64,000 bases of DNA from Raillietiella orientalis (lineage: Eukaryota): NCBI GenBank assembly GCA_036172245.1, contig JAYWIR010000012.1, positions 62,001-126,000 of the forward strand, given 5' to 3'. This document shows positions 1 through 64,000 of the stretch, in pieces. The position numbers were made by a program, and so were the translations under genes. How positions within the stretch are numbered: position 1 is the stretch's first letter; each line of letters starts with the position of its first letter. The notes under the pieces were generated by a model. It had not been told where the DNA came from. It saw only the letters and a program-made list of their open reading frames with translations, and did not search any database.

Positions 1-3000
1 CCACCGAAGGGGGAAGACAGTCGCGTGCAAGCACGCCGAAGGGACCACAAGTTCATCGGTGGGCACCCCGAGGAGCTCACTCTACCGGAGAAGCCCCTTT
101 GCACGAAGGCGAGGTGTGGCAGCGTCTGCCACTTCGCAAGTCCGCCAGCCGCCCAGCAGTCGGGTTTCGCCTGCGATTTCGCAAGTGATCTCCCACCTCG
201 CCGGCAGGTCACTGTCATCTCGCACCATCAGGGCAGACAGTGCTTCGGCGAGGGGCGTAGCGGCTAGGCGTGTCCACTGGTCCTGGTCTTCAAGCACCTC
301 CCTCACTGGACAGTATGGGAAAAGGTTCGCGCAACGGAGTTCCAAACGGGACACATCCTGTTGCGCTGCCCAGGACGATAAGGCTTCCTGCCTCCAGGCG
401 TTGAAGTTCGTCAGTAGGCAAAGGATCCACCCATGCTTTCCCAGAAGCGAGGCGAGCTGCTTCAGAGGGAAGCCCAGTCCTCTCTGGGCACACTCCGTGC
501 GCAGGTGCAACGAACGCATTCCGTCTCCGCCCGTGCAGCGCCGCAGCAGCAGCTTCGCTGGAGCACACCAGGGAGTAGTCCAAAGCTGGGCGCAAAGTGC
601 CAGCATGCGGAACTGCACTAGCAATCCGATCCGCTCCAGCGTCAGGATCCCCAAACCTGCATCCCGCCGAGGAGCCGCCAAGTCCTTAAGGCGTATCCTG
701 GACCTCGCCGGTCCCCACAAGGCGTTTCGCAACAGGCGTTGCGCCCGACGCTTAGCCGAGTAGGGAGGGGGACAAACGAAAAAGAGGGGAAGGAGGAGAG
801 GGGCAACGAAAGTGTTCCAAACGAAGGCCCGTTCCGACAGGAGGAAACTACCACATTGGAACGGGCCCAGAGCAGTCTCGGCCTTGTGAAGGCAGTCCGA
901 CCACGCTTCTGCTGGACAGAAGGCGCCCAAGGGAACGCCGAGGTACTTCAAGCACCTGCCCGTGGGGGTCCCCAGGCGGATCCAGTTGGACTGCCCCTCC
1001 CACGTAAAGCCAACCGGTACAACGGTTGATTTCCTCCTGTTGATGATCAGGCCCGCCCCCCGACGAATGAGCTCGAAGAAGTCCTCGAGCCTGGACGCCG
1101 GGGTGGGCATGGGCAGCAGCAGGAGAAAGTCGTCAGCATAGGTGGCCACGGCCGTAGTTCCCGGACAGGAGCTCGGCAGGCTGGCCAGCGTCAGCCTGTA
1201 TGCCCTCAGCACCAACTCAAAGAAGATGCTGAAGAGCATGGGGCTTAAGCTGTCTCCCTGCCTGATACCCCGCCATATGGGAACGCCGTACACGTGGCGC
1301 CCGCTGAAAGAGATAGAGAATAGCGCGTGGTGCCAGCAGGAGCGCAAGTAGGCGATGAGGTGTGTCGGGAGGCCCAAGCGTCCCAGAAGCTCCAGAAAGA
1401 GGTCCTAGTTTACGCTGTCGAACGCTTTGCAGAGATCGACGGCGACCGCTAAGGCGCCCGGCGTTTCATCGTGCCTTGAGCACCGCCGCTTACCTTTGGC
1501 AGCGGCGCTTTCGGCTGCCTGGCTCTGCTGCGACACGCCCTGCTGCAGCTCGAACCATGTTCGCACGAAGAAGAGATTCGCGTCCATGGACCGCCCCGGA
1601 ACAGCATACGTCTGCTCCGGACTTACCAAGGACTCTGTGATTCTCCCCAGCCGCACGACCCAAAGTTTTGAGAACAACTTGACGTCCGAATTCACTAAGG
1701 TGATCGGACGGCAGTTGTTGAGGTGGCGCAAATCCCCGCCTTTCGGCAGGAGCCGCACCTTTGCTGAGCGGAAAGAAACAGGGACATCTCCCGTCTCCCG
1801 CATCATTGCGGAAAGGCTGAGCACCAGGTGGACGAGCTTCGCCGTGAAGCACTGAAAGAACTCCGCGAGCAGGCCATCCTCCCCAGGCGCCTTACGCCTC
1901 TTCAGTCCCGCTATGGCGGAAGATACTTCTTCTGCCGTGAAGGGCCAGTCCAATCTGGCGAGTTTCTCTTCGTCGATAGCAGGGTTACCCGTCGGAAGGA
2001 GCAGCTCGGAGAGACTGCGTTCCGTGGGCTCCTCCGCGTACAACGAGGAGTAGTAGCGTTTAACTACGCGGTGCACGTCGGCTGCAGTCGGGCATTCCTG
2101 GCCAGCGTCATCGAGCAGACAAGCCGCTCCAGACTGCCAAACCTGGCGCTCGGCCCTAACCTTGTACTCCGCCAAACGCCAGACGTCCGCGCATCGGGAG
2201 AACGTACGCGCCTGCAGAAAGGATCTGCTTTTCGCGACACCCTCACCAAAGCTGCGGGGAAGCAGGTGGAAGGGGAACCGGCAGCAGAACTCGCGGATCG
2301 ATCTTTTCAGATCGTCCCAGTCCTCGAGTTCATGGAGAAGCCCCGGAGGTGCTGGCGAAGATGCTCCGCCGCCTCCGAATTGCTAAGCCAGTCGGCCGGC
2401 AACCTCCAGACATTCATTGGAGGCGTTTTGCCAGGCGGGAGGAGCTCGAACTTCAGTCTCGGATGATCCGAAATCTCGGACAGCAGGCGCCCTCTCCGAC
2501 CTACTCGTGAGAGCAGGTGTTCATCGAGGAACGCATGGTCCGGCGATCTCTCCATCCCGGGCTCACCAGCAAGCTAGTTTTGCACGCGCACGGACGCGCA
2601 TACCTCGCTCACCAGTTGCTTCTCCCTCAAGCGGCATCTCTCCTCTGTTAGCAGGTGGACGTTGAAGTCTCCTGCAAGGAGGTGCGCCACGTTAGGGCCG
2701 GAGTCAGCGAGCCAGCGGCTGCGCAGGCCACCCAGGAATGCGATTCGTTGGGCGTAATGCCGGCCGCCACTCGGCGAGTAGATGTTCGTAACGACAAGGT
2801 CGATCGATTCGGACCACTTGAGGACAAGTTGGCCAACACGACCTTCCTCGTCGAAACAAACGTTCCGCACCACCTCCGCCACCCTGCCCCGGACGAGGAA
2901 CGCGACTCCGCACGTGTGTGCGGAGCCTTGCCGCCAGTGTAGCGTCCCGCCCGCGCGCTCTTCCAGATCCGATGCCTGCCGTTCGGAGATGCTATGTATC

Positions 3001-3143
3001 TCCTGCAGCAGAACCAGATCGAACGTTCGCAAAGCGTTGGCTAACGTCCGCCTTTTGTCAGCGTCGCGTAGCCCGTTGACGTTCCAACAGGCCACGTTGA
3101 CGCGATGAGCGGACGCAAGTCCACGCATCACTGCTGCGGACAT
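1..3143 (-). pseudogene. LINE ORF2 (APE-RT), broken by frameshifts and a TAG
   Basis: Pieces 2574..3143 (APE), 2307..2555, 2064..2249, 1405..2175 and 82..1377; in-frame TAG at 1407-1405 after AFDSVN. Confidence 0.92.
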
Positions 3144-3347
3144 GACGGCGTGCTCCTCGCCCCGTCCGGCGAGAAGTCATCTGGTAGGAGAGCGGATTGG
3201 GGAGCGTAATCTCTCCCGTTCGCCGCCACATCGCACCCAGCTGAGTCCTGGGAGCCGAGGATCATCGCCTCGGGCTACGTGCAGGGGCCGGAACCGCCTC
3301 CGGCAACAGGCTCGTGCTTATACACTTTAGCCCGGTGCGCTTGCGGG

Positions 3348-5090
3348 TTACCCCGGGGTGCGCGCACTCTTTGCTTGCAATCGGACTCCACCTCGGAGTC
3401 CGAATGCCGAGGACGAGACTGGCGTTTTGCCTGTCTCTTCTTTTTGCGGCAGGTGGAAGCTTGCCCTGCCCGCGCGGGGGCCGCCGCAGTCGCCAACGCC
3501 GACGCCGCTTCCGGAGCTTTGGCTTCCGCAGCCACCCTCTCGCACGAAGCGACAGACAGAGCACGCAGCCGTAGTGCGTACCTGGGTACGCACCTTCTTC
3601 GGCGTGCTTCGCTTCTGTCTCCCACCTACCTTAAGGATGGGGAATATTGAAGGGTCAACCTTCTTCTTCCCCTTTGTGGGCGTCCTGGCGATGCGAGTCC
3701 AGCCCGCGTCGGGGACGCCCTCCTGGGAGGCCGACGCCTCCCTCAATTGTTTGTCCGGAGATGCCGGCTCGGGTTGCGTGCTCGCGACGGGAGACGGCTC
3801 CGTCCCCGTTACGCGCTGCACCTGCTCCTTGGCCAGTACGGGCGAAACGACGGTCATTGCCACCGTCGGGCTATGCGCTATTGCAGCCTTCGCTGCCCGT
3901 GCCTTCGCCGCCCGTGCCTTCGCCGTGGAAGGCGTGCTCTCCGCGGCCTTTGAGGGGGACGGCCGTTCAGAGGCAGTCCCGGGCGTGCCCTCGCACGGTT
4001 CCGTGGGTGTTCCGCTGGACCCGGAAACGGACGCGGGCGGTCCAGCAGCCTTCGTTAAGTGCGTGTCCTCACTCTTGGGCTGCTTCGAAGGGGGCGATTT
4101 GCCCCCAGGGCGACGTGGCTTCTTTCCCGTCTGCGCGGCTGTCTGGGATGGTGGCTTCCCTGGAGCAACCGCGCCCTTTTTCGCGGGACCGCCACTCGAT
4201 GAAGCCCCGCCCTTCGCGCCCGATTTCTCCCGTGGCACAACGGGGGATCTTTTCGGTGCGGACGGGGTCGATTGTTGGCGGCTTTTCGCCTGCCTCTTTC
4301 TCTTCAGCTCGGCGCACTCTTTAATGGAGTGGCCGAGCTGTTTACAATAGCGGCAGTTGCGAGGAGGGCACGTCCACGGACGGTGGCCCTCTGCGCCGCA
4401 AATGCCGTAAGCCGGTCGCTGACCGGCAAATTTAAGGTGGACGATCGCATCGCCCACCTGCAAGTGCGGAGGCATTTGCCTCCTATCCGCCATGGTGGCA
4501 CGCGCCATGGCAAGTCCGCTGTGGAGAGATGCAATCCTTTTGATTGGATTGTCTGCTCTCCACAGCGCGTGCACCGTGGCGAATGCACTAAGTGCATCGA
4601 CGAGCACGCGATCGGGCGTGTCCACCTGGACGGCGGACATTCGAACCACGAACGACTGGTCCATGGCCGACGGGACGACCTCCTTCCCGCGTATGTTAAG
4701 CGGGGTGCGGAGAAGGCGCTGGACTAGGGATGCCTCTTTGCAGTGCTCCTCGCAGTGTCTGAGCGCGTTAACCGGCATGACGGCCAGGAGGTCGTTCTGC
4801 CGGACCCCGACGCGCAAAAGCTCATCCCAAAGAACTTCTCCGACCCCGTCGGAGATTGCAGCACTCACCGGATAGCAGAGTGCAGGCTTGTAGCCGTGGG
4901 CTGCATAAGCCTGCAGCTCCGCGTCTTCGGGCGGTGCTCCGTTTGCAGCCGCCGCCTTGACGACGGCGGCGAAGCTTCTCGCCGGTGTCGAGACACAAGA
5001 ATCAGAGGCGGACCGAGCATCCGGAGTGGAGTCTCTATTGCCGGCAGCAGCCTGCACATCCATCTTCTCCTGCGCGAGCTCCGTGAACAT
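3348..5090 (-). CDS. LINE ORF1 (gag-like nucleic-acid-binding protein with CCHC knuckles and a low-complexity K/P/S tail)
   Basis: ORF 3348..5159, first ATG at 5090; SFAAVVK N-terminal motif; xGICGAEGHRPWTC and CRYCKQLGHSIKEC knuckles. The C-terminus may be frameshifted. Confidence 0.85.
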   Translation of the reverse strand: MFTELAQEKMDVQAAAGNRDSTPDARSASDSCVSTPARSFAAVVKAAAANGAPPEDAELQAYAAHGYKPALCYPVSAAISDGVGEVLWDELLRVGVRQNDLLAVMPVNALRHCEEHCKEASLVQRLLRTPLNIRGKEVVPSAMDQSFVVRMSAVQVDTPDRVLVDALSAFATVHALWRADNPIKRIASLHSGLAMARATMADRRQMPPHLQVGDAIVHLKFAGQRPAYGICGAEGHRPWTCPPRNCRYCKQLGHSIKECAELKRKRQAKSRQQSTPSAPKRSPVVPREKSGAKGGASSSGGPAKKGAVAPGKPPSQTAAQTGKKPRRPGGKSPPSKQPKSEDTHLTKAAGPPASVSGSSGTPTEPCEGTPGTASERPSPSKAAESTPSTAKARAAKARAAKAAIAHSPTVAMTVVSPVLAKEQVQRVTGTEPSPVASTQPEPASPDKQLREASASQEGVPDAGWTRIARTPTKGKKKVDPSIFPILKVGGRQKRSTPKKVRTQVRTTAACSVCRFVREGGCGSQSSGSGVGVGDCGGPRAGRASFHLPQKEETGKTPVSSSAFGLRGGVRLQAKSARTPG

Positions 5091-5169
5091 CCTAGTGGAC
5101 GCACTCGGGCACACCACGCACAAAGAAGACGGAAAGGAATCGCGCTCGAGGAGCAACACAGAACACGTC

Positions 5170-6100
5170 CGTCCAGCGTCGTCGTGAAGAGTCGTCGTGT
5201 CGGCGCCATCTCCTGCAGCCGCGGCGGAACTGTCTGCTTATGTGGAAGAAGGGTATAACCCTTCGCTGTTATACAAGGTAGGCAATCTCTATTGTTCTGA
5301 GAGCGCGCGTCAGTTCTCCAAAGGTATGCGCGCTCTCAATGTACAGGAGGAGGACCTCTGCGCTATGACCATCCGTAGCGGGGGGCAGTACGTTGAGGTC
5401 GTCTGTAAACAAACCAAGCTGGCCCAAGGACTGCTCAAAACCCCCGTGGTGATGGGGACGCGCAGGCTGCTCCTCATTACGGCGGACCGCAGTATGGTGT
5501 TTCACCTGTTAGGAGTAACCGTGCGGATGCGGAAAGAGCAGGTACGCGCCGCGTTGGGAGAACAGGGAACGCTCCATGCAGTGTGGATCAAGCCTAGTCC
5601 TTTCGAGGACTAATGCGGCCTAAAGGCTGCACGTGTAACCGTCCGCAAGGGCTCTACCCTTCCCCACAAACTGGTGGTCGGCGGCGAAAGCGTCGACCTC
5701 TGGTACGTGGGAAAGCAGAAATAATGTGGCTTCTGCAACACGTCGGGCCACCTCAAAAGGAGGTGCCCCAACGTACAGTGCAAAGTATGCGGGACAATGG
5801 GCCACACGAGGGAGGTATGCCCACAATCCGCTGTGAGCGTGGTTTCCGCGAGGAACCAAAAAAAACGCGCCCGGCTACTACAAAAAAGGCTGGCGGCGAA
5901 AGCTGCCACGAAAGCTGTGCCAACCGCGCAGATGGTCCAGGCCGCACCCGAGACCACGGCAAAGAACGTCGAAAAGATCGAGGGAATCGGCAAGCAGCCT
6001 GAATGGCATGCAGCAACATCGAAAAAAATAAAGACGACAATAGAACACCGACTTGAAAAGAAACTGGCCTACCAAAATCAAAAACAAGAGGGTAGCGAGA
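5170..6100 (+). pseudogene. Second, divergent LINE ORF1 relic, head-to-head with the first element
   Basis: AELSAYVEEGYNPSL aligns with AELQAYAAHGYKPAL; CGFCNTSGHLKRRC and CKVCGTMGHTREVC knuckles; internal TAA stops near 5611 and 5722. Confidence 0.85.
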
Positions 6101-6117
6101 ATATAAAAGAATGCAGA

Positions 6118-6812
6118 GTTGTGGTTTATTACCCGGTTGCGCCGAAACGTTTATCAATAATGTCACCCGGGAAGTGTTTCCCAGGCAAGGGAAACAGAAG
6201 ATGGGGAGTATGGTTCCCGGCACGCAGGCCGGTCACACTGAGAGTTCGGAAAGGGAGGGAGGGGACAATAAATAAATAAATAAGATGGGTGGGTGGAGAT
6301 AGGGTATGCAGTCGAGGCGTTCCAATTCTCAGAGCCCGCGGTGAATGCCGCCAATTTCCGTCCTCACTTCTGCTCCAAGGTGTGGCCACCCGACAGACAG
6401 TTGCAGGTTGCAGGCTGCAGTGTCGAGGATCGATGTTGGCACCGCTCGCATCTGCAATACGTGGCGGGCCCTGATAGTGGCGCGGATGCAACATAGGATT
6501 GCGACGACCGCTCCAAGAGAAAGACCGCCACGCGTGAAGAAGCGGCGCATCCAGTAATTTGCGGTGTGTCCGGGGTGCAGGAGCGCTGAAGACAGCCGCC
6601 GCCACAGCTCCTGGAGGGCATCGCATTCAAACAGCAAATGCTGAAGCGATTCCACCGCTCCGCATTTGGCACAGTTCGGGGACGCAACTCCCCCGGAAAT
6701 CAGGTGCGCCCGCTGGTTGCAGTACAAACCCCAATGCACCAGCAGAAAAGCGTCCTGCTTCCACCGAAGGGGGAAGACAGTCGCGTGCAAGCACGCCGAA
6801 GGGACCACAAGT
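6118..6812 (-). mobile_element. 5'-truncated Tx1-like 3' fragment of the same family as the 1-5170 element
   Basis: FPLRWKQ..HWG..CAKCGAVESLQHLLFEC followed by a 3' UTR; 6761-6812 is identical to window 1-52. Confidence 0.9.
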
Positions 6813-7552
6813 GCTCTCTGGCACTCGAAACGTTCGCCACAGTGCATGCAATGTGGAGGCGCGCGAATCCAGTAAATAAGATTGCGCGCCTCTCTTGCGG
6901 ACTCGCCACGGCGCGCGTAACCTGGTTGGGGTTTTCACTCCAACCAGCGGACGAACCGTGTTTCCTGGGGAGTTGTCTCCCAAACTGTAAACGGTGCGGG
7001 GAAGTGGAAACGCTCCCGTACCTGCTCCTGGACTGCGGTTCCCTCCTAGGACTGTGGCGGAGGCTGGCCTCGGGTCTCCTGCACCAGAAAGACACTGCGA
7101 GAGACTTGATGCGCCGCTTCTTCACGCCAGTCGGTTTGTCTTTAGGTGCTGTCGTTGCAACCGTGTGTTGCACCCGCGCCATCGACAAGGCCCACCGAGA
7201 GTTGGAGAAGCTGGCCATCCCTCGTCAGCCCACCGGATTAGCCAGCGCGAGCATGTCGATGGCTGCCGTGTGGGCCCATCTGCCAGAGAGCGTGAGGAGA
7301 GAGATCGCCGGCATCCATCGCCGGTTCTGAAAGGAAGGAACGGCCATACCAAAGACCCCTGTCCACTGCCCTCCATATTTTTATTTTTTATAGCAGTGTA
7401 TTTGTGGTCCCCTCCCTCTCGTTCCGGACTTTCCGTATACCGACCTGCGTGTCGGGGATCCCATCCCCTTCGTCTCTTATGTATCTTTGTCCGGGAATTC
7501 TGTTCCCGGATAGTTTCTCAATAAACGCCCCGGCGCTCCCGGGTGATAAACA
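6813..7552 (+). mobile_element. ORF1 sliver (6813-6910) fused to a Tx1-like ORF2 C-terminus and 3' UTR
   Basis: FATVHAMWRRANPVNKIA matches ORF1 FATVHALWRADNPIKRIA; then CKRCGEVETLPYLLLDC...EIAGIHRRF*; terminal AATAAACGCCCCGGCGCTCCCGGGTGA. Confidence 0.85.
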
Positions 7553-8815
7553 ACCGACCCCCCTCGATCGTCTCGATCTCCTGGACGTCCGCCGCGGAGA
7601 TCACTTGGATCTCCTGCAGCAGGGCCAGGTCGAGCTCACGCAGGGTGTCGGCTGTATCTCGCCTGTTGCAGTCGCCGCGCAGCCCGTTGTCATTCCAACA
7701 GGCCACGCGAATCTGTAGGCGACAGGCGAGCCCAGGGGTTATTCCTGGGAACGTGGCAGTGCGGCTCGCGTCACCTTATCGGGCGGGACGGATGGAGAAG
7801 AAGGTACATCGCGCACCGGTTCTTTCTCCTCCATGGAGGCCGATTCCGATACACGCCTCATCGGGAGGGATAGGCAGGTATCTCCCACCTGCAATTCCTC
7901 CTCCATGAGGTCCGATTCGTCGGCTGCGCCGGTCGGTGGAAGGGGGAGGTTGTCACCTACGTACTTCCCTTCCTCCATCGGGGTTGACAGCTGATCGGTA
8001 GCGGGGAGTGGGATCTTCCCTTCCTCCGTTCCCACGCTGTCGGCTCCCCCCCCGGCTGCCTGTGCGTCCCGCCCGATAAGGAAGGTCGTGTGGACCAACT
8101 TGTTCTCAAGTGGACCGAATCGATCGACCTTGTCTTCACGAATGTGTACGCGCCGTGCGTCTCCGCGCTGGTCAACGAAAACGTGATCACTGCTGTGGTA
8201 GTCTCCCTCCTTTCGGTCGGAAGTCGAACGTCCTTTTTCTCGGCCTTTGCGGGTTGCTCCGTAACGGTGGCGAGCTTGTCGGCGGCTTTCCTTAAGTCCG
8301 CGTCACTGCGGTTTCCTCTTTCGCCGCAGCTTTCGACCGCTGTTTGCACAGCGACGGGGCTGTCAGCGTTGTTGCACACGGCAACGGCCTGTTCGCACGG
8401 CACATCGGCGTCTGTAAAACTCACCAGTGCGATCGTGCATTTATTCGGACTCTGCCTCTTCGCGGGTTTCGCGGTGTTTGCAGGGAGTTTGTCGTTGCAT
8501 TTTGCTTTTTCTTTCTTGTGGATGACCTTCTGCCTGTCAGGCTTTTCTCCTTCCACCTCGGTTCCCGGCGTTTCCGCAGACGAGGTGGTCGACGTGGCCT
8601 GTTTAACTGGCTCCGCATCAACCGTCTTTTCGGACGTCAGCCTGGGCTTACCGACGAGACGAGGAAGCCTCCTAGAAGTGATTTCCATACACCACTTCGG
8701 TGTTTTACAGGCTGGTCTTCCACACTGCAGCCAAGGGACATTCAAGACCAGCAGGGGGTATCCGCGGAGCCGCTGCAGCTCAAAGTTCGCCCAACTCTGG
8801 TACCAAGAGTGCCCA
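7553..8815 (-). mobile_element. Mosaic of Tx1-like APE N-terminus and ORF1 tail fragments, with a + strand APE sliver at ~8075-8160
   Basis: ACWNDNGLRGDCNRRDTADTLRELDLALLQE on the minus strand; GRVDQLVLKWTESIDLVFTNVYAP on the plus strand. Confidence 0.75.
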
Positions 8816-9084
8816 GTCTAATTACAGCCTTTTCTATTTCTATTTCTATGAGCCCGGTCAGGGAGAGTGATGAAAAGAATCAAGTATAGGAGATTGTCTT
8901 TTCATGAAAACGATCCCAAGGTCCAAATTTTATGCACGTTAAAGTGGACCCAAATGCCGTACGTTTTTCTGATTGTATCCATAATTATTTGAAAGAATAC
9001 ATGCACTCACCGAAGATGATGATTCTCTCTTCATTATAGACGCCGTGTAATAAGAAAAAAAAAATCACGGAATTAGTCGTGCAC

Positions 9085-9213
9085 AAAGGATCGGCGGAGA
9101 GAAATTGAGGGGGGATGTGGTTTTTCCCATAATCCTAGGCCAATAGCAACGACCTTTGCATAAGGTCGCCACTCTTCATTAGAGAAGCCATTCCGCCTTC
9201 AGAAAAAAAAAAC
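9085..9213 (+). mobile_element. 5'-truncated SINE copy with A tail and degenerate TSD
   Basis: Shares ATCCTAGGCCAATAGCAACGACCT..AGGTCG with 9853-9888; flanked by AATCACGGAATTAGTCGT (9063) and AATCATGGAATTAGGCGT (9214). Confidence 0.65.
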
Positions 9214-9730
9214 AATCATGGAATTAGGCGTACGTGTATGCATTCCTACATAGGCAGCCACATGGGCAAATACTAAAATGATGCAAAAATTCTAGTAGAT
9301 TGAATGGATGCTTACAGATAGCCAATTGTTTAGTTTGCGTTTTCCGGAGGAACATCCTCATAACAAATATCTTTAAAATATCCTCCCTTTACGAGAGCAC
9401 AACAAGCAGTTTTCCTTATCTCGTGGTGTACCACGCATCAGGTCGGATGGTTCCGCATGTGACCGAGGCAAAGCGTCACATTCCAATAGCGCGCCTCGAT
9501 TCGACATTTTTGCCTGGCATCACTGCCACATTTCCGCACGAAGCTGTTGGAGAGGGAAAAGCAAATACCTTCGGAGAACTTTCTAGAGAATCACTTTAAA
9601 AATACTTTATAAGAAGCTTTAAGGCTTGGATTGTTGTTGACTAATGAAAATGACGCAAGGAATCGCAGGCGCCATTGTTGGTACTGACCTCGTGGGCCTC
9701 TGGCCGAAAGTCCGTCCCCGAAAAACGAGC

Positions 9731-9920
9731 GGCCCGCGTTGGTGACCGTGTGGCAACGGTCTCGGCTCGCGACATCGAGTGTCGCAGGTTCAAATCCTGC
9801 CAGGGAAAAAATCGGCGGCAAGAAATGGAGGGGGGACGGGTTCCGCGCCATCATCCTAGGCCAATAGCAACGACCTTTTCATGAGGTCGATACTTGCCTT
9901 CGAAAGACAAAAACAAAAAA
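9731..9920 (+). mobile_element. tRNA-derived SINE
   Basis: tRNA-like head: D-arm ACCG-TGTGGCAA-CGGT and T-arm GCAGG-TTCAAAT-CCTGC (B box). The body ends in hairpin CGACCT..AGGTCG and an A-rich tail. Confidence 0.7.
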
Positions 9921-11059
9921 AGCTGGCTGACGCAGCACCGTACCGTTGCTGCGTTTGCATCTTCGCTCTTTGAAGCTTTGCTCACGAGCACTATGATAGC
10001 CAAGGATGTTTGCAGAGGCGTGATCATTGCTGGTTGCAAACTCTTTGAAGCCCTAGCCAAGTGTCTCCTTCCAGGTTCCGGAAACCCGCTCAGCTACCTA
10101 CTGACCGGGAATCCTCAGTCAGCTAAAGGAAAGATACGTTTTTTTTGGATGGAACAGCCCAGCTTCTTCACCCTGTTGGAATGTTTTCAAGCGGGTGAGC
10201 CGGGGCTTTTATCTTTTAAAAAACATTTTAACAATTGGTAATTGCAGTCGATTGTTTTTGAATTGTATTGTGCTAAGAACAAATAAGAACAATGTGCCGG
10301 AACACATTGTTTTTATTTGTTATGCACTTGTTCATCGACTTGAGTGCCGGTAAGGCCTACTCCACTGCACGGGCTCTCCACTGTAAGGCCTGCACGCCCC
10401 GCTGGAATGAGGAATGGAATCATCACGGTTTCATGGACAAACGAAAAGCACCGTTAATATGTTATTCATTATTTCAACGGAATGCGCGCGAAAAAAGGAA
10501 ACTGCGCATTTCAAAATACCGCACGGTCTCGTGTCGCATGCGACTCCATGGCAACCACGGGGAAGCGCTCTATGAAGGCGGGCTGTCGCCACTGGGAGAA
10601 GAGGGAGGGCGACAGCTAAGACCGCCAGAGGGGAAGCGTCGAAACTGCCGCGTAGGATGGCTGCTGTGACAACAGGGAGTCTCTGCCCGGCCGCTGATCC
10701 TCACAGCGCCCGCGACTGCCCCGTGCCAGCCCCTCATGCCTTCAGTCGAAGAACCTTCGGAGGCTGGTCGCGGTCGAATGATCTATACCGATCTGAGCTG
10801 GACGCGCTCTCCCTGCGTGCATGATTGGTGATTTGGAAAGCGGGTTGTTTACCCCATCAGACCTCCCGGTTGGGGGTCCGCAGAGGACCAGAGCGAAATG
10901 CTGGCGACCACGAGGTGCAACTGACTGTGGCTTCGAGACTGGCCTCCCGAAACGCACCCTCGGCACCAGGAGGTCACTCAGGTCACACCTTCCAAGGAGA
11001 TGGGCAGCAGGACTGCGCCGTCTCCGATTCGCGCGCGCTTCCTGCGGATCGTCCTGCGC

Positions 11060-11760
11060 CATTCGCGTGGTCATATATTCCCGGACGCTACTGCCCCTCT
11101 CGGATGTCCAATGGAATCGGTGCTCCAAGAAGCACGTGGACTTCTTTGGCATTCGCTCTGAACCAGAAAGCAAGGCAAACACTCTTTTGACGACTGCGTG
11201 ATCGTGTTGCCTTGCGGGGACGTCCACTGAGGAAAATGGCAGCCGACAGCTTAGTGACCTTATAGCTTTGTGACCACGAGCTATCATTGTAGGGTTCACT
11301 GTATTAACGATGACGCTGGGGATACCTTTTCTTTTTAGTTTCTTATGTTCGAGGCCTAAAACACGAATACCAAAGCACGACATAAAAATAGAAGAGTGGA
11401 AAGAACAAGAAGCATTAGTGGTAATAGATCCGTGGATTGTTTATTAGAATCGGACACAGACGGAGATCGGCCAATAGATCTCACACGATGACGTGCAAAT
11501 CTTACTGATAACGACGATAATTTGAGTGGGGGACCGTCAAGAGTAATGAAAATTTGAAATAACAAGAAATATCTTGGCAACCAGTATCCCATCCGAAAAA
11601 GAGCCTTCATTTTTCTCGAAAAGGAAACTGTCCCGTAGATCCAGAATCACCCCACTCCGCTATGGCCTATTTCCGAAAACTATCTGATGACGAAATCAGA
11701 AGCAATGCGGTTGACTGCACTCATACTTATGCACTGCAATGTTGGTGATCCATCGAAATC
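11060..11760 (+). mobile_element. piggyBac-like element 5' part (transposase N-terminal relic)
   Basis: Inverted homolog of ~53440-54130; encodes SAMAYFRKLSDDEIRSNAVDCTHTYALQ, resembling the piggyBac N-terminal F..FF.DE....IV..TN.YA.Q block. Confidence 0.65.
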
Positions 11761-11789
11761 ACTCTACTGATAGTGGTGGCGATTGTGTC

Positions 11790-12478
11790 CTCGCCGCAGC
11801 GTTGCTTCCCCTCAGAGAGCAGCTGAACAGCAGCATCACAGCGAAATGGGAAGTTAAGTTGACTAACTCCTGAACGGAGGAAGGCCGGAAGAGTGGAAGA
11901 CTGTTCCGCTCAGAGATGTCCATTATAACTTCCCATTTCGTCGCAATGCTGCTGCCCAGATGTTCCCTGAGAGAGACTAGCGCTGCGGCAGAGGTGATTC
12001 TTTATGTCCAGGAGCTATTTTCAGGGTCCTATAGGACCTCTCGAAGCATGCAGTTGTCGTTCCGGGCATCAGAAATCGAGAACTTCATGTTGCTCAGCTG
12101 CGGGACGGGCACGGAAGCAAACAGGACGGAGTGATCGTGCATGGTCCCCACACCCCTTGCCGCACTATAGCCTGCACTCAGAGCAAGCAGCGGCAGTCGC
12201 CAGCCGGCACAGTGCACTTGTTCTGCACCGTTGCCAGGAACGACCAAACCTCAAGGAGGCTCCAAGGAGAGCCAGTATGAGAAAGTTGGCAGTTCGGGAC
12301 TGCCGAGTGTGTGCACTCCGAAGAGGTAGCAAATCACCTCTATGTTGGGACACCTCGATGTTCCCCTTGAAGTGGGAGCACGAGGTGGCGTTTCTCCTAC
12401 ACTGGGGTTTCCAGGGCACCCAGAGCAGATACTTGGTTTCAGGAAGAGTTGCGTCTTCTAACTGCCTCAGGTGCGGGA
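11790..12478 (+). mobile_element. Degenerate Tx1-like ORF2 C-terminal fragments
   Basis: 11790-11860 matches 51720-51780(-) and 46960-47015; FPLKWEHEVAFLLHWG..NCLRCG at 12360-12478. Confidence 0.65.
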
Positions 12479-12717
12479 GGTCTCCAAGATCACCTGACTG
12501 TACTGAGAGCCGTCTTTACACTTGTATGTGCGTATTCGTTATCTTCAAATAATTTGTAGACTCTTCTTTAGGGTCATAGGCATTAAAATGCTAGGAAATG
12601 TCTGCATGCTGTGGATGGAATTACCGTGCTCACACCATTGAGCATACATTTCGCCCAACATTTTTCTTTCTGTCCGTAACAAGACTTCAAAGAATCTTCA
12701 ATATCTTCCTCTTTTAG

Positions 12718-13699
12718 AAGGACGGTCATACGGTGTAGCGCGTTGGTATGCGAAGACTTTGCTGTCCATCTGCCCCGTGCAGATGCATGTCACCCTTGTC
12801 AATGCACCAGCTGTACTTTTGCATCACGCAGCTTCTGTCGTTTCAGTGGGCCAATTGCATCTCGTCAGGATACAACATACTGGCTGTCAGATCGGAGGAA
12901 ACCATCCTGTCGCACCTCCTGCTATGGCTGCTCCACGCACGTGGACGCTGGTCTTGATGCAGATTCCAACTGGGGACTACGCAGGTAAGAGAACAGTTAG
13001 ATTTCTCATAAGAGTCCATTCCACACCTGGCAACCCACCTATATTTGGGTGAGTTCGCCTTGTGGATGAGTGCACGGGTTAGTTGCAGCAATTCACCACA
13101 CGTTTATACTTGTCCTTTGCGAACTCGTATACCATTCGACACTCGTCGAAATCGTGTGTTTAATTTGGTTTCTAGCTCCCAGTGGATGCCTGCAGTTCTT
13201 CACGGGACTCACTGGAACTTTGACATCTTTTGCGTGGACGGGCGCTGCTGGTTCTGTTCTTGTGAATAATCTGGATTACCAAATATGCATTCGACAGGAA
13301 ATGGGACGCAGAGTGCTGTGCTTGATCCCTACCCTTCTGCTTGCGAACACGGGATTTTCAATAGACTCTGCTGTAATGACTTCCTTGTCGAACGGCGCTG
13401 CAGCGATGTGCATGGCTGACTTTTTCCAAATCACTTGCGGAGCCACTATGGCGAACGCAATGCTTTCAACCGCTCCCTGCACCCAGAATCGCTTTTGTGG
13501 CGCCGTTCTCAGTCCAGTGAGCGGAGCGATGCCACCTTCCATGCCAGTTTGCAGTGAGTTCCAATGTCCTTCCACGGCTTCCTTCCTCATATGCTTTCCA
13601 GCGCGTGTCCTGCCGTTCATGCTGCGAATTCGTACGAACAACGTTATTACCACCGCGGCCACGAACCGTGGATTCAACTTGAACTTCTCGCAGTTATGA
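12718..13699 (+). pseudogene. Truncated duplicate of the CUB-domain gene (no exon 1; in-frame internal deletion)
   Basis: The ORF reads GCQIGGNH-P-VAPPAMAAPRTW, fusing sequence from 25385 and ~26584 of copy B; 13070..13699 translates identically to 26747..27376. Confidence 0.85.
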
Positions 13700-15977
13700 A
13701 CTGAAATCTGCACACTTCCAGCTCTCTCGAAAAATTTTTAGTTACCCATTTTTCCCCAGGACTGCAGTGTGTTTAAAGTTGAGGAGAACATCTCCTTTGG
13801 TCTGCTCTACTCTCGTCGGTTACCCGACTGCGTACTCTTTTCTTCCTTCGAAACCCTGAAAATCGCATTCGAGGTTTCTTCAGGAACCTCATTCACCTGG
13901 AAGGTACGCTTGCCAAGTCTTCTTTATGAGCGAGCATGACCACTTCCCCATGCGTCCTCTCTCTCCGACATACGTTCCTCCTCCTACCGAAGATTTCCCA
14001 GTGTTGGACGAGGTTCTGGGGCGCAGCAACCGTGCAACACTTTTGCGGTTTCCCCCCTAACAGAAAGGGTGGATGAAGAACAAATCCGAGGTTTACCTGC
14101 AGAGTTCGTGTTGAATTCCTTGACGTTCTCTCCAAAATATATTCCCTTCCACTCCGATTTGACGAAATTGCAAAGAGTTTTTCCCTTCTAATTGAGCATT
14201 CATGTGTTCAAATTTTGTTTTGCTGCATCCTCACCATCCCAGCAACGGCTCAATCAATTTTAAAAGCTGACGGGGTATAAGCCGACCGGTACCGGTTGGT
14301 TATTCCGAGATAACTGCTGAAATTAGTGACGCCAACGGGTTCGACGGGGAAGCGGGAGAGAAATCTTTACGTAGCAGAGGAAATACCTTTCTTCAGTCAC
14401 TTCCATCAGGCACCTAGGTACCACCTCGGGCGCCTCCACGCATAAGTTAACGCGACCGCACCGTCACCGGCACAACGGTTCGTGGAAGGTGTCCGACAAA
14501 AACGATGCCGACGGTCCGTCGTGTCTGATCGTTGGTTCTTCTATGCTACCAAACCTCCCATCACCATTGACCCTTTTTGTATGTATGTCAGCTGTAGTTG
14601 AATGCGCAGTGTCGTTTGCACGAAACGCATGTTGCCAGTCATCGTCTAAGACCGTGTGGAAGCACAAGGAGCAGCTTCTTTGAATCCCATACGGGGAAGG
14701 GTCAACGCAAACACGAATGTTTCGTCGTTGAGGTTTTGCATTCGGGTAAAAGCACCGAATAGGCTGGTCGACCCATTCGGAGGTGGCACCGAAACAAAAC
14801 ATGTGTACCTGATTGATTGTCCGGGGTTCCTCAGGGAATCAAATTCCACAAATCAAGAAATTGGGTACACCACCAAATACAGAAATAAACCACTGCGGCC
14901 GATGGGCACGAAACCCACTAACGCATGCTATGGCGGCCAACAGCCAAAGTACCCATAAACAAAGCGCATCAGCCCTCGTTCCCTTACCATTACCGAAGTC
15001 CTTAATACCCCAAATACAGACTTGCGTCTCCGTCGGTTGAAGGTGAATGCTGCTCGTTGAGAGAACTCCGTATTGAAGGGAACAAGAAGCGGTTCCTTTC
15101 CAACTTCAATCCGGAGAAGAAATAGAATGTTTCTCCCTATGGAGTTTCCATTACGACAAGATAAGGAAATGGATTCCTTTCAAAAATCTTTCCAAACAAC
15201 TGACCAAAGCGGACACTCATTAGTGGTGCCCGTTCTCTAGTCAGGAAGTGGCTCTTCCACGGAATCCCCTATCTTTAACATTTACCCACACCCAGCAAAA
15301 GGTGTCCAACTGCATAATGGTGCTCCGTGAGCCATCAGGCGGATGCCGCTTTTCCAGGTATTTGGCGAACTAAAAAAAAGAAAACTGGAGACAAAAAAAG
15401 AAGTCGTAAAAACAGAACCGAAGACACAAAAATCAACCAAAGCATCATCCTTCTTCTATGGACTTTTTTTGGGGTTTCCACGGGATCAACAGCCAGCAAC
15501 GCAACTATGAAATGAAGGGTCCTCCACTTTAGATTAGTCTTTCTATAAAAGGGCAGCACACGCCGATGGGTGCCTTCAGTGCAGACTTCAACAAAAGGCG
15601 ATTTTCTCGGACGACATTTTTCATGTACGATACGCAGGATCCACTCAAATCACGGCACTGGGGTTTCCGGGACAACCGCGGAGACCTGTTGGACTGACCG
15701 CGGAGACCTCCAGGAACTTTGGCGCAGACTGGCCTCAGAGCGCCTGAATCCTAAGGATACGTCCATTGGTTCGCCGAGACAACTCCATGCCAAAAAAGGA
15801 TTCACTACAATCACCGTGACCTCGACGGCATGTTTGTATCATGCGCAGTCTGCCATTCTCCGGAGATTGGGGGGCAGCGAAGGGATGGCATCTGCATGGT
15901 AGCCGCCTTCATGAGGGCCTGCCAGATGGCATCACCAGGAAGAAGGAAACAGGAAGGACATCACCGGCATCTCACGC

Positions 15978-16048
15978 CCGCGTCGGAGGCTTTGTGGTTA
16001 AGGCTTCCGCGCGTGGCACCATGCGTCACGGGTTCGAATACTTCGGCA
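15978..16048 (+). promoter_or_regulatory. tRNA-derived head (Pol III A/B-box-like) at the LINE 5' end
   Basis: CCGCGTCGGAGGCTTTGTGGTTAAGGC...CGCGTGGCACC...CGGGTTCGAATAC; aligns with the heads at 9731, 33351, 36857(-) and 39047. Confidence 0.65.
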
Positions 16049-16572
16049 GATAACTGATGCCACTGCATCGTTTGGGTTCCGAGTTTCTCCTGCAACGGCG
16101 CTGGTTGGCCGAGACATTCGGGCGTGGCCCCGGCGGTGGATAAAGCCGGCGCCTCCCGATTAATTTCGGAACAATGGGAGTCGACCTTCGGGTCCTCCCA
16201 GGAATAAAGGAGTGGGGAGTTCCCCCTCCAGTCGTGCAACGGAGAGAGGACCCCCCCACCGGGGGAACCCTTCGGTTTCAAGATGAAGCAGGAGCCCTCA
16301 CGGGCATTTACTTTAGTTGTTCAAAGGAACGGACCCCCCTGTTGGGGGGTCTCTCTGAGTCGTCGCCTCTTCACAGAGTGTGTACAAAGGAAAGAAGCTA
16401 AGCGAGAGCGATTCCCTGCGGGAAGCTGCAGCGCCCCTTCTGAGTTTCGGAAGCAACCCTGTGGGGGTTGTCTTCAGAGGAGTGAATACAGGAGCGGTTC
16501 CCTTGCGGGTTCCCTCCGGAGAAGAAATTCCTAGAAGCGGATCCTTTCCGGGTTCCCTTCGAAGAAGTTGAA

Positions 16573-17142
16573 ATGGAGAGGACCACCACCCCGCAAGGGG
16601 GGGTGTGTCCCTCCGGAGAGAATGAGGAAGGAGAGTTCCCTTTGGGGTTCCCCTTCGGAGACAACCAGGATGGAAAGGTAGGTGAAGAGCAAGAAGGCGA
16701 GAAGATGGAGGTAGCGCAGGAAGGCGCGGAAGAAGAAATAGCCGAAGCCACTCCGGTGTCGCAGGAGGCCCTGCAATCTACGGAGGAGCTGACATCACTG
16801 GCTAATGAAGTCATAGAGGTGCAGAGCGTTCTCCAGCAAGAGAAAATCTTGCAGAAGATCTGCAATGCACAGGAGAAGGTCAACCAGGTTGTGGAGGCCA
16901 CCGAGCGCGAGAAGCTAGAGGAACAGCTTCTCGACGTAAAGGCGAACTTCTGCGCCAAGGTCGAGATAGGGGCGCTATCTCGAAAATTGATCGCGCGGGC
17001 CGAACACTCGACGGAGGAGGCGGAAGTAACCGACCTCACCGGAACAGAGAGTGACGCCGGCAGCGAGAAGCCCGCTGCTTCTTCGTCGTCTGGAAGAGCA
17101 CGCTCTCTCAGACAGAAGAAGCTCAGGAAGGCCAAGAAATAG
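16573..17142 (+). CDS. Short acidic, coiled-coil-like ORF1 with a basic C-terminal tail
   Basis: 189-aa ATG ORF that is E/Q-rich with a heptad-like pattern, ends RARSLRQKKLRKAKK and stops 13 nt before the ORF2 ATG; no CCHC knuckle. Confidence 0.65.
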   Translation: MERTTTPQGGVCPSGENEEGEFPLGFPFGDNQDGKVGEEQEGEKMEVAQEGAEEEIAEATPVSQEALQSTEELTSLANEVIEVQSVLQQEKILQKICNAQEKVNQVVEATEREKLEEQLLDVKANFCAKVEIGALSRKLIARAEHSTEEAEVTDLTGTESDAGSEKPAASSSSGRARSLRQKKLRKAKK

Positions 17143-17155
17143 GTCTTCCCCTTTT

Positions 17156-20100
17156 ATGGCCTCTTCCCTATCGACCGCCAGGAGGCTGAACATCGCCTCT
17201 TGGAATGTAAACGGTGTGGTCGACCAGGGAAAAAGAAAAAGGATTGTGCGGACCATCGCACACCAAGACATAGTGTGCCTGCAGGAGACCCACAAGATGG
17301 GTCTCGAGATTAGTCAGCAAATGGAACGGCGATTCAACAGGCAGATGTTTGTCAGCAAGGGAAAATGGAACACGCAGGGTGTGGCGGTCCTAATAAAGAA
17401 CCACTTGGCCCTCACTATTCTGGAAGTGTTCTGTCCCCAACCCGGACGAATCATCAGCGTGCGACTGGCCTGGTCCACTACTGTTCACCTCATCCTGGTG
17501 AACGTGTACGGGCCTCACAGGCTGAAACATCGCTGTGCGGAGGCGCTGCATGCAGCACTCCCTGAAAAGGTCGCCCCCAAGGACGTCTTGATTGTTGCTG
17601 GCGATCTCAACATATTGGATGAGATCACCCATTCCCAAGACGCCAGAGGAAGGACGGCGTATCGGCGGCTATCCGACGACTTCGGACTGGTGTGGCGAAC
17701 AGCAAGTCACAAGCCGATCGATCACGTCCTCCACAGCACCGAACTAGGAAATCGCATTCAGGGTTTTCGAGACACATTGACCACTCTGTCCGATCACCCG
17801 TTGGTGCGGTTTTCCCTAAGAACGGAGAATCCTCGGCGGAGGCAAGGCACCAGGGCGGCGCTCATCAGCATGCCCGCCTGGTTTGAGACACATCCTGGAC
17901 ATCAGGAGGTCCTGGAGACGATTCTGAAGACCACAAAAATCAGAAGAGTCGCCGACTGGGACAGCTTGAAACACAGGATACACCTGTTTGCAAATATGCA
18001 ATTCGGGGATAGGCGCTTGAGGCAGGAGGCGTACCGAGAGCTGAACATCCAAGATCGCTCACTCTCAAAGTACTTCGATCGGTACGAGAGTCGGTACGTC
18101 TTCAACAACATAAAAGGGGAAGTCGGCGTGCTGGAGAAGAGAAATCTGGCAACAGATATCTTCTGCATCCAGTACGACAGTCAAAAGCGACAGTCGTCTG
18201 CGGACATCGTGGATGCCTTTCAAAGGCATTACACGAAACACTTTAGGCGACAACATCTCTGTCGCTTTAGTCAACAAGCCTTTCTGAGCTATCTCGAAAA
18301 GAGGACCGACGACCTCCAGCGGAACAGATTGGAGGAGGAATTCTCCGAAGACGAGGTGAAGACTTCTTTTGGACAACTGCGCAAGGATGTGGCGGCGGGC
18401 CCTGACAGTGTACCCATCACGCACAATCAGCGGTACCTGCATGCCTAGCTGCGCTTGTTACACCAGTTGACCCTCTGCATCCGTGAAGAAGGCAGACTAC
18501 CTGATTCCTTCTACGAGAGTAGGATGCGATTGTTGACGAAAGGAGGCGACCCAACCCAGATCGCTCAATGGAGGCCAATCTCAATCCTGAACTCCGATGC
18601 CAAGTGGTTGTCGAAGATCTGGTCCAACCGCTTAGGCAGGGTCATGTCGAAGCTCATCTCTCCGGTTCAAACGTGTGCAGTCCCTGGACGTCATATGTCG
18701 GACAATGTCAAGTGTGCCCAGGCCACCGTCGGACTCAGCCGATACGTCGGCGAGAACCTGGCGCTGGTGTTCACTGACATGGAGAAGGCTTTCGACTCCA
18801 TCGACCATGGGATGCTGCTGAAGGTTCTGGAGAAGTTAGGCCTTCCGGAACACTTCAGCAACTTCGTGAGGGTGGTACTCCAGAACCAATACTGCCGAAT
18901 CAAAATCAACGGCCTGGAGACGGCAGCAATCCGGATGGAACGGGGAGTCCGGCAGGGCGATTCGCTAAGTCCGATGCTGTTCGTCATCTACATGGAGGCG
19001 TTGTCGTCTTTTATAGAGAAGAGCGGACGACTGCAAGGCATAACAATCGATGGCCAGCGTCTTACCCATCTGGCATACGCTGATGATCTACTCTTCTTTA
19101 TCAAGGGAGAGAGAAATCAACGAGCGTTTCTGGATGTGGTAGACCTGATGGATCAAGGCCTGCGTCTAAAGATCAACGCCCAGAAAAGCCAGCTCTTGCC
19201 CGTTGGAATCCTCGATCTCTCCGCTCTAGCGGGGAGAGGATTCCAAACGGTGGACAAGGCCAAGTACCTGGGTGTCTACATTGGCGACGTTTCCGCGTCG
19301 AAGCTATTGTGGACCGAGATCCTAGGGAAAACGGCCAAGAAAGCAGCCAAGTACACCCGAACGGACCTTGGGATGAAGCGGAAGGCCAACATATGGAACG
19401 GAGTACTCCTTCCAGAAGTGCTCTTCGGGGCGGCCTTCGCGAGGATGAACAAGGACACCACGAGGGAGTTCGACATGCTGCAGAGAAAAACACTGTGGGG
19501 CAACTATCGCCCAAGAGTTCGACTAAAACCCCTGTGTCGTCCCAGGGAAGAAGGCGGTTCCGGGATGAAGTCGTTTGCACACTCCATAGAAATCATGGAT
19601 ACGCGACACATCCTGGACATTGCCACTCACTGGGATGACTGGCCGTATGCGGCGCACAGGGCCTACGCGTTGTTGTTGAACAACTCGAAAGGCCTGATGA
19701 CTGCGCTGCTAGGCCGAGCAGGCGAATGGATAAAAATCGACCCAACCTGGACGAGGAAGCAACGGCTGGTGCGAAAGCACAAAATCAAGATCGTGCCGAG
19801 AAGTAGGGAACTCTGTCAGGACGAGTCCATCCTGGTGATCCCTTGGATGCTTCCTCTCCCGCCGGACACGAGAAGCTGGATCCACCAGCGGTCCAGAGTT
19901 ACCCTTCAACGAATCCAGGAGTGGAAACGAGGAGGGTACCTACATCACACTCGTATACTTAGGTATATAGAGATGATGTTAGGAAGGTTTACCCACATGA
20001 GTCGCGAGGTATGGATCAACCACAACGACTTCGCGTGGTCCAGGGTATTCAAAACAAATCTCCGAAGATTAATTCGGGAAGAACACCGTGACATCAGTGC

Positions 20101-20674
20101 CCTCCAGGAAGCCGCCGATCGCTACAGAAGCGACCGGATCAACCTGCTAGCGATCGGCACGATGCTCTGGAGGAGTGACCTTCCGCCGGGCACCCAGGAT
20201 GACCTCCTGATGTTTTATCATGGAGGAATCCAGAGTGGGTCCCGATTGCAGTACTATACCGGAAGACGGGAAGATCGAGACTGCACGGCATGTGGAGACA
20301 ACGACACGAGACTTCACGTCTTGACGTGTCCCACATTGCTGCATGACTGGCTGATCCTGAAAAGGATCATCGGACTCACGAACAGATCCGTAATGGAGAT
20401 CCTCGCCGGGATGTTTCAGGGGGATGGTAATGTTCCCTGTTACAATCCCATGGTGAGGACGACCATCGCCCTCTTCATCACCGCCATACTTGTGCGGTGG
20501 TGGAAAATGAGGAAAGCCAGAAGAGCCGCACCACCGATGGAGATCCTACAAGGGCTCCTGAAGAGGGAAATCGGCATTATAAACTGTGGGAAAATCCAAG
20601 CCTGGACGTACCGATTCATCCTGAAGAGGATAGAAGACGACGCCCGGGACCGAACAGCAGGAAACCCACCATGA
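17156..20674 (+). CDS. LINE ORF2 APE endonuclease-reverse transcriptase with a single in-frame TAG at 18446-18448
   Basis: SWNVNG, CLQETH, AGDLN, IDH, SDH (APE); GPD, WRPISILNSDAK, DMEKAFD, GVRQGDSLSP, YADD, KYLG (RT); CTACGDNDTRLHVLTC. ORFs 17051..18448 and 18455..20674 are in the same frame. Confidence 0.93.
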
Positions 20675-22096
20675 GTGCAGAACTTGTGAACCCATGGACT
20701 TCAAAGTGGTAAAGACAGTGCAAATGGTATAAATGAGACTGTAGTGTGAATGTTTTTGTAGAAAAATTTTTGAAAAATAAATTTACCCCACCCCTTGTGG
20801 GACTTGGGGAAACCGGCATCTCACGCTGGTTCCAGAAAGCAGGAACGGCCATCACCTGTAATAACTGTCTTCATCCCTCCCTTTCTTTATACATTTATTT
20901 ATTCTATATTCCTCTCTCATTCGATTCGGAATTTCTTCGGTTTCTCTAGAAGCAAAGAGACAAACCAAAGACCCTCTTTCCTACCCCCTACGTTTGTTTA
21001 TTTATTTGTTGTCCCCTTTCTCTCGGTTGGTGACTTTTCCTAATCTCGACCCGCCTTTTTTGCTTAATGGTTTTGTCTCGGAAACCTCCCTGTCACTCAA
21101 CTCCTTGGTTTATTTATTTCTATGTTATATTGATGTATTCAAAATGAACATCGCTACGTCACCGGGTGAAAATTTGGAATTCTTGAGGGATTGGGCTCAC
21201 TTCCTATGATGTCCTCTTGGATGTGTACCGAAACAGTACGCATGTCGCAGTCTCTTACAGCTCGGCTGGCATTACAGATTTTGTCAGTTCGTGTTGACGA
21301 GCTCATCACAGCTGCAAGATGCTTGGAACTCAACCAATAGAAATTCCTTGTCAAGTGCAACACACGCAGCGTTCAAACAGATAGACACACCGGTGTGTCC
21401 GATCTTCTCCGAACTTGTGTTTCTTTGTTTATTTCCGCTTTTGTTTGTGTTGTTTTTACACAGCAAACGAGGAAACCATTAATATCATCTTGAAGACGAT
21501 GATGGAGGGAGAACTGTCCTTCTCTATCTCCCTTTCTTCCCCGAGAAGGCACTCCAGCTCTGCATCCTTCCTAGAGGATGCAGAAGTCCAAAATGACGGC
21601 GAAGGATGGCAGCCATGTTGTTTCAGAAAGTCTCACTCTACCGGCAGCCCCGCGTTAAATCAAAAGCGAATAGAAACTGCGGAATTAAGCGTATGGGGAC
21701 GGTCCCCTCCCATTTCTGCCTGTTGTTCGCCCCATGTACCCCACAAAATCATGAGAGAAATTTGCAGCACGACGAAACATCTGAAGATCGACGCGTCACC
21801 CACACGCCCGCTGGCGCTTGTTTTCGCCGCTTTGGGGAGTCATTGTGTTGTGGACGCCGGCCTCGCGCTCAGTATCAGGGGTCACCCCACAGGATGGACA
21901 CGCTTGCGCTACTCGTCAAGAACCTGGAGCAAGTCTTGAATTGCGTACAGGAAGGCAGGGCTGCGAGGGCGTTCCTGAATTCTGGGTTAGAATGGAAACC
22001 GAAACACTCTTGAACCAGCAGAAATCACATGAGATGACGGCTCCGAAAACCGAGTGCGGAGCAAAAGTTCTTTGGAAGGGGAAGGAGGAATGGAAA

Positions 22097-23542
22097 GCCC
22101 TCTGGGGAAACCGGATGCACCGCGTCCAGGTTAAAGACTTGTGCGCTCCACGGTGGGACGGCGTACTTGGTCTCCTGACGCTGGAGCGCATGGAGCGACA
22201 GCTCGAAGTAAGAAAGCTTGCCCTTTTGGCAAAATACTGGACAGCACTCTGGTGTGCACCGATACGGCTCCACGCCCACAGGGCAACCGGATTCTACGTG
22301 TTCACAACAATCCTAGTAGCCAACGACCGTATTCTGAACCATTGTGTTTTTAGCTAAGGGATCTAATTGTCCTGATGAGGGACAATCCGTGGATCTCCTG
22401 CATCCCAGCGAACTGGTCTATCTGCCTCCAGGATTCAGTTTCCACGTGGGCTAAAATCAGCGGCTTCAGCGGTGTGGACTTCTCCTGCCTGCACCGAGGC
22501 AGGTACGCTGGCCAGCCCCTGCAGGAGATCGTATCCAACTTACAAAACCTTCTGTGGGCTTCCTTTACCCCCCTTGCTCCCGTGCTGCCCTTCCTCAGAT
22601 AAGCCAGGCACAGCCAAGAGGAGGTATCGTAGGAAGTGTCCTACCTCATCGGAGGCAGGAAAAAACCAATAAAGGCGTGGACGTCCCGGGAGCTCGCGGA
22701 CGCTAGAACCCCGAATGTTACGCCGAAGGGACTTGTGCGCTGGGGCGAGCTGCTCGTTGTGCCTCCGGAGTAGGTGAAGTGGCCCCCAGCGTCTTGGGAG
22801 AACGGCACCCTTCCCCTGCAGTGGCAGGAGGAGGCGTTGCTTCTGCTCCATTGGGAACTTCTAAGCAGAACACGCCTGTCTCACTGTACCACAGGAAGCG
22901 TGGATGCCCATTTTGCAGAGTGCGGGGAAAAAGAGAGACTTTCCCTCACTTAATCATCGAGTGTGTTGCCCTCCTTCAGATGTGGGATCGACTCTCGTCC
23001 ATCCTGAACATTCCGGTGGGCGACCCCAAGAACATCTTTCAACACCTTCTTACGCGGGACGGCATGCCAGCCTTTGGGTGTGTAGCACTGCTCTGCTGCA
23101 TACGCGGGATCTTTGAGAAGTTAACCACAACTAGGAGAGGACGAAGAAGTCGGAATGTTATTCACTGGGCAACCATCTCGTTGGGAAATGCTTCCCGTGG
23201 GCGCCGACTTCGAAACCATATGCTGGCACTTGTTCGCTTCAAAAACCGGATGCAGAGGTATCCTCACGGCGCACCGTGATCCCTTTCCTTCCCTACCCTC
23301 CCGAAAAAACATTTTCCCCCCAGGCGTTTTTTCTTTTTTTGGTTTTTTTTGGTTTTTCCCGCCCTGGCGCCAGTGAAGTGGCCCTTACCAGCCTATGGGT
23401 CGGCATGGACAAGTGCCCCAATACAGTCGGAACGTATGTTCTTGTTCAAAATCAAAGGCGATAACGAAAAGAAAAGCCTTTATTATGGAATTTTTGAAGT
23501 AAAAATTTTAATAACAAAAGCCGCGGCTCACCCGGGTGAAAA
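22097..23542 (+). mobile_element. 5'-truncated Tx1-like insertion present only in duplication copy A
   Basis: KALWG..RVQVKDLCAPRWDG.LGLLTLER; CPFCRVRGKRETFPHLIIEC; ends CACCCGGGTGAAAA; absent from copy B at 30863-30961. Confidence 0.88.
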
Positions 23543-24587
23543 TCCTTTGGAAAGGTCGGGTGAATGAAAAACACGGCATCCTGACATGGATTTCTCTGTA
23601 GTATGTCAGTTCTTATGACAAGTGCTTGTTGGATCCCATTCGCGAGTATGAAACGAATGTACATTTGTGCGAGTGCGCACTGGTGTACATTTGCGGGCGC
23701 TCTTGGACATCGACAGACTAGGTAGGGATACAAATTGCACGTATGCGTGTGCCGCTATTATTCCATGTATGCATGCATACACACATTCTGTTCATAACCA
23801 TACACACGCAGAAGAATCCGTGTACATAACCTTGTGAACCTGCTACATGCGTATGCAAAGACACAATGGCCCGTAGCGTCTCCATATGCGCCCTGGGTAC
23901 ACGGGTATCTCATCTCCTTGGAAGACGAACAGATGGACGAGCAAAAAAGACATATAGCAATCATTGTGCTACGACCAACCGTCGAACCACGCAAGCGTTT
24001 GCATTGTTTTAAGAGTGTTGACTCAAATTTGTGGATATATGTAAGTAACATAACCCATGTGGTGATAATCATTCATGTCTGCATCAGCCATGTACACTAC
24101 TAGTTAGTAATTACATTGAGAGTAATTATGCCAATACAGGATCACCAACATACGTGTTCCTCTAATATCAGTGTAATCAGAGTACGTGAGCTAATAAATA
24201 CGTATATTCAAAACGACTCTATGAACGTTGAGAAGGCACATACATGTATTTTTTAGCATCCTTAGGCGCTTCCAATCTCACGACATCTTCCCCCGTCAGT
24301 GCCACTCTCCTTAAAGTATGTTAATTCACCAACAATTTGAAGAGTGTACCACATCTTTGGCTGCTGTACACTGTACCGCCGATGGATACTCGCCCAACAG
24401 CAACACTCAGTTGCGAATTTTTTCTTTTGTAGTTCTCGAGTAGGAATTGCGTGTTTTTCAAAACTCCCGTTAAAGGGAAAAAAACTAAGCAATCAGGAGG
24501 CGCCTTTTCAATAACTCAGAGGGAGAACATTCCTCTTTTTTTGTATCACTTGGTATTTCACCTTCTTTGTCCATCAGAACTCGCCTC

Positions 24588-24623
24588 TATAAATACTCTG
24601 CCAACAACAACTGCGGAGTCATT
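24588..24623 (+). promoter_or_regulatory. TATA box plus initiator of the CUB gene
   Basis: TATAAA at 24588 and TCATT at 24619 (31 nt apart, matching the arthropod Inr TCAKT); ATG at 24654. Confidence 0.6.
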
Positions 24624-24653
24624 AGCCCGAACCCCATCGTGAAACACACGAAG

Positions 24654-27376
24654 ATGTCCTCCAACAACTTCTTGAAGATACTCCTTCTCTGTGCACCTCT
24701 CGCAACAGCTGCCTTTGGCTCAGGAAATGAAACGAAAACCAGCAGATCGCGTAAGTCGTAAACGAAGGAATGAACAAATGCGTTGCTGTTGTTCTTTGTG
24801 GCTGTATTGCATTCATGTGAACGGACATCCAACATGAGGATGAGTGACCGGCGTCCTCACGCATGGGCAACGAAAATTTGGTTCGCCCATGCTGTTGTGT
24901 TCAGAGGTTGTTCCATAAATAGGGAATGATTAAGTTGACTGTCGGGAACCCTGCGTAGGGTCTCCAAGATCAGCTGACTGTGCTGAGAGCCGTCTTTCCA
25001 CTTGTATGTGCGTATTCGTTATCTTCAAATAATTTGTAGACTCTTCTTTAGGGTCATAGGCATTAAAATGCTAGGAAATGTCTGCATGCTGTGGATGGAA
25101 TTACCGTGCTCACACCATTAAGCATACATTTCGCCCAACATTTTTCTTTCTGTCCGTAACAAGACTTCAAAGAATCTTCAATATCTTCCTCTTTTAGAAG
25201 GACAGTCATACGGTGTTGCGCGTTGGTTTGCGAAGACTTTGCTGTCCATCTGCCCCGTGCAGATGGATGTCACCCTTGTCAATGCACCAGCTGTATGTTT
25301 ACATCACGCAGCTTCTGTCGTTTCAGTGGGCCAATGGCTTCTCGTCAGGATACAACATACTGGCTGTCAGATCGGAGGAAACCATGGCACCTGTCTGTCC
25401 TCAAGGGAGTGTACACGGGAGAATGGCACGTCTGTAGGAGCGTGCGCTTTGGGAATAGGAGTCTGCTGCATGGGTAAAATTGGAATAATTGAAATCTTGT
25501 CGAAGAATGATGAGGGGTTCTCGCGTTTCAGTGCGATTGGGGTGCGCTGGAAGAACAAACTCGAACAACACCAGTTTCATGCCATCGGGCAATATACTCA
25601 TGGCTGGTGGTCAGTGCCAACTAACGGTAACTCGTCAAATACCCTCTGTTAGTCAGCTTCGGTAAGTTTTCTTCTAGCTTCTTCCGTGATAGAGAATATG
25701 TAGAAACAAAAACGAGTGACGCAATCCGTCTTTTTGTGAAGAGCGCATCGTACAGGGCGGTTCTGTATAAGTTAGTAGCCATGGGAAGTAGGTTGCGTGT
25801 GGAACCGCAATTTCGCAAGAGACATCCCAGTCGTGCACTCGATTCCGTTGTCAAAGAATTTCACTCCTCCTTTTCGAGAGTCACCAAACTGCGTTTCTCT
25901 ATTTTCCGCCCGCAAACCGAAATGAGGAAAGCGTTCCCTTCTGGAATGAAAGTTCACGCGAAAGTCTGAAGAGAAGGAACCTGGTTGCGTGGAATGCAGA
26001 GCTTGTTTTTCATGGAGCCTTTTTTTTTTTTCAGAATCAATATGGTGCCCCTGAACATTATGCCTCCAACTATGGCAACTGCATTATGTGATATGGATAT
26101 GTTCACAATCACGGTGGCTGGATCGCCAAGCGCGATTTTGTCACCGATTTGCGGAGTCAATAATAACAACCACGGTGAGCATCCCTCGGCTATATCGGTT
26201 GTGGATATCCCAATACACTTACGGTTTTGACACTTTCGAGAGGGAGTGTCGAATACGACCGAGATCGCTGGGATTATTTGCTTCCATCTTTGGATCCTTT
26301 TTTCCATCAAGCTGGATTACCAGTTGGAAGAGATCCAAGCAGTTCGTTCTCCTCGACATTTGCATGAAGCGTGCTCCTCCAGATGCAGCATCTGCTTTCT
26401 CACCTGGAAGTGACTTCGGCATGCAAGCTCATGTTTCGCCGAAGTCGCGTCTCTTTCTGACCATTGCGCTTCTTGAGTTTCGGGATCTCTACTTGCGAGT
26501 GAGCGGTCTTTGAAGAGATGTTTCCTTTTTAGTATACGTTGAGTTCCCTCAAACGGGTGGCGACATCATGCTAAGTTTCACACTTGTCGCACCTCCTGCT
26601 ATGGCTGCTCCACGCACGTGGACGCTGGTCTTGATGCAGATTCCAACTGGGGACTACGCAGGTAAGAGAACAGTTAGATTTCTCATAAGAGTCCATTCCA
26701 CACCTGGCAACCCACCTATATTTGGGTGAGTTCGCCTTGTGGATGAGTGCACGGGTTAGTTGCAGCAATTCACCACACGTTTATACTTGTCCTTTGCGAA
26801 CTCGTATACCATTCGACACTCGTCGAAATCGTGTGTTTAATTTGGTTTCTAGCTCCCAGTGGATGCCTGCAGTTCTTCACGGGACTCACTGGAACTTTGA
26901 CATCTTTTGCGTGGACGGGCGCTGCTGGTTCTGTTCTTGTGAATAATCTGGATTACCAAATATGCATTCGACAGGAAATGGGACGCAGAGTGCTGTGCTT
27001 GATCCCTACCCTTCTGCTTGCGAACACGGGATTTTCAATAGACTCTGCTGTAATGACTTCCTTGTCGAACGGCGCTGCAGCGATGTGCATGGCTGACTTT
27101 TTCCAAATCACTTGCGGAGCCACTATGGCGAACGCAATGCTTTCAACCGCTCCCTGCACCCAGAATCGCTTTTGTGGCGCCGTTCTCAGTCCAGTGAGCG
27201 GAGCGATGCCACCTTCCATGCCAGTTTGCAGTGAGTTCCAATGTCCTTCCACGGCTTCCTTCCTCATATGCTTTCCAGCGCGTGTCCTGCCGTTCATGCT
27301 GCGAATTCGTACGAACAACGTTATTACCACCGCGGCCACGAACCGTGGATTCAACTTGAACTTCTCGCAGTTATGA
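24654..27376 (+). CDS. Secreted arthropod-type CUB-domain protein (multi-exon)
   Basis: Signal-peptide exon 24654-24750; exons ~25198-25473 (possibly split by a small intron), 25532-25661, 26035-26174, 26533-26661, 26853-27230 and 27279-27376, with GT-AG sites and compatible phases. Motifs GTC...EC...G.CA.G.GVCC, ICG, APSGCLQFFTG, YQICIRQE, RFCG, GFNLNFSQ. Confidence 0.88.
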
Positions 27377-30300
27377 ACTGAAATCTGCACACTTCCAGCT
27401 CTCTCGAAAAATTTTTAGTTACCCATTTTTCCCCAGGACTGCAGTGTGTTTAAAGTTGAGGAGAACATCTCCTTTGGTCTGCTCTACTCTCGTCGGTTAC
27501 CCGACTGCGTACTCTTTTCTTCCTTCGAAACCCTGAAAATCGCATTCGAGGTTTCTTCAGGAACCTCATTCACCTGGAAGGTACGCTTGCCAAGTCTTCT
27601 TTATGAGCGAGCATGACCACTTCCCCATGCGTCCTCTCTCTCCGACATACGTTCCTCCTCCTACCGAAGATTTCCCAGTGTTGGACGAGGTTCTGGGGCG
27701 CAGCAACCGTGCAACACTTTTGCGGTTTCCCCCCTAACAGAAAGGGTGGATGAAGAACAAATCCGAGGTTTACCTGCAGAGTTCGTGTTGAATTCCTTGA
27801 CGTTCTCTCCAAAATATATTCCCTTCCACTCCGATTTGACGAAATTGCAAAGAGTTTTTCCCTTCTAATTGAGCATTCATGTGTTCAAATTTTGTTTTGC
27901 TGCATCCTCTCCATCCCAGCAACGGCTCAATCAATTTTAAAAGCTGACGGGGTATAAGCCGACCGGTACCGGTTGGTTATTCCGAGATAACTGCTGAAAT
28001 TAGTGACGCCAGCGGGTTCGACGGGGAAGCGGGAGAGAAATCTTTACGTAGCAGAGGAAATACCTTTCTTCAGTCACTTCCATCAGGCACCTAGGTACCA
28101 CCTCGGGCGCCTCCACGCATAAGTTAACGCGACCGCACCGTCACCGGCACAACGGTTCGTGGAAGGTGTCCGACAAAAACGATGCCGACGGTCCGTCCTG
28201 TCTGATCGTTGGTTCTTCTATGCTACCAAACCTCCCATCACCATTGACCCTTTTTGTATGTATGTCAGCTGCAGCTGAATGCGCAGTGTCGTTTGCACGA
28301 AACGCATGTTGCCAGTCATCGTCTAAGACCGTGTGGAATCCCAAGGCGCCGCTTCTTTGAATCCCATACGGGGAAGGGTCAACGCAAACACGAATGTTTC
28401 GTCGTTGAGGTTTTGCATTCGGGTAAAAGCACCGAATAGGCTGGACGACCCACTCGGAGGTGGCACCGAAACAAAACATGTGTACCTGATTGATTGTCCG
28501 GGGTTACTCAGGGAATCAAATTCCACAAATCAAGAAATTGGGTTCATCACCAAATGCAGAAATAAACTACTGCGGCCGATGGGCACGAAACCCACTAACG
28601 CATGCTATGGCGCTGGTTGATACCCGAACTACAGACTTGCGTCTCCGTCGGTTGAAGGTGAACGCTGCTTGTTGAGAGAACCTCCGTATTGAAGGGAACA
28701 AGAAGCGGTTCCTTTCAAACTTCATTCCGGAAAAGAAATAGAATGTTTCTACCCCTGGAGTTTCCATTACGACAAGATAACGAAATAGATTCCTTTCAGA
28801 AATCTTTCCAAACAACTGAGCGAAACGGACACTCATTAGTGGTGCCCGTTCTCTAATCAGGAAGTGGCTCTTCCACGAGAACCCCCTATCTTTAACATTT
28901 TCCCACACCAAGCAAAAAGGTCGTTAACCGCATAATGGTGCTCCGTGAGCCGTCAGGCGGATGCCGCTTTTCCAGGTTTTTGGCGAACTAAAAAAAGGAA
29001 AACTGGAAACAGAAAAAGAAGTCGTAAAAACAGAACCGAAGACAAAAATCAACCAAAGCTTCATCCTTCTTCTATGGACTTTTTTTTGGGTTTCCACGGG
29101 ATCAACAGCCAGCAACGCAACTATGAAATGAAGGGTCCTCCACTTTAGAATAGTCTTTCTATAAAAGGGCAGCACACGCCGATGGGTGCCTTGAGTACAG
29201 ACTTCAACAAAAGGCGATTTTCTCGGACGACATTTTACATGTACGAAACGCAGGATCCACTCAAATCACGGCACTGGGGTTTCCGGGACAACCGCGGAGA
29301 CCTGTTGGACTGACCGCGGAGACCTCCAGGAACATTGGCGCAGACTGGCCTCTGAGCTCCTGGATCCTAAGGATACGTCCATTGGTTCACCGAGGCGACT
29401 CTATGCCAAAAAAGGATTCACTACAATCACCGTGACCTCGACGGCATGTTTGTATCATGCTCAGTCTGCCATCCTCCGGAGATTGGGGCGCAGCGAAGGG
29501 AGGGTATCTGCATGGTAGCCTTCTTCATGAGAGGCTGCCAGATGGCATCACCTGAAAGAAGGAAACAGGAAGGACATCACCGGCATCTCACGCTGGTTCC
29601 AGAAAGCAGGAACGGCCATCACCTGTAATAACTGTCTTCATCCCTCCCTTTCTTTATACATTTATTTATTCTATATTCCTCTCCCACTCGATTCGGAATT
29701 TCCCCGGTTTCTCTAGAAGCAAAGAGACAAACCAAAAACCCTCTTCCCTTCCCCCTACGTTTGTTTATTTATTTGTTGTCCCCTTTCTACCGTTGGTGAC
29801 TTTTCCTAATCTCGACCTGCCTTTTTTGCTTTTTGGTTTTGTCTCGGGAACCTCCCTGTCACTTAACTCCTTGGTTTATTTATTTCTATGTTATATTGAT
29901 GTATTCAAAATGAACATCGCTACGTCACCGGGTGAAAATTTGGAATTCTTGAGGGATTGGGCTCACTTCCTATGATGTCCTCTTGGATGTGTACCGAAAC
30001 AGTACGCATGTCGCAGTCTCTTACAGCTCGGCTGGCATTACAGATTTTGTCAGTTCGTGTTGACGAGCTCATCACAGCTGCAAGATGCTTGGAACTCAAC
30101 CAATAGAAATTCCTTGTCAAGTGCAACACACGCAGCGTTCAAACAGATAGACACACCGGTGTGTCCGATCTTCTCCGAACTTGTGTTTCTTTGTTTATTT
30201 CCGCTTTTGTTTGTGTTGTTTTTACACAGCAAACGAGGAAACCATTAATATCATCTTGAAGACGATGATGGAGAGAGAACTGTCCTTCTCTATCTCCCTT

Positions 30301-31357
30301 TCTTCCCCGAGGGGGCACTCCAGCTCTGCATCCTTCCTAGAGGATGCAGAAGTCCAAAATGACGGCGAAGGATGGCAGCCATGTTGTTTCAGAAAGTCTC
30401 ACTCGACCGGCAGCCCCGCGTTAAATCACAAGCGAATAGAAACTGCGGATTTAAGCGTATGGGGACGGTCCCCTCCCATTTCCGCCAGTTGTTCGCCCCA
30501 TGTACCCCACAAGATCACGAGAGAAATTTGCAGTACGGCGAAACATCTGAAGATCCACGCGTCACCCACACGCCCGCTGGCGCTTGTTTTCGCCGCTTTT
30601 GGGATTCATTGTGTTGTGGACGCCGGCCTCGCGCTCAGTATCAGGGGTCACCCCACAGGATGGACACGCTTGCGCCACTCGTCAAGAACCTGGAGCAAGT
30701 CTTGAATTGCGTACAGGAAGGCAGGGCTGCGAGGGCGTTCCTTAATTCTGGGTTAGAATGGAAACCGAAACACTGTTGAACCAGCAGATATCACATGAGA
30801 TGACGGCTCCGAAAACCGAGTGCGGAGCAAAAGTTCTTTGGAAGGGAAAGGAGGAATGGGAACTGCATGGATCTAAGAACTGGGAAACCAAAATGTGTCT
30901 TGGCATCCCAGAGGCTCCTTGTCGACGCAAGTGACTGAGTAAAGAGATTGAGAGAGGTGGTTCCTTTGGAAAGGTCGTGTGCATGAAAAACACGGCATCT
31001 TGACATGGATTTCTCCGTAGTATGTCATTTCTTATGACAAGTGCTTGTTGGATCCCATTCGCAAGTATGAAACGAATGTGCATTTGTGGGAGTGCGCATT
31101 GGTGTACATTTGTGGGCGCTCTTGGACATCGACAGACTAGATCGGGATACAAATTGCACGTATGCGTGTGCCGCTATTATTCCGTGTATGCATGCATACA
31201 CACATTCTGTTCATAACCATACACACGCAGAAGAATCCGTGTACATAATCTTGTGTACTTGCTGCATGCGTACGCAAAGACACAATGGCTCCTAGAGTCT
31301 TCATATGCTCCCTGGGAACCGGGGAACCTCATCTTCTTGGAAGACGAACAAATGGAG
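24959..31357 (+). repeat. Segmental duplication copy B (contains the empty LINE sites)
   Basis: See copy A. Confidence 0.95.
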
Positions 31358-33350
31358 GTAATAGAAATTTGGGAAGAGTAAACATTAAGAAGCTGTGCTT
31401 AATTCCACTAGTACTAGGAGGCACGGTCAGCTGGTCAGTGAATGAGTCGCTGAAGCCGGTAGAAAATGCTAGAACATACTTGGTAGACAGAATTGACAAG
31501 CGATCAAAACCCCGAATGCCGAAACAAGAAATCGTAAAAATAAAAGCAACTGTTTGTGATGTGCATCAATATGCATTCGTATATATGTAAGAAATGCTTA
31601 TCCAATCAACACGATAATATGGAATTATAAAAAAAATAATAATCGTGACAATTAAAAATAGTGAAAATCAATGAAAAGGCAAACAAATAAAAAAACAAAA
31701 TTCCCCATATCAGAACGTGTGTGTTCACCAATATTTACAAAATATGTATGTTAAAATGGATTTTTATATCAACCTATATGTAAATATGCATTTTAGTACA
31801 CATACTGAACACATGTGTTCACACTTTCTAATTTTTATAGTACATGTTCATCCAGATATATATATAACAAAATGTGTATTTATTCTTTATAAACTTTCTA
31901 ATACATAAGTGGATGCATTAATAATCTTCAGAATATTTATTAGGCTATATGGAATTGCATATATTTACATAAATACTAATCATGTTTATGTACTTCATAT
32001 GGTCTTTCGCGGAGGCGACATTCTGGATTTTGATCCTTCTCGGGTTTTGAACCGAACCCTATCGACGCGATTGCAAGTGGACGGAACCCTTCGGATGTTC
32101 CACGTAACCGCTGTTAAGCCCTAAGGGTGTTTCAATAGGAGTGCCCCTTGGAGAGGGAGGGCACCACTCCAAGGTGCAGGCGAGGCTCTGCGCCAACGAC
32201 ACTGGCGTTTCGCATCTCCTGAAATGGCCAGGACGCCTGTGGGAACGGGCGCAGAACTTGGCATCTCGCTTTGCACACCGACCAAGGAAGGTGTGAACTC
32301 TGGCCCCTGGCCAGCGGGATGCCAAGCGAACGCGAAACATGAAAAGTAGCGCATTACTATTTCGAGCTCCTCCTTGCTGAATATGTACACGAGCGAGAAC
32401 CTCAGCCCGACCAGGAAGAGGAGCAACAAGGGCAGCGCGAGTGCCAGAATGGTGGTGCACTTGGCGATCCACAACAGCGCGAAGCCTGCCAGCTGAATGA
32501 AGGTGTACAGGTGCATCCTCCAGGTTTTTATCTGGAGCAAGGGAACAGTGAGCGGGAGCGGCCGTGATGGACAGTCGTTACCTTCTGCACGTATTGAACA
32601 TTGGGATGGTGCTCCATGGGGATGAGCAAAAGTTTCAGGCGATCGTACAATTGAGTTCCCTGCATGTTGATCACACCAAGGTAGAGGAAGATCCCAAACA
32701 CCACGGAAGTAGGGATCCTTTTCAGGATGGGACTCATGAGCACAGATATTCCCAAGAGAACGCTGATGAGGAAGCTGCTGACTCTCTGCTCTGGTGAAAG
32801 CGAAAACATGGAGCTCAGTTTTTAAGAAGCTGAAGGTTTTCTGCAGTTTATTTAGCATTTAGTAACATACATTACTTTCACATATATAGTAGTATATATA
32901 TGTAGTAGTTCCTCGGTACTCGTCGGTAATTGGTTTCGAAAATCCAATAACCCCATCGCGCGTCCACGCAAGCCACACGGACGAGCACGCGAGCCACAAG
33001 CAAAACCTTGCGAGCAAGAAACATCAAAAAGAGGGGAAAAATTCAAAAAATTGATGGATGAATGATAACGATTTTTTTTGTCACCCCCCCTTCCCTCCCA
33101 GTGGCGCGAACCTCCCCATATTTCCATGAGTCTGTAGGAATCTCTGCCCGTTCGGGCATTAAACCGAGTTCTTCTGAGAGAGGCACTGCTCTTTCGCAGA
33201 GTTGAGACAGCGGGAATTGAGAGTGCAATACCTCTCGCCCAACGCCCTTTCTTTTGTTTTTTGCTGATACGACAGAAAGCAATGTATTAAATTCAGGATT
33301 GCATAATGATTCGGTTTTTCTGATTTATTCGGTTGTGCATTGATGATTGC

Positions 33351-34290
33351 GGCCCGCTCTGGTGACCCCGCGGTGGCGGTCTCCTTGAGCGGCCCCGAGC
33401 GTACCCGCATCGAATTCCGCACGCGGAAGGATGGCCGCCGTGAACCGGGAAGATGCGTTCGATTCCCTATTACATGATGACGCCGGTTGGCCCTTCTTGG
33501 CGTCAAATCGGCCACTGTTGGAATCCGGGTGACCCCGTGGACTGGCCGGGATCGGAAGTCCACAGTGCGGAATCCTTCCAGCAATCAAAGAGATGGATTC
33601 CCTCCGGTGGTAAAAAAAAAAATGGGGCTGTTGCATGAAGCTGGCGGATTCCCCCTTCGGGAGATCGCCTCTCCAGAGTGTCTAGAAGCTCGATGTCCCT
33701 TCAAGGAGCACCGTTCGGAGAAATCGAGAAGCGTCTTTTTGGGTTCTCTTCGGAGGAAGAGGAACAAGGAACGCTTCCCTGGGAGGAGGTGCCACCGGGG
33801 GAAAAATAGAAGGAGAGGAATGGATTCTCGATACCCTGAGCATCACGCACGTATTTCCCCTTTATAATACCGCCTGCATCGACCGGGAAAGTTCTCTTTG
33901 TCTCCATAGAGAAACGACCCAACTGGAAGCCAGTCGAATTCTTTTTCTTGCTTTCTTTTTAGTTTTTCTCCTGGTCGCCTTCAGAGAAGAGACGAGGAAT
34001 CACCCACTCCCGAGTTCCCTCCGGAGACAACCAGGGTGGAGGGTTCCATCTCAAGCGTAAAAGGAATGGACTCTGCTTCCTGCGGTGCCTTCCTAAATTC
34101 ATACGGTGGTCATAACGGGATACCCCCTAACTTGGAGAGTCACGTACCCTCGGGAGGTGTGGACAGTCTTTAAAGAGCTTTGCAAGCCCGTCGTAAAGAG
34201 GAGAACGGTTCTTCAGCACTCTTTGGGTAGCAAAAAAGGAAAAAACAAAAAGCTGGAATGCAGGCAGCGACAACAAGAGAACCGAAAAGG
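33351..34290 (+). repeat. tRNA-headed dispersed repeat (long SINE-like), homologous to the LINE 5' region
   Basis: Head GGCCCGCTCTGGTGACC..GCATCGAATTCCGCACGCGG; body TCCAGCAATCAAAGAGATGG shared with 36630(-); CGGAGACAACCAGG shared with 16656. Confidence 0.65.
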
Positions 34291-36289
34291 ATTTACATCA
34301 TTTCTTCTAAGTGGTAGGATTTGTCACGTAGTTGCGTAATGAAAGACATACGATTTTTTCTCCCCCCAAAAAAAGAAATATATGGGTGTATGGCAATTAA
34401 TTCCGATTTGTAAAGGAAAATCTGTCTTGGTAGTTGCCTGAAAACTTTGCTAATTGGGTGCCAGGAGTCGCGGTTGAACGGAAGACTTGAATTCGCGTTA
34501 TTCCAGGATTCATACCAGGATTAATTTTTGATAAAATTCTAATTCATTTTTTAAAGATAGAATCAGGCATTCCAGTATCGGTAACGGATAGAAAACAGAT
34601 AGGAAGCGGTCTTGTGTGATTACATGAGTTATTAAAAGAGTTGGCTTTTCAAATTATCGTTTACTAAGGACTTTAGTTAATGGCAATCCGCTAAGGAGTA
34701 ATCTCTTCCGTGCTCGAGTGAAAAAACTATATGCCAGGAGCATATGTGCGCCCACCGTCCACTCCCGCGATTGCCGCCGAACCCACGCGTGCGTCCGCAG
34801 CATTCATTGTGTCAATAAATTTTCTTGGCCATGAGGAATTCAGAGTTTTAAACGGAACACTGGGTGCAAACGAGAAAGACTGAACGACGGTACACTAAAT
34901 TTGGATATGCGAATGTAATTCATATCGGAGTGGGTTTCGATTACTACAAATAATTGCCTTTGGTCATGCACCGCCATCTCAACGTGCCACCCACCCTCAA
35001 CCACCTGCGACTTCTCGGTGATTTGCAAGTGTTTGAAGATAAACATCGTAGGTGTTTTTGTGGTTATGGGAAACGATGAGGGAAATGGAATAAAAGAACG
35101 TTGAAAATGCGTGAATGCCTAATCCGAGCAATTTCTTGAGGTGATGACGGATCTGTGCTCACGGAGATGAGGGTATAAGCAACACGCGTGGCACAACGTG
35201 TTATTCAGGTACGCAAAGACAAAGAAGGCAAAAAGAATTCTTTTTCCTTTCTGTAATGATTGTGGAAAAGGATCCAACCGTTCCTTTAGAGAGGCGGACT
35301 ATACAAAAACAGAAAAGGTGTCTGAAACCAGCTGATGGCATGGTCGCCGAATTCTCCAGGAATGCAGCGTACAAGGATCTCCTTCTGCGGACGATATGAG
35401 CGGCATTCTGCCCCATATTTGTTTCCCAAACCACGCTCTTCCCTGTGTCTTTTGCCATCAACTTCTCCATGAGCGCTGAATTAGAAACTTGAATCTCCTG
35501 CCACCTCCGAAACTGGGATGCCTGGATTCAGCACAGCAGTCCTGGGTAGCCACTTTGGAATTGCGCCCGGAAGAATCTTCAAGGCAAACTGTTGTGCGAA
35601 AGTTTTCGGGACTGAGAGCAATAGTCCTAAATACTCGTCTCGCTTCTTGACTCGACGCTGCACGTCCTCAGGGCAAACGGTGACTGCAGCCTACATGAGG
35701 AGTGGGAGTAACCCTGCAGCATAGCGGCAGTCTCGACGGCTGCACGACGAGAGCGTTTTCGGACGGCTCCACTATCGTATCCGGACCAAAGGAACCCTTC
35801 AGTGATGATCGATCTGCTCGCCGTTAACCCTCGGAGAACTCGCGGTCCCTCTCCTACGCGCACATTCCCGTGGTTCCCGTTGAAATAGAAACGGCATGTC
35901 CTGCTGCTCTTCTGCACTGCGGATTCCAGTGCACGCAATGAAGGCACTTGGTTTCCGGGCCCAGCTGCTTGAGGTGCAGGGCGAACGAATGGTGCCCGCA
36001 CCTCTTGTTGGACTGCGATGCCCTGGGAGTCCTTTGGTGGAGACTCCAGTGGGCATTCCGTCACCCGGAGTGAACTGTTGCCGATTTCCTACAGCGCTTC
36101 ACGCCAGGCGGACGTACGCCAGCCGCCGTGATCGCCTGGAGATGCTGCACTACGTGACGGAGCCCCGTCGAGGTGGAGGGGGGCCTCCAGCATTCAGCGC
36201 CAGCTGCAGGAAGAGAGAGAGTCCTTCGCCCCTATCCTCTCGTCTTGTTTCACTTTATTTCTACTTCCTCCCTCCTGCTACGACTCCTT

Positions 36290-36857
36290 TAGATAGCCGC
36301 ACGGGAGGAAATCCGGAAGGGAAACCTTCTACTCTGCTTCTCTCCAAAGGGAACCTCCTTCCTTAATCTCTCTGAATTGGTCCTCAAAGGGGAATCAGTT
36401 CTCGTTTCTTCTCCGGAGGCATCCCCGCAAAGGAATCCCTCCTTGTTTTCTACTCTGAAGAGAACCCCGATAGAAGGCTCCCAAATTTATCTGAAGAGTC
36501 GATCACCGAAAGGAGCAGCGCGCTTCTTCACACGCTGGATAGACAACCCCTCGAGTAGGAGCCTTCACCAGCTTTATGATCGGCTTTACTCTCACAAGAA
36601 GACAGGAACAACCTCGAAGGGAACCATCTCTTTGATTGCTGGATGGACTCCGGAGTTCTACTTCCGATCCCGTCCAGTCGACAGGGACACCTGGCTTCCA
36701 CCAGTGCCGCATTTGAAGCTCACCAAGGCCAACCAGCACCATCTTGCAGGGGACTCCAAACCCCCGACGCACCACTCCTCCGTTTTCGACATCCACCTTT
36801 CCCTGGCGTGATTCGAACCCGCAACCCTTGGTGCTGCAAACGGTCACCAACGCTGGC
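36290..36857 (-). repeat. tRNA-headed dispersed repeat copy
   Basis: Minus strand GCCAGCGTTGGTGACCG...GCGGGTTCGAATCACGCCAGGG, followed by the shared body. Confidence 0.7.
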
Positions 36858-36890
36858 GGAATCTTTATTTTTAATTTTGCTACTGTTGGG

Positions 36891-37223
36891 CGAATTGCTG
36901 TCCCCACTCGGCATCCTTCGTTGGCCCGTGTTGCAGGCTCGGGCATTTTCTTCCCTGGTTTTGGCTTGGTTGTTCGTTTTGTCGCGTTCCCTGATTCGTT
37001 TCTTCCGCAATCCTTTTGGACTTTTGCGCATCTGCTGCGTTCTCCGAGGTAATCTGCAGAACTGGTCGCAGAACTGGGAATTTTCGTTCGCCCTCCCTGG
37101 CAATCCACTGCTCTCCTCCTACGTGAGGTGCCCCTTCCATTTTTGCACTTGTGACCCTCTGAACTGAAATGGAGCCTAACGCTACTCGTTTTCCACGGGA
37201 TGCCGAGTTGGGACAGCGATTCG
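36891..37223. repeat. Possible MITE with 26-bp terminal inverted repeats
   Basis: CGAATTGCTGTCCCCACTCGGCATCC (36891-36916) vs the reverse complement of 37198-37223, 2 mismatches; no clear TSD. Confidence 0.4.
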
Positions 37224-39046
37224 TACAGGGTCCCCTTTCTCGCGGCTAGAGTCTACGCAAGCTACCGGGAAAAGAATCTTCGGGTTTAAAAGCAACCGGA
37301 CGGTTCTCATGGACGGGTATGGATGGTATTTTCAACTTAGGAAGCGCGTAGAAGTGACCAGGCCGGAGTCGTTTCCTTTTAATAGCTGAACGAGTGGAGA
37401 GGTCCTTACAGCAAGGGAAGGATATTTTGAAGGATGGAAGGACTCTATCCCGAAATACGATGCAGTTGATAAATCGAGCTTCCAGTATTCTTTGAGCACC
37501 CTGAGCTCACCAGCAGGATATTAGGCGAATATTTTCACAAATATGCATCCTCGCGAAATCGAGAATTTTCACTTGGAGTATTCCAAGCGTTCCTCAAGGA
37601 GCGGCTACGAGCCCGGGATCCAAAACGCGTGCGGTGGGACGCTGTTTTCCAGCCTCCTCGGACATCCGCCACTGGTTATCACTTTATTTGTGACGGAATT
37701 TTCCAGCATGCTAAATTCAAAGTCGCCTTCCGATGTTTGCTTCCGTTGTCGTCTTTTCCTTATTGGAGCCAGCTGCTGAGAACCTTATGACAGGATTGAT
37801 CACGTGTGCTCGTGACGTAATCTGGATGAGTCAATTTTCCGAGCAAGTTCCCGAATAGGTGACGCTCTTTTTGGTTGTGCGCAGCTTTGGAAAGCCGTTC
37901 CAGGAACCCGCCCTCTTTTTTGGGGGATCGGTTTTTTTTCGCAGGGAACTACAGGTAGATCCACTCTACAAGCTGCGTCTTCCTCGAGAGAAGCGCGCTC
38001 GACCTTTGACCTTCACGGCACCTATGCTGCTCTTTGTCGGGAGACCCGGAGTTCAAGTCAAGGAGTTCAGGTGAGCCATGGACTTGAAGGGAAGTCCGCA
38101 CATCCAAGGAAAGCCGAAGAACCCGCAAGGCACGCACAGTGCCCCGAGGAGCAAAATGTCCAGGTGGAAGCCTGTCCCTTTTTTCAGGTTGCGCTCTTTG
38201 CTGCAGATAAGCAACCTAGACGGAAAGGACTGAACGGACGAGGACTGCTCGGCTTACTCTGTGATCTGCGTCTTCAGGAAGAGCAAGACGTACAGGAATA
38301 CGGCGGGAACGAAGCTCCCGAAGTAGATCCAGATGGGGAGAACGGTTGTCGTTTCCAGTGGACTAATGAGCCAGGACCTGAGTTCGTAAGAGGTCGGGAA
38401 CACCTTGGGAATGAGCAAGGTTTCCAAGCTCCCGATTTCTAGGAAACTAGCAGCCGACACCATCGCTGCGATGGAACCGGGCACCGTGAAATTGCCGATA
38501 ATCTGCCGTGTCTGCAACGGAAAAGAGGGACGAATCCTCGTCCACGTCGAGAAAATGCGTGGGTCCTGAAGGGCGAGGCCTGCAAAGAAACGTACTTTAT
38601 GCCCGAAAAGGACGCTCCTCTTTATGCTTCTGAGCAGGTAAGCCATGCTGAAGGTCCCCAGCATCACCAATGTTGACAGGAGCGCTGTGTTGGATGGAAG
38701 GGCCACAGACAGTCTAATTCGAAAAGATACAGTGTCTAACAAGAAGTGCAACCACTGAACGCTATAGGCAGCGGTTCCTCCGTAATGATATTGCCTAGAT
38801 GCTCAACAAGTGCCCAGCTCGAGTGTGGAGCGCCCCTCCGGCTCGTGGTGGTCGCGTCCAGATGTTTCGCGTGAGAGCCTACTCTGCAGGAGTCATCGGT
38901 GACCACCGCTTTCGCGAGAAAACGAAAACAGCACGTGGGAATCGCAGTCCTGGCTCACCTGAAACCCAAGCGACGAAAACGCCCATCTGGGCAGCGTGAC
39001 AGTCAGATGACTTCACTCGATGTTTTTCCACGGGACCGACCCAAAC

Positions 39047-39710
39047 CGTCCGCGTTGGCCTACCGTGTGACTGCGGTCTCCACGCGTGGCACCGAGCTTC
39101 GTGGGTTCGAAACCCGCACGCGTAATGGTCGACGTCGAGAAATGAGGGGTGCGTCGTGGTATTCGAGGTCCCCTCCACAAGGTGACGCTAGCTGACTCAC
39201 GGACATTAAGTACGACACTGCTGGAAGAAGCCAGGTGACCCCGTTAACTTGCTGGGGCTGGGAATTGACCTCTGTGGTCCATCTACAAATCAAGGGACCC
39301 TTTGAGGTTCTCCTCCGATTGTCAAAATGGAGCAATCCTTCCTTTCGGGGAAGACCTCCGTCTCGTACCATGGAGCGTCCGTAGTGCTACCTCTCCAGAG
39401 TGTTACAGAATCGCGCTGCTCCCTTCGAGGAGCATCCTTCTGAGAAATTGGGAACCGTCCTTTCAGCGTTCTCTTCAGAAAAGGAAACAAGAAGCGGTTC
39501 CTTTCCGGACTCCCTTCGGAGGGGAAACTAAGGAGGATCCCCTCCATAGAGAACATGGGAGAGGTTTCCTTCGGAGTTCCTCTCTTAAGCTTCAGAGGAA
39601 CGAACTCCCCTTCCTCCGGAGCCTTCCTGGATTCATAGGTAGGTCCCTACGGGTTTATCCCCTAACGTGAAGAGTTGCAGGGATCCTTGAGCGGTGCTTA
39701 AAGGTTTTTT
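39047..39710 (+). repeat. tRNA-headed dispersed repeat copy
   Basis: CGCGTTGGCCTACCGTGTG...CGCGTGGCACCGAG..GGGTTCGAAACCCGCACGCG; body AACAAGAAGCGGTTCCTTTCC shared with 15080 and 16487. Confidence 0.7.
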
Positions 39711-40149
39711 TTTTCCATTTCCTAAGGAGGAGAGCGGTTCTTGAATACCTGGCGAACAAGGTACGAAAACAGAAGAACCCAGAAGGAATCCGCCAGAGCG
39801 AGGAGCTCTCTTCCCAACGAGCTCGAAACCGTTTCCATTAGAGCAGCAGGTAGCAGCCTCTCGGATGGATGCGGGCTGACTTGCGGCCCGTGGTCAAAGA
39901 TTCGCAGATAAAACGAAAGGTAGGGATAAAATCGTGCCTCAGAACCGGATGGTCCACCTCCTGTAATGCAGTGGCTTCGGGATGGTGCGCGGAGTGGCCG
40001 CGTGTGTGCCACGTGCAACAATCTTCCAGCGAACCGCGCCGATCCCGAGATGGCATCCGCAGTCGTCGTAGGACCCTGCGGATTTCCGCACCGAGGGAAT
40101 GACGGGCAATGAGGAAACCGAGGAGAACGGGCGAAATCTTTCGGGAGGA

Positions 40150-40660
40150 AGGTGACGCGTCGCAACATCCAGTAACATCTGTCTTCGCTGCTTTCCTTCC
40201 AGCTTTTCTTTTCATTGTTTTTAGTTCGCTGAGTACCTCTGTAGCCGTTGCGTGCCCAGCGTCCAAGCAGCTCTTTGACACTGTTCTACGCACTCCGAGT
40301 GTGCGTAAAACCCTTCATCATGGGGGATACCCCGTGATGGCGCAATCTAATGAATCTAGGAAGGGGAGTCACTCCTGGGTGGGATCCCGGGAAGGCAATC
40401 TCCTTCCTCATTCTCTCTGGAGGGATCTGCATCATGCCTTCTTCTCCGTAGGGAATTCAGAAAGGATAGTCTATTGAAATTTGTTCTCCAGAGGGAACCG
40501 TTTTTCTGAAGAGAACGGCGGAGGTACGCTTCCGAATCTGCACTGAAGGGTCGCTCGCCGAAGGGTACAGCAGTCTGTGCACTCTGGAAGGGGCGCATCA
40601 TCATCGACCCACCATCTCCTTGGTACGAGATGGTTCACCACGCAACCGGAAGGGGACCTT
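40150..40660 (-). repeat. Headless copy of the same repeat body
   Basis: Minus strand TCCCTCCAGAGAGAATGAGGAAGGAGA vs 16608 TCCCTCCGGAGAGAATGAGGAAGGAGA; the tail matches 34100-34270. Confidence 0.6.
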
Positions 40661-43487
40661 CGAAAAAAACCTGCTAAAAAAGAAATCAAGGGAACGAAAT
40701 ATCTGCTACCTGCATCACATTCTTCAGAAGCTGACATGCTGCTTACTGTGGATGGCCGGGCGAGATCCTTGTTTTAACAGCAGGAACCGCTGTGTGGAAA
40801 ATTTTTCCTCTAGGAAATGTGCGTATGTGTGTTTCATTACATATCCTCAAGTGTGACATGAAAAGTGACCTGACGATGGATTGCGGTGCTTCCGGTTTTA
40901 CCCGAATGAGGAAACAGCTACACAAGGAATGGCTGACTGCTGTCAGCGCAATTTTAATGGGTTTTCCCTTGGACGCAGAGCTGTTCGTAAGCAAATGATT
41001 TTGAAGGACCCGAAGGTGGAGCTCAACCACGGTGGCATACACGAAGAGCCTCAGTCTACTCGTGAGACAGGTGAGCGAACAGGAGTTCCCATCAAACAGC
41101 CAGCAGTCCTGCGGGTAACTGCGCTACACTGCTCAACCAGATTCTTTCCTTGAAAGCGAAATCGGAAGACCATGGTGGTTTTACTTGGAGGAGGTCACTC
41201 AGAAGCGCTCTACCCCCCACACCTGGCCGCAAAGGAACAGCGACGCGCGGGTGCAGGACCAGAAGTGGGCCTACTCACCTGTCGCGCCCTTTCCGGTGAC
41301 TTTATTCGGTAGTAATCGTTTTAAGGAAACCATCAGTTGTCACGGAATAGAGGGAAACGCATCTCGCGTTGCGTTCTGAACCCACTTTGCTCACGACTCG
41401 TATCAGAGTACTCCGAGAACCCCTTGAAGCCGCGCATGTTCCAGACTTGGTCCAGTTTGTGCCGTTTCGATCGATGGCCGATACGAGGTGTCCAACTATT
41501 GTTCCTGCCCATGGGAATACAACGTGGTGCCTTTGAATGGGTCTTCTCTTGCTGCGTGCTCCCTAGCTCCCGTTGAGCTTCATTCGTGTCCTGAAGACAC
41601 CCAGGGCACTTGACGCCAACACGGGCTCCGGGAGAAAGAGGGAGAGTAGGTTTGCAACACTTTCTGCCGCACCCATTCGTGCGCTGCCGTCGATTCTTCA
41701 AAGGAATAGCAACTTCCCTCGGAGAAGGGTCAGTGGTCATTTCGAAATATCGCATCTTCGGAAGTGTGCTCGCAAGGAATGGGCTGCTTGAAAGTGGCCG
41801 CCAGCAGGGCTTTCTTGCTCGTTCATTCGGTAAAGAGGATAAACCTCAGGAGATTCGGTACGCAGCTCGCAGTTCGGCTGCTGTGGCTCGCCAATTCTTG
41901 GTTGCATCGGCAGGTCTTCGCGCGAACATTCGAAACTCGAATGCTTCCTGTACCCTGGTCTTGCTGCACGTCGATTCAACTCTGCTTTCGAGATCCCTCT
42001 CCAGAGCACCATGCTCAGGATCTGACTCGTCCTTCAAGGGATGATTCCTTCCCAACACATCCGCCAGTTTCTCCTCTGATACGACTCCGCGGAATCAAAG
42101 AAAACAGCACGTGCTTGTCCAACGAGCTCTTCTTTCTTCACGCGAAGACTGCAAACTCTTCGAGTGGCCACTGGATGTAGGTACCTCGTATTCCCGAAAA
42201 GGAAATTCACGCTCCCAAAGAAAGCGCGCATCCCGAGATTCAAAAAGCAAGGAATTGGAATCCCCCTGCGTCCATTCGAACGACAACGGTGTGGCCTTCG
42301 TGTGTCGGTCGCAGCCGCAAACGCTCCAGGGACCGTTCGAATGAAGTCGATTCATACTTTTACGTCAAGTGTCTTTGGTTTCCCTCATAGTAAGAAACCG
42401 GTTTTGTTCTTCTCTACGCAACGCTCTTTGTATCCGGTGGCATGGCAATGGAACCCGGGGATCGCTTTGCCCGCAGCTAGTGGCACGCGAATGACCTGTG
42501 CCGATCGCAATCACGAAACATGATGGAAAGCAAAGACACGGAATTTTTCCTCATACATCAATATATGCACCTTTATTAGGATATGTATACTTATTCCAAT
42601 TCATTTTCCTACGTGTTCTTAAAGTTAATTTTATTGGAAGGGATATAGTTACTACGATTCCGTGACCAACATTGTATTAATACGCTGTTTATTACAGGGT
42701 TCACGCATACTTTCATATTGAAGATTACGAATAGTAAGCTTATAGGCTTATTGCATATCGTGAAATGAATACTCATACAAGAATGATACATAGATAATTC
42801 CAAAGTAGAAAGGTGATAAAAAATAAATAGAGATGCTCATTCTACATAGATTAATATGCAAATTTATTTGAACACACATGCCTAACATATTTATCAACAC
42901 TCATTTTATTAACAGTAACATCATTGGAACATACATTTTATTACTATAATTACTAGCTTGTTGATTATATTCGTGCTATGTATGTTGAAGATTATAAAAA
43001 GAAGCAGAAGTGCCTATCACACACAACAAGATTCATTGATAATATCAATACATATGTACATCTAAAAAAGCGCATGAATACGTATAAATATACAATTTAG
43101 CGCATATATTAAGCATACGTATTTATGTATTCATAATCTTCAGTACGTATCTCAATCCGTATATTGATTTTTCCATAGGTATATTTGTGAATATATATTT
43201 ACGTTGTATAATCTTCGGGATATTAATCATCATTGATATCCATTAATTCATATAACCAACTATATATAATAGTCAGATGTATTTATTTTCAATAATCCTT
43301 AATATACATAGATATAAGCCGCTTCTCAATTTTATTAATAAAACTGTATACCACTGAATTTTGATAATTGCATCTGCCCGAATGTTAGTGTTAATAATAC
43401 GTATACTCACAAATATGAATAAATATGCCCATTAGCATAAATGTGTACATTAATCTACATAGAATAAGCACATGTGTAATTTGATTT

Positions 43488-43600
43488 CTTATGATCTGGG
43501 GGGATTTCGAACCAGACCCGCGAATGACGCATGCCCACGTGACCTGAGCACAGGGTTACCAGATCGGCAGGCAATGTACCCAATACTACACCATGCATAA
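43488..43600 (-). other. tRNA-like A/B-box sequence (SINE head or tRNA pseudogene)
   Basis: Minus strand TGGTGTAGTATTGG ... GGTTCGAAATCCC with an over-long spacer. Confidence 0.35.
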
Positions 43601-45039
43601 CAGCTGAGGCGTCAGCCACACCCGTTTACAAGGGAACTCTCAAGGAGAATGGAGGAAAAAGGAATTTTTCAATGTGGAGTAAATCGAGGAGAGAATGGTG
43701 GACTTGATGACCGAGAAGAGCAAGCGGACTGATCGAAGCATAACAAAATGGACTTGGTGGATTGAGGCAAGCACAGTAAATGGAGGAAGAGCAAAGAAAA
43801 CGATATCACAAAAAACTACAAGGTCCAAACGGGCCAAGGGGATGTTCTGGATGGAGGAGAGCCGGATGCACCAAACGAATCGAAACAAGTGCAGAAGCTG
43901 AGGATTCGCGTAGTGCACTACGTGGATCGATGGTTGCAAGAGTTCGTCCAGATGAAGGAAAGCACGTGATCGAAGAAAGGAACTTAATGAGCGCATTCCT
44001 TGGGTCCGAAAGGTCTTCGGAACGGTTGGGTAAGCAGATGGGGCAAGACCAGAATGGACCCTGGTAGCTGACATGGAGAAGAAGGCCATTTCTCGTGCCG
44101 CGCCGCACCACTTCGTTCCTTCGCGACAGAATCAGAAAATACGAGGCGGAGCTGGTCTGCACGGAGGGCGCCGCAGCGGAGCGAACGGGAGGTACGTGCA
44201 CGTGACCGTAGAGAAGGTCCTTACCAGTCTTTGTCGGAAGTTCGTTGAGTGGCGTTCGAGCGGTCAGGAAGTTGGGACTGCTGGAGGTAGATCTGAAGGA
44301 AACGGAGCGGTGCGCCGATACAGGCCTACACGGGAGTGCCTACTTTGTAGAGCTTGTGGAACGCCTCGTATATGAAGAACACGGATACGAAGAAGGAGAA
44401 GATTTCCTCCGTGAACCTGGTGAACCAGTGCACCAGGACGCTGCCATCGAGGCAGGAGACCACGATCGCCACGGCGAAGGTCCACATGCCGATCCAGATG
44501 CGGGAGGACAGAAAGTCCACCTCCAGGTACCTGCAGACCTGGGGAGGGCAGGGTGAGCTTACGGTGCTGGACGTGACCACACTGAAGCGTACCGCGAAGA
44601 GGTTTGCATCGTAGAGCAGTCCGGATGCCATGCTCGCGGGGATCACAAGCGGCTAGGCGGACAGCAGGGAAAAGATGACACCGGAGACGGCGGTCGCCAG
44701 GATGTTCTCGGACACGCCGATCAGGTTGCCGGTCTTCTCGCCTGGAGGAGGCTGCGGTTCGCCCCGACCTCCGGGCGGGTGAGGCCGCACACACTGTACA
44801 GACCGCCCATCGTGACCGCGGAGAAGAGCTGGGCGAAATGAATGGAGAGAACGGTGGTCAGGACGCTGAGATGGAGGCCGTCCTTGAGATCCGAAGGGTA
44901 CTCGGAGTACCTTCGCTTCACTTCCTGGATGACCCCGTCGAAGAACCTGTTGAACCTCTTCCTCGTGTCGGAGCGGTCCCCACCGGAGGACGGGGGAGGG
45001 AACCCTGGAACAGGGAGCGGGTAAAAGTCAGGCGGGGTC

Positions 45040-47862
45040 CTTCCATCACAGGTAGCACGACAGCCCAGCCTGCTGGACGACGAAGGCCAGGAGCACTCGG
45101 CCCCGGCAGAGGTGAGCAGCCTAGTGCGTGGTTATTATTCCTCCCTGTACACCAGGGTGCCTCCGGACCGGGATTTTTCCCGGCTTTTGCTTCCGGATGG
45201 CGCCCCGGCGATCGGGGAGGAAGAGAGAGCACGCCTGGATGAGCCTTTCACGATGGGTGAAATCATCACCGCAATCGGGAAGCTCAAAAGGCGGAAGTCA
45301 CCGGGGGAGGACGGCCTGCCCGCGGAGTTTTGTCGATGCTTCGCGGCGGAGCTTGCCCCCCTGGTGCAGCGGTCAACGCTGCTGATCCGGGAGGCAGGCG
45401 ACGTTCCCGCCTCCTTCCGATCGGCACGGATGCGTCTTCTCCCGAAGGGAGGAGACTTACGGAACCTCAGCAATTGGCGTCCGATCACCGTTTCAAACGC
45501 GTACGCCAAGCTGTTTGCGAAGCTATGGTCGGAACGAATGGGGCGGATGGCGGAAAGCTTCATCAGCCCGGAACAGACATACTCGGTTCCCGGGCGAAGC
45601 ATGGACGCCAACCTGCTCTTCGCGAACACCGGTTCGAGTTCCAGCGGTGTAGAGTAGATGAAAAGAATAAGGTCGGCACCCCGAGTTGCGGGACGTCCGC
45701 TGGTGGTTCGCGAGATGGTCGGGAGCGCGAGGGGGCCCTCGCGGTCGCAGTCGATCTGCGAAAAGCATTTGACTGCGTTGACCAAGAGCTCCTGCTGGAG
45801 CTAATGGAACGTCTGGGATTCCCGGCCTCCTTATTAGCCTTTCTGCGCTCTTGCTTGCGCGATGCGCTGACCAATATTTTTTTCAGAGGAAGAAACGTGT
45901 TCGGTGTGCCGGTGCGCCGCGGGATACGGCAGGGTGACAGCTTGAGCCCCTTGCTTTTCAGCACCTACTTCGAGCTGGTGCTGAGGACATACAGGGAGAT
46001 TCTTGGTCGCCTGCCGCGCGTGTGCCCAGGTACACCGGCCGTGGCGTCTTATGCGGACGATCTTTTGCTGCTGCTCCCCATGTCCACCCCGGCGTCGGCG
46101 GTCGAAAACTTTTTCGAGCTGCTGCGTCGCTGAACAGGGCTGGAGGTGAACAGAGCGAAGTCGTCCGTGGTTGCAGTTGGTTCAGCGCGGGCAGGGCAGC
46201 CGGACAGGTCTAGCTTAAGGATCCCCACGGTACCGTACTTTAAGTACCTTGGTGTGCCGTTGGGAAACTATTCCCCTGCGGAAGCGTGGTCTAGCTGCCT
46301 CCAAAAGGCCGAGAGAGCGATCGGCCCGTTCCTGGATGGCAAGTTTTTTTTGCCGGAACGGGCCGTGGTGTGGAACACGTTCGTGGCCGCCCTTTTTCGC
46401 TTCTTGCTTTTTGTTTGCCCTCCACCCTGCGGTGTCAGAAAACGGACGAAGGACCTCCTCAGAATCGCCCTTTGGGGCAGAGGTAGGTCCCGAGTCCGTT
46501 TGAAGGACTTATGTGCCCCTCGTCGCGATGGAGGCCTCGGCCTCCTCACGCTGGAGCGGCTGGAACTGCAGCTGCAGTTCAGGACTCTAGCTCTAGTAGC
46601 GAAGCTATGGAGCACCAGCTGGTGCGAGCATGCACGACGCCTGGTTCAGCGAGCTAGCGGCTGCGCGGGACTGTCTACCTTCCTAGCGCGCCGCAAACGC
46701 CGGTACCTGTTCCACTGCGAACTGGCACTTCGGCGAGTGGCGAAGCTGACCAGAACGAACACCTGGATCTCCTGACGGCCCGCGAACGGTACTTCCTAGT
46801 TGCAGGAAAGCCTTCGCACGTGGGCCCAGATCGAGGAAGCGAGCCCGGAGTTGCGGCAGCGAATGCTGCTCTCCTATCACAAGAGCCGCTCGCTGCAGGA
46901 CATCATTATGCAGCCCACCTTGAGCGCATGGGCTGAGAGGACCTCCCTTGCCACGGCTCTGTTCCACCTTAGGGATCACCTGGGCAGTAGCCAGCCGGCG
47001 AAATGGGAAGTCAGGTGCAGTATCTCTGGAAGAGAGAGAGATCAAGGTGGTTGGATCACGGGCCAGTTGACAGACGCTGCGACCCCAAGTGCCCCACCAA
47101 AGGGACTATTGCGCTGGGGCGAGCTGCTAAGCATCCCCATGAATGTACTCGAGTGGCCCTCGGTGCTGAAGACTACCCGGGCCCTCCCCCTGAAGTGGCA
47201 GGAGTCGGCGTTCCTGGTGTTGCACTGGGGACTCCCCAGCAACGCCCGCCGTTCGCACTGGACCAGGGGGGGCTGTGGACCCAAATTGTGTCAGGTGCGG
47301 GGAACGGGAAACCCTCCCGCACCTGCTTCTTGACTGTGTTGTTCTCCGGCCTCTGTGGTTGCGTTTCGCAACGGTCCTAGGAGCACCCACGATCAACCCT
47401 AGAGACGTTCTGACGCGCCTCTTTGTGCATGACGCCCTTCGGCCTGCCGCAGCCCTTGCAGCTCTTTGCTGCCTACGAGGGATTGTGGCGGTCTGGAACA
47501 CCGCCACTGGTGGACTGAACGACAGGGACATCATCTGCTCCGCCCTACGTTTCCTAAGGACGGCAGCCAGATGGTCCCATTTCGGGCATATGCGGACCGA
47601 ACTTGCCGGCATCCTGGAAAGGATGTAGAGGACCACCCCAGCGGAATGTGATCCCTTCCCCAACTCTTCCCTGCTTTTGTAAATAGAGTTTTCTTTTTGT
47701 TTGTATTTGTCCTTCCCCCCCCGCTGCAGAGTCGAACTCGCCAGCCTGCGTGCTGGCTACTCGGTAATTTCAGACTCTTTATTAGAACATTTTTTTTAGG
47801 ACGCTGTAGGGCCAATAGCCCTACACTTGCTTGTTTGTTTTTACTAAAAAAATAAGCGCCCC
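45040..47862 (+). mobile_element. 5'-truncated Tx1-like LINE (RT to 3' UTR), decayed
   Basis: LLDDEGQE..YYSSLY, GEDG, WRPIT, DLRKAFD, RQGDSLSP, YADD, KYLG, CVRCGERETLPHLLLDC; several frameshifts and stops. Confidence 0.93.
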
Positions 47863-48131
47863 TGCAGTGATGATTTCACCCATCGTGAAAGGCTCATCCA
47901 GGCGTGCTCTCTCTTCCTCCCCGATCGCCGGGGCGCCATCCGGAAGCAAAAGCCGGGAAAAATCCCGGTCCGGAGGCACCCTGGTGTACAGGGAGGAATA
48001 ATAACCACGCACTAGGCTGCTCACCTCTGCCGGGGCCGAGTGCTCCTGGCCTTCGTCGTCCAGCAGGCTGGGCTGTCGTGCTACCTGTGATGGAAGGACC
48101 CCGCCTGACTTTTACCCGCTCCCTGTTCCAG

Positions 48132-48911
48132 GGTTCCCTCCCCCGTCCTCCGGTGGGGACCGCTCCGACACGAGGAAGAGGTTCAACAGGTTCTTCGACG
48201 GGGTCATCCAGGAAGTGAAGCGAAGGTACTCCGAGTACCCTTCGGATCTCAAGGACGGCCTCCATCTCAGCGTCCTGACCACCGTTCTCTCCATTCATTT
48301 CGCCCAGCTCTTCTCCGCGGTCACGATGGGCGGTCTGTACAGTGTGTGCGGCCTCACCCGCCCGGAGGTCGGGGCGAACCGCAGCCTCCTCCAGGCGAGA
48401 AGACCGGCAACCTGATCGGCGTGTCCGAGAACATCCTGGCGACCGCCGTCTCCGGTGTCATCTTTTCCCTGCTGTCCGCCTAGCCGCTTGTGATCCCCGC
48501 GAGCATGGCATCCGGACTGCTCTACGATGCAAACCTCTTCGCGGTACGCTTCAGTGTGGTCACGTCCAGCACCGTAAGCTCACCCTGCCCTCCCCAGGTC
48601 TGCAGGTACCTGGAGGTGGACTTTCTGTCCTCCCGCATCTGGATCGGCATGTGGACCTTCGCCGTGGCGATCGTGGTCTCCTGCCTCGATGGCAGCGTCC
48701 TGGTGCACTGGTTCACCAGGTTCACGGAGGAAATCTTCTCCTTCTTCGTATCCGTGTTCTTCATATACGAGGCGTTCCACAAGCTCTACAAAGTAGGCAC
48801 TCCCGTGTAGGCCTGTATCGGCGCACCGCTCCGTTTCCTTCAGATCTACCTCCAGCAGTCCCAACTTCCTGACCGCTCGAACGCCACTCAACGAACTTCC
48901 GACAAAGACTG
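48132..48911 (+). pseudogene. Inverted copy of four SLC4 exons
   Basis: Exons 48132-48341, 48395-48543, 48598-48792 and 48844-48911; the same TAG at 48481. Confidence 0.9.
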
Positions 48912-49329
48912 GTAAGGACCTTCTCTACGGTCACGTGCACGTACCTCCCGTTCGCTCCGCTGCGGCGCCCTCCGTGCAGACCAGCTCCGCCTCGTATTTT
49001 CTGATTCTGTCGCGAAGGAACGAAGTGGTGCGGCGCGGCACGAGAAATGGCCTTCTTCTCCATGTCAGCTACCAGGGTCCATTCTGGTCTTGCCCCATCT
49101 GCTTACCCAACCGTTCCGAAGACCTTTCGGACCCAAGGAATGCGCTCATTAAGTTCCTTTCTTCGATCACGTGCTTTCCTTCATCTGGACGAACTCTTGC
49201 AACCATCGATCCACGTAGTGCACTACGCGAATCCTCAGCTTCTGCACTTGTTTCGATTCGTTTGGTGCATCCGGCTCTCCTCCATCCAGAACATCCCCTT
49301 GGCCCATTTGGACCTTGTAGTTTTTTTCT

Positions 49330-52205
49330 CCCTGCCTGCTAGTAGGCTTCTACGCACGCCGAACTCTGCGTGAAATTCTTGAATTTCCACCGAGTTGCAC
49401 GTGGGCGGAAGGGACACCCCTTGCTTCGGCGATGCCTTTCCTCCAAAGGGCGCTTCACGAAAGCCGGAAGCTGAGGTGGCAAGTCTGCTGCCGTATCGCA
49501 GGCAGAGAGAAGATAATGAGCGGCTGGACCATGGGAGAGCTGACAGATGCTACGACCCCTAGTCTCCAGCCGCGTGGATTAAGAAGATGGGCGAGCTGCT
49601 CGGCATTCGATTGTATGACCTGAAGTGGCCCCCGGTTCTACTTGGATCCAGGATTCTTCCCCTGAAGTGGCAAGAATCGGCGCTTCTGTGGCTGCATTGG
49701 GGTCTACCCTGCAACGCGCGCCACTTCCACTGGACGCGGGGAAGAGTAAATCCTGCATGTGCCAGGTGTGGGGAGCGGGAGTCGCTCCCCCACCTCTTAT
49801 TTGATTGCCCTGCCGTCCGGATTCTTTGGGATCGTCTTAGAACGGCCCTTGGGATACCAGATGGTGGCAACCTCAGAGGCGTGTACAGTCTTCTCTTCGT
49901 GCGGGACGCCCTCAGTCCACCCGCAGCCCTGGCAGCACGTTGCTGCATTCGTGGTATCGTGGCGGCCTGGAGTGATGCCGAAGATGAAGATTGCATCGTG
50001 AGGGACGTCATTGAGTATGCTGTTCGCTTCCTGCAGAGAGCTACCCGATGGCCCCATCTGGGAAGAATGAAAATGGAACTCGAAGGCATCCTGCAAAGGA
50101 TGGGCCCTCCCAGCAGTTGTCTGTGATCCCTTCCCGGCCCTCCAAACTCCTTTTGTTGTTTTTTCTCTTATTTTATTTTATTTTTGTTTTCTCCCCCATC
50201 CCCTTCCACTGCCGAGGAGAGCCACACCGGGCTGCGTCCGGGTGTCCCGGCAGGTCCGGTATTGCGTGGCCGTCAGTGGGGCCTTGTACCACGTTCTTGA
50301 ATGACGGAAGAAATGTTTTTTTAATAAATGTCCCGGCGTACCCGGGTGGCATCACCAAATCTTTTCGGGAGACGGTCCATGGGGAACTGCTGGCAGAACT
50401 CTCGGACCGAGACTTTCAAATCGTCCCAGTCGTCGAGCGTCTGCAGGCTGAAACCTCGCAAGAACGCGCGGAGGTGTTCCGCTGCGCCTGGCTTCGTCAG
50501 CCAGTCCCCCGGTAGACTCCACGCCTGCGAGGGGGGCCCCCTGTCGCGCGAGCGAATGACGAATTCTACACGGGAATGATCGGAGACAGCGGACTGTATC
50601 TTACCTCTCCTGCCCACGCGACAGCGCAGGTGATCGTCGAGGAAGACGTGGTCCACGCTCCGCTCCATCCCGGCGTCCCCGGCCAACAAGTTGGATGCGT
50701 GCACCGTGGCGCACATCTCGTTAACCGGGGTGGCCTCTGTCCTCGCCGCACCTGATAGCAGGCGAATATTAAAATCGCCGGCTATCAGGTGCGCCGTGCG
50801 CGCGCCTGCCTCCGACAGCCAGTTGCGCTGGAACGCACGGAAGAATGCCGTCCGTGCCACGCGCGCGTGACCGCCGCTCGGCGCGTACACGTTCGTGACG
50901 ACGAGATCGATCGAGCCGGACCACCTGAAGGTGATTTGCCCGACCCTACCTGTCTCATCGAAACGAACTTTCCTCACCGAACCTTGTAAGGCAGGCAAGA
51001 CGTAAGACGGCGCTGCTAGTGCTCCATTGGGGACTCCTTTTCAGAGCACGCCTCTTCCACTGGACCTCAGGGAGTGTGGATGCCATTTGTATAGAGTGTG
51101 AGGAAAAGGAGAGCTTCCCCCACTTAATCATAGAGTGTGTTGCCCTCCGGCTGATGTGGGATTGACTTTCGTCGATCCTAAGCATTCCGGTGGGCGACTC
51201 CAAAAACATTTTTGGTCAGCTCCTGATGCGGGACGCCCTGCCAACCGCCGCATGTGTTGCAGTTTTCTGCTGCATACGTGGAATTTTGGATATGTGGACC
51301 GCAACCAAGAGAGGACGAAGAAGTCGAAATGCCATACACTGGGCAGCCATCTCCTTGGAAAAGGCTTCCCGTTGGCGCCGACTTACAAAACATTTGTCGG
51401 CACTTCTCATTCAAAACGGGATGCAGATGTCTCCTCGCGGCGTACGGCCTTTTCACGTATCCTTTTCCTTTCCTCCCCTCCCCATAAAACTTTGTCCAGC
51501 CGGGCATTTTTCTTTTTTGTGTTTTTTTTTTCTGCTTTTCGAGCCCTCTTTGCCAGAGGAGAGGACCTTACCGGCCTGCGGTATGGACAGGTGCCACAAT
51601 ACAGTGAAAACACATCTTTCTAAGTGAAAAGAAGTTCAAGTGACAAGACTTTAATACGAAATTTTCATTTGAAAAATTTTACTAATAAAAGTCCCAGCTT
51701 ACCCCGGTGAAAAACCTCAAATTCCCATTTCGCCGTGATGCTGCTGCTCAGCTGCTTCCTGAGGGAGGGAAACGCTGCGATGAGGAAAGTTCTTCCAGCC
51801 CACCCTCTTCTTTCGGGATCCTCCAGGATGCTTCGAAGCCCGCAGCGCTTCTTGCGCGCGAACGGAAAACGGCCGCACCTGTTCCGTGCGTTTGTCCTGG
51901 CTCCCCATCCACATGGGAACAGTTTCCTGTAGCCAGGCACCACCGTTCTCGGGGCGACAAGAAATCCGTCCCGTGTTCTTGCTCGTCAGAGTGGTCACCC
52001 GCCGAACCTGCAATCCACATTGGCAGATGTGGAGGCGCCGCGACAGGAACCAACACAGTCCCGCGTAGCCGGTGGCTCGCTTGATCAGGTACCGTGCGAG
52101 CTCGCACCAGTTGGCGCTCCACAACTTCGCCACTAGGGCCAGTGCCGTTCGCTGGGGCTGCTGCTCCAGGGGCTCCAGCGTCAGTAGCCGAGACCTCAAT
52201 CCGTC
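49330..52205. mobile_element. Nested Tx1-like fragments: 3' end (+, ~49330-50348), APE (-, 50349-50985), 3' end (+, ~50990-51712), RT-distal (-, 51713-52205)
   Basis: CARCGERESLPHLLFDC; DETGRVGQ..NVYAP..AGDFN..SDH; HLIIEC; LLTLE..ALVAKLW. Confidence 0.88.
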
Positions 52206-52999
52206 GTGGTGCGTGCGTTTTGAACTGGGCGCCCCTAACGTAAGCGTTGTGGCGCCGCTGGTTGCAGGAACTTCCACCGGGGACAGAAGAGTGCTCGGAA
52301 GGAGCTCCCAGCGAGGTGATGCGACAAACGGTGATCCGAGCTCTGCTTTGGCGCGCGCCAACTGTTCGTGGAAGCCGTCAGGAGGGCGCACGAAGTGCGG
52401 AAGTGCGTTCCTCGTGTTCGGAGGCGCAGAAGGGTTGGATTTATATATGTTATAGGCTGGCGTGGCTCGCCAAGGATGCAGCGCCTGCGACTCTTTGAGC
52501 CCTCTATAGTCACAATTGGTCTGCCGCTATGAAAAAATTTACGTGTTGTGGAATCTACAGCCTTTAACCTTTAAATACAAAATAATGATGAACACAGCGG
52601 TTTTAACGATTTATTTATGCCGAATATGCTTTGTGCATTTGGGATTTCAACGTTTGCAGTTGTACGCATGAAATCTCGAGTATGCAACTGCATAAAACAG
52701 CTCGTGCTTGGCGTTAATTGAGTTAATTCCATTTAAGGCCATTCAGCTTATGGACGTTGCGAGTTGTCCGTAACTTCCTCTGCCTTTATTTTTCATGGCT
52801 TTACCTGGAGAAAACTCGCAATTTTTTAGCCTTGGTTTGGCCCTAAAACACCCTAAAATTCCCCTTTTTTTCTCATTCGACCAGCAGGGGGTATGCCTGA
52901 AAACCAATCGTGGGAGTACTCTTCGTGAAGCAATTGCCTGCGTCAATTCTTCATCATCGTATCACTACATTTCCACTGTTTCTTACATCGGATAAGTGC

Positions 53000-54130
53000 T
53001 GATCATGTAACACTTTGACGGTGTAAATTTTGAAATTGTAAATGATTCCAGGCGAATAGCACGATAAAAACGCTTTGTAGCCCCATTTCGTAGTTTTCTT
53101 CTGCACCAAACCTACGTTTGCCTTTCAATGGTAGTATTTGTTCATCGACACCCAGGTGCTCACCCATCGGAATAGGACTGAAGTTTCGAACCAATTTGTC
53201 GAGAATAGGTTCCATTTCTTGTGCTTTGTCCATTCCCTCTGAATCATTCGTATTAGCCTCCTAATTTGTGCCAAAATGTGTTTTGGATTCAATTTTTTCG
53301 CATCAAGCACGACCGTATTCTCAACGGCAGATCTCTCTCCTCTGATTGATCTCCAACACATCCGAGACCTTGGTAACCCTTAAACTGACATCAGAAGGCA
53401 ACAACCAAACAGTCCTTGTATTCCATAATATGAAACAGCTGTGGATTCCGCAGGATCACCAGCGTTGCAGGGCATAAGTATGGGTACACTCGACCGTATT
53501 ACTTCTGATTTCGTCATCAGATAGTTATCGCAAATAGGCCGTAGCGGATTGGGGTGCTTCTGGATCTACGGGACAGTTTCCTTTCCGAGGAAGATGAAGG
53601 CTCTTTTTCGGATGGGATACTGGTTGCCAAGATATTTCTTGTTATTTCAAATTTTCATCACTCTTGACGGTCCCCTACTCAAATTATCGTCTCTATCAGT
53701 AAGATTTGCACGTCGTCGTGTGAGATCTATTGGCCGATCTCCGTCGGTGTCCCATTCTAATAAACAACCCACGGATCTACTACCGCTAATGCTTCTTGTT
53801 CTTTCCACTCTTCTATTTTTATGTTGTGCTTTGGTATTCGTGTTTTAGGCCTCGAACATAAGAAACTAAAAAGAAAAGGAATCCCCCAGCGTCGTTGCAA
53901 ATACAGCGAACCTTACCATTATAGCTCGAGGTCACAAAGCTATGATGGTCAGCTGCCATGATCCTCACTGGACGTCCCGGCAGGTCAACACGGTCACGCA
54001 GTCGTCCAAAGAGTGCTTCCCATGCTTGCTGGTCCAGAGAGGGTTCCAAACAAGTCGACGCGTTTCCTGGAGCACCGACTCCATTGGTCATCCGAGAGAG
54101 ACAGTGGCTGCGGGGATATCTTAGCGCGCG
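53000..54130 (-). mobile_element. piggyBac-like transposase relic
   Basis: EHLGVDEQILPLKGK and, in a shifted frame, KWGYKAFLSCYSPGIIYNFKIYT, matching the piggyBac DDD-domain VDE.M.PFKG...KWG.K motif. Confidence 0.8.
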
Positions 54131-57100
54131 AACGCCGCGGACGGAGCTCGTCATCAGCTGATCAAAGAGTGGTAATCATTGTATCACAGTTAATCAATGA
54201 AAGTTTCCAAAGAGTTCACCTCTCTCTTCTTGGCCTTGGTAATTCGGAACACAGCGTGGCTTCCCCAGAGCTAGGTCAGCATGCAGACCGACTGCTTTCC
54301 TCCTCGGTTGATCCAAGATTCTGAATCGAATTTTCTCCTGTGCTTTCTCTCCTTCCGTTACGGCTGAATCACATTCATGTCCTCTAAATTTATTCAATTT
54401 AGAACTCTCGTTTCGTGAACGCTGAACCCTGTTGAGACGTTCGTGTGTTCCTAGTTATTTTAGATGAACATCCATCTCTGTATGGGACTCAAAAAAAGAT
54501 GCGTTGCATCTGTGGGCTCCTTCGAATTAACGGGGTTTCGTGATCCCGCCTGCAAGCGAAGGTACGCATCGTTGGTCAATCCTCGCCATCTTTGAGAAAG
54601 CGAATTGTTTTCTGTTATTTTCTGCTTCTCTCACTAGAGGTCAAGCGGGAGCAAGTCAGACTGGAGATTCACATAGAACGTTTGCGGTAGGGTTTGGGAA
54701 TTCATAGTGTTCTGGAAGTTTGAGGTCCCCTTTTCCTTCTGAATGCTCCGTCGATGCGGTCGGCGTCCAATTGTGAGCTACTTTGGTGCTTTGGGAGAGC
54801 CACGGATTTGCCTGCCTTCCTGGAATGCTTTTTTATTGCTTTTTCTAGAGGAGTCTGGACTGACCTCTTGTACAAAAACCAGCGTCTCAGTTTGGTCGCT
54901 GGTTCTTTGAGGGAATTCCCCATCCAGCTGAAAAACCTCCCGTTCCTTCACATGTGGTCCCTAGAACGATCGGCAGCTCGTAGCAAAGGCCTTGCCGTGA
55001 TTGGTCAATAATAAGACAAGAATTTTAGCCGCGTCGCAGGGAAGCTCGAATCCTAGGAAACCCGGGTCAGCTCCCCAGTCAGGAAACCGGGACCATCTCG
55101 GCTCTCCGCCGTGCCCGCGGCATTCTGTTGCTCCTGTGCCGTCCAAGGGCAACGGAGCGACCTCAGTACGCCACCATCCGACTTGAAGATGACAATGTCC
55201 AGCGCTCTGTGCGTCAGCCAGGAAAGGTGTCACGGACGGAAAGAATTCGTGGTACCCCCGGTCGCGAGGTCTGACATCCCGATGGCTGTGCAAGAGCAGC
55301 CGCGAACGGACGGCGAGCGAGTCGCCGGTTTCCTGGCCTGGGCTTGGCCTTCGTTGTGGGAAGAACGGAAGTATGTGGAAGAGACGCTGATCACCTGCGA
55401 ATGAATTCTGGGTCACCGCGCAGCTCACGTGATGCCAATCTCTGCTGCCTTGAAGTAATTGTGGAGGCAGAGTCCCTGAGACGCCTAACGTGCTACTCTT
55501 CAGCGGGAACCGTCCCGCAGTCTGCCAGACCGTTGCGGGAGTCGAGTCTCCGAGAAGCTCTCTTCGGTAGATGGGAATTTCCGTCACGGAAGGTGTGAAG
55601 GCGGCGGGCTTTTTCCCTTGGGCTGCATGGCGCCTCCTCAGGGAGCCAGTCGTCGCAGCTGGTCCTCTGCGACGTTCAGAAATGAGCAGCCTGCGAAGTC
55701 CCCTTCCACCTGACCATCGCAGAGATCCCGCACTGACTTCCCGAAGGCTCTTTGAGTTTCCCGTCCCAGGCGCTCCCTTTTCGCAGCTTCCCTGCAAGGA
55801 AGGCGTCCTGCTGCGTTTACCGGGCGCACCACCGCAGAGAGCCTGCGGAAGGAGAGCCGTCGCTTCTGCTCCGGGCCGGTGTCTGCAAACCTTCTCCTCC
55901 TGCTACCTGTTAGGAAACAAAAGGCCGGACAAAAGACCATCTTACTTTCTTCTAGTGGATGCACCTGTCTCCGATTTTCCCGGCTTGTTCCAAGAAGCAC
56001 CTCCCTCTATCGACCTATCTTGACCCTTGTGTTCCATTGGCGGACACACTCAGCGGGTTCGAAACCTCCCCACAGGAGAAGGTATTTTTCCTTTCCCTCT
56101 TTTGCAGAGAAATCTGAACGTGAGGTATTGTCCCCACGTGTGTCAGATGCGCTTTGCAGGCTCCGGACTGGTTTATTTTTGGCGTGAAGTCTTTAGCTTA
56201 CCTGGAAGACGGGCTACCAGACCAGACGAGACTTGCGCAGGCAGTCTTCATCGCACCTATTGCTTGGTCCCGGCTTGCATGCCATCCTCATCTTGAGAGC
56301 CTGGTTTCGCTCCACAAAGGCTCTCTCACCGCATTTCTTGCGTTTCGCCCCTCCCGCCTGGTGTGCGCAGCACGGAACCCCGTTCGCTGAGGCATTCAGG
56401 AGCAGCGCTCCGCCGGACCGACGAATGGTTTCGTTTCATAAATGCAGACCGCGTACCAGAAGGCAGCGCGACGCCATGGACCACCCTCCTTCCTCCCCTG
56501 CGAGCCGTGTCGTGAGGGTCGAGAAAGCGGGAAGCTGCATCTCATGCTCCCGCCGCCCTCAATCTTTGCAGGGGGAGGCGAGGTCATCAGAACGCAAATG
56601 CCAATACCACCTCTCCGGCGTGAGGCCTCGCAGAGTCCAGAGGGATGCGATCCTGTGATCCAGCCCATCTCATTCGGATGCGTGCCATCAGTTACTCCAT
56701 GAGGATGAAGAATTCTAACTTCAGCTTTCTCTGATCAGCATCCAATCGGAGGTCACGAGAGTAGAAAGGAAAGTTCACGGAACATCCTGGATTTTCAGTC
56801 CTTAATGTGCATCTTTGTTGATTGGATCGAGAATGCAGCATTGAATACGAATGAGATTCTTATCCAGCATCCCGGATGGTAGGGCGTGCACGGATCCGTC
56901 TCCCCTTTTATGGACACCAGCAACACAGTGGCTTCGATCTTATCCACTCATTCCCTGTTCACATGCGCATGGAAAACGATCGCAATGAGAGTTTATTATT
57001 TAAAAAAATAATTAATAAAAAATTGATGTATGGAAGTGGCACACAAGGATTTTCGCGAATTGCGGGGATCTTGTGTCACAGGCACGTGACCGAGGAAAGA

Positions 57101-57163
57101 GCGTCTTTCCCATCCTTGCGTGAGGACCAGAGAATATCGCTATGTGAAACGTGACGGCATTCG

Positions 57164-58537
57164 CTAGGTAAGACCAGGTTACGTTTGTTTGGGTTAGGTC
57201 GGGTGAGGTGAGGTTAGGTTAGGCTGGGTTAGGTTAGCGTAGGTTAGATTTCTCGCCTGGTCACCGAAGTGTTTAATAAAATAAACCAGTTGGGAACAGA
57301 GTTCCCAACCGACGAAGAAACAAGCAAAAGGCAGAGTCCACCGGCACGCAGTCTGGGATAACAGAAGTTCGGGACGGAGCGGGTGATCGGGGACAACATA
57401 TAGAAATTCAAATGCGGTGGGTTTGCTCCGGGAGGCAATGGAATAAAAACAAAAACACTGAAGGAGTTGCGGAGCGAACGGGGATGGGGAATGAAACAGA
57501 AAATAAATAAGTAAATAAAATAGAATTGAGAAAGGGTAGGAAAGGGCAAGGTTCTCCGGAGTCCGCCGTTCTTAACTGTCCATCAACCAGCTGTGTATGG
57601 CGGAGATCTCCTCCTCTGCTCTTTCTTCCAGGTGACATCACCTTGCAGCCTTCTCATGTAGGCGCCTGCCAGACAGTGGACCTCCCTTCGCTGCTATTAG
57701 GCTAGGTAGCGTTAGGTGAGGTTGGGTGATGTAAGACTTGGTGAGGTTAGGTTAGATGAGTTAGCCTTAGTGAAGACAGGTTATGTTAGGTGAGGGTAGT
57801 TTGGATTCTCTTAGCTTAGGTTAAATGAGGTTTGTCAGGTCACAGTGGTGGAACACTTATTTCTATCACGCGCATAAGACTTGCCAAAAGCCGGTACGCA
57901 GACCGGTGAGGTCCGTTCCAGAAGCAAAGGGGAAGGGAAAATCACGCACACACAAAAACAAACAAAAAAGAGAAAAAAGAGGGAGGGGAGGGAGATGGCA
58001 GGGCAGGCCGGGGAAGGGGATCACTGCTCGCCTGGAGACGTCCTCTGCATCCTGTCCAGGATTGCCCAAGTGGGGAGATCACGACGCGGTCTTCAAAAAG
58101 ATCCTCGTCCAGTGTATGGCGTCCCTGCCATTTTGGCCTCTTGTTGCGTTCCAGCATGCCAAGACTCCGCAAATGCAGCAGAGAGTTGCTAACGACGCGG
58201 CTGGCGGCACAGCGACACGCACGAAGAGAGGCCCCAAAATGTCTCTGGGGTCGCCTACCGGGATTCCTAAGATTCGTCGTCAGACGATCCCAAAGGGGCA
58301 CGTCGATGGGCGGCACAATCCATCAAAAGATGCGGGAGTGTCTCCTTCCCACATCTGTCTCACTTAGCGTTCACGCTCTCTCATGTGCAGTGGTGAAGGC
58401 GTGTTTTGCATAAGAGTTCCCATGCAACACCGGCAACTCCGACTCCTGCCACTTGAGGTTAGATGGGGTTAGGTTGGGGGTGTTGGGTTAGGTAGGGTTA
58501 GGGTTTGTGAGTTTAGGTGTGGTAAGGTCAGGTTGAG
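57164..58537 (+). repeat. Three degenerate (TTAGG)n tracts: ~57164-57247, 57697-57840, 58457-58537
   Basis: Runs of GGTTA, GGTGA and GGTAA pentamers. Confidence 0.8.
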
Positions 58538-59600
58538 TTTTTCTTCCGGTTTTACCGATGCATTTATTCTTAAAATAACAACTAAAAGTCATACAAATTC
58601 ACAATAACTTGGTCGAACGTGCTTAAAACTCACCAAAGCCGACACATAGACCGGCTAGGTCCGTTTCCGCGGCGACGGGAAAGGGAAAACCGAAAAAAGA
58701 AACAAACAACAAAATGGGAGGAAGAGTTTTCTGAGTAGCGGGGGAAGGAGGGGAAGGGATAACATTTCGCCGAGACACGTCCTCTGCACCCTGTCCAGGA
58801 TACTGACAAGTTCTGTATTTTTTTTCTCCCAGGTGGGACCATCTTGAGGTAGTCTTCAAAGAGATCCGCACCGAATGAATGGCGTCCCTGCCATTCTGGC
58901 TTCTTCTTCCCGTGTTCTAGGCTGCCACGACTCCGCGGACACGGCAGAGAACTGCTAGGGACGCGTCTGCCCGCAGAGTGACATGCATGAACAGGAATCG
59001 AAAGATGTCCCTGAGACCGCCCACCGGGAATCCTAGGGTCGTCGCGAAGTGATCCCAAAGGAGTTAGAGGGCAGCACAGTCTAACAGCAAATGCGGGAAG
59101 ATCTTCTTCCCGCAGCTGCTGCACCAAGCATTCGCATTCCCCCGTGTCCAATGATGAAGGCTCGCTTTTCGTGGGATTCCCCCATGCAACAGCAGCAGCG
59201 CCATCTCTTGCCACTTGAGGTGAATGGTTCCACTGTTCCAACATTCTGAGTGGTCAATTCACATCCTCCGGAGGGATGTCGAGCAGCTCCCCCCAGCGTA
59301 AAAGTCCTTTTTGAGAAACACGCGTACGCGCAGCGTTCGCTAGCTGCCGAGTTGTCCACGAGCTGTTTGGTTCTTCTCTGCCCTGGATGCGGCAGGACTC
59401 TTCCCTCTTTTTCGGAAAGTCGCTGTCCCTTGCGCTTTAAAGGGTGGGCAGCGCTGGAACAAAGGGGATGAACGAAGCTCCCTTGCTCTTGACATACCCC
59501 TTGACATAGCCCGGTTTTCAAACGGAGGGCACAGAGTCCCTGCCGCGACCTCACCTCGCCTTCGCGCTGAACACAGGCGGCGCAACGGTAGCGTGAAGAT
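57248..59600 (-). mobile_element. Three co-oriented Tx1-like 3' fragments (57248-57696, 57841-58458, 58538-~59600)
   Basis: LKWQE..HG remnants and the ORF2 C-terminal end, T-rich 3' UTRs with the CTGCGT stem-loop, and AATAA/ATTAAA terminal motifs. Confidence 0.8.
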
Positions 59601-61462
59601 GGCGCGCTCAGGAAGACTTAAGCTGCCGCTCCCGGGAACCCGAGCTCCGAGCTTGGCTCGCGGAAGCCGGCCGGCGTCCAAGGGAGTCGGGGACACCCAG
59701 TTGTCAGACAACTGAGAGTCTCCTCGGAAACGTCCGAAGAGGCAGGAAACGGCCGGAAACGGCCGAAGAGGATGGTTGAAATTTGACCAGACCTGTCCGG
59801 CCCAGGGAGGAAGAGGGGCAGAAACCAGCCCATCGAGTGGCGGTTCCGCTTCTCCGATGAACGTCTCCGATGAAGACACCCACCGCGAACCCTCTCTTCT
59901 TCAGCGATGGTGAAGCCGGAAAGGCGTGGGAGGAGGCGGACGCTGTGCAAAATCCTCTTTTATCTCTCGGCGCTGCCCGGAACGCTCGACTCTGCCAGGT
60001 TCCGTCTCTCCTCGATCGGCTGCTCTCTGCGTCGACTGATGACCTCAAATGGCGGCAGTCCCCGGCATCTTCTAAAACGCTCATCATCTGCTGCTTCCGC
60101 GAACTGCTTTTGTTTCCTTGCTGGTGTGATATGGTGGTTCGGAAGGTCCTCGTATAACGCGTGGGATCCGTTCCGCGTTAAACGAGCCCTAGGTCATGCG
60201 TGAACTGGCTAATGCTTGGAAATTCGCAGCTTCAGTCACATATTCGGACTCAACCAACTGAATTCCACGAACATCTACCTCTGCGAATTCACCGCGAAAT
60301 TTCTTAATTTTGGTTAAAAAATGAATAGTCAGATTATAATTGCCACAGTGAATTTTAGAATGGACCGACTGATTCCGTTCCACACTTTATACCATCATTC
60401 TCTATCTGTTCTACTCATGGTCTTAATATCATCACACACATCACCAACTATTCAAAACAAAATTACCATCATAAACTCCATTTTCTCTGGCCGATCTCTT
60501 CACCCTCTCTATAATATGGTATCGTACAGTGGATTTCCTCAATGGCGTATAACGTGCTCAGTCATCCCTGTACCACGTTGTGGATAGATTTCTGTTTTGT
60601 GCTGAAGCGCCAGTTCAGCCGCTTTCGAAGAGAACTAGAACACCACCCACCTGTTGCTCCCTTAGTGTAGGACTTCGAAGTGTTCTTTCACGCCGTTGTT
60701 CTCTGCGATCGGCATTGCCTGCTGGAGATGTGCTACGTGTGTACCAGCAGTGCCTCCAGCCAGTTCAGAAAACGAAAAACGTACAACGTGAATGAATTGG
60801 ACTGAATTTTTTTTCATTCAGATTTTTCTGAGAGAAATCGCTCAAGAAGGCACATTTTTCAGAAAAGAGAATGATGGAACGAAAACTATAAAGCTGCAGA
60901 AATTGATAAAATATTAACAAAACCCTGAAAGCGTTTTTTTTACTTAAGGCGTAATAATAAATGAGCACTTCTGATTTTTACCTCTTTGTCTTTAAGTGGA
61001 ATAATAACTATTCTATTGCTATGCGTTTCATTCAGAGAACATTTTATACTTTCCATTAATGGCCTTCATATAACATGGGAGATACTTTTCGCGTAATACA
61101 AATCCGCGTTATACGAACTTTGTATATTAAACGTGAATACTACGATGGTATTTTACGATGGTATTTATTAAATGATGTGTTTGCGTTCTTTTTAAAGAGA
61201 GATGAAGCCATACTTTCCCACACGTTTGCTCTTGCTTTTCAGTGAACCTTCGAGGCTTGTGTACTGCAACCGTGAAGTCCACTGCTTGACATTCTTTAAC
61301 GTGCTACAGTTCCAGGAGTCTCACAACGTCAGCGAAAATTTTGCAAGAGCTTCTGGCAACATATTTGAGCATAATTTCTGGGAAATTATGCTCAGAAAGT
61401 CCGCGTAACTTAAATGCTTGATTCGTTCATAATGGGGGAACAGAAAGAGCAAAAGACTCAAA

Positions 61463-61565
61463 AATGGGAGGGAGGGAAAGAGCGGAAGGATCAACAATGG
61501 AAGGGAGGGAAAGAACGGAATGATCAACAATGGGAGGGAGGGAAAGAGCGGAAGGATCAACAATG
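61463..61565 (+). repeat. 33-bp minisatellite, 3 copies
   Basis: AATGGGAGGGAGGGAAAGAGCGGAAGGATCAAC x3 (the middle copy has 3 changes). Confidence 0.9.
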
Positions 61566-63629
61566 CAAGAAACGTGAAGAATGAAAGGCTCAACAATGAA
61601 ATAATTATTTTTAGCTGTCTATGCCATCAGTTTCTCGATTTCAGTTTTTCTTGGAACCACACCTCTCACCTCTGCTTTTTGCATGTTCGAATTATTGTTC
61701 TATTCCTGGATTGCACTTTGCGCAGCATTTTGCTGAGGTTGCCCACTCTGGTTCCCCTATTTTTTGCCCTGCATTTCCCTGAGTTTCCTCAGCCTCGCTC
61801 TCATCTCTTAGTAGTATGACTATCTGCCGCCAGCGAATATGTGTGAACGCGAGGAATCCTCAGCTCTTTTGAAGCGCCGTCGTTGCCAGGTTCCCACAAT
61901 CCCGAGGGCGTACCACCAGCACACGGATCGAACCCTGAGGACACCTGGCTAAGGGAGGACTACCTGTTTCTTCCAATATGTGCAAGCAGCTTCTTCAGAT
62001 GGCCTCACACTGTGGAACACTTCCTGAGATCTCCTTCCGAGCTTTACCCTCGCGCGTTGGGGCAGTGGGATCCCTTGAGCACGAAGCCAATTTCACGTCC
62101 CACGCCTTTCCAGGAAAGCCGCGGTGGAGGCACGCCATCAGCTGGGAGCCGGATAGCGCAGCCCCAAGCAACTCCCGCTGACCTGGAAATCTGCTTTCTG
62201 CGAGAGATGGCCACATCCCTCCTGGCTGGCGACTGCCTTTGCACCCTCCAGGGTGAGGTGGGAGCTATCCAATAGTCCATCCCCTATGAATTCCTTTTTT
62301 TGGGGGGGGAGGGGGTTCTTTTCTTCGTGGACTCTCTCCACCCGCTTCTCTTTGTCCCTCCATCGCTCCGGCGTGGAAAACAAAATGGTGTCTCCGTCCG
62401 TCCGACCTGAACTCCATGGGGAACGAGCTCTCCACCAGCTTGCTACCTTGCATAGGTGGCTCCTCTGCAGGAAGGAGACTACCAGAAGAGGATCCACTCA
62501 ACATGCGCCAAGGCCGGTCCGAGTTTGCCGACGAGCTGGTCTGGCGTTTCGGCTGCTGCAGCACCTGGGGTGAAACGCCAAGACGGCGCAGGGGTCTTGT
62601 AGTCGAAGGCCACCCTCCTGAAGTAGGTGAAGTCACAAAGTCAGGGGACGCATGCAGTCCGAAGGGTCGAGTTCGAATCTCTACAGAGACCTTCTGCCCG
62701 AATACCCTGCTGCTGCTTCTGCCTCTGGGATTTCAAACCGGTGTGCGTGCGTAAGAAGCGAGGTCTGGAGGGCCACCAGACTTATCCATTGTAGTCGATA
62801 GAGGCAGAAGACGCTGGAAATGGGCGAAGACCTCTCCCCCTCTCCCCCTCACCACCTTCCAAGTTCTCCTGGCGTTTCTACCTTTCCTCGGCGCGTGTTT
62901 CACTCCTACGACGCACCAGGACTCGTTGGCAAACAAACGTTGCCACCCCTACCTGCCTAACGGGCAGCAGGACTGAGGCCTCGCTCTCTGTCTTCGAAGT
63001 ACACGGGGTTCGAACCCAAGCTCTGGGTCAAGATTGGTCACTGGCCAGCCAACCACAGGGCGGAAGTCGGTCAGGTCAGGTCTTCGTCATCCCGCACGCG
63101 AAGACGGGAATCAGCGTGAGCAGCAGCAGCTCTTCCTCCCAAGCAGAGCGCCCTTAAACGCGCAAAGGATCTGGCACATACTCTTTCGATCTCTCTCCGC
63201 GCGGTCAGTACGGTCAGGGTGAGCCCCACGGGCAAAGCGAGATGTTTCATCATCTCAGCGTGTCTCTATCCACAGAATCCCAGCCTTAGCATCTTGTTGC
63301 TGCCGCTTCCCGCGAGTGCCAGCTGATAGAGTTTTCCGGCTTTTTGCCGCGAAAGGACGCCTTCGTGTCGAGGGCATCTGCGTGCCTTAAGGTCACGATT
63401 CGCATCGTCTCGAAAGATCGCGCACCGTCACGGTTTTCGGGAAGTCCTACTCCGAACGGGATCAATCGCCATGGGTGCGGAGCATCGGGAACGTCCTCTG
63501 TGGTGCTCTCGGGAAGCTTCCACCGCGGATGCATCTATCCATGCCGGCTGTCGCGCGTTTGGCACGGATGGAGCACACATTCGGATCTTCGAGGAAGCAG
63601 AGGGCACGCTCCTCTTCGCCGACTTGCAG

Positions 63630-63949
63630 GAGCCCATGCTCCAGAGTAGTTGATCAACCGCCCAATCCTGGAAGCGCAGATCGGGGTCTTGAAGCCTCAA
63701 ATATCTGCAAAGTCAGCCCGCGAACCAGCAAGTCCTCACACCTCCTCAGTCTGGAGAACTCCTGCACCAGCCACTCAGTTCGTACGCGTCACCATAGGTG
63801 TCCCTAGCGCGCGGCGATGAATACCGTCGCTAACCTCCCGGAGAATGCCTCCATGCACCATGCAAAGCGACGGATTGCAAATATTCCCAGAGCTTGATTT
63901 CTGACCTGAAGGAGCAGACTTGGTCAAAATCGCTGATTTCGGTTCGTGA
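63630..63949 (+). pseudogene. Possible degenerate protein-kinase fragment
   Basis: GADLVKIADFGS at ~63911-63946; upstream LKYLQ; no HRD motif found. Confidence 0.25.
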
Positions 63950-64000
63950 ACCTTCGGAGTGCCGCAGAGTGAGAGCAGGATGGAGACGTGGAAAGCGAGA

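Follow-up and report, generated by a model that had tools for sequence, protein, structure and literature searches.

The 3' UTRs of divergent L1-type LINEs in the 64-kb window (the whole stretch of DNA that was analysed) share a short hairpin, hereafter HP1, whose stem varies by compensatory changes around a nearly fixed CTGCGT loop and whose host elements end without poly(A). The reading we prefer, to which we give a probability of about one half, is that selection maintains HP1 as an RNA element of an L1-type lineage that does without poly(A) ("stringent"), where ORF2p or its RNP would read it for template choice. HP1 is a single block within a larger conserved tail, a point absent from the preliminary description of this DNA, whose interpretation as a whole is partly supported.

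All six hairpins that the preliminary description had listed are present, at the coordinates and on the strands that it gave. The subgroup 1 copy at 6217-6232 (-) combines a 5-bp stem with the loop CTGCGT, 96 nt past the ORF2 stop at 6331-6329; at 7440-7455 (+), 109 nt past the stop at 7328-7330, pair 2 is a compensated A-T for G-C; the 6-bp stem at 47740-47757 (+) has a compensated A-T for G-C at pair 3, and at 57891-57906 (-) the closing pair is T-A for C-G, again compensated. The extended 8-bp stem at 50224-50245 (+), with a closing pair G-C for C-G, contains one mismatch (G-G), and the 7-bp stem at 58637-58656 (-) has two G-U pairs and the loop CTATGT, both as had been claimed. The three decayed versions exist too: 23388-23403 (+) shows one mismatch, one G-U and an altered loop, the alignment of 51571-51586 (+) breaks down 3' of the loop, and the subgroup 1 copy at 57341-57356 (-) keeps its loop despite two mismatches. 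As proposed earlier, HP1 lies in sense orientation within the LINE 3' UTR (~210-260 nt long) in 6/6 copies, 96-111 nt past the stop in the four with an intact frame; four of the six good copies have their 3' end present, and there HP1 precedes it by 94-111 nt, while in the third subgroup the two decayed copies give distances of 142 and 130 nt. Across both strands of the window CTGCGT occurs at 46 sites (expected 29.6 +/- 5.5; 46 reached in 2 of 100 shuffles), and at least 5 Watson-Crick pairs per side flank 4 of them, namely 6217-6232 (-), 7440-7455 (+), 47740-47757 (+) and 57891-57906 (-). One further site, 37970-37981, has a 3-bp stem that is unrelated. When the whole window was scanned with a covariance model, the six copies scored 56-68 bits and the others, among the 46 matches listed, at most 18.7 bits, the score of the decayed copy at 23388-23403.

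The host elements carry APE, RT and CCHC domains, find their best solved match in human L1 ORF2p and can be placed in the L1 clade broadly defined, a wider placement than the Tx1-like label of the preliminary description. The C-terminal CCHC (zf-RVT) domain of ORF2 precedes HP1 at 6332-6772 (-), with counterparts at 6932-7327 (+), 47194-47625 (+) and 49653-50123 (+); identities of 32-51% among these C-terminal domains agree with the divergence first described. Subgroup 1 also includes a long family copy at 82-5237 (-), with candidate ORF1, APE and RT and with in-frame stops, which the identity of bases 1-52 to 6761-6812 ties to the 6217 copy. The 57891 and 58637 copies begin at the identical ORF2 codon and may therefore be tandem duplicates of a single insertion. 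It should also be mentioned that three copies sit within TTAGG-like arrays, all in one orientation: a degenerate AACCT array (the reverse complement of TTAGG) at 57165-57246 (-) lies directly 3' of the end of the 57341 copy, and similar arrays follow the 57891 copy (~57695-57828) and the 58637 copy (~58455-58534).

The statistical argument for HP1 is drawn from six good copies, a small sample that had been picked for its pairing and thus carries a selection bias. Over the 5-bp stem, 29 of 30 cells are paired, 3 of the 5 pairs show double compensatory changes and the loop is unaltered in 5/6 copies, in keeping with the earlier claim that the stem compensates while the loop stays near-fixed. At least four compensated changes can be told apart (A-U for G-C at pair 2 and again at pair 3, and either U-A or G-C in place of C-G at the closing pair), and RNAalifold recovered the 5-bp helix unaided from the six-copy alignment. 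Sliding the 3' partner by 1-3 columns lowered pairing to 13-47% and yielded zero double changes. The covariation measures observed were reached by 1 to 10 of 500 column shuffles, and the covariation score (0.547 vs 0.234 +/- 0.079 shuffled) by 1 of 500, these controls taking no account of the relatedness of the copies. HP1 shows 13 differences from the consensus, 11 of them within the stem; with the same 13 substitutions placed randomly, at least 29 of the 30 cells stayed paired in 0.15% of 200,000 trials (P ~0.0015). Once the decayed three are included, 39 of 45 cells are paired and the score is reached by 19 of 500 shuffles. CpG hypermutability was ruled out as a source of the paired transitions, because a CpG observed/expected ratio of 0.94 means that CpG decay does not explain them. 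The minimum-energy fold contains HP1 in 2/6 tails (47740 and 58637), and fold z-scores are weak across tails (-2.8 to +0.3). No HP1 relatives were found beyond the 64-kb window. As an outside null, a metagenome pattern that left the three inner pairs free gave 118 chance matches, only 7 of them with all three pairs complementary, as against 4 of the 5 window copies that fit the same pattern.

The UTRs had been said to align barely, which holds for the flanks of HP1 (mean pairwise identity 45%, against 76% for the 16-nt hairpin and 89% for its loop) but not for the pyrimidine tract upstream or for the block of AATAAA and CCGG hairpin at the 3' end, both of which are conserved. After the ORF2 stop come, in order, a T-rich stretch, the pyrimidine tract (which is C-rich), HP1 and a second, variable hairpin (HP2); beyond these lie AATAAA, a third hairpin (HP3, terminal and of CCGG type) and a brief A-rich tail whose last bases are ...ACC or ...TCC. 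The pyrimidine tract lies ~20 nt 5' of HP1 at 6253-6265 (-), with equivalents at 7408-7420 (+), 47710-47722 (+), 50191-50207 (+), 57926-57939 (-) and 58677-58689 (-). HP2, called by eye and from single-sequence folds rather than from an alignment statistic, is a hairpin of 8 bp that follows HP1 and precedes the 3' end, at 6166-6185 (-); its counterparts at 7490-7510 (+) and 57290-57308 (-) vary by compensating pairs, and a 7-bp hairpin of unrelated sequence occupies its place at 47806-47824 (+). The terminal block at 6123-6155 (-) comprises an AATAAA-like signal, HP3 at 6132-6146 (a CCGG-type stem of 5 bp with a 5-nt loop) and a short A-rich tail to ACC, with no poly(A). Comparable blocks stand at 7520-7555 (+) (AATAAA 7520-7525, HP3 7529-7543, end near 7555), at 50323-50356 (+) (AATAAA 50323-50328, HP3 50332-50346, end near 50356), at 58535-58568 (-) (AATAAA 58563-58568, HP3 58546-58558, adjoined by the degenerate AACCT array) and, with a decayed HP3, at 51684-51716 (+) in the 51571 copy.

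Ends without poly(A), as expected of the stringent type suggested at the outset, are shown by one copy compared with a flank duplicate and by further ends read directly off the sequence. In the 23388 copy, the terminal block (23510-23545, +) stops without poly(A) at 23542-23545 in ...TCC, as fixed by a duplicate of the flank that lacks the element, the left junction not being a clean empty site; the remaining copies with an end present terminate in ...ACC. A second, unrelated L1-like element at 15978-20811, which has no HP1, shows a clean empty site, target-site duplications of 14-15 bp and likewise no poly(A) end.

On these grounds we consider it likeliest that the fixed CUGCGU loop, presented on a 5-bp stem of variable extension, would be recognised by the ORF2 protein or its RNP, that loop recognition would select the element's own transcript as template ("stringent" recognition), and that HP3 together with the ...ACC end would set the exact start point of target-primed reverse transcription at the nicked target, with no poly(A) tail. 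Protein binding, the identity of the binder and this sharing of tasks between the two hairpins are inferred, and HP1 would on this view be the recognition site of the reverse transcriptase. HP3, at the very end of the tail where HP1 is 94-142 nt away, is an equally good candidate for that site.

It is accordingly possible, though we hold it less probable than the reading above, that the HP3 block (AAUAAA, CCGG hairpin and ...ACC end) is the recognition and priming element of the reverse transcriptase and that HP1 is selected for another transcript job, such as export, translation, ORF1p/RNP packaging or, jointly with the C-rich tract, stability. Of all tail features, HP3 and its following motif are retained most widely: the three inner pairs of HP3 are intact in 5/5 aligned copies, more subgroups retain it than retain HP1, and in the four copies that are best preserved only 10-13 nt separate it from the 3' end, a near-end location similar to that of the recognised hairpin in the L2 elements of eel and zebrafish. 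Moreover, a related tail at 20812-21180 and its duplicate near 29580-29950 have retained both the pyrimidine tract and the motif at the terminus, and neither has a recognisable HP1. HP3, however, has zero pairs changed on both sides and a variable loop, so its conservation is possibly one of sequence only, whereas it is HP1 that combines a fixed loop with a freely varying stem, as a protein-read hairpin should; other LINEs, SART1 reportedly among them (Osanai, 2004, is said to describe it), have functional 3' UTR hairpins well away from the end. Against recognition through HP1 stand its position ~100 nt from the 3' end, HP3 being at the very end in more subgroups, and the lack within the window of any SINE with the same tail.

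Cooperation of HP1 and HP3 by alternative or tertiary pairing, with the tail switching between two folds, appears improbable. The contact would be a long-range helix of CCGG-rich halves, as in the minimum-energy folds of 3/6 tails (6217, 7440 and 50224) where the halves of HP1 pair with those of HP3, or would join the HP1 loop, of which 3-4 nt can be matched by eye in several copies to the first bases of the HP3 loop or to those immediately following AAUAAA. Yet such short complementarity easily arises by chance, the alignment fold of five tails gives two local hairpins and no long-range helix, and changes in the HP1 arms compensate one another rather than changes in the near-invariant HP3. 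Slighter still is the chance that no structure is selected and that an inherited short GC-rich palindrome-like motif survived in dead copies with its pairing picked by eye: the six copies, their selection, their ignored relatedness and the drop of every measure with the decayed copies favour this, but the four distinct double changes in a 5-bp stem, their absence from all slid registers, the loop intact amid poorly conserved flanks, the simulation and the absence of CpG hypermutability speak against it.

Human L1 depends on poly(A), unlike the elements described here, and in stringent L2 LINEs, reportedly studied by Kajikawa and Okada in 2002 and by Nomura in 2006, the hairpin sits directly before short tandem 3' repeats. 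According to the excerpted text of Hayashi 2014 (PMC4176376), stringent LINEs are recognised through 3' hairpins in which the stem varies and certain loop bases are fixed, and in L2 the binding of ORF2p to the stem-loop and its function were shown experimentally. HP1 resembles those of eel UnaL2 and zebrafish ZfL2-1 and ZfL2-2 in its 3' stem-loop, its apparent reliance on structure plus a few loop bases and the non-poly(A) end, but L2 is another clade, and for HP1 binding and function are predictions. The Tx1 clade (Xenopus Tx1, Keno, Kibi, Koshi, Tx1-Mar) comprises animal APE-type L1-related LINEs, many of them target-preferring (Kojima 2015, PMC4494074, in excerpt); since SINEU, thought to be mobilised by Tx1-Mar, has poly(A) tails and no 3' terminus in common with a LINE, Tx1 elements are, within that excerpt, not described as hairpin-recognising. 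Telomere-specific Tx1-1_ACar is reported to target telomeric repeats (PMC10088271, in excerpt, citing a Repbase report), which recalls the three copies within TTAGG-like arrays, copies that we assign only to the broad L1 clade. A 3' stem-loop has likewise been proposed for human L1 and Alu (PMC5135761), where the 3' UTR structure is claimed to aid recognition in an L1 element. The contrast with poly(A)-using L1-type elements implied at first has exceptions that were already published (Ohshima 2012, PMC3472496): a Chlamydomonas L1-clade LINE with a 3' end common to a SINE, and, in monocots, a lineage whose 3' hairpin is conserved, with a loop that is kept and a stem that changes by compensation. 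The L1-clade families of flowering plants, according to that paper, almost all end in poly(A). Such 3' recognition signals are thus already known in other jumping genes, plant L1 relatives included. The nearest parallel is this monocot 1a lineage (LINE1-1_ZM, ZmSINE2/3; PMC3472496; Ohshima 2013, PMC3747384, in excerpt), whose hairpin, compared through the text of the paper, lies in the final 45-50 nt with a UCU loop and a conserved CGAG flank and is shared with SINEs; here the loop is CUGCGU, the hairpin is set back ~100 nt from the 3' end, AAUAAA is followed by a second, terminal hairpin, there is no poly(A), and no SINE with the same tail was seen within the window. Both are nonetheless L1-clade LINEs whose 3' region is far better kept than the remainder of the element, and in both the stem changes by compensation and certain loop bases stay fixed, a pattern interpreted as stringent template recognition.

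At the nine places that the preliminary description had named in LINE 3' untranslated regions, direct reading confirmed each sequence that it quoted, with position and strand. The hairpin, hereafter HP1, has a 5-bp stem and a CTGCGT loop, and of the 46 CTGCGT sites that both strands of the window contain, four have five or more Watson-Crick pairs around them, namely 6217-6232(-), 7440-7455(+), 47740-47757(+) and 57891-57906(-); one further site has an unrelated 3-bp stem. Two more copies differ in the way that had been claimed, with a single stem mismatch at 50224-50245(+) and with a CTATGT loop and two G-U pairs at 58637-58656(-), and the decayed versions are present at 23388-23403(+), 51571-51586(+) and 57341-57356(-). 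The hexamer is itself more frequent than expected (46 sites against 29.6 +/- 5.5, a count attained by 2 of 100 shuffles), and no other non-palindromic loop is as common as CTGCGT (n=4) in the window's 228 hairpins that combine a 6-nt loop with five or more Watson-Crick pairs. In all six good copies HP1 lies in LINE sense downstream of the end of ORF2. Where the frame is intact, in four copies, it starts 96, 109, 111 and 97 nt downstream of the stop codon; its distance from the 3' end is 94-111 nt in the four of six copies that retain their end, and 130 and 142 nt in two decayed ones.

The proposal that stem bases change in compensatory pairs around a nearly fixed loop is upheld, on a small sample: 29 of 30 cells are paired, a cell being one stem pair in one copy, and three of the five pairs are changed on both sides. 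RNAalifold recovered the 5-bp helix unaided from the six copies, four of whose 30 cells are double changes. The stems call for a minimum of four separate compensated changes, from G-C to A-U in the second pair of the 7440 copy and in the third pair of the 47740 copy, from C-G to U-A in the closing pair of 57891 and 58637, and from C-G to G-C in the closing pair of 50224. The covariation score reached 0.547 for six copies picked on account of their pairing, against 0.234 +/- 0.079 in shuffles, and the several measures are attained in 1 to 10 of 500 shuffles. When the three decayed copies are included, 39 of 45 cells pair and the score is reached in 19 of 500 shuffles. Sliding the 3' partner by 1-3 columns lowers pairing to 13-47% and leaves no double change. 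The six copies hold 13 differences from their consensus, 11 of them within the 10 stem positions and two in the loop of a single copy, and when the same number of changes is placed randomly at least 29 of 30 cells stay paired in 0.15% of 200,000 trials. Pairwise comparison of the copies gives mean identities of 89% for the loop, 76% for the hairpin as a whole and 45% for the flanks. A covariance model of HP1 and the pyrimidine tract upstream of it, run unfiltered over the whole window, scores the six copies at 56-68 bits and everything else at no more than 18.7 bits among the 46 matches listed at E up to 10. The 57891 and 58637 copies share their first ORF2 codon, lie behind repeat arrays that resemble each other, and may represent one old insertion duplicated in tandem, in which case one independent lineage would be lost and all four compensated events would remain.

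HP1 sits within a larger tail. About 210 nt could be aligned from the six copies with a mean column identity of 51%, yet the blocks follow a common order: a T-rich stretch, the C-rich pyrimidine tract some 20 nt upstream of HP1, HP1, a variable part, an AATAAA-like signal, a terminal hairpin (HP3) in which CCGG-type arms enclose a 5-nt loop, and a short A-rich tail that terminates in ...ACC or ...TCC. The variable part usually contains another hairpin, HP2, which in the first subgroup of copies (6166-6185, 7490-7510 and 57290-57308) shows compensating pair differences by eye and in single-sequence folds. Short and differing palindromes occupy a homologous place between the tract and HP1 in three copies (47723-47728, 58669-58674 and 23364-23373); RNAalifold called no helix there, and they might be an extra small helix, a self-pairing site or chance.

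As regards the 3' ends, the segmental duplication of 12479-23937 and 24959-31356 (92-99% identical) is informative. Its first copy carries at 22094-23542 the LINE fragment that bears the 23388 hairpin, and its second copy has the flank without this element and an unrelated stretch of about 100 bp in its place. For the 23388 copy the end lies at 23542-23545 and reads ...TCC, abutting flank that continues in the duplicate, with no A-run. Five further ends of the family, read from the sequence, have no A-run either, and the other HP1 copies end in ...ACC; since the ends show no A-run, the elements carry no poly(A). The AATAAA signal lies about 30 nt upstream of the DNA end. A clean empty site with target-site duplications is available for the unrelated L1-like element at 15978-20811 only, which the first duplication copy gained after the duplication and for which the second supplies the empty site. 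The 47740 copy is truncated at 47862, within HP3, by an inverted duplication (43810-45273 and 47863-49326; 1464 bp, 99.9% identity) that includes the 5' part of the same LINE copy and stems either from a rearrangement of very recent date or from an artefact of the assembly.

The elements had been described as divergent LINEs, and so they are: measured against the 50224 copy, the C-terminal domains of ORF2 show 51%, 39% and 32% identity. Copies 6217 and 7440, with 57341 placed by its UTR, make up a first subgroup, copies 47740, 50224, 57891 and 58637 a second, and 23388 and 51571 a third pair. Upstream of HP1 a zf-RVT domain (Pfam; C-terminal CCHC) was matched in three copies at E 2e-4 to 3e-3, below Pfam's own cut-off. 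A long copy, 82-5237(-), has a candidate ORF1, an APE domain (Exo_endo_phos, 2577-3176, minus strand, E 2.4e-13) and a reverse transcriptase (RVT_1, E 9.6e-12), interrupted by in-frame stops; its 3' UTR lies beyond the left edge of the window. We attribute it to the family of the truncated 6217 copy because positions 1-52 match 6761-6812 without a difference (52 bp at 100%). Its ORF2 was searched as two open pieces, split at an in-frame stop. Against solved structures, among whose listed matches the LINE proteins were L1 and R2 only, the N-terminal part of the reverse transcriptase matched human L1 ORF2p at 1e-21 and R2 at 1e-4, and the C-terminal part did not discriminate. With an N-terminal APE endonuclease, a reverse transcriptase and a C-terminal CCHC domain in ORF2, the HP1 elements are assigned to the L1 clade in a broad sense that includes Tx1, the narrower Tx1-like label being putative.

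The window also holds, at 15978-20811(+), a 4.8-kb L1-like element that is nearly intact, with APE (1.2e-15), RVT_1 (2.8e-32) and human L1 ORF2p (2e-37) matches; a single in-frame stop separates 17030-18448 from 18449-20674. On either side of the element, at 15964-15977 and 20813-20826, lies a perfect target-site duplication of 14-15 bp, as judged from the empty site at about 29580. Its 3' end consists of AATAAA and a C4/G4 hairpin, with at most two A's and no poly(A). It is without HP1, and its reverse transcriptase is about 30% identical to that of the HP1 family. The first 90 nt include a tRNA-like GGTTCGAAT box, where ARAGORN finds no tRNA. Database homologues of its ORF2 (18449-20674), the one chosen for this search, are at most 36% identical among the 120 matches listed; only a handful of these come with a named source, and in no case is it a LINE clade. 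Elsewhere, an exon-like segment at 32124-32858(-) matches a bicarbonate-transporter membrane domain (Pfam HCO3_cotransp, 1.6e-13), the sole host-gene signal among the 21 long open frames scanned; protein searches with this SLC4-like exon returned no relatives. A dispersed repeat is found inverted at 11050-11760 and 53444-54143 (87% identical), and a 33/66-bp tandem array at 61431-61598.

We conclude that HP1 is genuine and under selection as an RNA hairpin, that it belongs to a larger conserved 3' module of L1-clade LINEs lacking poly(A), and that its role is most probably template recognition. A fixed loop on a free stem is the signature of an RNA hairpin read by a protein, and a precise poly(A)-less end is that of a LINE which starts reverse transcription at a specific 3' structure; the combination of both leads us to read the tail as a putative recognition and priming module of the stringent type, in which a LINE recognises its own 3' structure rather than poly(A). 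HP1 would be the likeliest specificity element of this module, and HP3 together with the ...ACC end would set the start site. The main rival explanation keeps these two hairpins and assigns them other functions: HP3 would be the site of the reverse transcriptase and HP1 would perform another post-transcriptional job. The alignment fold of the five tails retaining both ends contains two helices only, HP1 and HP3; the inner three pairs of HP3 are intact in 5/5 copies, with no pair changed on both sides. A related tail from 20812 to about 21180 and its segmental duplicate near 29580-29950 keep the tract and the terminal motif, and HP1 is not recognisable in either. The protein that would bind, and the choice between HP1 and HP3 as the primary reverse-transcriptase site, are inferences.

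Two other explanations were set aside. The minimum-energy fold includes HP1 in only two of six tails, with z-scores from -2.8 to +0.3, and in single-sequence folds of the 6217, 7440 and 50224 tails the halves of HP1 pair instead with those of HP3, which is possible because both are CCGG-rich; the resulting long-range helix is absent from the alignment fold and was rejected. CpG hypermutability does not account for the paired transitions, because the observed/expected CpG ratio is 0.94.

We looked for partners and relatives of the tail. In the 64-kb window no SINE sharing it was recognised: the six strong covariance-model matches adjoin LINE sequence, as do the terminal-motif matches within known tails, none of which was recognised as a SINE, a weak negative for so short a stretch. 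A tRNA scan found no tRNA gene in the window. Rfam gave no match at gathering score over the whole window and, at E up to 10, no match overlapping the hairpins in 6090-7570 and 47600-50370, which cover four tails. Among metagenome proteins, a pattern scan with the ORF2 C-terminal alignment yielded 405 pattern matches and no confirmed relative. A metagenome DNA pattern of tract and hairpin with the inner pairs left free met 118 loci, all bacterial-looking chance matches, which provide a chance null: the inner pairs are fully complementary in 7 of 118 loci against 4 of the 5 window copies fitting the pattern. A second pattern combining loop and terminal block hit prokaryote genomes at 48 loci and viral contigs at 6, with five flanking pairs in two of these 54 and four in another two, and LINE context in none.

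The genomic setting of three copies deserves separate mention. Three 5'-truncated LINE 3' ends, 57341 from one subgroup and 57891 and 58637 from another, are arranged head to tail and in one orientation at 57165-58540(-). Behind each come 80-130 bp of degenerate AACCT repeats (TTAGG in reverse complement), and the window has no other AACCT/TTAGG-like arrays; 20 of 23 near-matches fall in the arrays, all on the minus strand, against 3.25 expected. None of the remaining six tails of the family is followed by such an array. The LINE tail end ...AACC agrees with the AACCT unit, and the arrangement suggests oriented insertion into TTAGG-like repeats or priming by microhomology; part of the array region may itself be a tandem duplication, two of the copies having the same starting ORF2 codon. 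It is tempting to combine these observations in a single reading, to which we give a probability of about 0.35: a non-plant L1/Tx1-type lineage would possess a complete poly(A)-independent module made of the C-rich tract, a protein-read CUGCGU hairpin and the terminal CCGG hairpin, with an ...AACC end able to prime on GGTT-ended nicks such as those in TTAGG-type repeats.

The choice of template by a LINE determines which other sequences are mobilised, for example SINEs and processed pseudogenes, and mammalian L1 is the textbook relaxed LINE that reads poly(A). The module considered here offers a cis element that is compact and testable, with a hairpin of 16 nt and a terminal block of some 35 nt. 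Literature searches by topic, rather than by the motif letters, found no description of the CUGCGU hairpin. The concept of a 3' recognition hairpin is established for L2-type LINEs, according to the excerpted text of PMC4176376. Tx1 elements have a target preference, and SINEU elements are poly(A)-tailed without a shared LINE tail, in the excerpted account of PMC4494074; that account, as excerpted, describes no 3' hairpin for Tx1. PMC10088271, in its available part, cites an anole Tx1 that is specific for telomeres. Parallels within the L1 clade itself come from green plants: a monocot L1 lineage has a conserved 3' hairpin with compensatory mutations and a conserved loop (Ohshima 2012, PMC3472496; 2013, PMC3747384, the latter in excerpt), an L1-clade LINE of Chlamydomonas has its tail in common with a SINE, and stringent recognition has been proposed as ancestral in green-plant L1s (both in PMC3472496 and the excerpt of PMC3747384). 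The HP1 elements do not form a new category. The published stringent exception within L1 is the monocot lineage and, by its shared LINE/SINE tail, the green-algal L1. An L1-type lineage with a covarying hairpin, a defined poly(A)-less end and possibly a repeat-directed tail is a data point on ancestral stringency; if the combined reading holds, stringent template recognition in the L1 clade would extend beyond green plants, which would support the view that the clade was stringent from the start and that mammals and flowering plants each relaxed this on their own.

Follow-up and report, generated by a model that had tools for sequence, protein, structure and literature searches.

LINEs are coding elements that use Pol II internal promoters; SINEs are non-coding and carry small-RNA-derived Pol III heads, usually with a 3′ tail borrowed from a LINE. 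The locus studied here lies in a 64,000-nucleotide stretch of contig JAYWIR010000012.1 of Raillietiella orientalis (the window). An initial annotation had described a full-length LINE with a tRNA-like Pol III head, and had proposed either a LINE family that adopted the head or a one-off SINE-LINE chimera. Our analysis points to a coding LINE that probably carries a SINE-type, tRNA-derived head as a heritable 5′ end common to non-coding elements. Coordinates of all features are collected in Table 1.

Table 1. Features of the LINE, of its target site and of the other head-bearing elements in the window
Feature	Position	Strand	Basis or remark
5′ TSD ACCGGCATCTCACGC	15963..15977	+	sequence read
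Probable tRNA-derived head of the LINE	15978..16044	+	profile of 4 other heads, motif positions, fold
Rest of 5′ UTR	16045..16572	+	hairpin-rich; colinear with three non-coding elements to about 16564
ORF1, 189 codons, Glu-rich	16573..17142	+	ORF list; no Pfam family
ORF2 with APE and RT, one in-frame TAG	17156..20674	+	ORF list, Pfam
3′ UTR, AT-rich, two T5 runs	20675..20811	+	sequence read
3′ TSD	20812..20826	+	sequence read, self-megablast
Empty target site, paralogous segment	29579..29593	+	sequence read, self-megablast
el9731, non-coding, most tRNA-like head	9731..9826, 3′ limit uncertain	+	nhmmer, Rfam
el33352, non-coding, about 905 nt, of which about 190 nt are inserted	33351..34258	+	nhmmer profile, alignments
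el36870, non-coding, head without D-like hairpin	36404..36859, 3′ limit uncertain, may reach below 36404	-	nhmmer profile, alignments
el39046, non-coding, about 740 nt	39047..39784	+	nhmmer profile, alignments

The insert is 4,834 bp long (15978-20811). As initially annotated, it is bracketed by a perfect 15-bp target-site duplication (TSD), both copies of which were read in the sequence. A lone, uninterrupted copy of the same 15 bp stands in the paralogous segment. Self-megablast aligned 15002-15977 with 28617-29593 (93.8%) and 20812-22093 with 29579-30859 (97.3%), and the matches left and right of the insert share exactly the 15 bp of the TSD, which bears out the empty site that had been claimed. 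A TSD of variable length produced by target-primed reverse transcription is expected of the L1 superfamily, and the perfect duplication together with the empty paralogous site agrees with it. The element entered by this route and left the 15-bp TSD.

The predicted coding content was also recovered, namely ORF1 and an almost intact APE-RT ORF2 with a single in-frame TAG (18446-18448); 13 nt separate the ORF1 stop from the ORF2 ATG. Pfam detected Exo_endo_phos (1.2e-15) and RVT_1 (2.8e-32) in the same frame of ORF2. The APE domain (about 17195-17797) is N-terminal and is followed by the RT (about 18563-19279), the order found in the L1 superfamily. The best solved match of ORF2 is human L1 ORF2p (E 2e-37, versus 1.2e-24 for R2). 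In protein searches, the best relatives of ORF2 were 26-36% identical, with top matches at 32-34%; nearly all are without source name, and none of the 8 relative clusters looked up is named. The RT part of ORF2 had no match in public collections of metagenome, viral and genome contigs. For ORF1, no relative was found among 1.84 billion representatives, and no Pfam family was detected, including the Transposase_22 family of L1-type ORF1 (coiled coil, RRM, CTD). The 3′ end carries no poly(A) tail, a feature looked for as an L1-superfamily trait; it closes with a G+C hairpin (20786-20809) plus AA, which is likely to be the recognition site for the element's own RT. At the sequence level, these data identify the insert as a non-LTR retrotransposon of the L1 superfamily that is both young and full-length.

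The motifs attributed to the head were all found in place: GTGGTTA at 15994-16000, the loop CGCGTGGCA at 16010-16018 and the B-box-like GGTTCGAATAC at 16031-16041. With the A-box-like motif at 15987-15997, the two boxes lie near the 5′ end at a tRNA-like spacing of 44 nt start to start, the same as in el9731 (9743 and 9787). Each LINE motif deviates from the box consensus at 1-2 positions. Taken on its own, the LINE head fails tRNA models. Its T arm is broken, with 2 of 5 pairs, the anticodon arm is lost too, and the fold is a 17-bp 5′-terminal hairpin with no cloverleaf. ARAGORN called no tRNA in the whole window and, at thresholds lowered to 80%, nothing in the LINE head; Rfam gave no tRNA match at E ≤ 10, neither for 5.2 kb of sequence nor for the 151-nt head region by itself.

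Hairpins abound in the rest of the 5′ UTR (fold z -3.45 for 15978-16500), and a 35-nt hairpin unit is repeated at 16490-16663. No ribozyme family of Rfam matched the LINE 5′ end at E ≤ 10, in a search whose covariance models can miss HDV-like folds such as the 5′ self-cleaving ribozymes of R2 and L1Tc, and no ribozyme or other RNA family reached its gathering score in the whole window. A minus-strand reading frame across the head (15961-20), used in a protein search for further copies, gave no match, and head patterns gave none in metagenome, genome and viral contigs of public collections.

Within the window, the head is not isolated. An nhmmer profile made from three 5′ regions detected five elements (E 5.9e-80 to 3.9e-12), the LINE and four non-coding ones. 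A head-only profile (75 columns) used in a leave-one-out manner recovered every omitted head, the LINE head with an E of 5.8e-8, and nothing else below E 0.4. Across the 64 kb, head identity between the LINE and the other elements is 49-69%; despite this divergence, GGTTCGAA is retained in three of the five heads and GGTTCAAA in a fourth. The likeness extends beyond the head, over about 500 nt of 5′ UTR common to el33352, el36870 and el39046 and colinear with the latter two, and ends near 16564, just 5′ of the first ORF1 ATG (16573). The four non-coding elements contain no ORF1 or ORF2 remnants, and their ends show no similarity to the LINE 3′ UTR or ORF1 start. No exact 10-mers were plausibly placed to form TSDs around them, so that their SINE-like nature and 3′ limits are provisional. 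The nhmmer profile found no head at the 5′ side of an unrelated LINE on the minus strand (85-5237). B-box-like sites at 53183, 56056, 61925 and 63007 were read and are not heads; the stretch 56052-56082 reached only E 0.55 in the profile.

These homologous heads, and not the LINE copy itself, provide the link to tRNA. The head of el9731 matched the Rfam tRNA model RF00005 over 9742-9801, aligning to model positions 7-64 with an E of 0.024; its 20.9 bits fall short of the 29-bit gathering score. In this alignment, the D, anticodon and T arms follow one another as in a tRNA, the T loop is canonical and all 5 bp of the T stem pair (GCAGG/CCTGC); the B box GGTTCAAATCC occupies 9787-9797. In el39046, the T arm is also intact (GTGGG/CCCGC), with the B box GGTTCGAAACC at 39104-39114. 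Thus, two of the five heads have intact T arms, and a compensatory A-U/G-C change distinguishes them. The tRNA relationship of the initial proposal appears only by way of the homologous heads, as the LINE copy gave no call with ARAGORN or Rfam.

The tRNA likeness might nevertheless be coincidental, the head then being a family-specific structured leader of non-tRNA origin (one long hairpin at the terminus and a second, small one) that would serve, for instance, RNA stability, protein binding or 5′ processing. Consistent with this, four of the five heads are without a tRNA match at E ≤ 10: besides the LINE, those of el39046, el36870 and el33352. Rfam otherwise returned weak unrelated matches, and none of any kind for el36870. 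Default ARAGORN called none of the five heads, and calls from relaxed runs, inconsistent in isotype and place, were discarded as evidence. The conserved fold is not a cloverleaf either, the 5′ end being paired to the 'anticodon' region. In this fold, 83.7% of 86 cells are paired, versus 32-49% with partners slid, a score inflated by the derivation of the fold from one of the sequences; in four pairs both partners have changed, a count attained in 5 of 500 shuffles, and the RNAalifold covariation term is unfavourable (+3.16). Against coincidence stand the ordered arms, canonical T loop and perfect T stem of el9731 and the tRNA-like geometry of the boxes, and we regard it as improbable. SINE heads of tRNA origin are often missed by tRNA finders. 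From the sequences compared, the head is probably a heritable 5′ module with tRNA ancestry.

Whether this module arose with a single insertion was considered next to known chimeras. U6/L1, tRNA/L1 and Alu/L1 chimeric insertions (bioRxiv 10.1101/2025.02.02.635956) likewise place small-RNA or SINE sequence 5′ of LINE sequence inside one TSD. As reported there, they are single events with 5′-truncated L1 parts, most of the tRNA parts being antisense and half-length. The LINE part described here is full-length and includes ORF1 and all of ORF2, its sense-oriented head is no recognisable tRNA, and el33352, el36870 and el39046 have the same head-UTR junction. Because the head and about 500 nt of UTR recur in other elements, and contigs of an unrelated DNA run cover the head (see below), a one-off tRNA/LINE chimera appears unlikely. 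The initial annotation is thus supported in part, in favour of a heritable shared module and against a one-off tRNA/LINE join. We consider it rather likely that the first ~67 nt of the LINE are a diverged tRNA-derived head with which a group of retroposons begins in this genome. The group comprises the coding LINE and several SINE-like elements that are non-coding; in three of these, the common sequence continues through the following ~500 nt of 5′ UTR.

Contigs of one unrelated DNA run (X1) were placed at 80% identity or more. In total, 247 contigs were placed, 10 at 99% or above, 47 at 95-99%, 76 at 90-95% and 114 below 90%. The flanks of the LINE are not covered (depth 0 to 0.48). Depth was 23.8 in the head bin (15908-16134), 24.7-36.7 in the next 5′ UTR bins and 54-134 in the ORF2 bins; the lower depth at the 5′ end fits 5′-truncated LINE copies better than an abundant SINE. 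Among the contigs seen in detail (8 of 266 contig pieces and 6 of 129 loose ends), at least four span 16067, one links 16045 to 16173, its head-side part being at least 40 nt long, and at least six break or diverge at 16674. Depth also rises 2.5-fold, from 24.7 at 16362-16588 to 62.8 at 16816-17042. Given this rise and the breaks, 5′ UTR and ORF1 may or may not be continuous in other copies.

A junction at this place may have another origin. A SINE-like element (head plus a body of about 600 nt) could have become joined to the body of a LINE at about 16.56-16.70 kb, by template switching in reverse transcription, 5′ transduction from an upstream SINE or DNA recombination, and inserted as one unit, the LINE family normally having another 5′ end. 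Such a rare or one-off recombinant at the UTR/ORF1 boundary has to be considered because all four other head-bearing elements are non-coding and a single full-length coding LINE copy was seen. The end of the shared homology just before the ORF1 ATG and the X1 depth step with its diverging contigs agree with it. Exchange of LINE 5′ ends (bioRxiv 10.1101/2022.11.04.512097) and Alu/L1 or tRNA/L1 chimeras (bioRxiv 10.1101/2025.02.02.635956) are also known. However, the presumed junction shows no SINE tail, A-run or second TSD, the hairpin repeat units run across it, and the LINE part is full-length, unlike in the chimeras described above. Moreover, X1, which lacks these flanks, holds sequences at least 80% like the LINE 5′ UTR, at lower depth than ORF2, whereas the non-coding copies of the window, about 62-65% alike, are too diverged to be placed at this threshold. 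Overall, we judge a recombinant unlikely and retain the shared 5′ module. Were it nonetheless a rare recombinant, the locus would show, caught in the act, how a LINE and a SINE-like element exchange 5′ modules.

Pol III initiates 9-14 nt upstream of box A on tRNA genes, and the LINE starts 9-14 nt upstream of its A-box-like motif. One could imagine the head as a functional type-2 promoter from which Pol III makes the whole 4.8-kb LINE RNA. The 44-nt spacing shared with the tRNA-matching el9731, the retention of GGTTCGAA or its variant in four heads, and the confinement of sense-strand T5 runs to the 3′ UTR (20753 and 20767, 40-60 nt from the 3′ end) would suit this reading. Yet about one T5 run is expected by chance, so that a T5-free body means little. 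Six T4 runs precede the 3′ UTR, the first at 17152, and the 8 runs of T4 or longer in the whole element compare with about 5.7 expected from composition, that is, no depletion. The T and anticodon arms are lost in the LINE copy, and Pol III transcripts are as a rule short and uncapped. With its 4,834 bp, two ORFs and internal T4 runs, the insert also differs from a SINE, a short non-coding element free of internal T-run terminators. The 'Pol III head' of the initial annotation is hence not upheld as a working promoter for the whole LINE, and transcription of its full RNA by Pol III seems very improbable from sequence.

The head plus UTR would act as an internal promoter module travelling with every full-length copy. 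On the short non-coding elements, its A- and B-box-like motifs, which keep tRNA-gene geometry, may direct transcription by Pol III. For the LINE mRNA, which must be translated and holds six T4 tracts, Pol II transcription from the same module is more likely; under Pol II, the B box would either be a relic or serve to bind TFIIIC or to position the start site. In a bolder reading, a tRNA-type internal A/B-box promoter (TFIIIC/Pol III or TFIIIC-assisted Pol II) would set the transcription start of an autonomous LINE lineage of the L1 superfamily, whose 5′ end is common to non-autonomous SINE-like partners. We hold this to be improbable. If true, the LINE/SINE partnership would operate via a common head and not a common tail, breaking the rule that small-RNA heads define SINEs. 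Should the head be general for the family, it would offer a natural system for studying how LINEs recruit new promoters and whether a protein-coding retrotransposon can make use of TFIIIC/Pol III elements.

A full-text literature search returned no paper on an autonomous LINE with a tRNA-derived head; the nearest systems were TRIMp3 elements, one-off L1 chimeras and the non-tRNA Pr77. Kojima 2018 (PMC5786205) describes tRNA-derived SINEs with bodies from LINE 5′ UTRs, and bipartite non-autonomous LINEs. As here, a tRNA-derived head with A and B boxes precedes LINE 5′ UTR sequence, and modules are common to coding and non-coding elements. In the systems presented there, however, the head is on the SINE only and the LINE begins with its own UTR, whereas here the head is at the very 5′ end of a coding LINE, and the SINE-like elements and the LINE have a common 5′ end with no common 3′ tail found. 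The 77-nt 5′ module Pr77/L1TcRz of trypanosomatid L1Tc, NARTc and ingi/RIME (PMC1874656, PMC3383444, PMC3185411) resembles the ~70 nt seen here in being short, 5′-terminal, present on an autonomous LINE and its non-autonomous relatives, and moving as an internal promoter. By these accounts, it is a Pol II promoter and an HDV-like ribozyme and is not tRNA-derived; here, no ribozyme family matched, and L1Tc is of the ingi clade while the present LINE belongs to the L1 superfamily.

In the '5′ switching' of plant RTE and mammalian L1 (bioRxiv 10.1101/2022.11.04.512097), LINE lineages also gain new 5′ promoter modules of unrelated sequence but keep their ORFs and 3′ end; the modules reported there are Pol II-type and not small-RNA-derived. 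[quoted passage not shown] They are short non-autonomous LTR elements, in contrast to the 4.8-kb coding non-LTR element of this locus.

Finally, L1-superfamily elements are expected to have a Cys-rich (CCHC) region at the ORF2 C-terminus. Direct reading gave a candidate there, a CX2CX8HX4C motif at 20282-20329; zf-RVT is absent from the Pfam matches at E ≤ 0.01. The zf-RVT domain is common among distant ORF2 homologues.

The insertion was delimited with the help of a segmental duplication in the window, in which 12479-22093 corresponds to 24959-30859; the two copies are 92-99% identical and show additional differences. The left flank of the LINE (15002-15977) matches 28617-29593 at 93.8%, and the right flank (20812-22093) matches 29579-30859 at 97.3%. 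In the second copy, the two matches share exactly 15 bp, 29579-29593, corresponding to the unoccupied target. Because the flank matches overlap by this target only, the insert spans 15978-20811, or 4,834 bp. The 15-mer ACCGGCATCTCACGC is found at 15963-15977 and is repeated at 20812-20826. Thus, the perfect target-site duplication (TSD) and the empty paralogous site proposed in the initial annotation were both located. The comparison indicates that the LINE inserted after the segmental duplication and that its mode of entry doubled 15 bp of target sequence. The second copy of the duplication also carries a 1.2-kb insert at 25386-26584, and 66 nt of the first copy (14936-15001) are represented by 4 nt in the second.

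The two ORFs of the LINE are separated by 13 bases. ORF1 matches no Pfam family and has no detected relative among 1.84 billion representative proteins; it may be an orphan, or else an ORF1 type that evolves very rapidly. In ORF2, Pfam recognizes Exo_endo_phos (APE, 1.2e-15) and RVT_1 (2.8e-32), and a CX2CX8HX4C motif is present at 20282-20329. Among proteins of solved structure, human LINE-1 ORF2p ranks first (E 2e-37), with R2 proteins behind (1.2e-24). The nearest database proteins show 26-36% identity (32-34% for the top matches), many of them having APE, RT and zf-RVT domains. Poly(A) is absent from the 3' end, and no second copy of the family is found in the window. Judged from its sequence, the insert belongs to the L1 superfamily and is young and almost intact; its ORF1 is atypical, and its 3' end is not of the poly(A) type.

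Coding and 3'-terminal features of the LINE, and neighbouring exons (window positions)
Feature	Position	Strand	Remarks
ORF1	ATG 16573 to TAG 17140-17142	+	189 codons, Glu-rich
ORF2	ATG 17156 to 20674	+	single in-frame TAG at 18446
3' UTR	20675-20811	+	AT-rich; terminal G+C hairpin 20786-20809, then AA
Anion-exchanger (HCO3_cotransp) exon	32124-32858	-	E 1.6e-13
Anion-exchanger (HCO3_cotransp) exon	38257-38802	-	E 5.6e-21

The first ~67 nt of the LINE (15978-16044, the head) had been described as tRNA-like. The motifs named in support of this description are present. Taken alone, the head is matched by the tRNA models of neither ARAGORN nor Rfam. ARAGORN detected 0 tRNAs in the whole 64-kb window and, with thresholds lowered to 80%, still made no call on the head; at 70%, it proposed an implausible tRNA gene located away from it. 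At E ≤ 10, Rfam reported no tRNA in 15800-21000 or in the 151 nt around the head, and no family reached its gathering score anywhere in the window. Folding of the head gives a 17-bp hairpin beginning at the first base of the element instead of a cloverleaf.

Short matches led to two further head sites, at 36.8 kb (minus strand) and 39.1 kb. Both regions share with the LINE the CCGC..GCGT start, a CGCGTGGCACC-like block and a GGGTTCGAA block, and are colinear with its 5' UTR over several hundred bases. A profile of the three 5' regions picked up 33352 (E 1.2e-27) and 9732 (E 3.9e-12) as further copies, so that five head-bearing elements, LINE included, are present in 64 kb. In a leave-one-out test using 75 head columns only, every omitted head was recovered, that of the LINE at 15976-16041 with E 5.8e-8, and no further window site scored below E 0.4. 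Pairwise identity between heads is 49-69%, showing that they are old, independent lineages rather than recent copies of one another. A weak sixth match to the 5'-module profile (E 0.0031, profile positions 54-263) lies inside the duplicated segment at 28351-28545, and may represent an old copy truncated at the 5' end; the paralogous site near 14674-14868 is absent from the profile matches.

The four other elements (el9731, el33352, el36870 and el39046) are non-coding. No ORF1 or ORF2 remnant was found downstream of their heads, and no hit arose within 33-44 kb when tblastn was run with the proteins of the LINE and of the second LINE family in the window. Homology between el39046 and el33352 extends over about 740 and 905 nt, respectively, and ends at the same point in both (39784 and 34258); el36870 shares about 450 nt and el9731 only about 100-125 nt. 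Their layout, with a head, a UTR-like body, short hairpin repeats and a purine-rich end, is that of the first ~700 nt of the LINE. No TSDs were found for these elements, nor any similarity to the LINE 3' UTR; from their sequences, they may be either non-autonomous, SINE-like elements or LINE deletion derivatives. Three of these four elements lie in, or adjoin, introns of the minus-strand anion-exchanger gene, between and beside its two exons listed above.

The initial annotation had left a choice between a LINE family that adopted the head and a one-off chimera. Recurrence of the head in four other elements, with a shared UTR in three of them, leads us to reject a one-off tRNA-LINE join. The five heads and the shared UTR partly support the other option: the head is a heritable, probably tRNA-derived 5' module common to the coding LINE and the non-coding elements.

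Evidence of tRNA ancestry comes mainly from el9731, whose head matches the Rfam tRNA model RF00005 with 20.9 bits (E 0.024), below the gathering score of 29. The alignment covers model positions 7-64, in which the D, anticodon and T arms are correctly ordered and the T stem and loop are perfect. Rfam gave no tRNA match for the heads of el39046, el36870 and el33352. T-stem pairing is full in el9731 and el39046, 4/5 in el36870 and 2/5 in both el33352 and the LINE. The box-A-like and box-B-like motifs are 44 nt apart, start to start, in both el9731 and the LINE, and box A lies 9-14 nt from the 5' end of the elements; both distances fit type-2 Pol III promoters. On these sequence grounds, descent of the heads from a tRNA is probable, if unproven. 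The structure kept across heads consists of a long 5'-terminal hairpin, with an outer 9-bp stem around a D-like stem, and a T-like hairpin. With five sequences only, one of which supplied the structure, 83.7% of 86 cells were paired as compared to 32-49% with slid partners. Both-sided changes occurred in 4 pairs, equalled by 5/500 shuffles; the RNAalifold covariation term was unfavourable (+3.16).

Copies outside the window were also sought. The RT part of ORF2 and head patterns found no match in public metagenome, genome and viral contigs. In one unrelated public DNA run (X1), 247 contigs aligned to the LINE region at ≥80% likeness: 10 at ≥99%, 47 at 95-99%, 76 at 90-95% and 114 below 90%. 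Flank depth was 0 at 15000-15680 and 20902-21800, and 0.48 at 15681-15907. The head bin (15908-16134) had a depth of 23.8, the remaining 5' UTR bins 36.7 and 24.7, 16589-17042 43.6 and 62.8, and the ORF2 bins 54-134. Since flanking sequence makes up 70 of the 227 bases of the head bin, these bin means, rather than a direct reading, imply that X1 covers the head about as deeply as the following UTR. The non-coding elements of the window, only about 62-65% alike, are too diverged to align at this threshold. Depth is lower at the 5' end than over ORF2, as is typical of 5'-truncated LINEs and unlike what an abundant SINE would give. Among the matches listed, four contigs (summed depth 24) span 16067 and one, with a head-side part of at least 40 nt, connects 16045 and 16173. 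Overall, we lean towards the head being the 5' end that this LINE lineage normally carries.

A rare recombination at the UTR/ORF1 boundary could also have produced the insert. Depth climbs 2.5-fold over 16362-17042, and six contigs among the matches listed diverge at 16674. Three listed contigs skip 111-125 nt of hairpin repeats, showing that repeat number differs between copies. Given the depth rise, breaks and skips, and a listing of 8 of 266 pieces and 6 of 129 loose ends, the X1 copies are not proof of UTR-ORF1 continuity; we nevertheless consider such a recombinant unlikely. The repeats, 3-4 copies of a 35-43-nt unit at 16490-16663, lie upstream of and within the ORF1 start, each unit folding as a small hairpin whose loop is of the CUUCGG or CCGG type.

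SINEs combining a tRNA head with pieces of LINE 5' and 3' UTRs are well described; there, the partner LINE lacks the head (PMC5786205), whereas here the head sits on the LINE. L1Tc and NARTc share a 77-nt 5' promoter-ribozyme module that, in contrast, is not tRNA-derived (PMC1874656, PMC3383444, PMC3185411), and chimeras of the U6/L1, tRNA/L1 and Alu/L1 kinds arise as single events and contain truncated L1 sequence (bioRxiv 10.1101/2025.02.02.635956). Other sources document LINE 5' UTR switching (bioRxiv 10.1101/2022.11.04.512097) and small-RNA-derived promoters within otherwise Pol II-type elements, namely short LTR elements (PMC10886601). No autonomous LINE with a tRNA-derived head was found by full-text literature searches, a scope excluding subscription journals and Repbase reports, so that absence is unproven.

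A stronger form of the initial proposal would make the head a functional Pol III promoter from which the entire LINE is transcribed. On the sense strand, T4 occurs six times in the interval 17152-20213, and the 3' UTR adds two T5 runs. The eight runs of T4 or longer compare with 5.7 expected from composition (sd 2.4), so these runs are not depleted; lack of T5 in the body is not significant because about one is expected. In the accepted view, as given in PMC10886601, non-LTR elements use Pol II, and Pol III processivity bounds SINE length. The T runs and this view, together with the need for the LINE RNA to be translated, leave production of the full-length RNA by Pol III a bold minority reading that we regard as very improbable. 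For the full-length LINE, a Pol II start from the same head module would be likelier, the B box possibly being a relic or a factor-binding site.

A second, commoner L1-like LINE family occupies 85-5237 (minus strand), with fragments at 6332-6934, 7539-8155, 22094-22740, 45025-47114, 49366-49862, 50324-50989, 51686-52187 and 59296-59466. It shows 24-34% protein identity to ORF2 of the present LINE and 50-68% between its own copies, and has a 629-codon upstream ORF for which Pfam gives no match. The 5' side of this second family yielded no tRNA-derived head. An RT-coding stretch of this family is flanked and partly included by a 1,464-bp inverted duplication (43810-45273 and 47863-49326), 99.86% identical, which looks like a recent rearrangement. 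Finally, a 0.7-kb repeat of unassigned family occurs in opposite orientations at 11050-11760 and 53444-54143, with 87% identity.

Follow-up and report, generated by a model that had tools for sequence, protein, structure and literature searches.

On the minus strand of the 64 kb stretch of DNA analyzed here (the window), three LINE copies, all of them 5′-truncated, lie head to tail in a single orientation (57249..59486), and each 3′ terminus runs into a degenerate (CCTAA)n tract of 73–145 nt (Table 1). This arrangement, which the initial annotation had already described, raises the question of whether a telomere-type repeat is a target of these elements, and if so whether for the whole family, for one lineage or merely as a hot spot, or whether repeats and LINEs were added to a broken or terminal DNA end.

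Table 1. Features of the LINE/telomere-like repeat array, listed in the 5′ to 3′ direction of the LINEs.
Feature	Position	Strand	Description	3′ end	Identity to perfect repeat
Unit A	58538..59486	-	5′-truncated LINE, predicted to be L1-like: C-terminal part of ORF2 with zinc-knuckle region, and 3′ UTR	complete, ...AATAAATGCATCGGTAAAACCGGAAGAAAAA	
Tract 1	58460..58537	-	degenerate (CCTAA)n, ~78 nt, from the 3′ terminus of A to the 5′ terminus of B		0.73
Unit B	57840..58459	-	5′-truncated LINE, in one sub-lineage with A	...AATAAGTGTTCCACCACTGTGA	
Tract 2	57695..57839	-	degenerate (CCTAA)n, 145 nt		0.73 (8 gap columns in alignment)
Unit C	57249..57694	-	5′-truncated LINE, other sub-lineage: end of ORF2 and 3′ UTR	...ATTAAACACTTCGGTGACCAGGCGAGAAA	
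Tract 3	57176..57248	-	degenerate (CCTAA)n, ~73 nt, pentamers in one register, without indels		0.79–0.82

Nucleotide and translated comparisons with the remaining LINE copies of the window identified all three units as 3′ parts of LINEs; in a translated comparison, for instance, unit A matched a copy at 49.6 kb with an E value of 3e-25. The two junctions quoted in the initial annotation are present on the minus strand, one with AATAAATGCATCGGTAAAACCGGAAGAAAAA followed by CTCAACC (58568..58531) and the other with CAGGCGAGAAAT followed by CTAACC (57259..57242). Its extension of unit A to position 59600 was not confirmed: LINE homology ends at ~59486, and the translated matches of unit A to C-terminal ORFs of other copies stop at ~59466–59486. 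A continuation of this unit past 59486 as reverse transcriptase was rejected, as only a weak translated match, not collinear with the unit, was present at 60604–60711. Unit B is truncated at a point equivalent to position 59221 in A, which is ~265 bp longer at its 5′ side. The 5′ junction of B and tract 1 have a short string (ACCT) in common, and such strings shared by both sides of a junction are typical of LINE 5′ joins. The 3′ ends of A, B and C are all complete or nearly so, with terminal bases ...GAAGAAAAA (...GAAAAA), ...GTGA and ...GAGAAA, i.e., no more than five A's; no poly(A) tail was found at these three junctions. Neither an endonuclease nor a reverse transcriptase domain is kept in any of the units. 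Neither a TTAGG-like tract nor a target-site duplication was found 5′ of unit A. At the other end of the array, tract 3 adjoins unique flanking sequence on the side away from unit C.

A phase-aware scan of the 64 kb detected TTAGG-like tracts only at 57150–57266, 57682–57846 and 58457–58549, in all cases with TTAGG on the plus strand. Their best 60-nt in-phase scores were 50, 46 and 44 of 60, compared with maxima of 29–32 in five shuffles. Wrap-around alignment to (TTAGG)n gave identities of 0.79, 0.73 and 0.73, against a mean of 0.44 and a maximum of 0.54 for 300 random 80-nt windows used as a control. Among nine candidate repeat units, TTAGG ranked top in each tract, with TTAGGG tying on percent identity (0.73) in tract 1. 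TRF reported period 5 in two of the tracts and missed the third. The tracts diverge from a perfect repeat by 18–27% and may once have been exact telomeric repeats. Each of them starts at, or within ~2 nt of, the complete 3′ end of a LINE, and the orientation is equal in 3/3 cases. The tract base that adjoins the LINE corresponds to position 1 of CCTAA after units B and C; after A, it corresponds to position 1 if the tract is read ungapped, in the register of the units that follow, or to position 2 if the alignment is gapped. Agreement in phase over three junctions is weak statistically, approximately 1 in 25 at best.

To what kind of LINE do these units belong? Related elements in the window (17030–20671, 85–3176 on the minus strand and 45025–47330) carry Exo_endo_phos and RVT_1 domains, whose best matches are human L1 endonuclease (E 2e-6) and the reverse transcriptase of L1 ORF2p (E 2e-37). 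Neither TRAS1 nor R1Bm endonuclease occurred among the matches listed (10 and 44 PDB matches), which is a proxy by similarity rather than a phylogeny. Judged by these domains, the related elements form an L1-like group. A zf-RVT domain was detected in two C-terminal fragments with an E value of 3e-4, below the Pfam cut-off, and is annotated on most of 120 database relatives, all of which share no more than ~36% identity with the elements; a database look-up of one LINE ORF returned only generic reverse-transcriptase clusters. The combination of endonuclease, reverse transcriptase and C-terminal zinc knuckle fits Tx1, the assignment initially proposed, as an architecture common to the L1 clade and therefore non-discriminating.

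Other copies in the window illustrate how this group inserts. The full-length copy at 15978–20811 is flanked by a 14–15 bp target-site duplication, verified by a paralogous empty site, showing that elements of the group use endonuclease-type insertion. Another copy (22094–23542) replaced ~100 bp of its target, i.e., generated a 5′-junction deletion; a candidate target-site duplication for this copy proved to be a pre-existing direct repeat. On visual inspection, C followed the A-rich terminus in 8/9 junctions, and the T that follows GAAAA in the copy ending at 23542 was assigned to the target by a paralogous empty site. Empty sites verified only two junctions, each with an ambiguity of 1 nt because the element ends in A. 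A preference for nicking after GG was withdrawn because the junctions are ambiguous by 1–2 nt. A conserved 3′ stem-loop was also rejected: a 4–5 bp CGG/CCG hairpin was predicted in only some of eight folded 3′ ends, and the folding energies of these ends were no better than those of shuffled sequences (z −1.4 to +1.5).

We then considered whether the telomere-like repeat is a target of the family. Of the other 3′ ends of related LINEs that could be assessed in the window, 0/7 were at a TTAGG-like tract; all adjoin ordinary sequence. In the window, targeting by the broad LINE group is thus non-exclusive, and the initial proposal of repeated, oriented insertion by a TTAGG-targeting family holds for repeated, independent insertions in one orientation beside tracts, while targeting as a property of the broad family is not supported. 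LINE fragments are more frequent at the tracts than expected: ~17 were counted in the window, predicting 0.08 per 300 bp, and three were seen (Poisson P ~8e-5). Our preferred explanation, to which we hold tentatively and with somewhat less than even confidence, is that a decayed interstitial telomere-like tract was struck three times by LINEs primed on its G-rich strand. An interstitial (TTAGG)n tract, of which ~300 bp survive today, would have predated the insertions. Three separate L1-like LINEs would then have inserted into it, each by target-primed reverse transcription from the 3′ OH of the G-rich (TTAGG) strand, probably exposed by the elements' own endonuclease, and each copy would have been 5′-truncated on insertion, as is usual for LINEs. 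Priming on the G strand would join the sense-strand 3′ ends to (CCTAA)n, so that all units point one way. The tract would have acted as a strong but non-exclusive hot spot, relatives of the group also inserting at ordinary sites in the window. However, insertion in the middle of a tract should have left part of it 5′ of unit A, where there is none; it may have been lost through a 5′-junction deletion, which the deletion made by copy 22094–23542 renders plausible. A mere hot spot is also challenged by the mutual closeness of A and B, which leaves room for a specialized lineage.

Tandem duplication and element-borne tails fare poorly as explanations. The nearest relative of A is B, and vice versa (69% identity, compared with 54–61% to four compared copies at ordinary sites), and tracts on both sides of a unit could mediate unequal exchange, so the array might derive from a single LINE-plus-tract unit by tandem duplication or unequal crossing-over followed by divergence. 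We disfavor this origin as highly improbable. An identity of only 69%, with different truncation points, is accompanied by different lengths of tracts 1 and 2 (78 versus 145 nt); B directly adjoins tract 1 at the point beyond which A continues, and the extra 5′ segment of A matches LINE copies rather than unrelated sequence. In addition, unit C comes from a different sub-lineage: it is homologous to copies at 29490–29938 (its closest relative in the window), ~7100–7550 (plus strand) and ~6560–6125 (minus strand), 0/3 of which are followed by a tract. The three units are therefore not tandem duplicates of one event, and the copies inserted independently. The initial description of three different copies is correct in this sense, but only two lineages are represented, as A and B fall into one sub-lineage. 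It is also quite improbable that the CCTAA runs were brought by the elements, whether as simple-repeat 3′ tails that the reverse transcriptase synthesized or by 3′ transduction from master copies residing in telomeric repeats, the tract then not being a target at all. Some LINEs do have simple-repeat 3′ tails, an example being RTE elements, which reportedly generate microsatellite families in Lepidoptera (PMC2887409). However, the tail unit here bears no relation to the terminal bases of the three units, relatives including the nearest one of C end without a tract, and each tract is also the 5′ neighbor of the next unit; moreover, three tailed units side by side and head to tail would still require targeting.

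Two further explanations deserve more attention. In one, the A/B sub-lineage, perhaps together with that of C, would possess an endonuclease that recognizes (TTAGG)n and would insert only there, which we regard as doubtful. The closeness of A and B is what such a lineage would predict; both of its copies in the window are at tracts (2/2, although n = 2 and both are at one locus), the junction phase is equal or nearly so in 3/3 cases, and a precedent exists in telomere-specific Tx1 elements of the green anole and in Chlorella Zepp, both cited in PMC10088271. On the other hand, the closest window relative of C and two more of its relatives end in ordinary sequence, none of the seven 3′ ends of the broad group that could be assessed outside the array is at a tract, and the units retain no endonuclease or reverse transcriptase domain from which specificity could be read. 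Taken to its full extent, and with the same doubt, A/B would be an L1/Tx1-group LINE dedicated to (TTAGG)n in an animal whose telomeres are pentameric, a TRAS1 lifestyle invented independently and with its own cut position, and the window would hold a fragment of a former telomeric or subtelomeric habitat moved inside the chromosome by rearrangement. If the A/B lineage were truly TTAGG-specific, telomere targeting would have arisen anew in the L1-like group in such an animal, placing A/B beside TRAS/SART of the R1 clade, the Tx1 elements of the anole and Zepp, and offering a second endonuclease solution for TTAGG. A search of open-access papers, a scope that leaves out Repbase Reports, found no L1/Tx1-group LINE specific for pentameric TTAGG. 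The other explanation, which we consider somewhat unlikely but viable, develops the earlier suggestion that breaks were healed by repeat addition, with telomerase and LINEs alternating at a free end of DNA, which could be a chromosome terminus or a break left unrepaired. First, telomerase would have added TTAGG to the left flank; the 3′ end of the G strand would have primed reverse transcription of a LINE RNA, yielding unit C, and telomerase would have extended the end of this cDNA, yielding tract 2. B and then A would have followed in the same way, and the right flank would finally have been joined. Such a product would be akin to HeT-A/TART arrays, or to a combination of LINE capture independent of endonuclease and interstitial repeats made by telomerase. 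This order accounts, without extra assumptions, for a tract proximal to every unit including the outermost and for the lack of one 5′ of A, as well as for the uniform orientation (3′ ends toward the 5′ side of the G strand), the 5′ truncations and the absence of recognizable target-site duplications. Endonuclease-independent LINE insertion at breaks or telomeres was reportedly observed by Morrish in 2002 and 2007, the 2007 work reportedly involving L1 insertion at telomeres. Further precedent comes from Nergadze 2007 (PMC2246262), which discusses both interstitial telomeric repeats that telomerase makes where DNA breaks and LINE insertion independent of endonuclease. However, three alternations of telomerase and LINE followed by a final capture form a rare chain. 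The present position of the array is internal: non-telomeric DNA extends for at least 4.4 kb to one side and for 57 kb to the other, and an anion-exchanger gene is located at a distance of 12 kb. L1 insertions made without endonuclease often lack part of their 3′ end, whereas the LINE 3′ ends are complete or almost complete in 3/3 units here. Finally, 5′-junction deletion is documented in this LINE group, so the missing tract is not decisive. If true, the free-end history would make the array a rare record, left in nature, of two systems of reverse transcription acting together to repair a DNA end.

Returning to insertion into a pre-existing tract, the array has clear counterparts among known systems. 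As in TRAS1 and SART1 (R1 clade, Bombyx mori), LINE copies lie in pentameric (TTAGG)n in fixed orientation (3/3 units here), their junctions fall at a repeatable position of the unit, and several elements are interspersed with short repeat runs. The sense-strand 3′ end of TRAS1 is likewise followed by (CCTAA)n; reportedly, as described by Okazaki in 1995, poly(A) precedes CCTAA. The array units differ in having no poly(A) tail. The TRAS1 insertion point is given in a passage of PMC2868851 as lying between T and A of (TTAGG)n. Other differences from TRAS1/SART1 are that window relatives of the array units appear to lack the R1-clade type of reverse transcriptase and endonuclease (again by proxy, not phylogeny), matching human L1 ORF2p best and having a zf-RVT knuckle, that these relatives occupy ordinary sites, and that the locus is internal and decayed rather than a live telomere. 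Membership in an L1-like group, an apurinic-type endonuclease and association with telomerase-type repeats are shared with Tx1-1_ACar, whose target is the vertebrate repeat TTAGGG, and with Zepp. These two targets, TTAGGG and the Chlorella telomeric repeat, contrast with the pentamer found here, and specificity has been described for those families, with which our comparison is by description only. Tx1-1_ACar represents telomere-specific Tx1 elements from the green anole, reported by Kojima and Jurka (Repbase Reports 2013, cited in PMC10088271); Zepp, from Chlorella, is L1-like and likewise telomere-specific. Together, they show that telomere association was already known outside the R1 clade.

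Interstitial repeats formed by break repair and endonuclease-independent LINEs also combine short internal telomeric runs with reverse-transcribed inserts, the 3′ end of the G strand serving as primer; however, those are single short runs or inserts. A further difference is that the repeats here are heavily degenerate. We know of no previously described alternating series of three telomeric runs and LINE inserts. The Drosophila telomeric elements HeT-A, TART and TAHRE form head-to-tail LINE arrays with all 3′ ends proximal and with variable 5′ truncation, but these Jockey-clade elements are not separated from each other by telomerase repeats and are strictly terminal. The present array is not at a chromosome end, although a past terminal location is conceivable. 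It appears to be the fossil of a known kind of event rather than a new system.

No further copy of the flanks (53000–57170 and 59481–64000) was found in the window, except for an unrelated 0.7 kb repeat and a local tandem repeat; the possibility that the array is part of a larger repeat in the window was rejected, the flanks being otherwise single-copy there. Rfam and tRNA scans gave no matches, and no scored hits were obtained in two protein searches with exons of the anion exchanger. On the minus strand at 52–64 kb, neither N-terminal exons of the anion exchanger nor other host domains were detected, apart from one sub-threshold match that looked spurious. As the evidence stands, the locus is a decayed fossil without apparent present function, an old and inert relic whose main use is to mark where a telomere-like site once lay close to the anion-exchanger gene. 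The best solved relatives of this SLC4-type gene, which suggests an animal but not specifically an arthropod source, are vertebrate Band 3/AE proteins; the gene is located at 32–45 kb.

The array is a head-to-tail series on the minus strand, in the order A, tract 1, B, tract 2, C, tract 3, in which each LINE copy (units A to C) runs at its 3' end into a degenerate (CCTAA)n tract. Both junction strings quoted in the initial annotation were found at the positions given there, and the LINE array it described is present; its upper bound, 59600, lies ~110 nt too far, as LINE homology of unit A ends at 59466-59486.

Positions of the array and of other features in the window
Feature	Position	Strand	Remark
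Unit A	59486..58538	minus	ends ...AATAAATGCATCGGTAAAACCGGAAGAAAAA
Tract 1	58537..58460	minus	78 nt
Unit B	58459..57840	minus	ends ...AATAAGTGTTCCACCACTGTGA
Tract 2	57839..57695	minus	145 nt
Unit C	57694..57249	minus	ends ...CACTTCGGTGACCAGGCGAGAAA
Tract 3	57248..57176	minus	73 nt
Flank past tract 3	below 57176		unique sequence
Assessable LINE 3' ends	20811, 23542, 29938 (duplicate at 21172), about 50337, 51713, 7550	plus	
Assessable LINE 3' end	6125	minus	
SLC4-type anion exchanger exons	32124-32858, 38257-38802, 44724-45131	minus	Pfam HCO3_cotransp

When the whole window was scanned, with phase taken into account, for six units (TTAGG, TTAGGG, TTTAGGG and their complements), telomere-like tracts were detected only at tracts 1-3, all of which fit TTAGG alone and carry it on the plus strand. 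In-phase matches per 60 nt were 50, 46 and 44 for tracts 3, 2 and 1, respectively, compared with 29-32 in five shuffles and no more than 34 for the remaining units and strands. Wrap-around alignment gave identities to (TTAGG)n of 0.79, 0.73 and 0.73 for tracts 3, 2 and 1 (with refined boundaries, 0.73, 0.73 and 0.82 for tracts 1, 2 and 3), compared with a mean of 0.44 and a maximum of 0.54 in 300 random 80-nt windows. TTAGG had the top alignment score in every tract among nine units tried, with TTAGGG equal to it in percent identity (0.73) in tract 1; tract 3 keeps a single register from end to end with no indel, and TRF called period 5 in two tracts and missed the third. Thus, the tracts are pentameric, strongly non-random and 18-27% decayed. 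By analogy with arthropods in general, TTAGG is presumably the host's own telomere repeat.

Units A and B match one another and four plus strand copies in the window (3' ends near 23542, 47860, 50337 and 51713); the similarity covers the C-terminal region of ORF2 plus the 3' UTR and is seen at both nucleotide and translated levels. When all six were aligned, A and B shared 69% identity, and each of them shared 54-61% with the remaining copies. B starts at the equivalent of A 59221, so their 5' truncation points differ. A and B form one sub-lineage and are not recent duplicates. Unit C, which aligns with copies at 29490-29938 and ~7100-7550 (plus) and ~6560-6125 (minus), is a 5'-truncated LINE of a different sub-lineage.

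Fragments of the LINE group to which these units belong crowd the window (~17 counted), and its longer copies bear Exo_endo_phos and RVT_1 domains; zf-RVT matches were weak in two C-terminal fragments (E 3e-4, below Pfam's cut-off). Among the 120 database matches listed, most were annotated with RVT_1, Exo_endo_phos and zf-RVT, and identity did not exceed ~36%. Against solved structures, the endonuclease parts matched human L1 endonuclease best (E about 2e-6) and the best reverse transcriptase ORF matched human L1 ORF2p (E 2e-37), with R2 proteins second; in a different copy, a shorter piece of reverse transcriptase matched Bombyx R2 slightly above L1. These best matches to L1, and the absence of TRAS1 or R1 endonuclease entries among the structure matches listed, point to a probable L1-like group (L1 proper or Tx1) rather than an R1-like one. 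A common layout, an AATAAA-like signal followed by a short CGG...CCG inverted repeat and then GGTGAAAA or GATAAA, without poly(A), was observed at the 3' termini at 6125 (minus), 7550, 20811, 23542, 29938, 51713, 58538 (minus) and 57249 (minus). Hairpins predicted at LINE 3' termini did not exceed shuffled controls in stability.

Seven other independent LINE 3' ends could be assessed in the window; an eighth, near 47860, was left out because it is severed by an inverted duplication. None of the seven is followed by a TTAGG-like tract. The broad LINE group therefore appears to lack tract specificity, and telomere-repeat targeting as a family trait, suggested by the initial annotation, was not borne out. 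Two of the seven ends were checked against a paralogous empty site. A segmental duplication (12479-15977, 20812-22093 and 23543-23937 versus 24959-31356; 92-99% identity) offers a clean comparison of filled and empty sites, as two young LINE insertions are unique to its first copy. The full-length one (15978-20811) retains open ORFs 472 and 741 aa long and has a target-site duplication of 14-15 bp; at the 5'-truncated one (22094-23542), ~100 bp of target was replaced and no duplication is present. A general "nick after GG" rule drawn from other junctions was dropped after this comparison. As to the tract itself, 0.08 LINE fragments would be expected in 300 bp (17 in 64 kb) and three were observed (Poisson P about 8e-5), which makes it a strong hot spot for the group. 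No tract in the window lacks a LINE, and the orientation is the same at all three.

LINEs tied to telomere repeats, such as TRAS, SART and the HeT-A group, are well known. At the TRAS1 junction an A-rich end is followed by CCTAA, and the same arrangement is seen at A, B and C. The first tract base past the element is position 1 of CCTAA (minus strand) in B and C; in A, it is position 1 in register with the following units and position 2 in a gapped alignment. Since the elements terminate in A's, a nick after GG is indistinguishable from one after TT. The 5' junction of B shares a short overlapping string with the tract. The TRAS1 insertion site is reported to lie between T and A of TTAGG (PMC2868851).

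Two models fit this anatomy. An interstitial tract may have been present beforehand, in which case target-primed reverse transcription, started on its G strand (the TTAGG-bearing plus strand), would have inserted a LINE there on three separate occasions. This model is simple, and insertion with target-site duplication and 5'-junction deletion are both documented for the group within the window; however, neither tract nor duplication was found 5' of A, so that an edge insertion or a deletion must be invoked. We give it, with the tract as a non-exclusive hot spot, slightly less than an even chance. A version with a specialised A/B lineage is unlikely; it is retained since each of these two copies has the other as its closest relative and sits at a tract. 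Alternatively, a free G-strand end may have been extended alternately by telomerase and by LINE cDNA synthesis, first with tract 3 and C, next with tract 2 and B, and last with tract 1 and A, before being fused to the right flank. Such alternating addition would directly explain the missing distal tract. Parts of it have precedents: interstitial repeats that telomerase made at breaks, and endonuclease-independent LINE capture, are discussed in PMC2246262. However, many rare events would have to follow one another, and the site now lies inside the chromosome; we regard this model as doubtful.

Tails borne by the elements themselves fit the array poorly and are very improbable. Tandem duplication of one event, named by the initial annotation as an outcome that would refute its reading, is more improbable still, fitting poorly with A and B being only 69% identical and differently truncated and with C belonging to another sub-lineage. 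L1-like LINEs associated with telomere repeats are already on record; an L1/Tx1-group element tied to pentameric TTAGG was not found in searches of open-access papers, Repbase Reports excluded. On present evidence, the array is a new decayed case of the known association between LINEs and telomere repeats, with a modest chance that it marks a new specialised lineage.

Several other features were noted in the window. The closest solved relatives of the anion exchanger exons are vertebrate Band 3/AE1-3 (human Band 3, AE2 and AE3), which makes an animal the most likely host. LINE fragments fill the introns, and no exon for the N-terminal cytoplasmic domain was detected at 52-64 kb. A 1464-bp inverted duplication (43810-45273 versus 49326-47863, 99.9% identity) flanks both sides of, and truncates, LINE 45025-47860 and doubles an exchanger exon, whose two copies (44724-45131, minus; 48005-48412, plus) score identically against Pfam; the duplication is an assembly artefact or else a palindromic rearrangement of very recent date. 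At 49336-52187, LINE fragments are densely nested in both orientations: among them, the plus strand carries two 3' parts (ends near 50337 and at 51713), and the minus strand an endonuclease fragment (50989-50324) and a reverse transcriptase/C-terminal fragment (52187-51719); evidently, the group inserts into its own copies. An unclassified dispersed repeat forms a 0.7-kb inverted pair (11050-11760 versus 54143-53444, 87% identity) with no domain matches. A tandem repeat of period 33/66 bp (61439-61598; 2.4-3.7 copies, 78-87% matches) lies ~2 kb from unit A.
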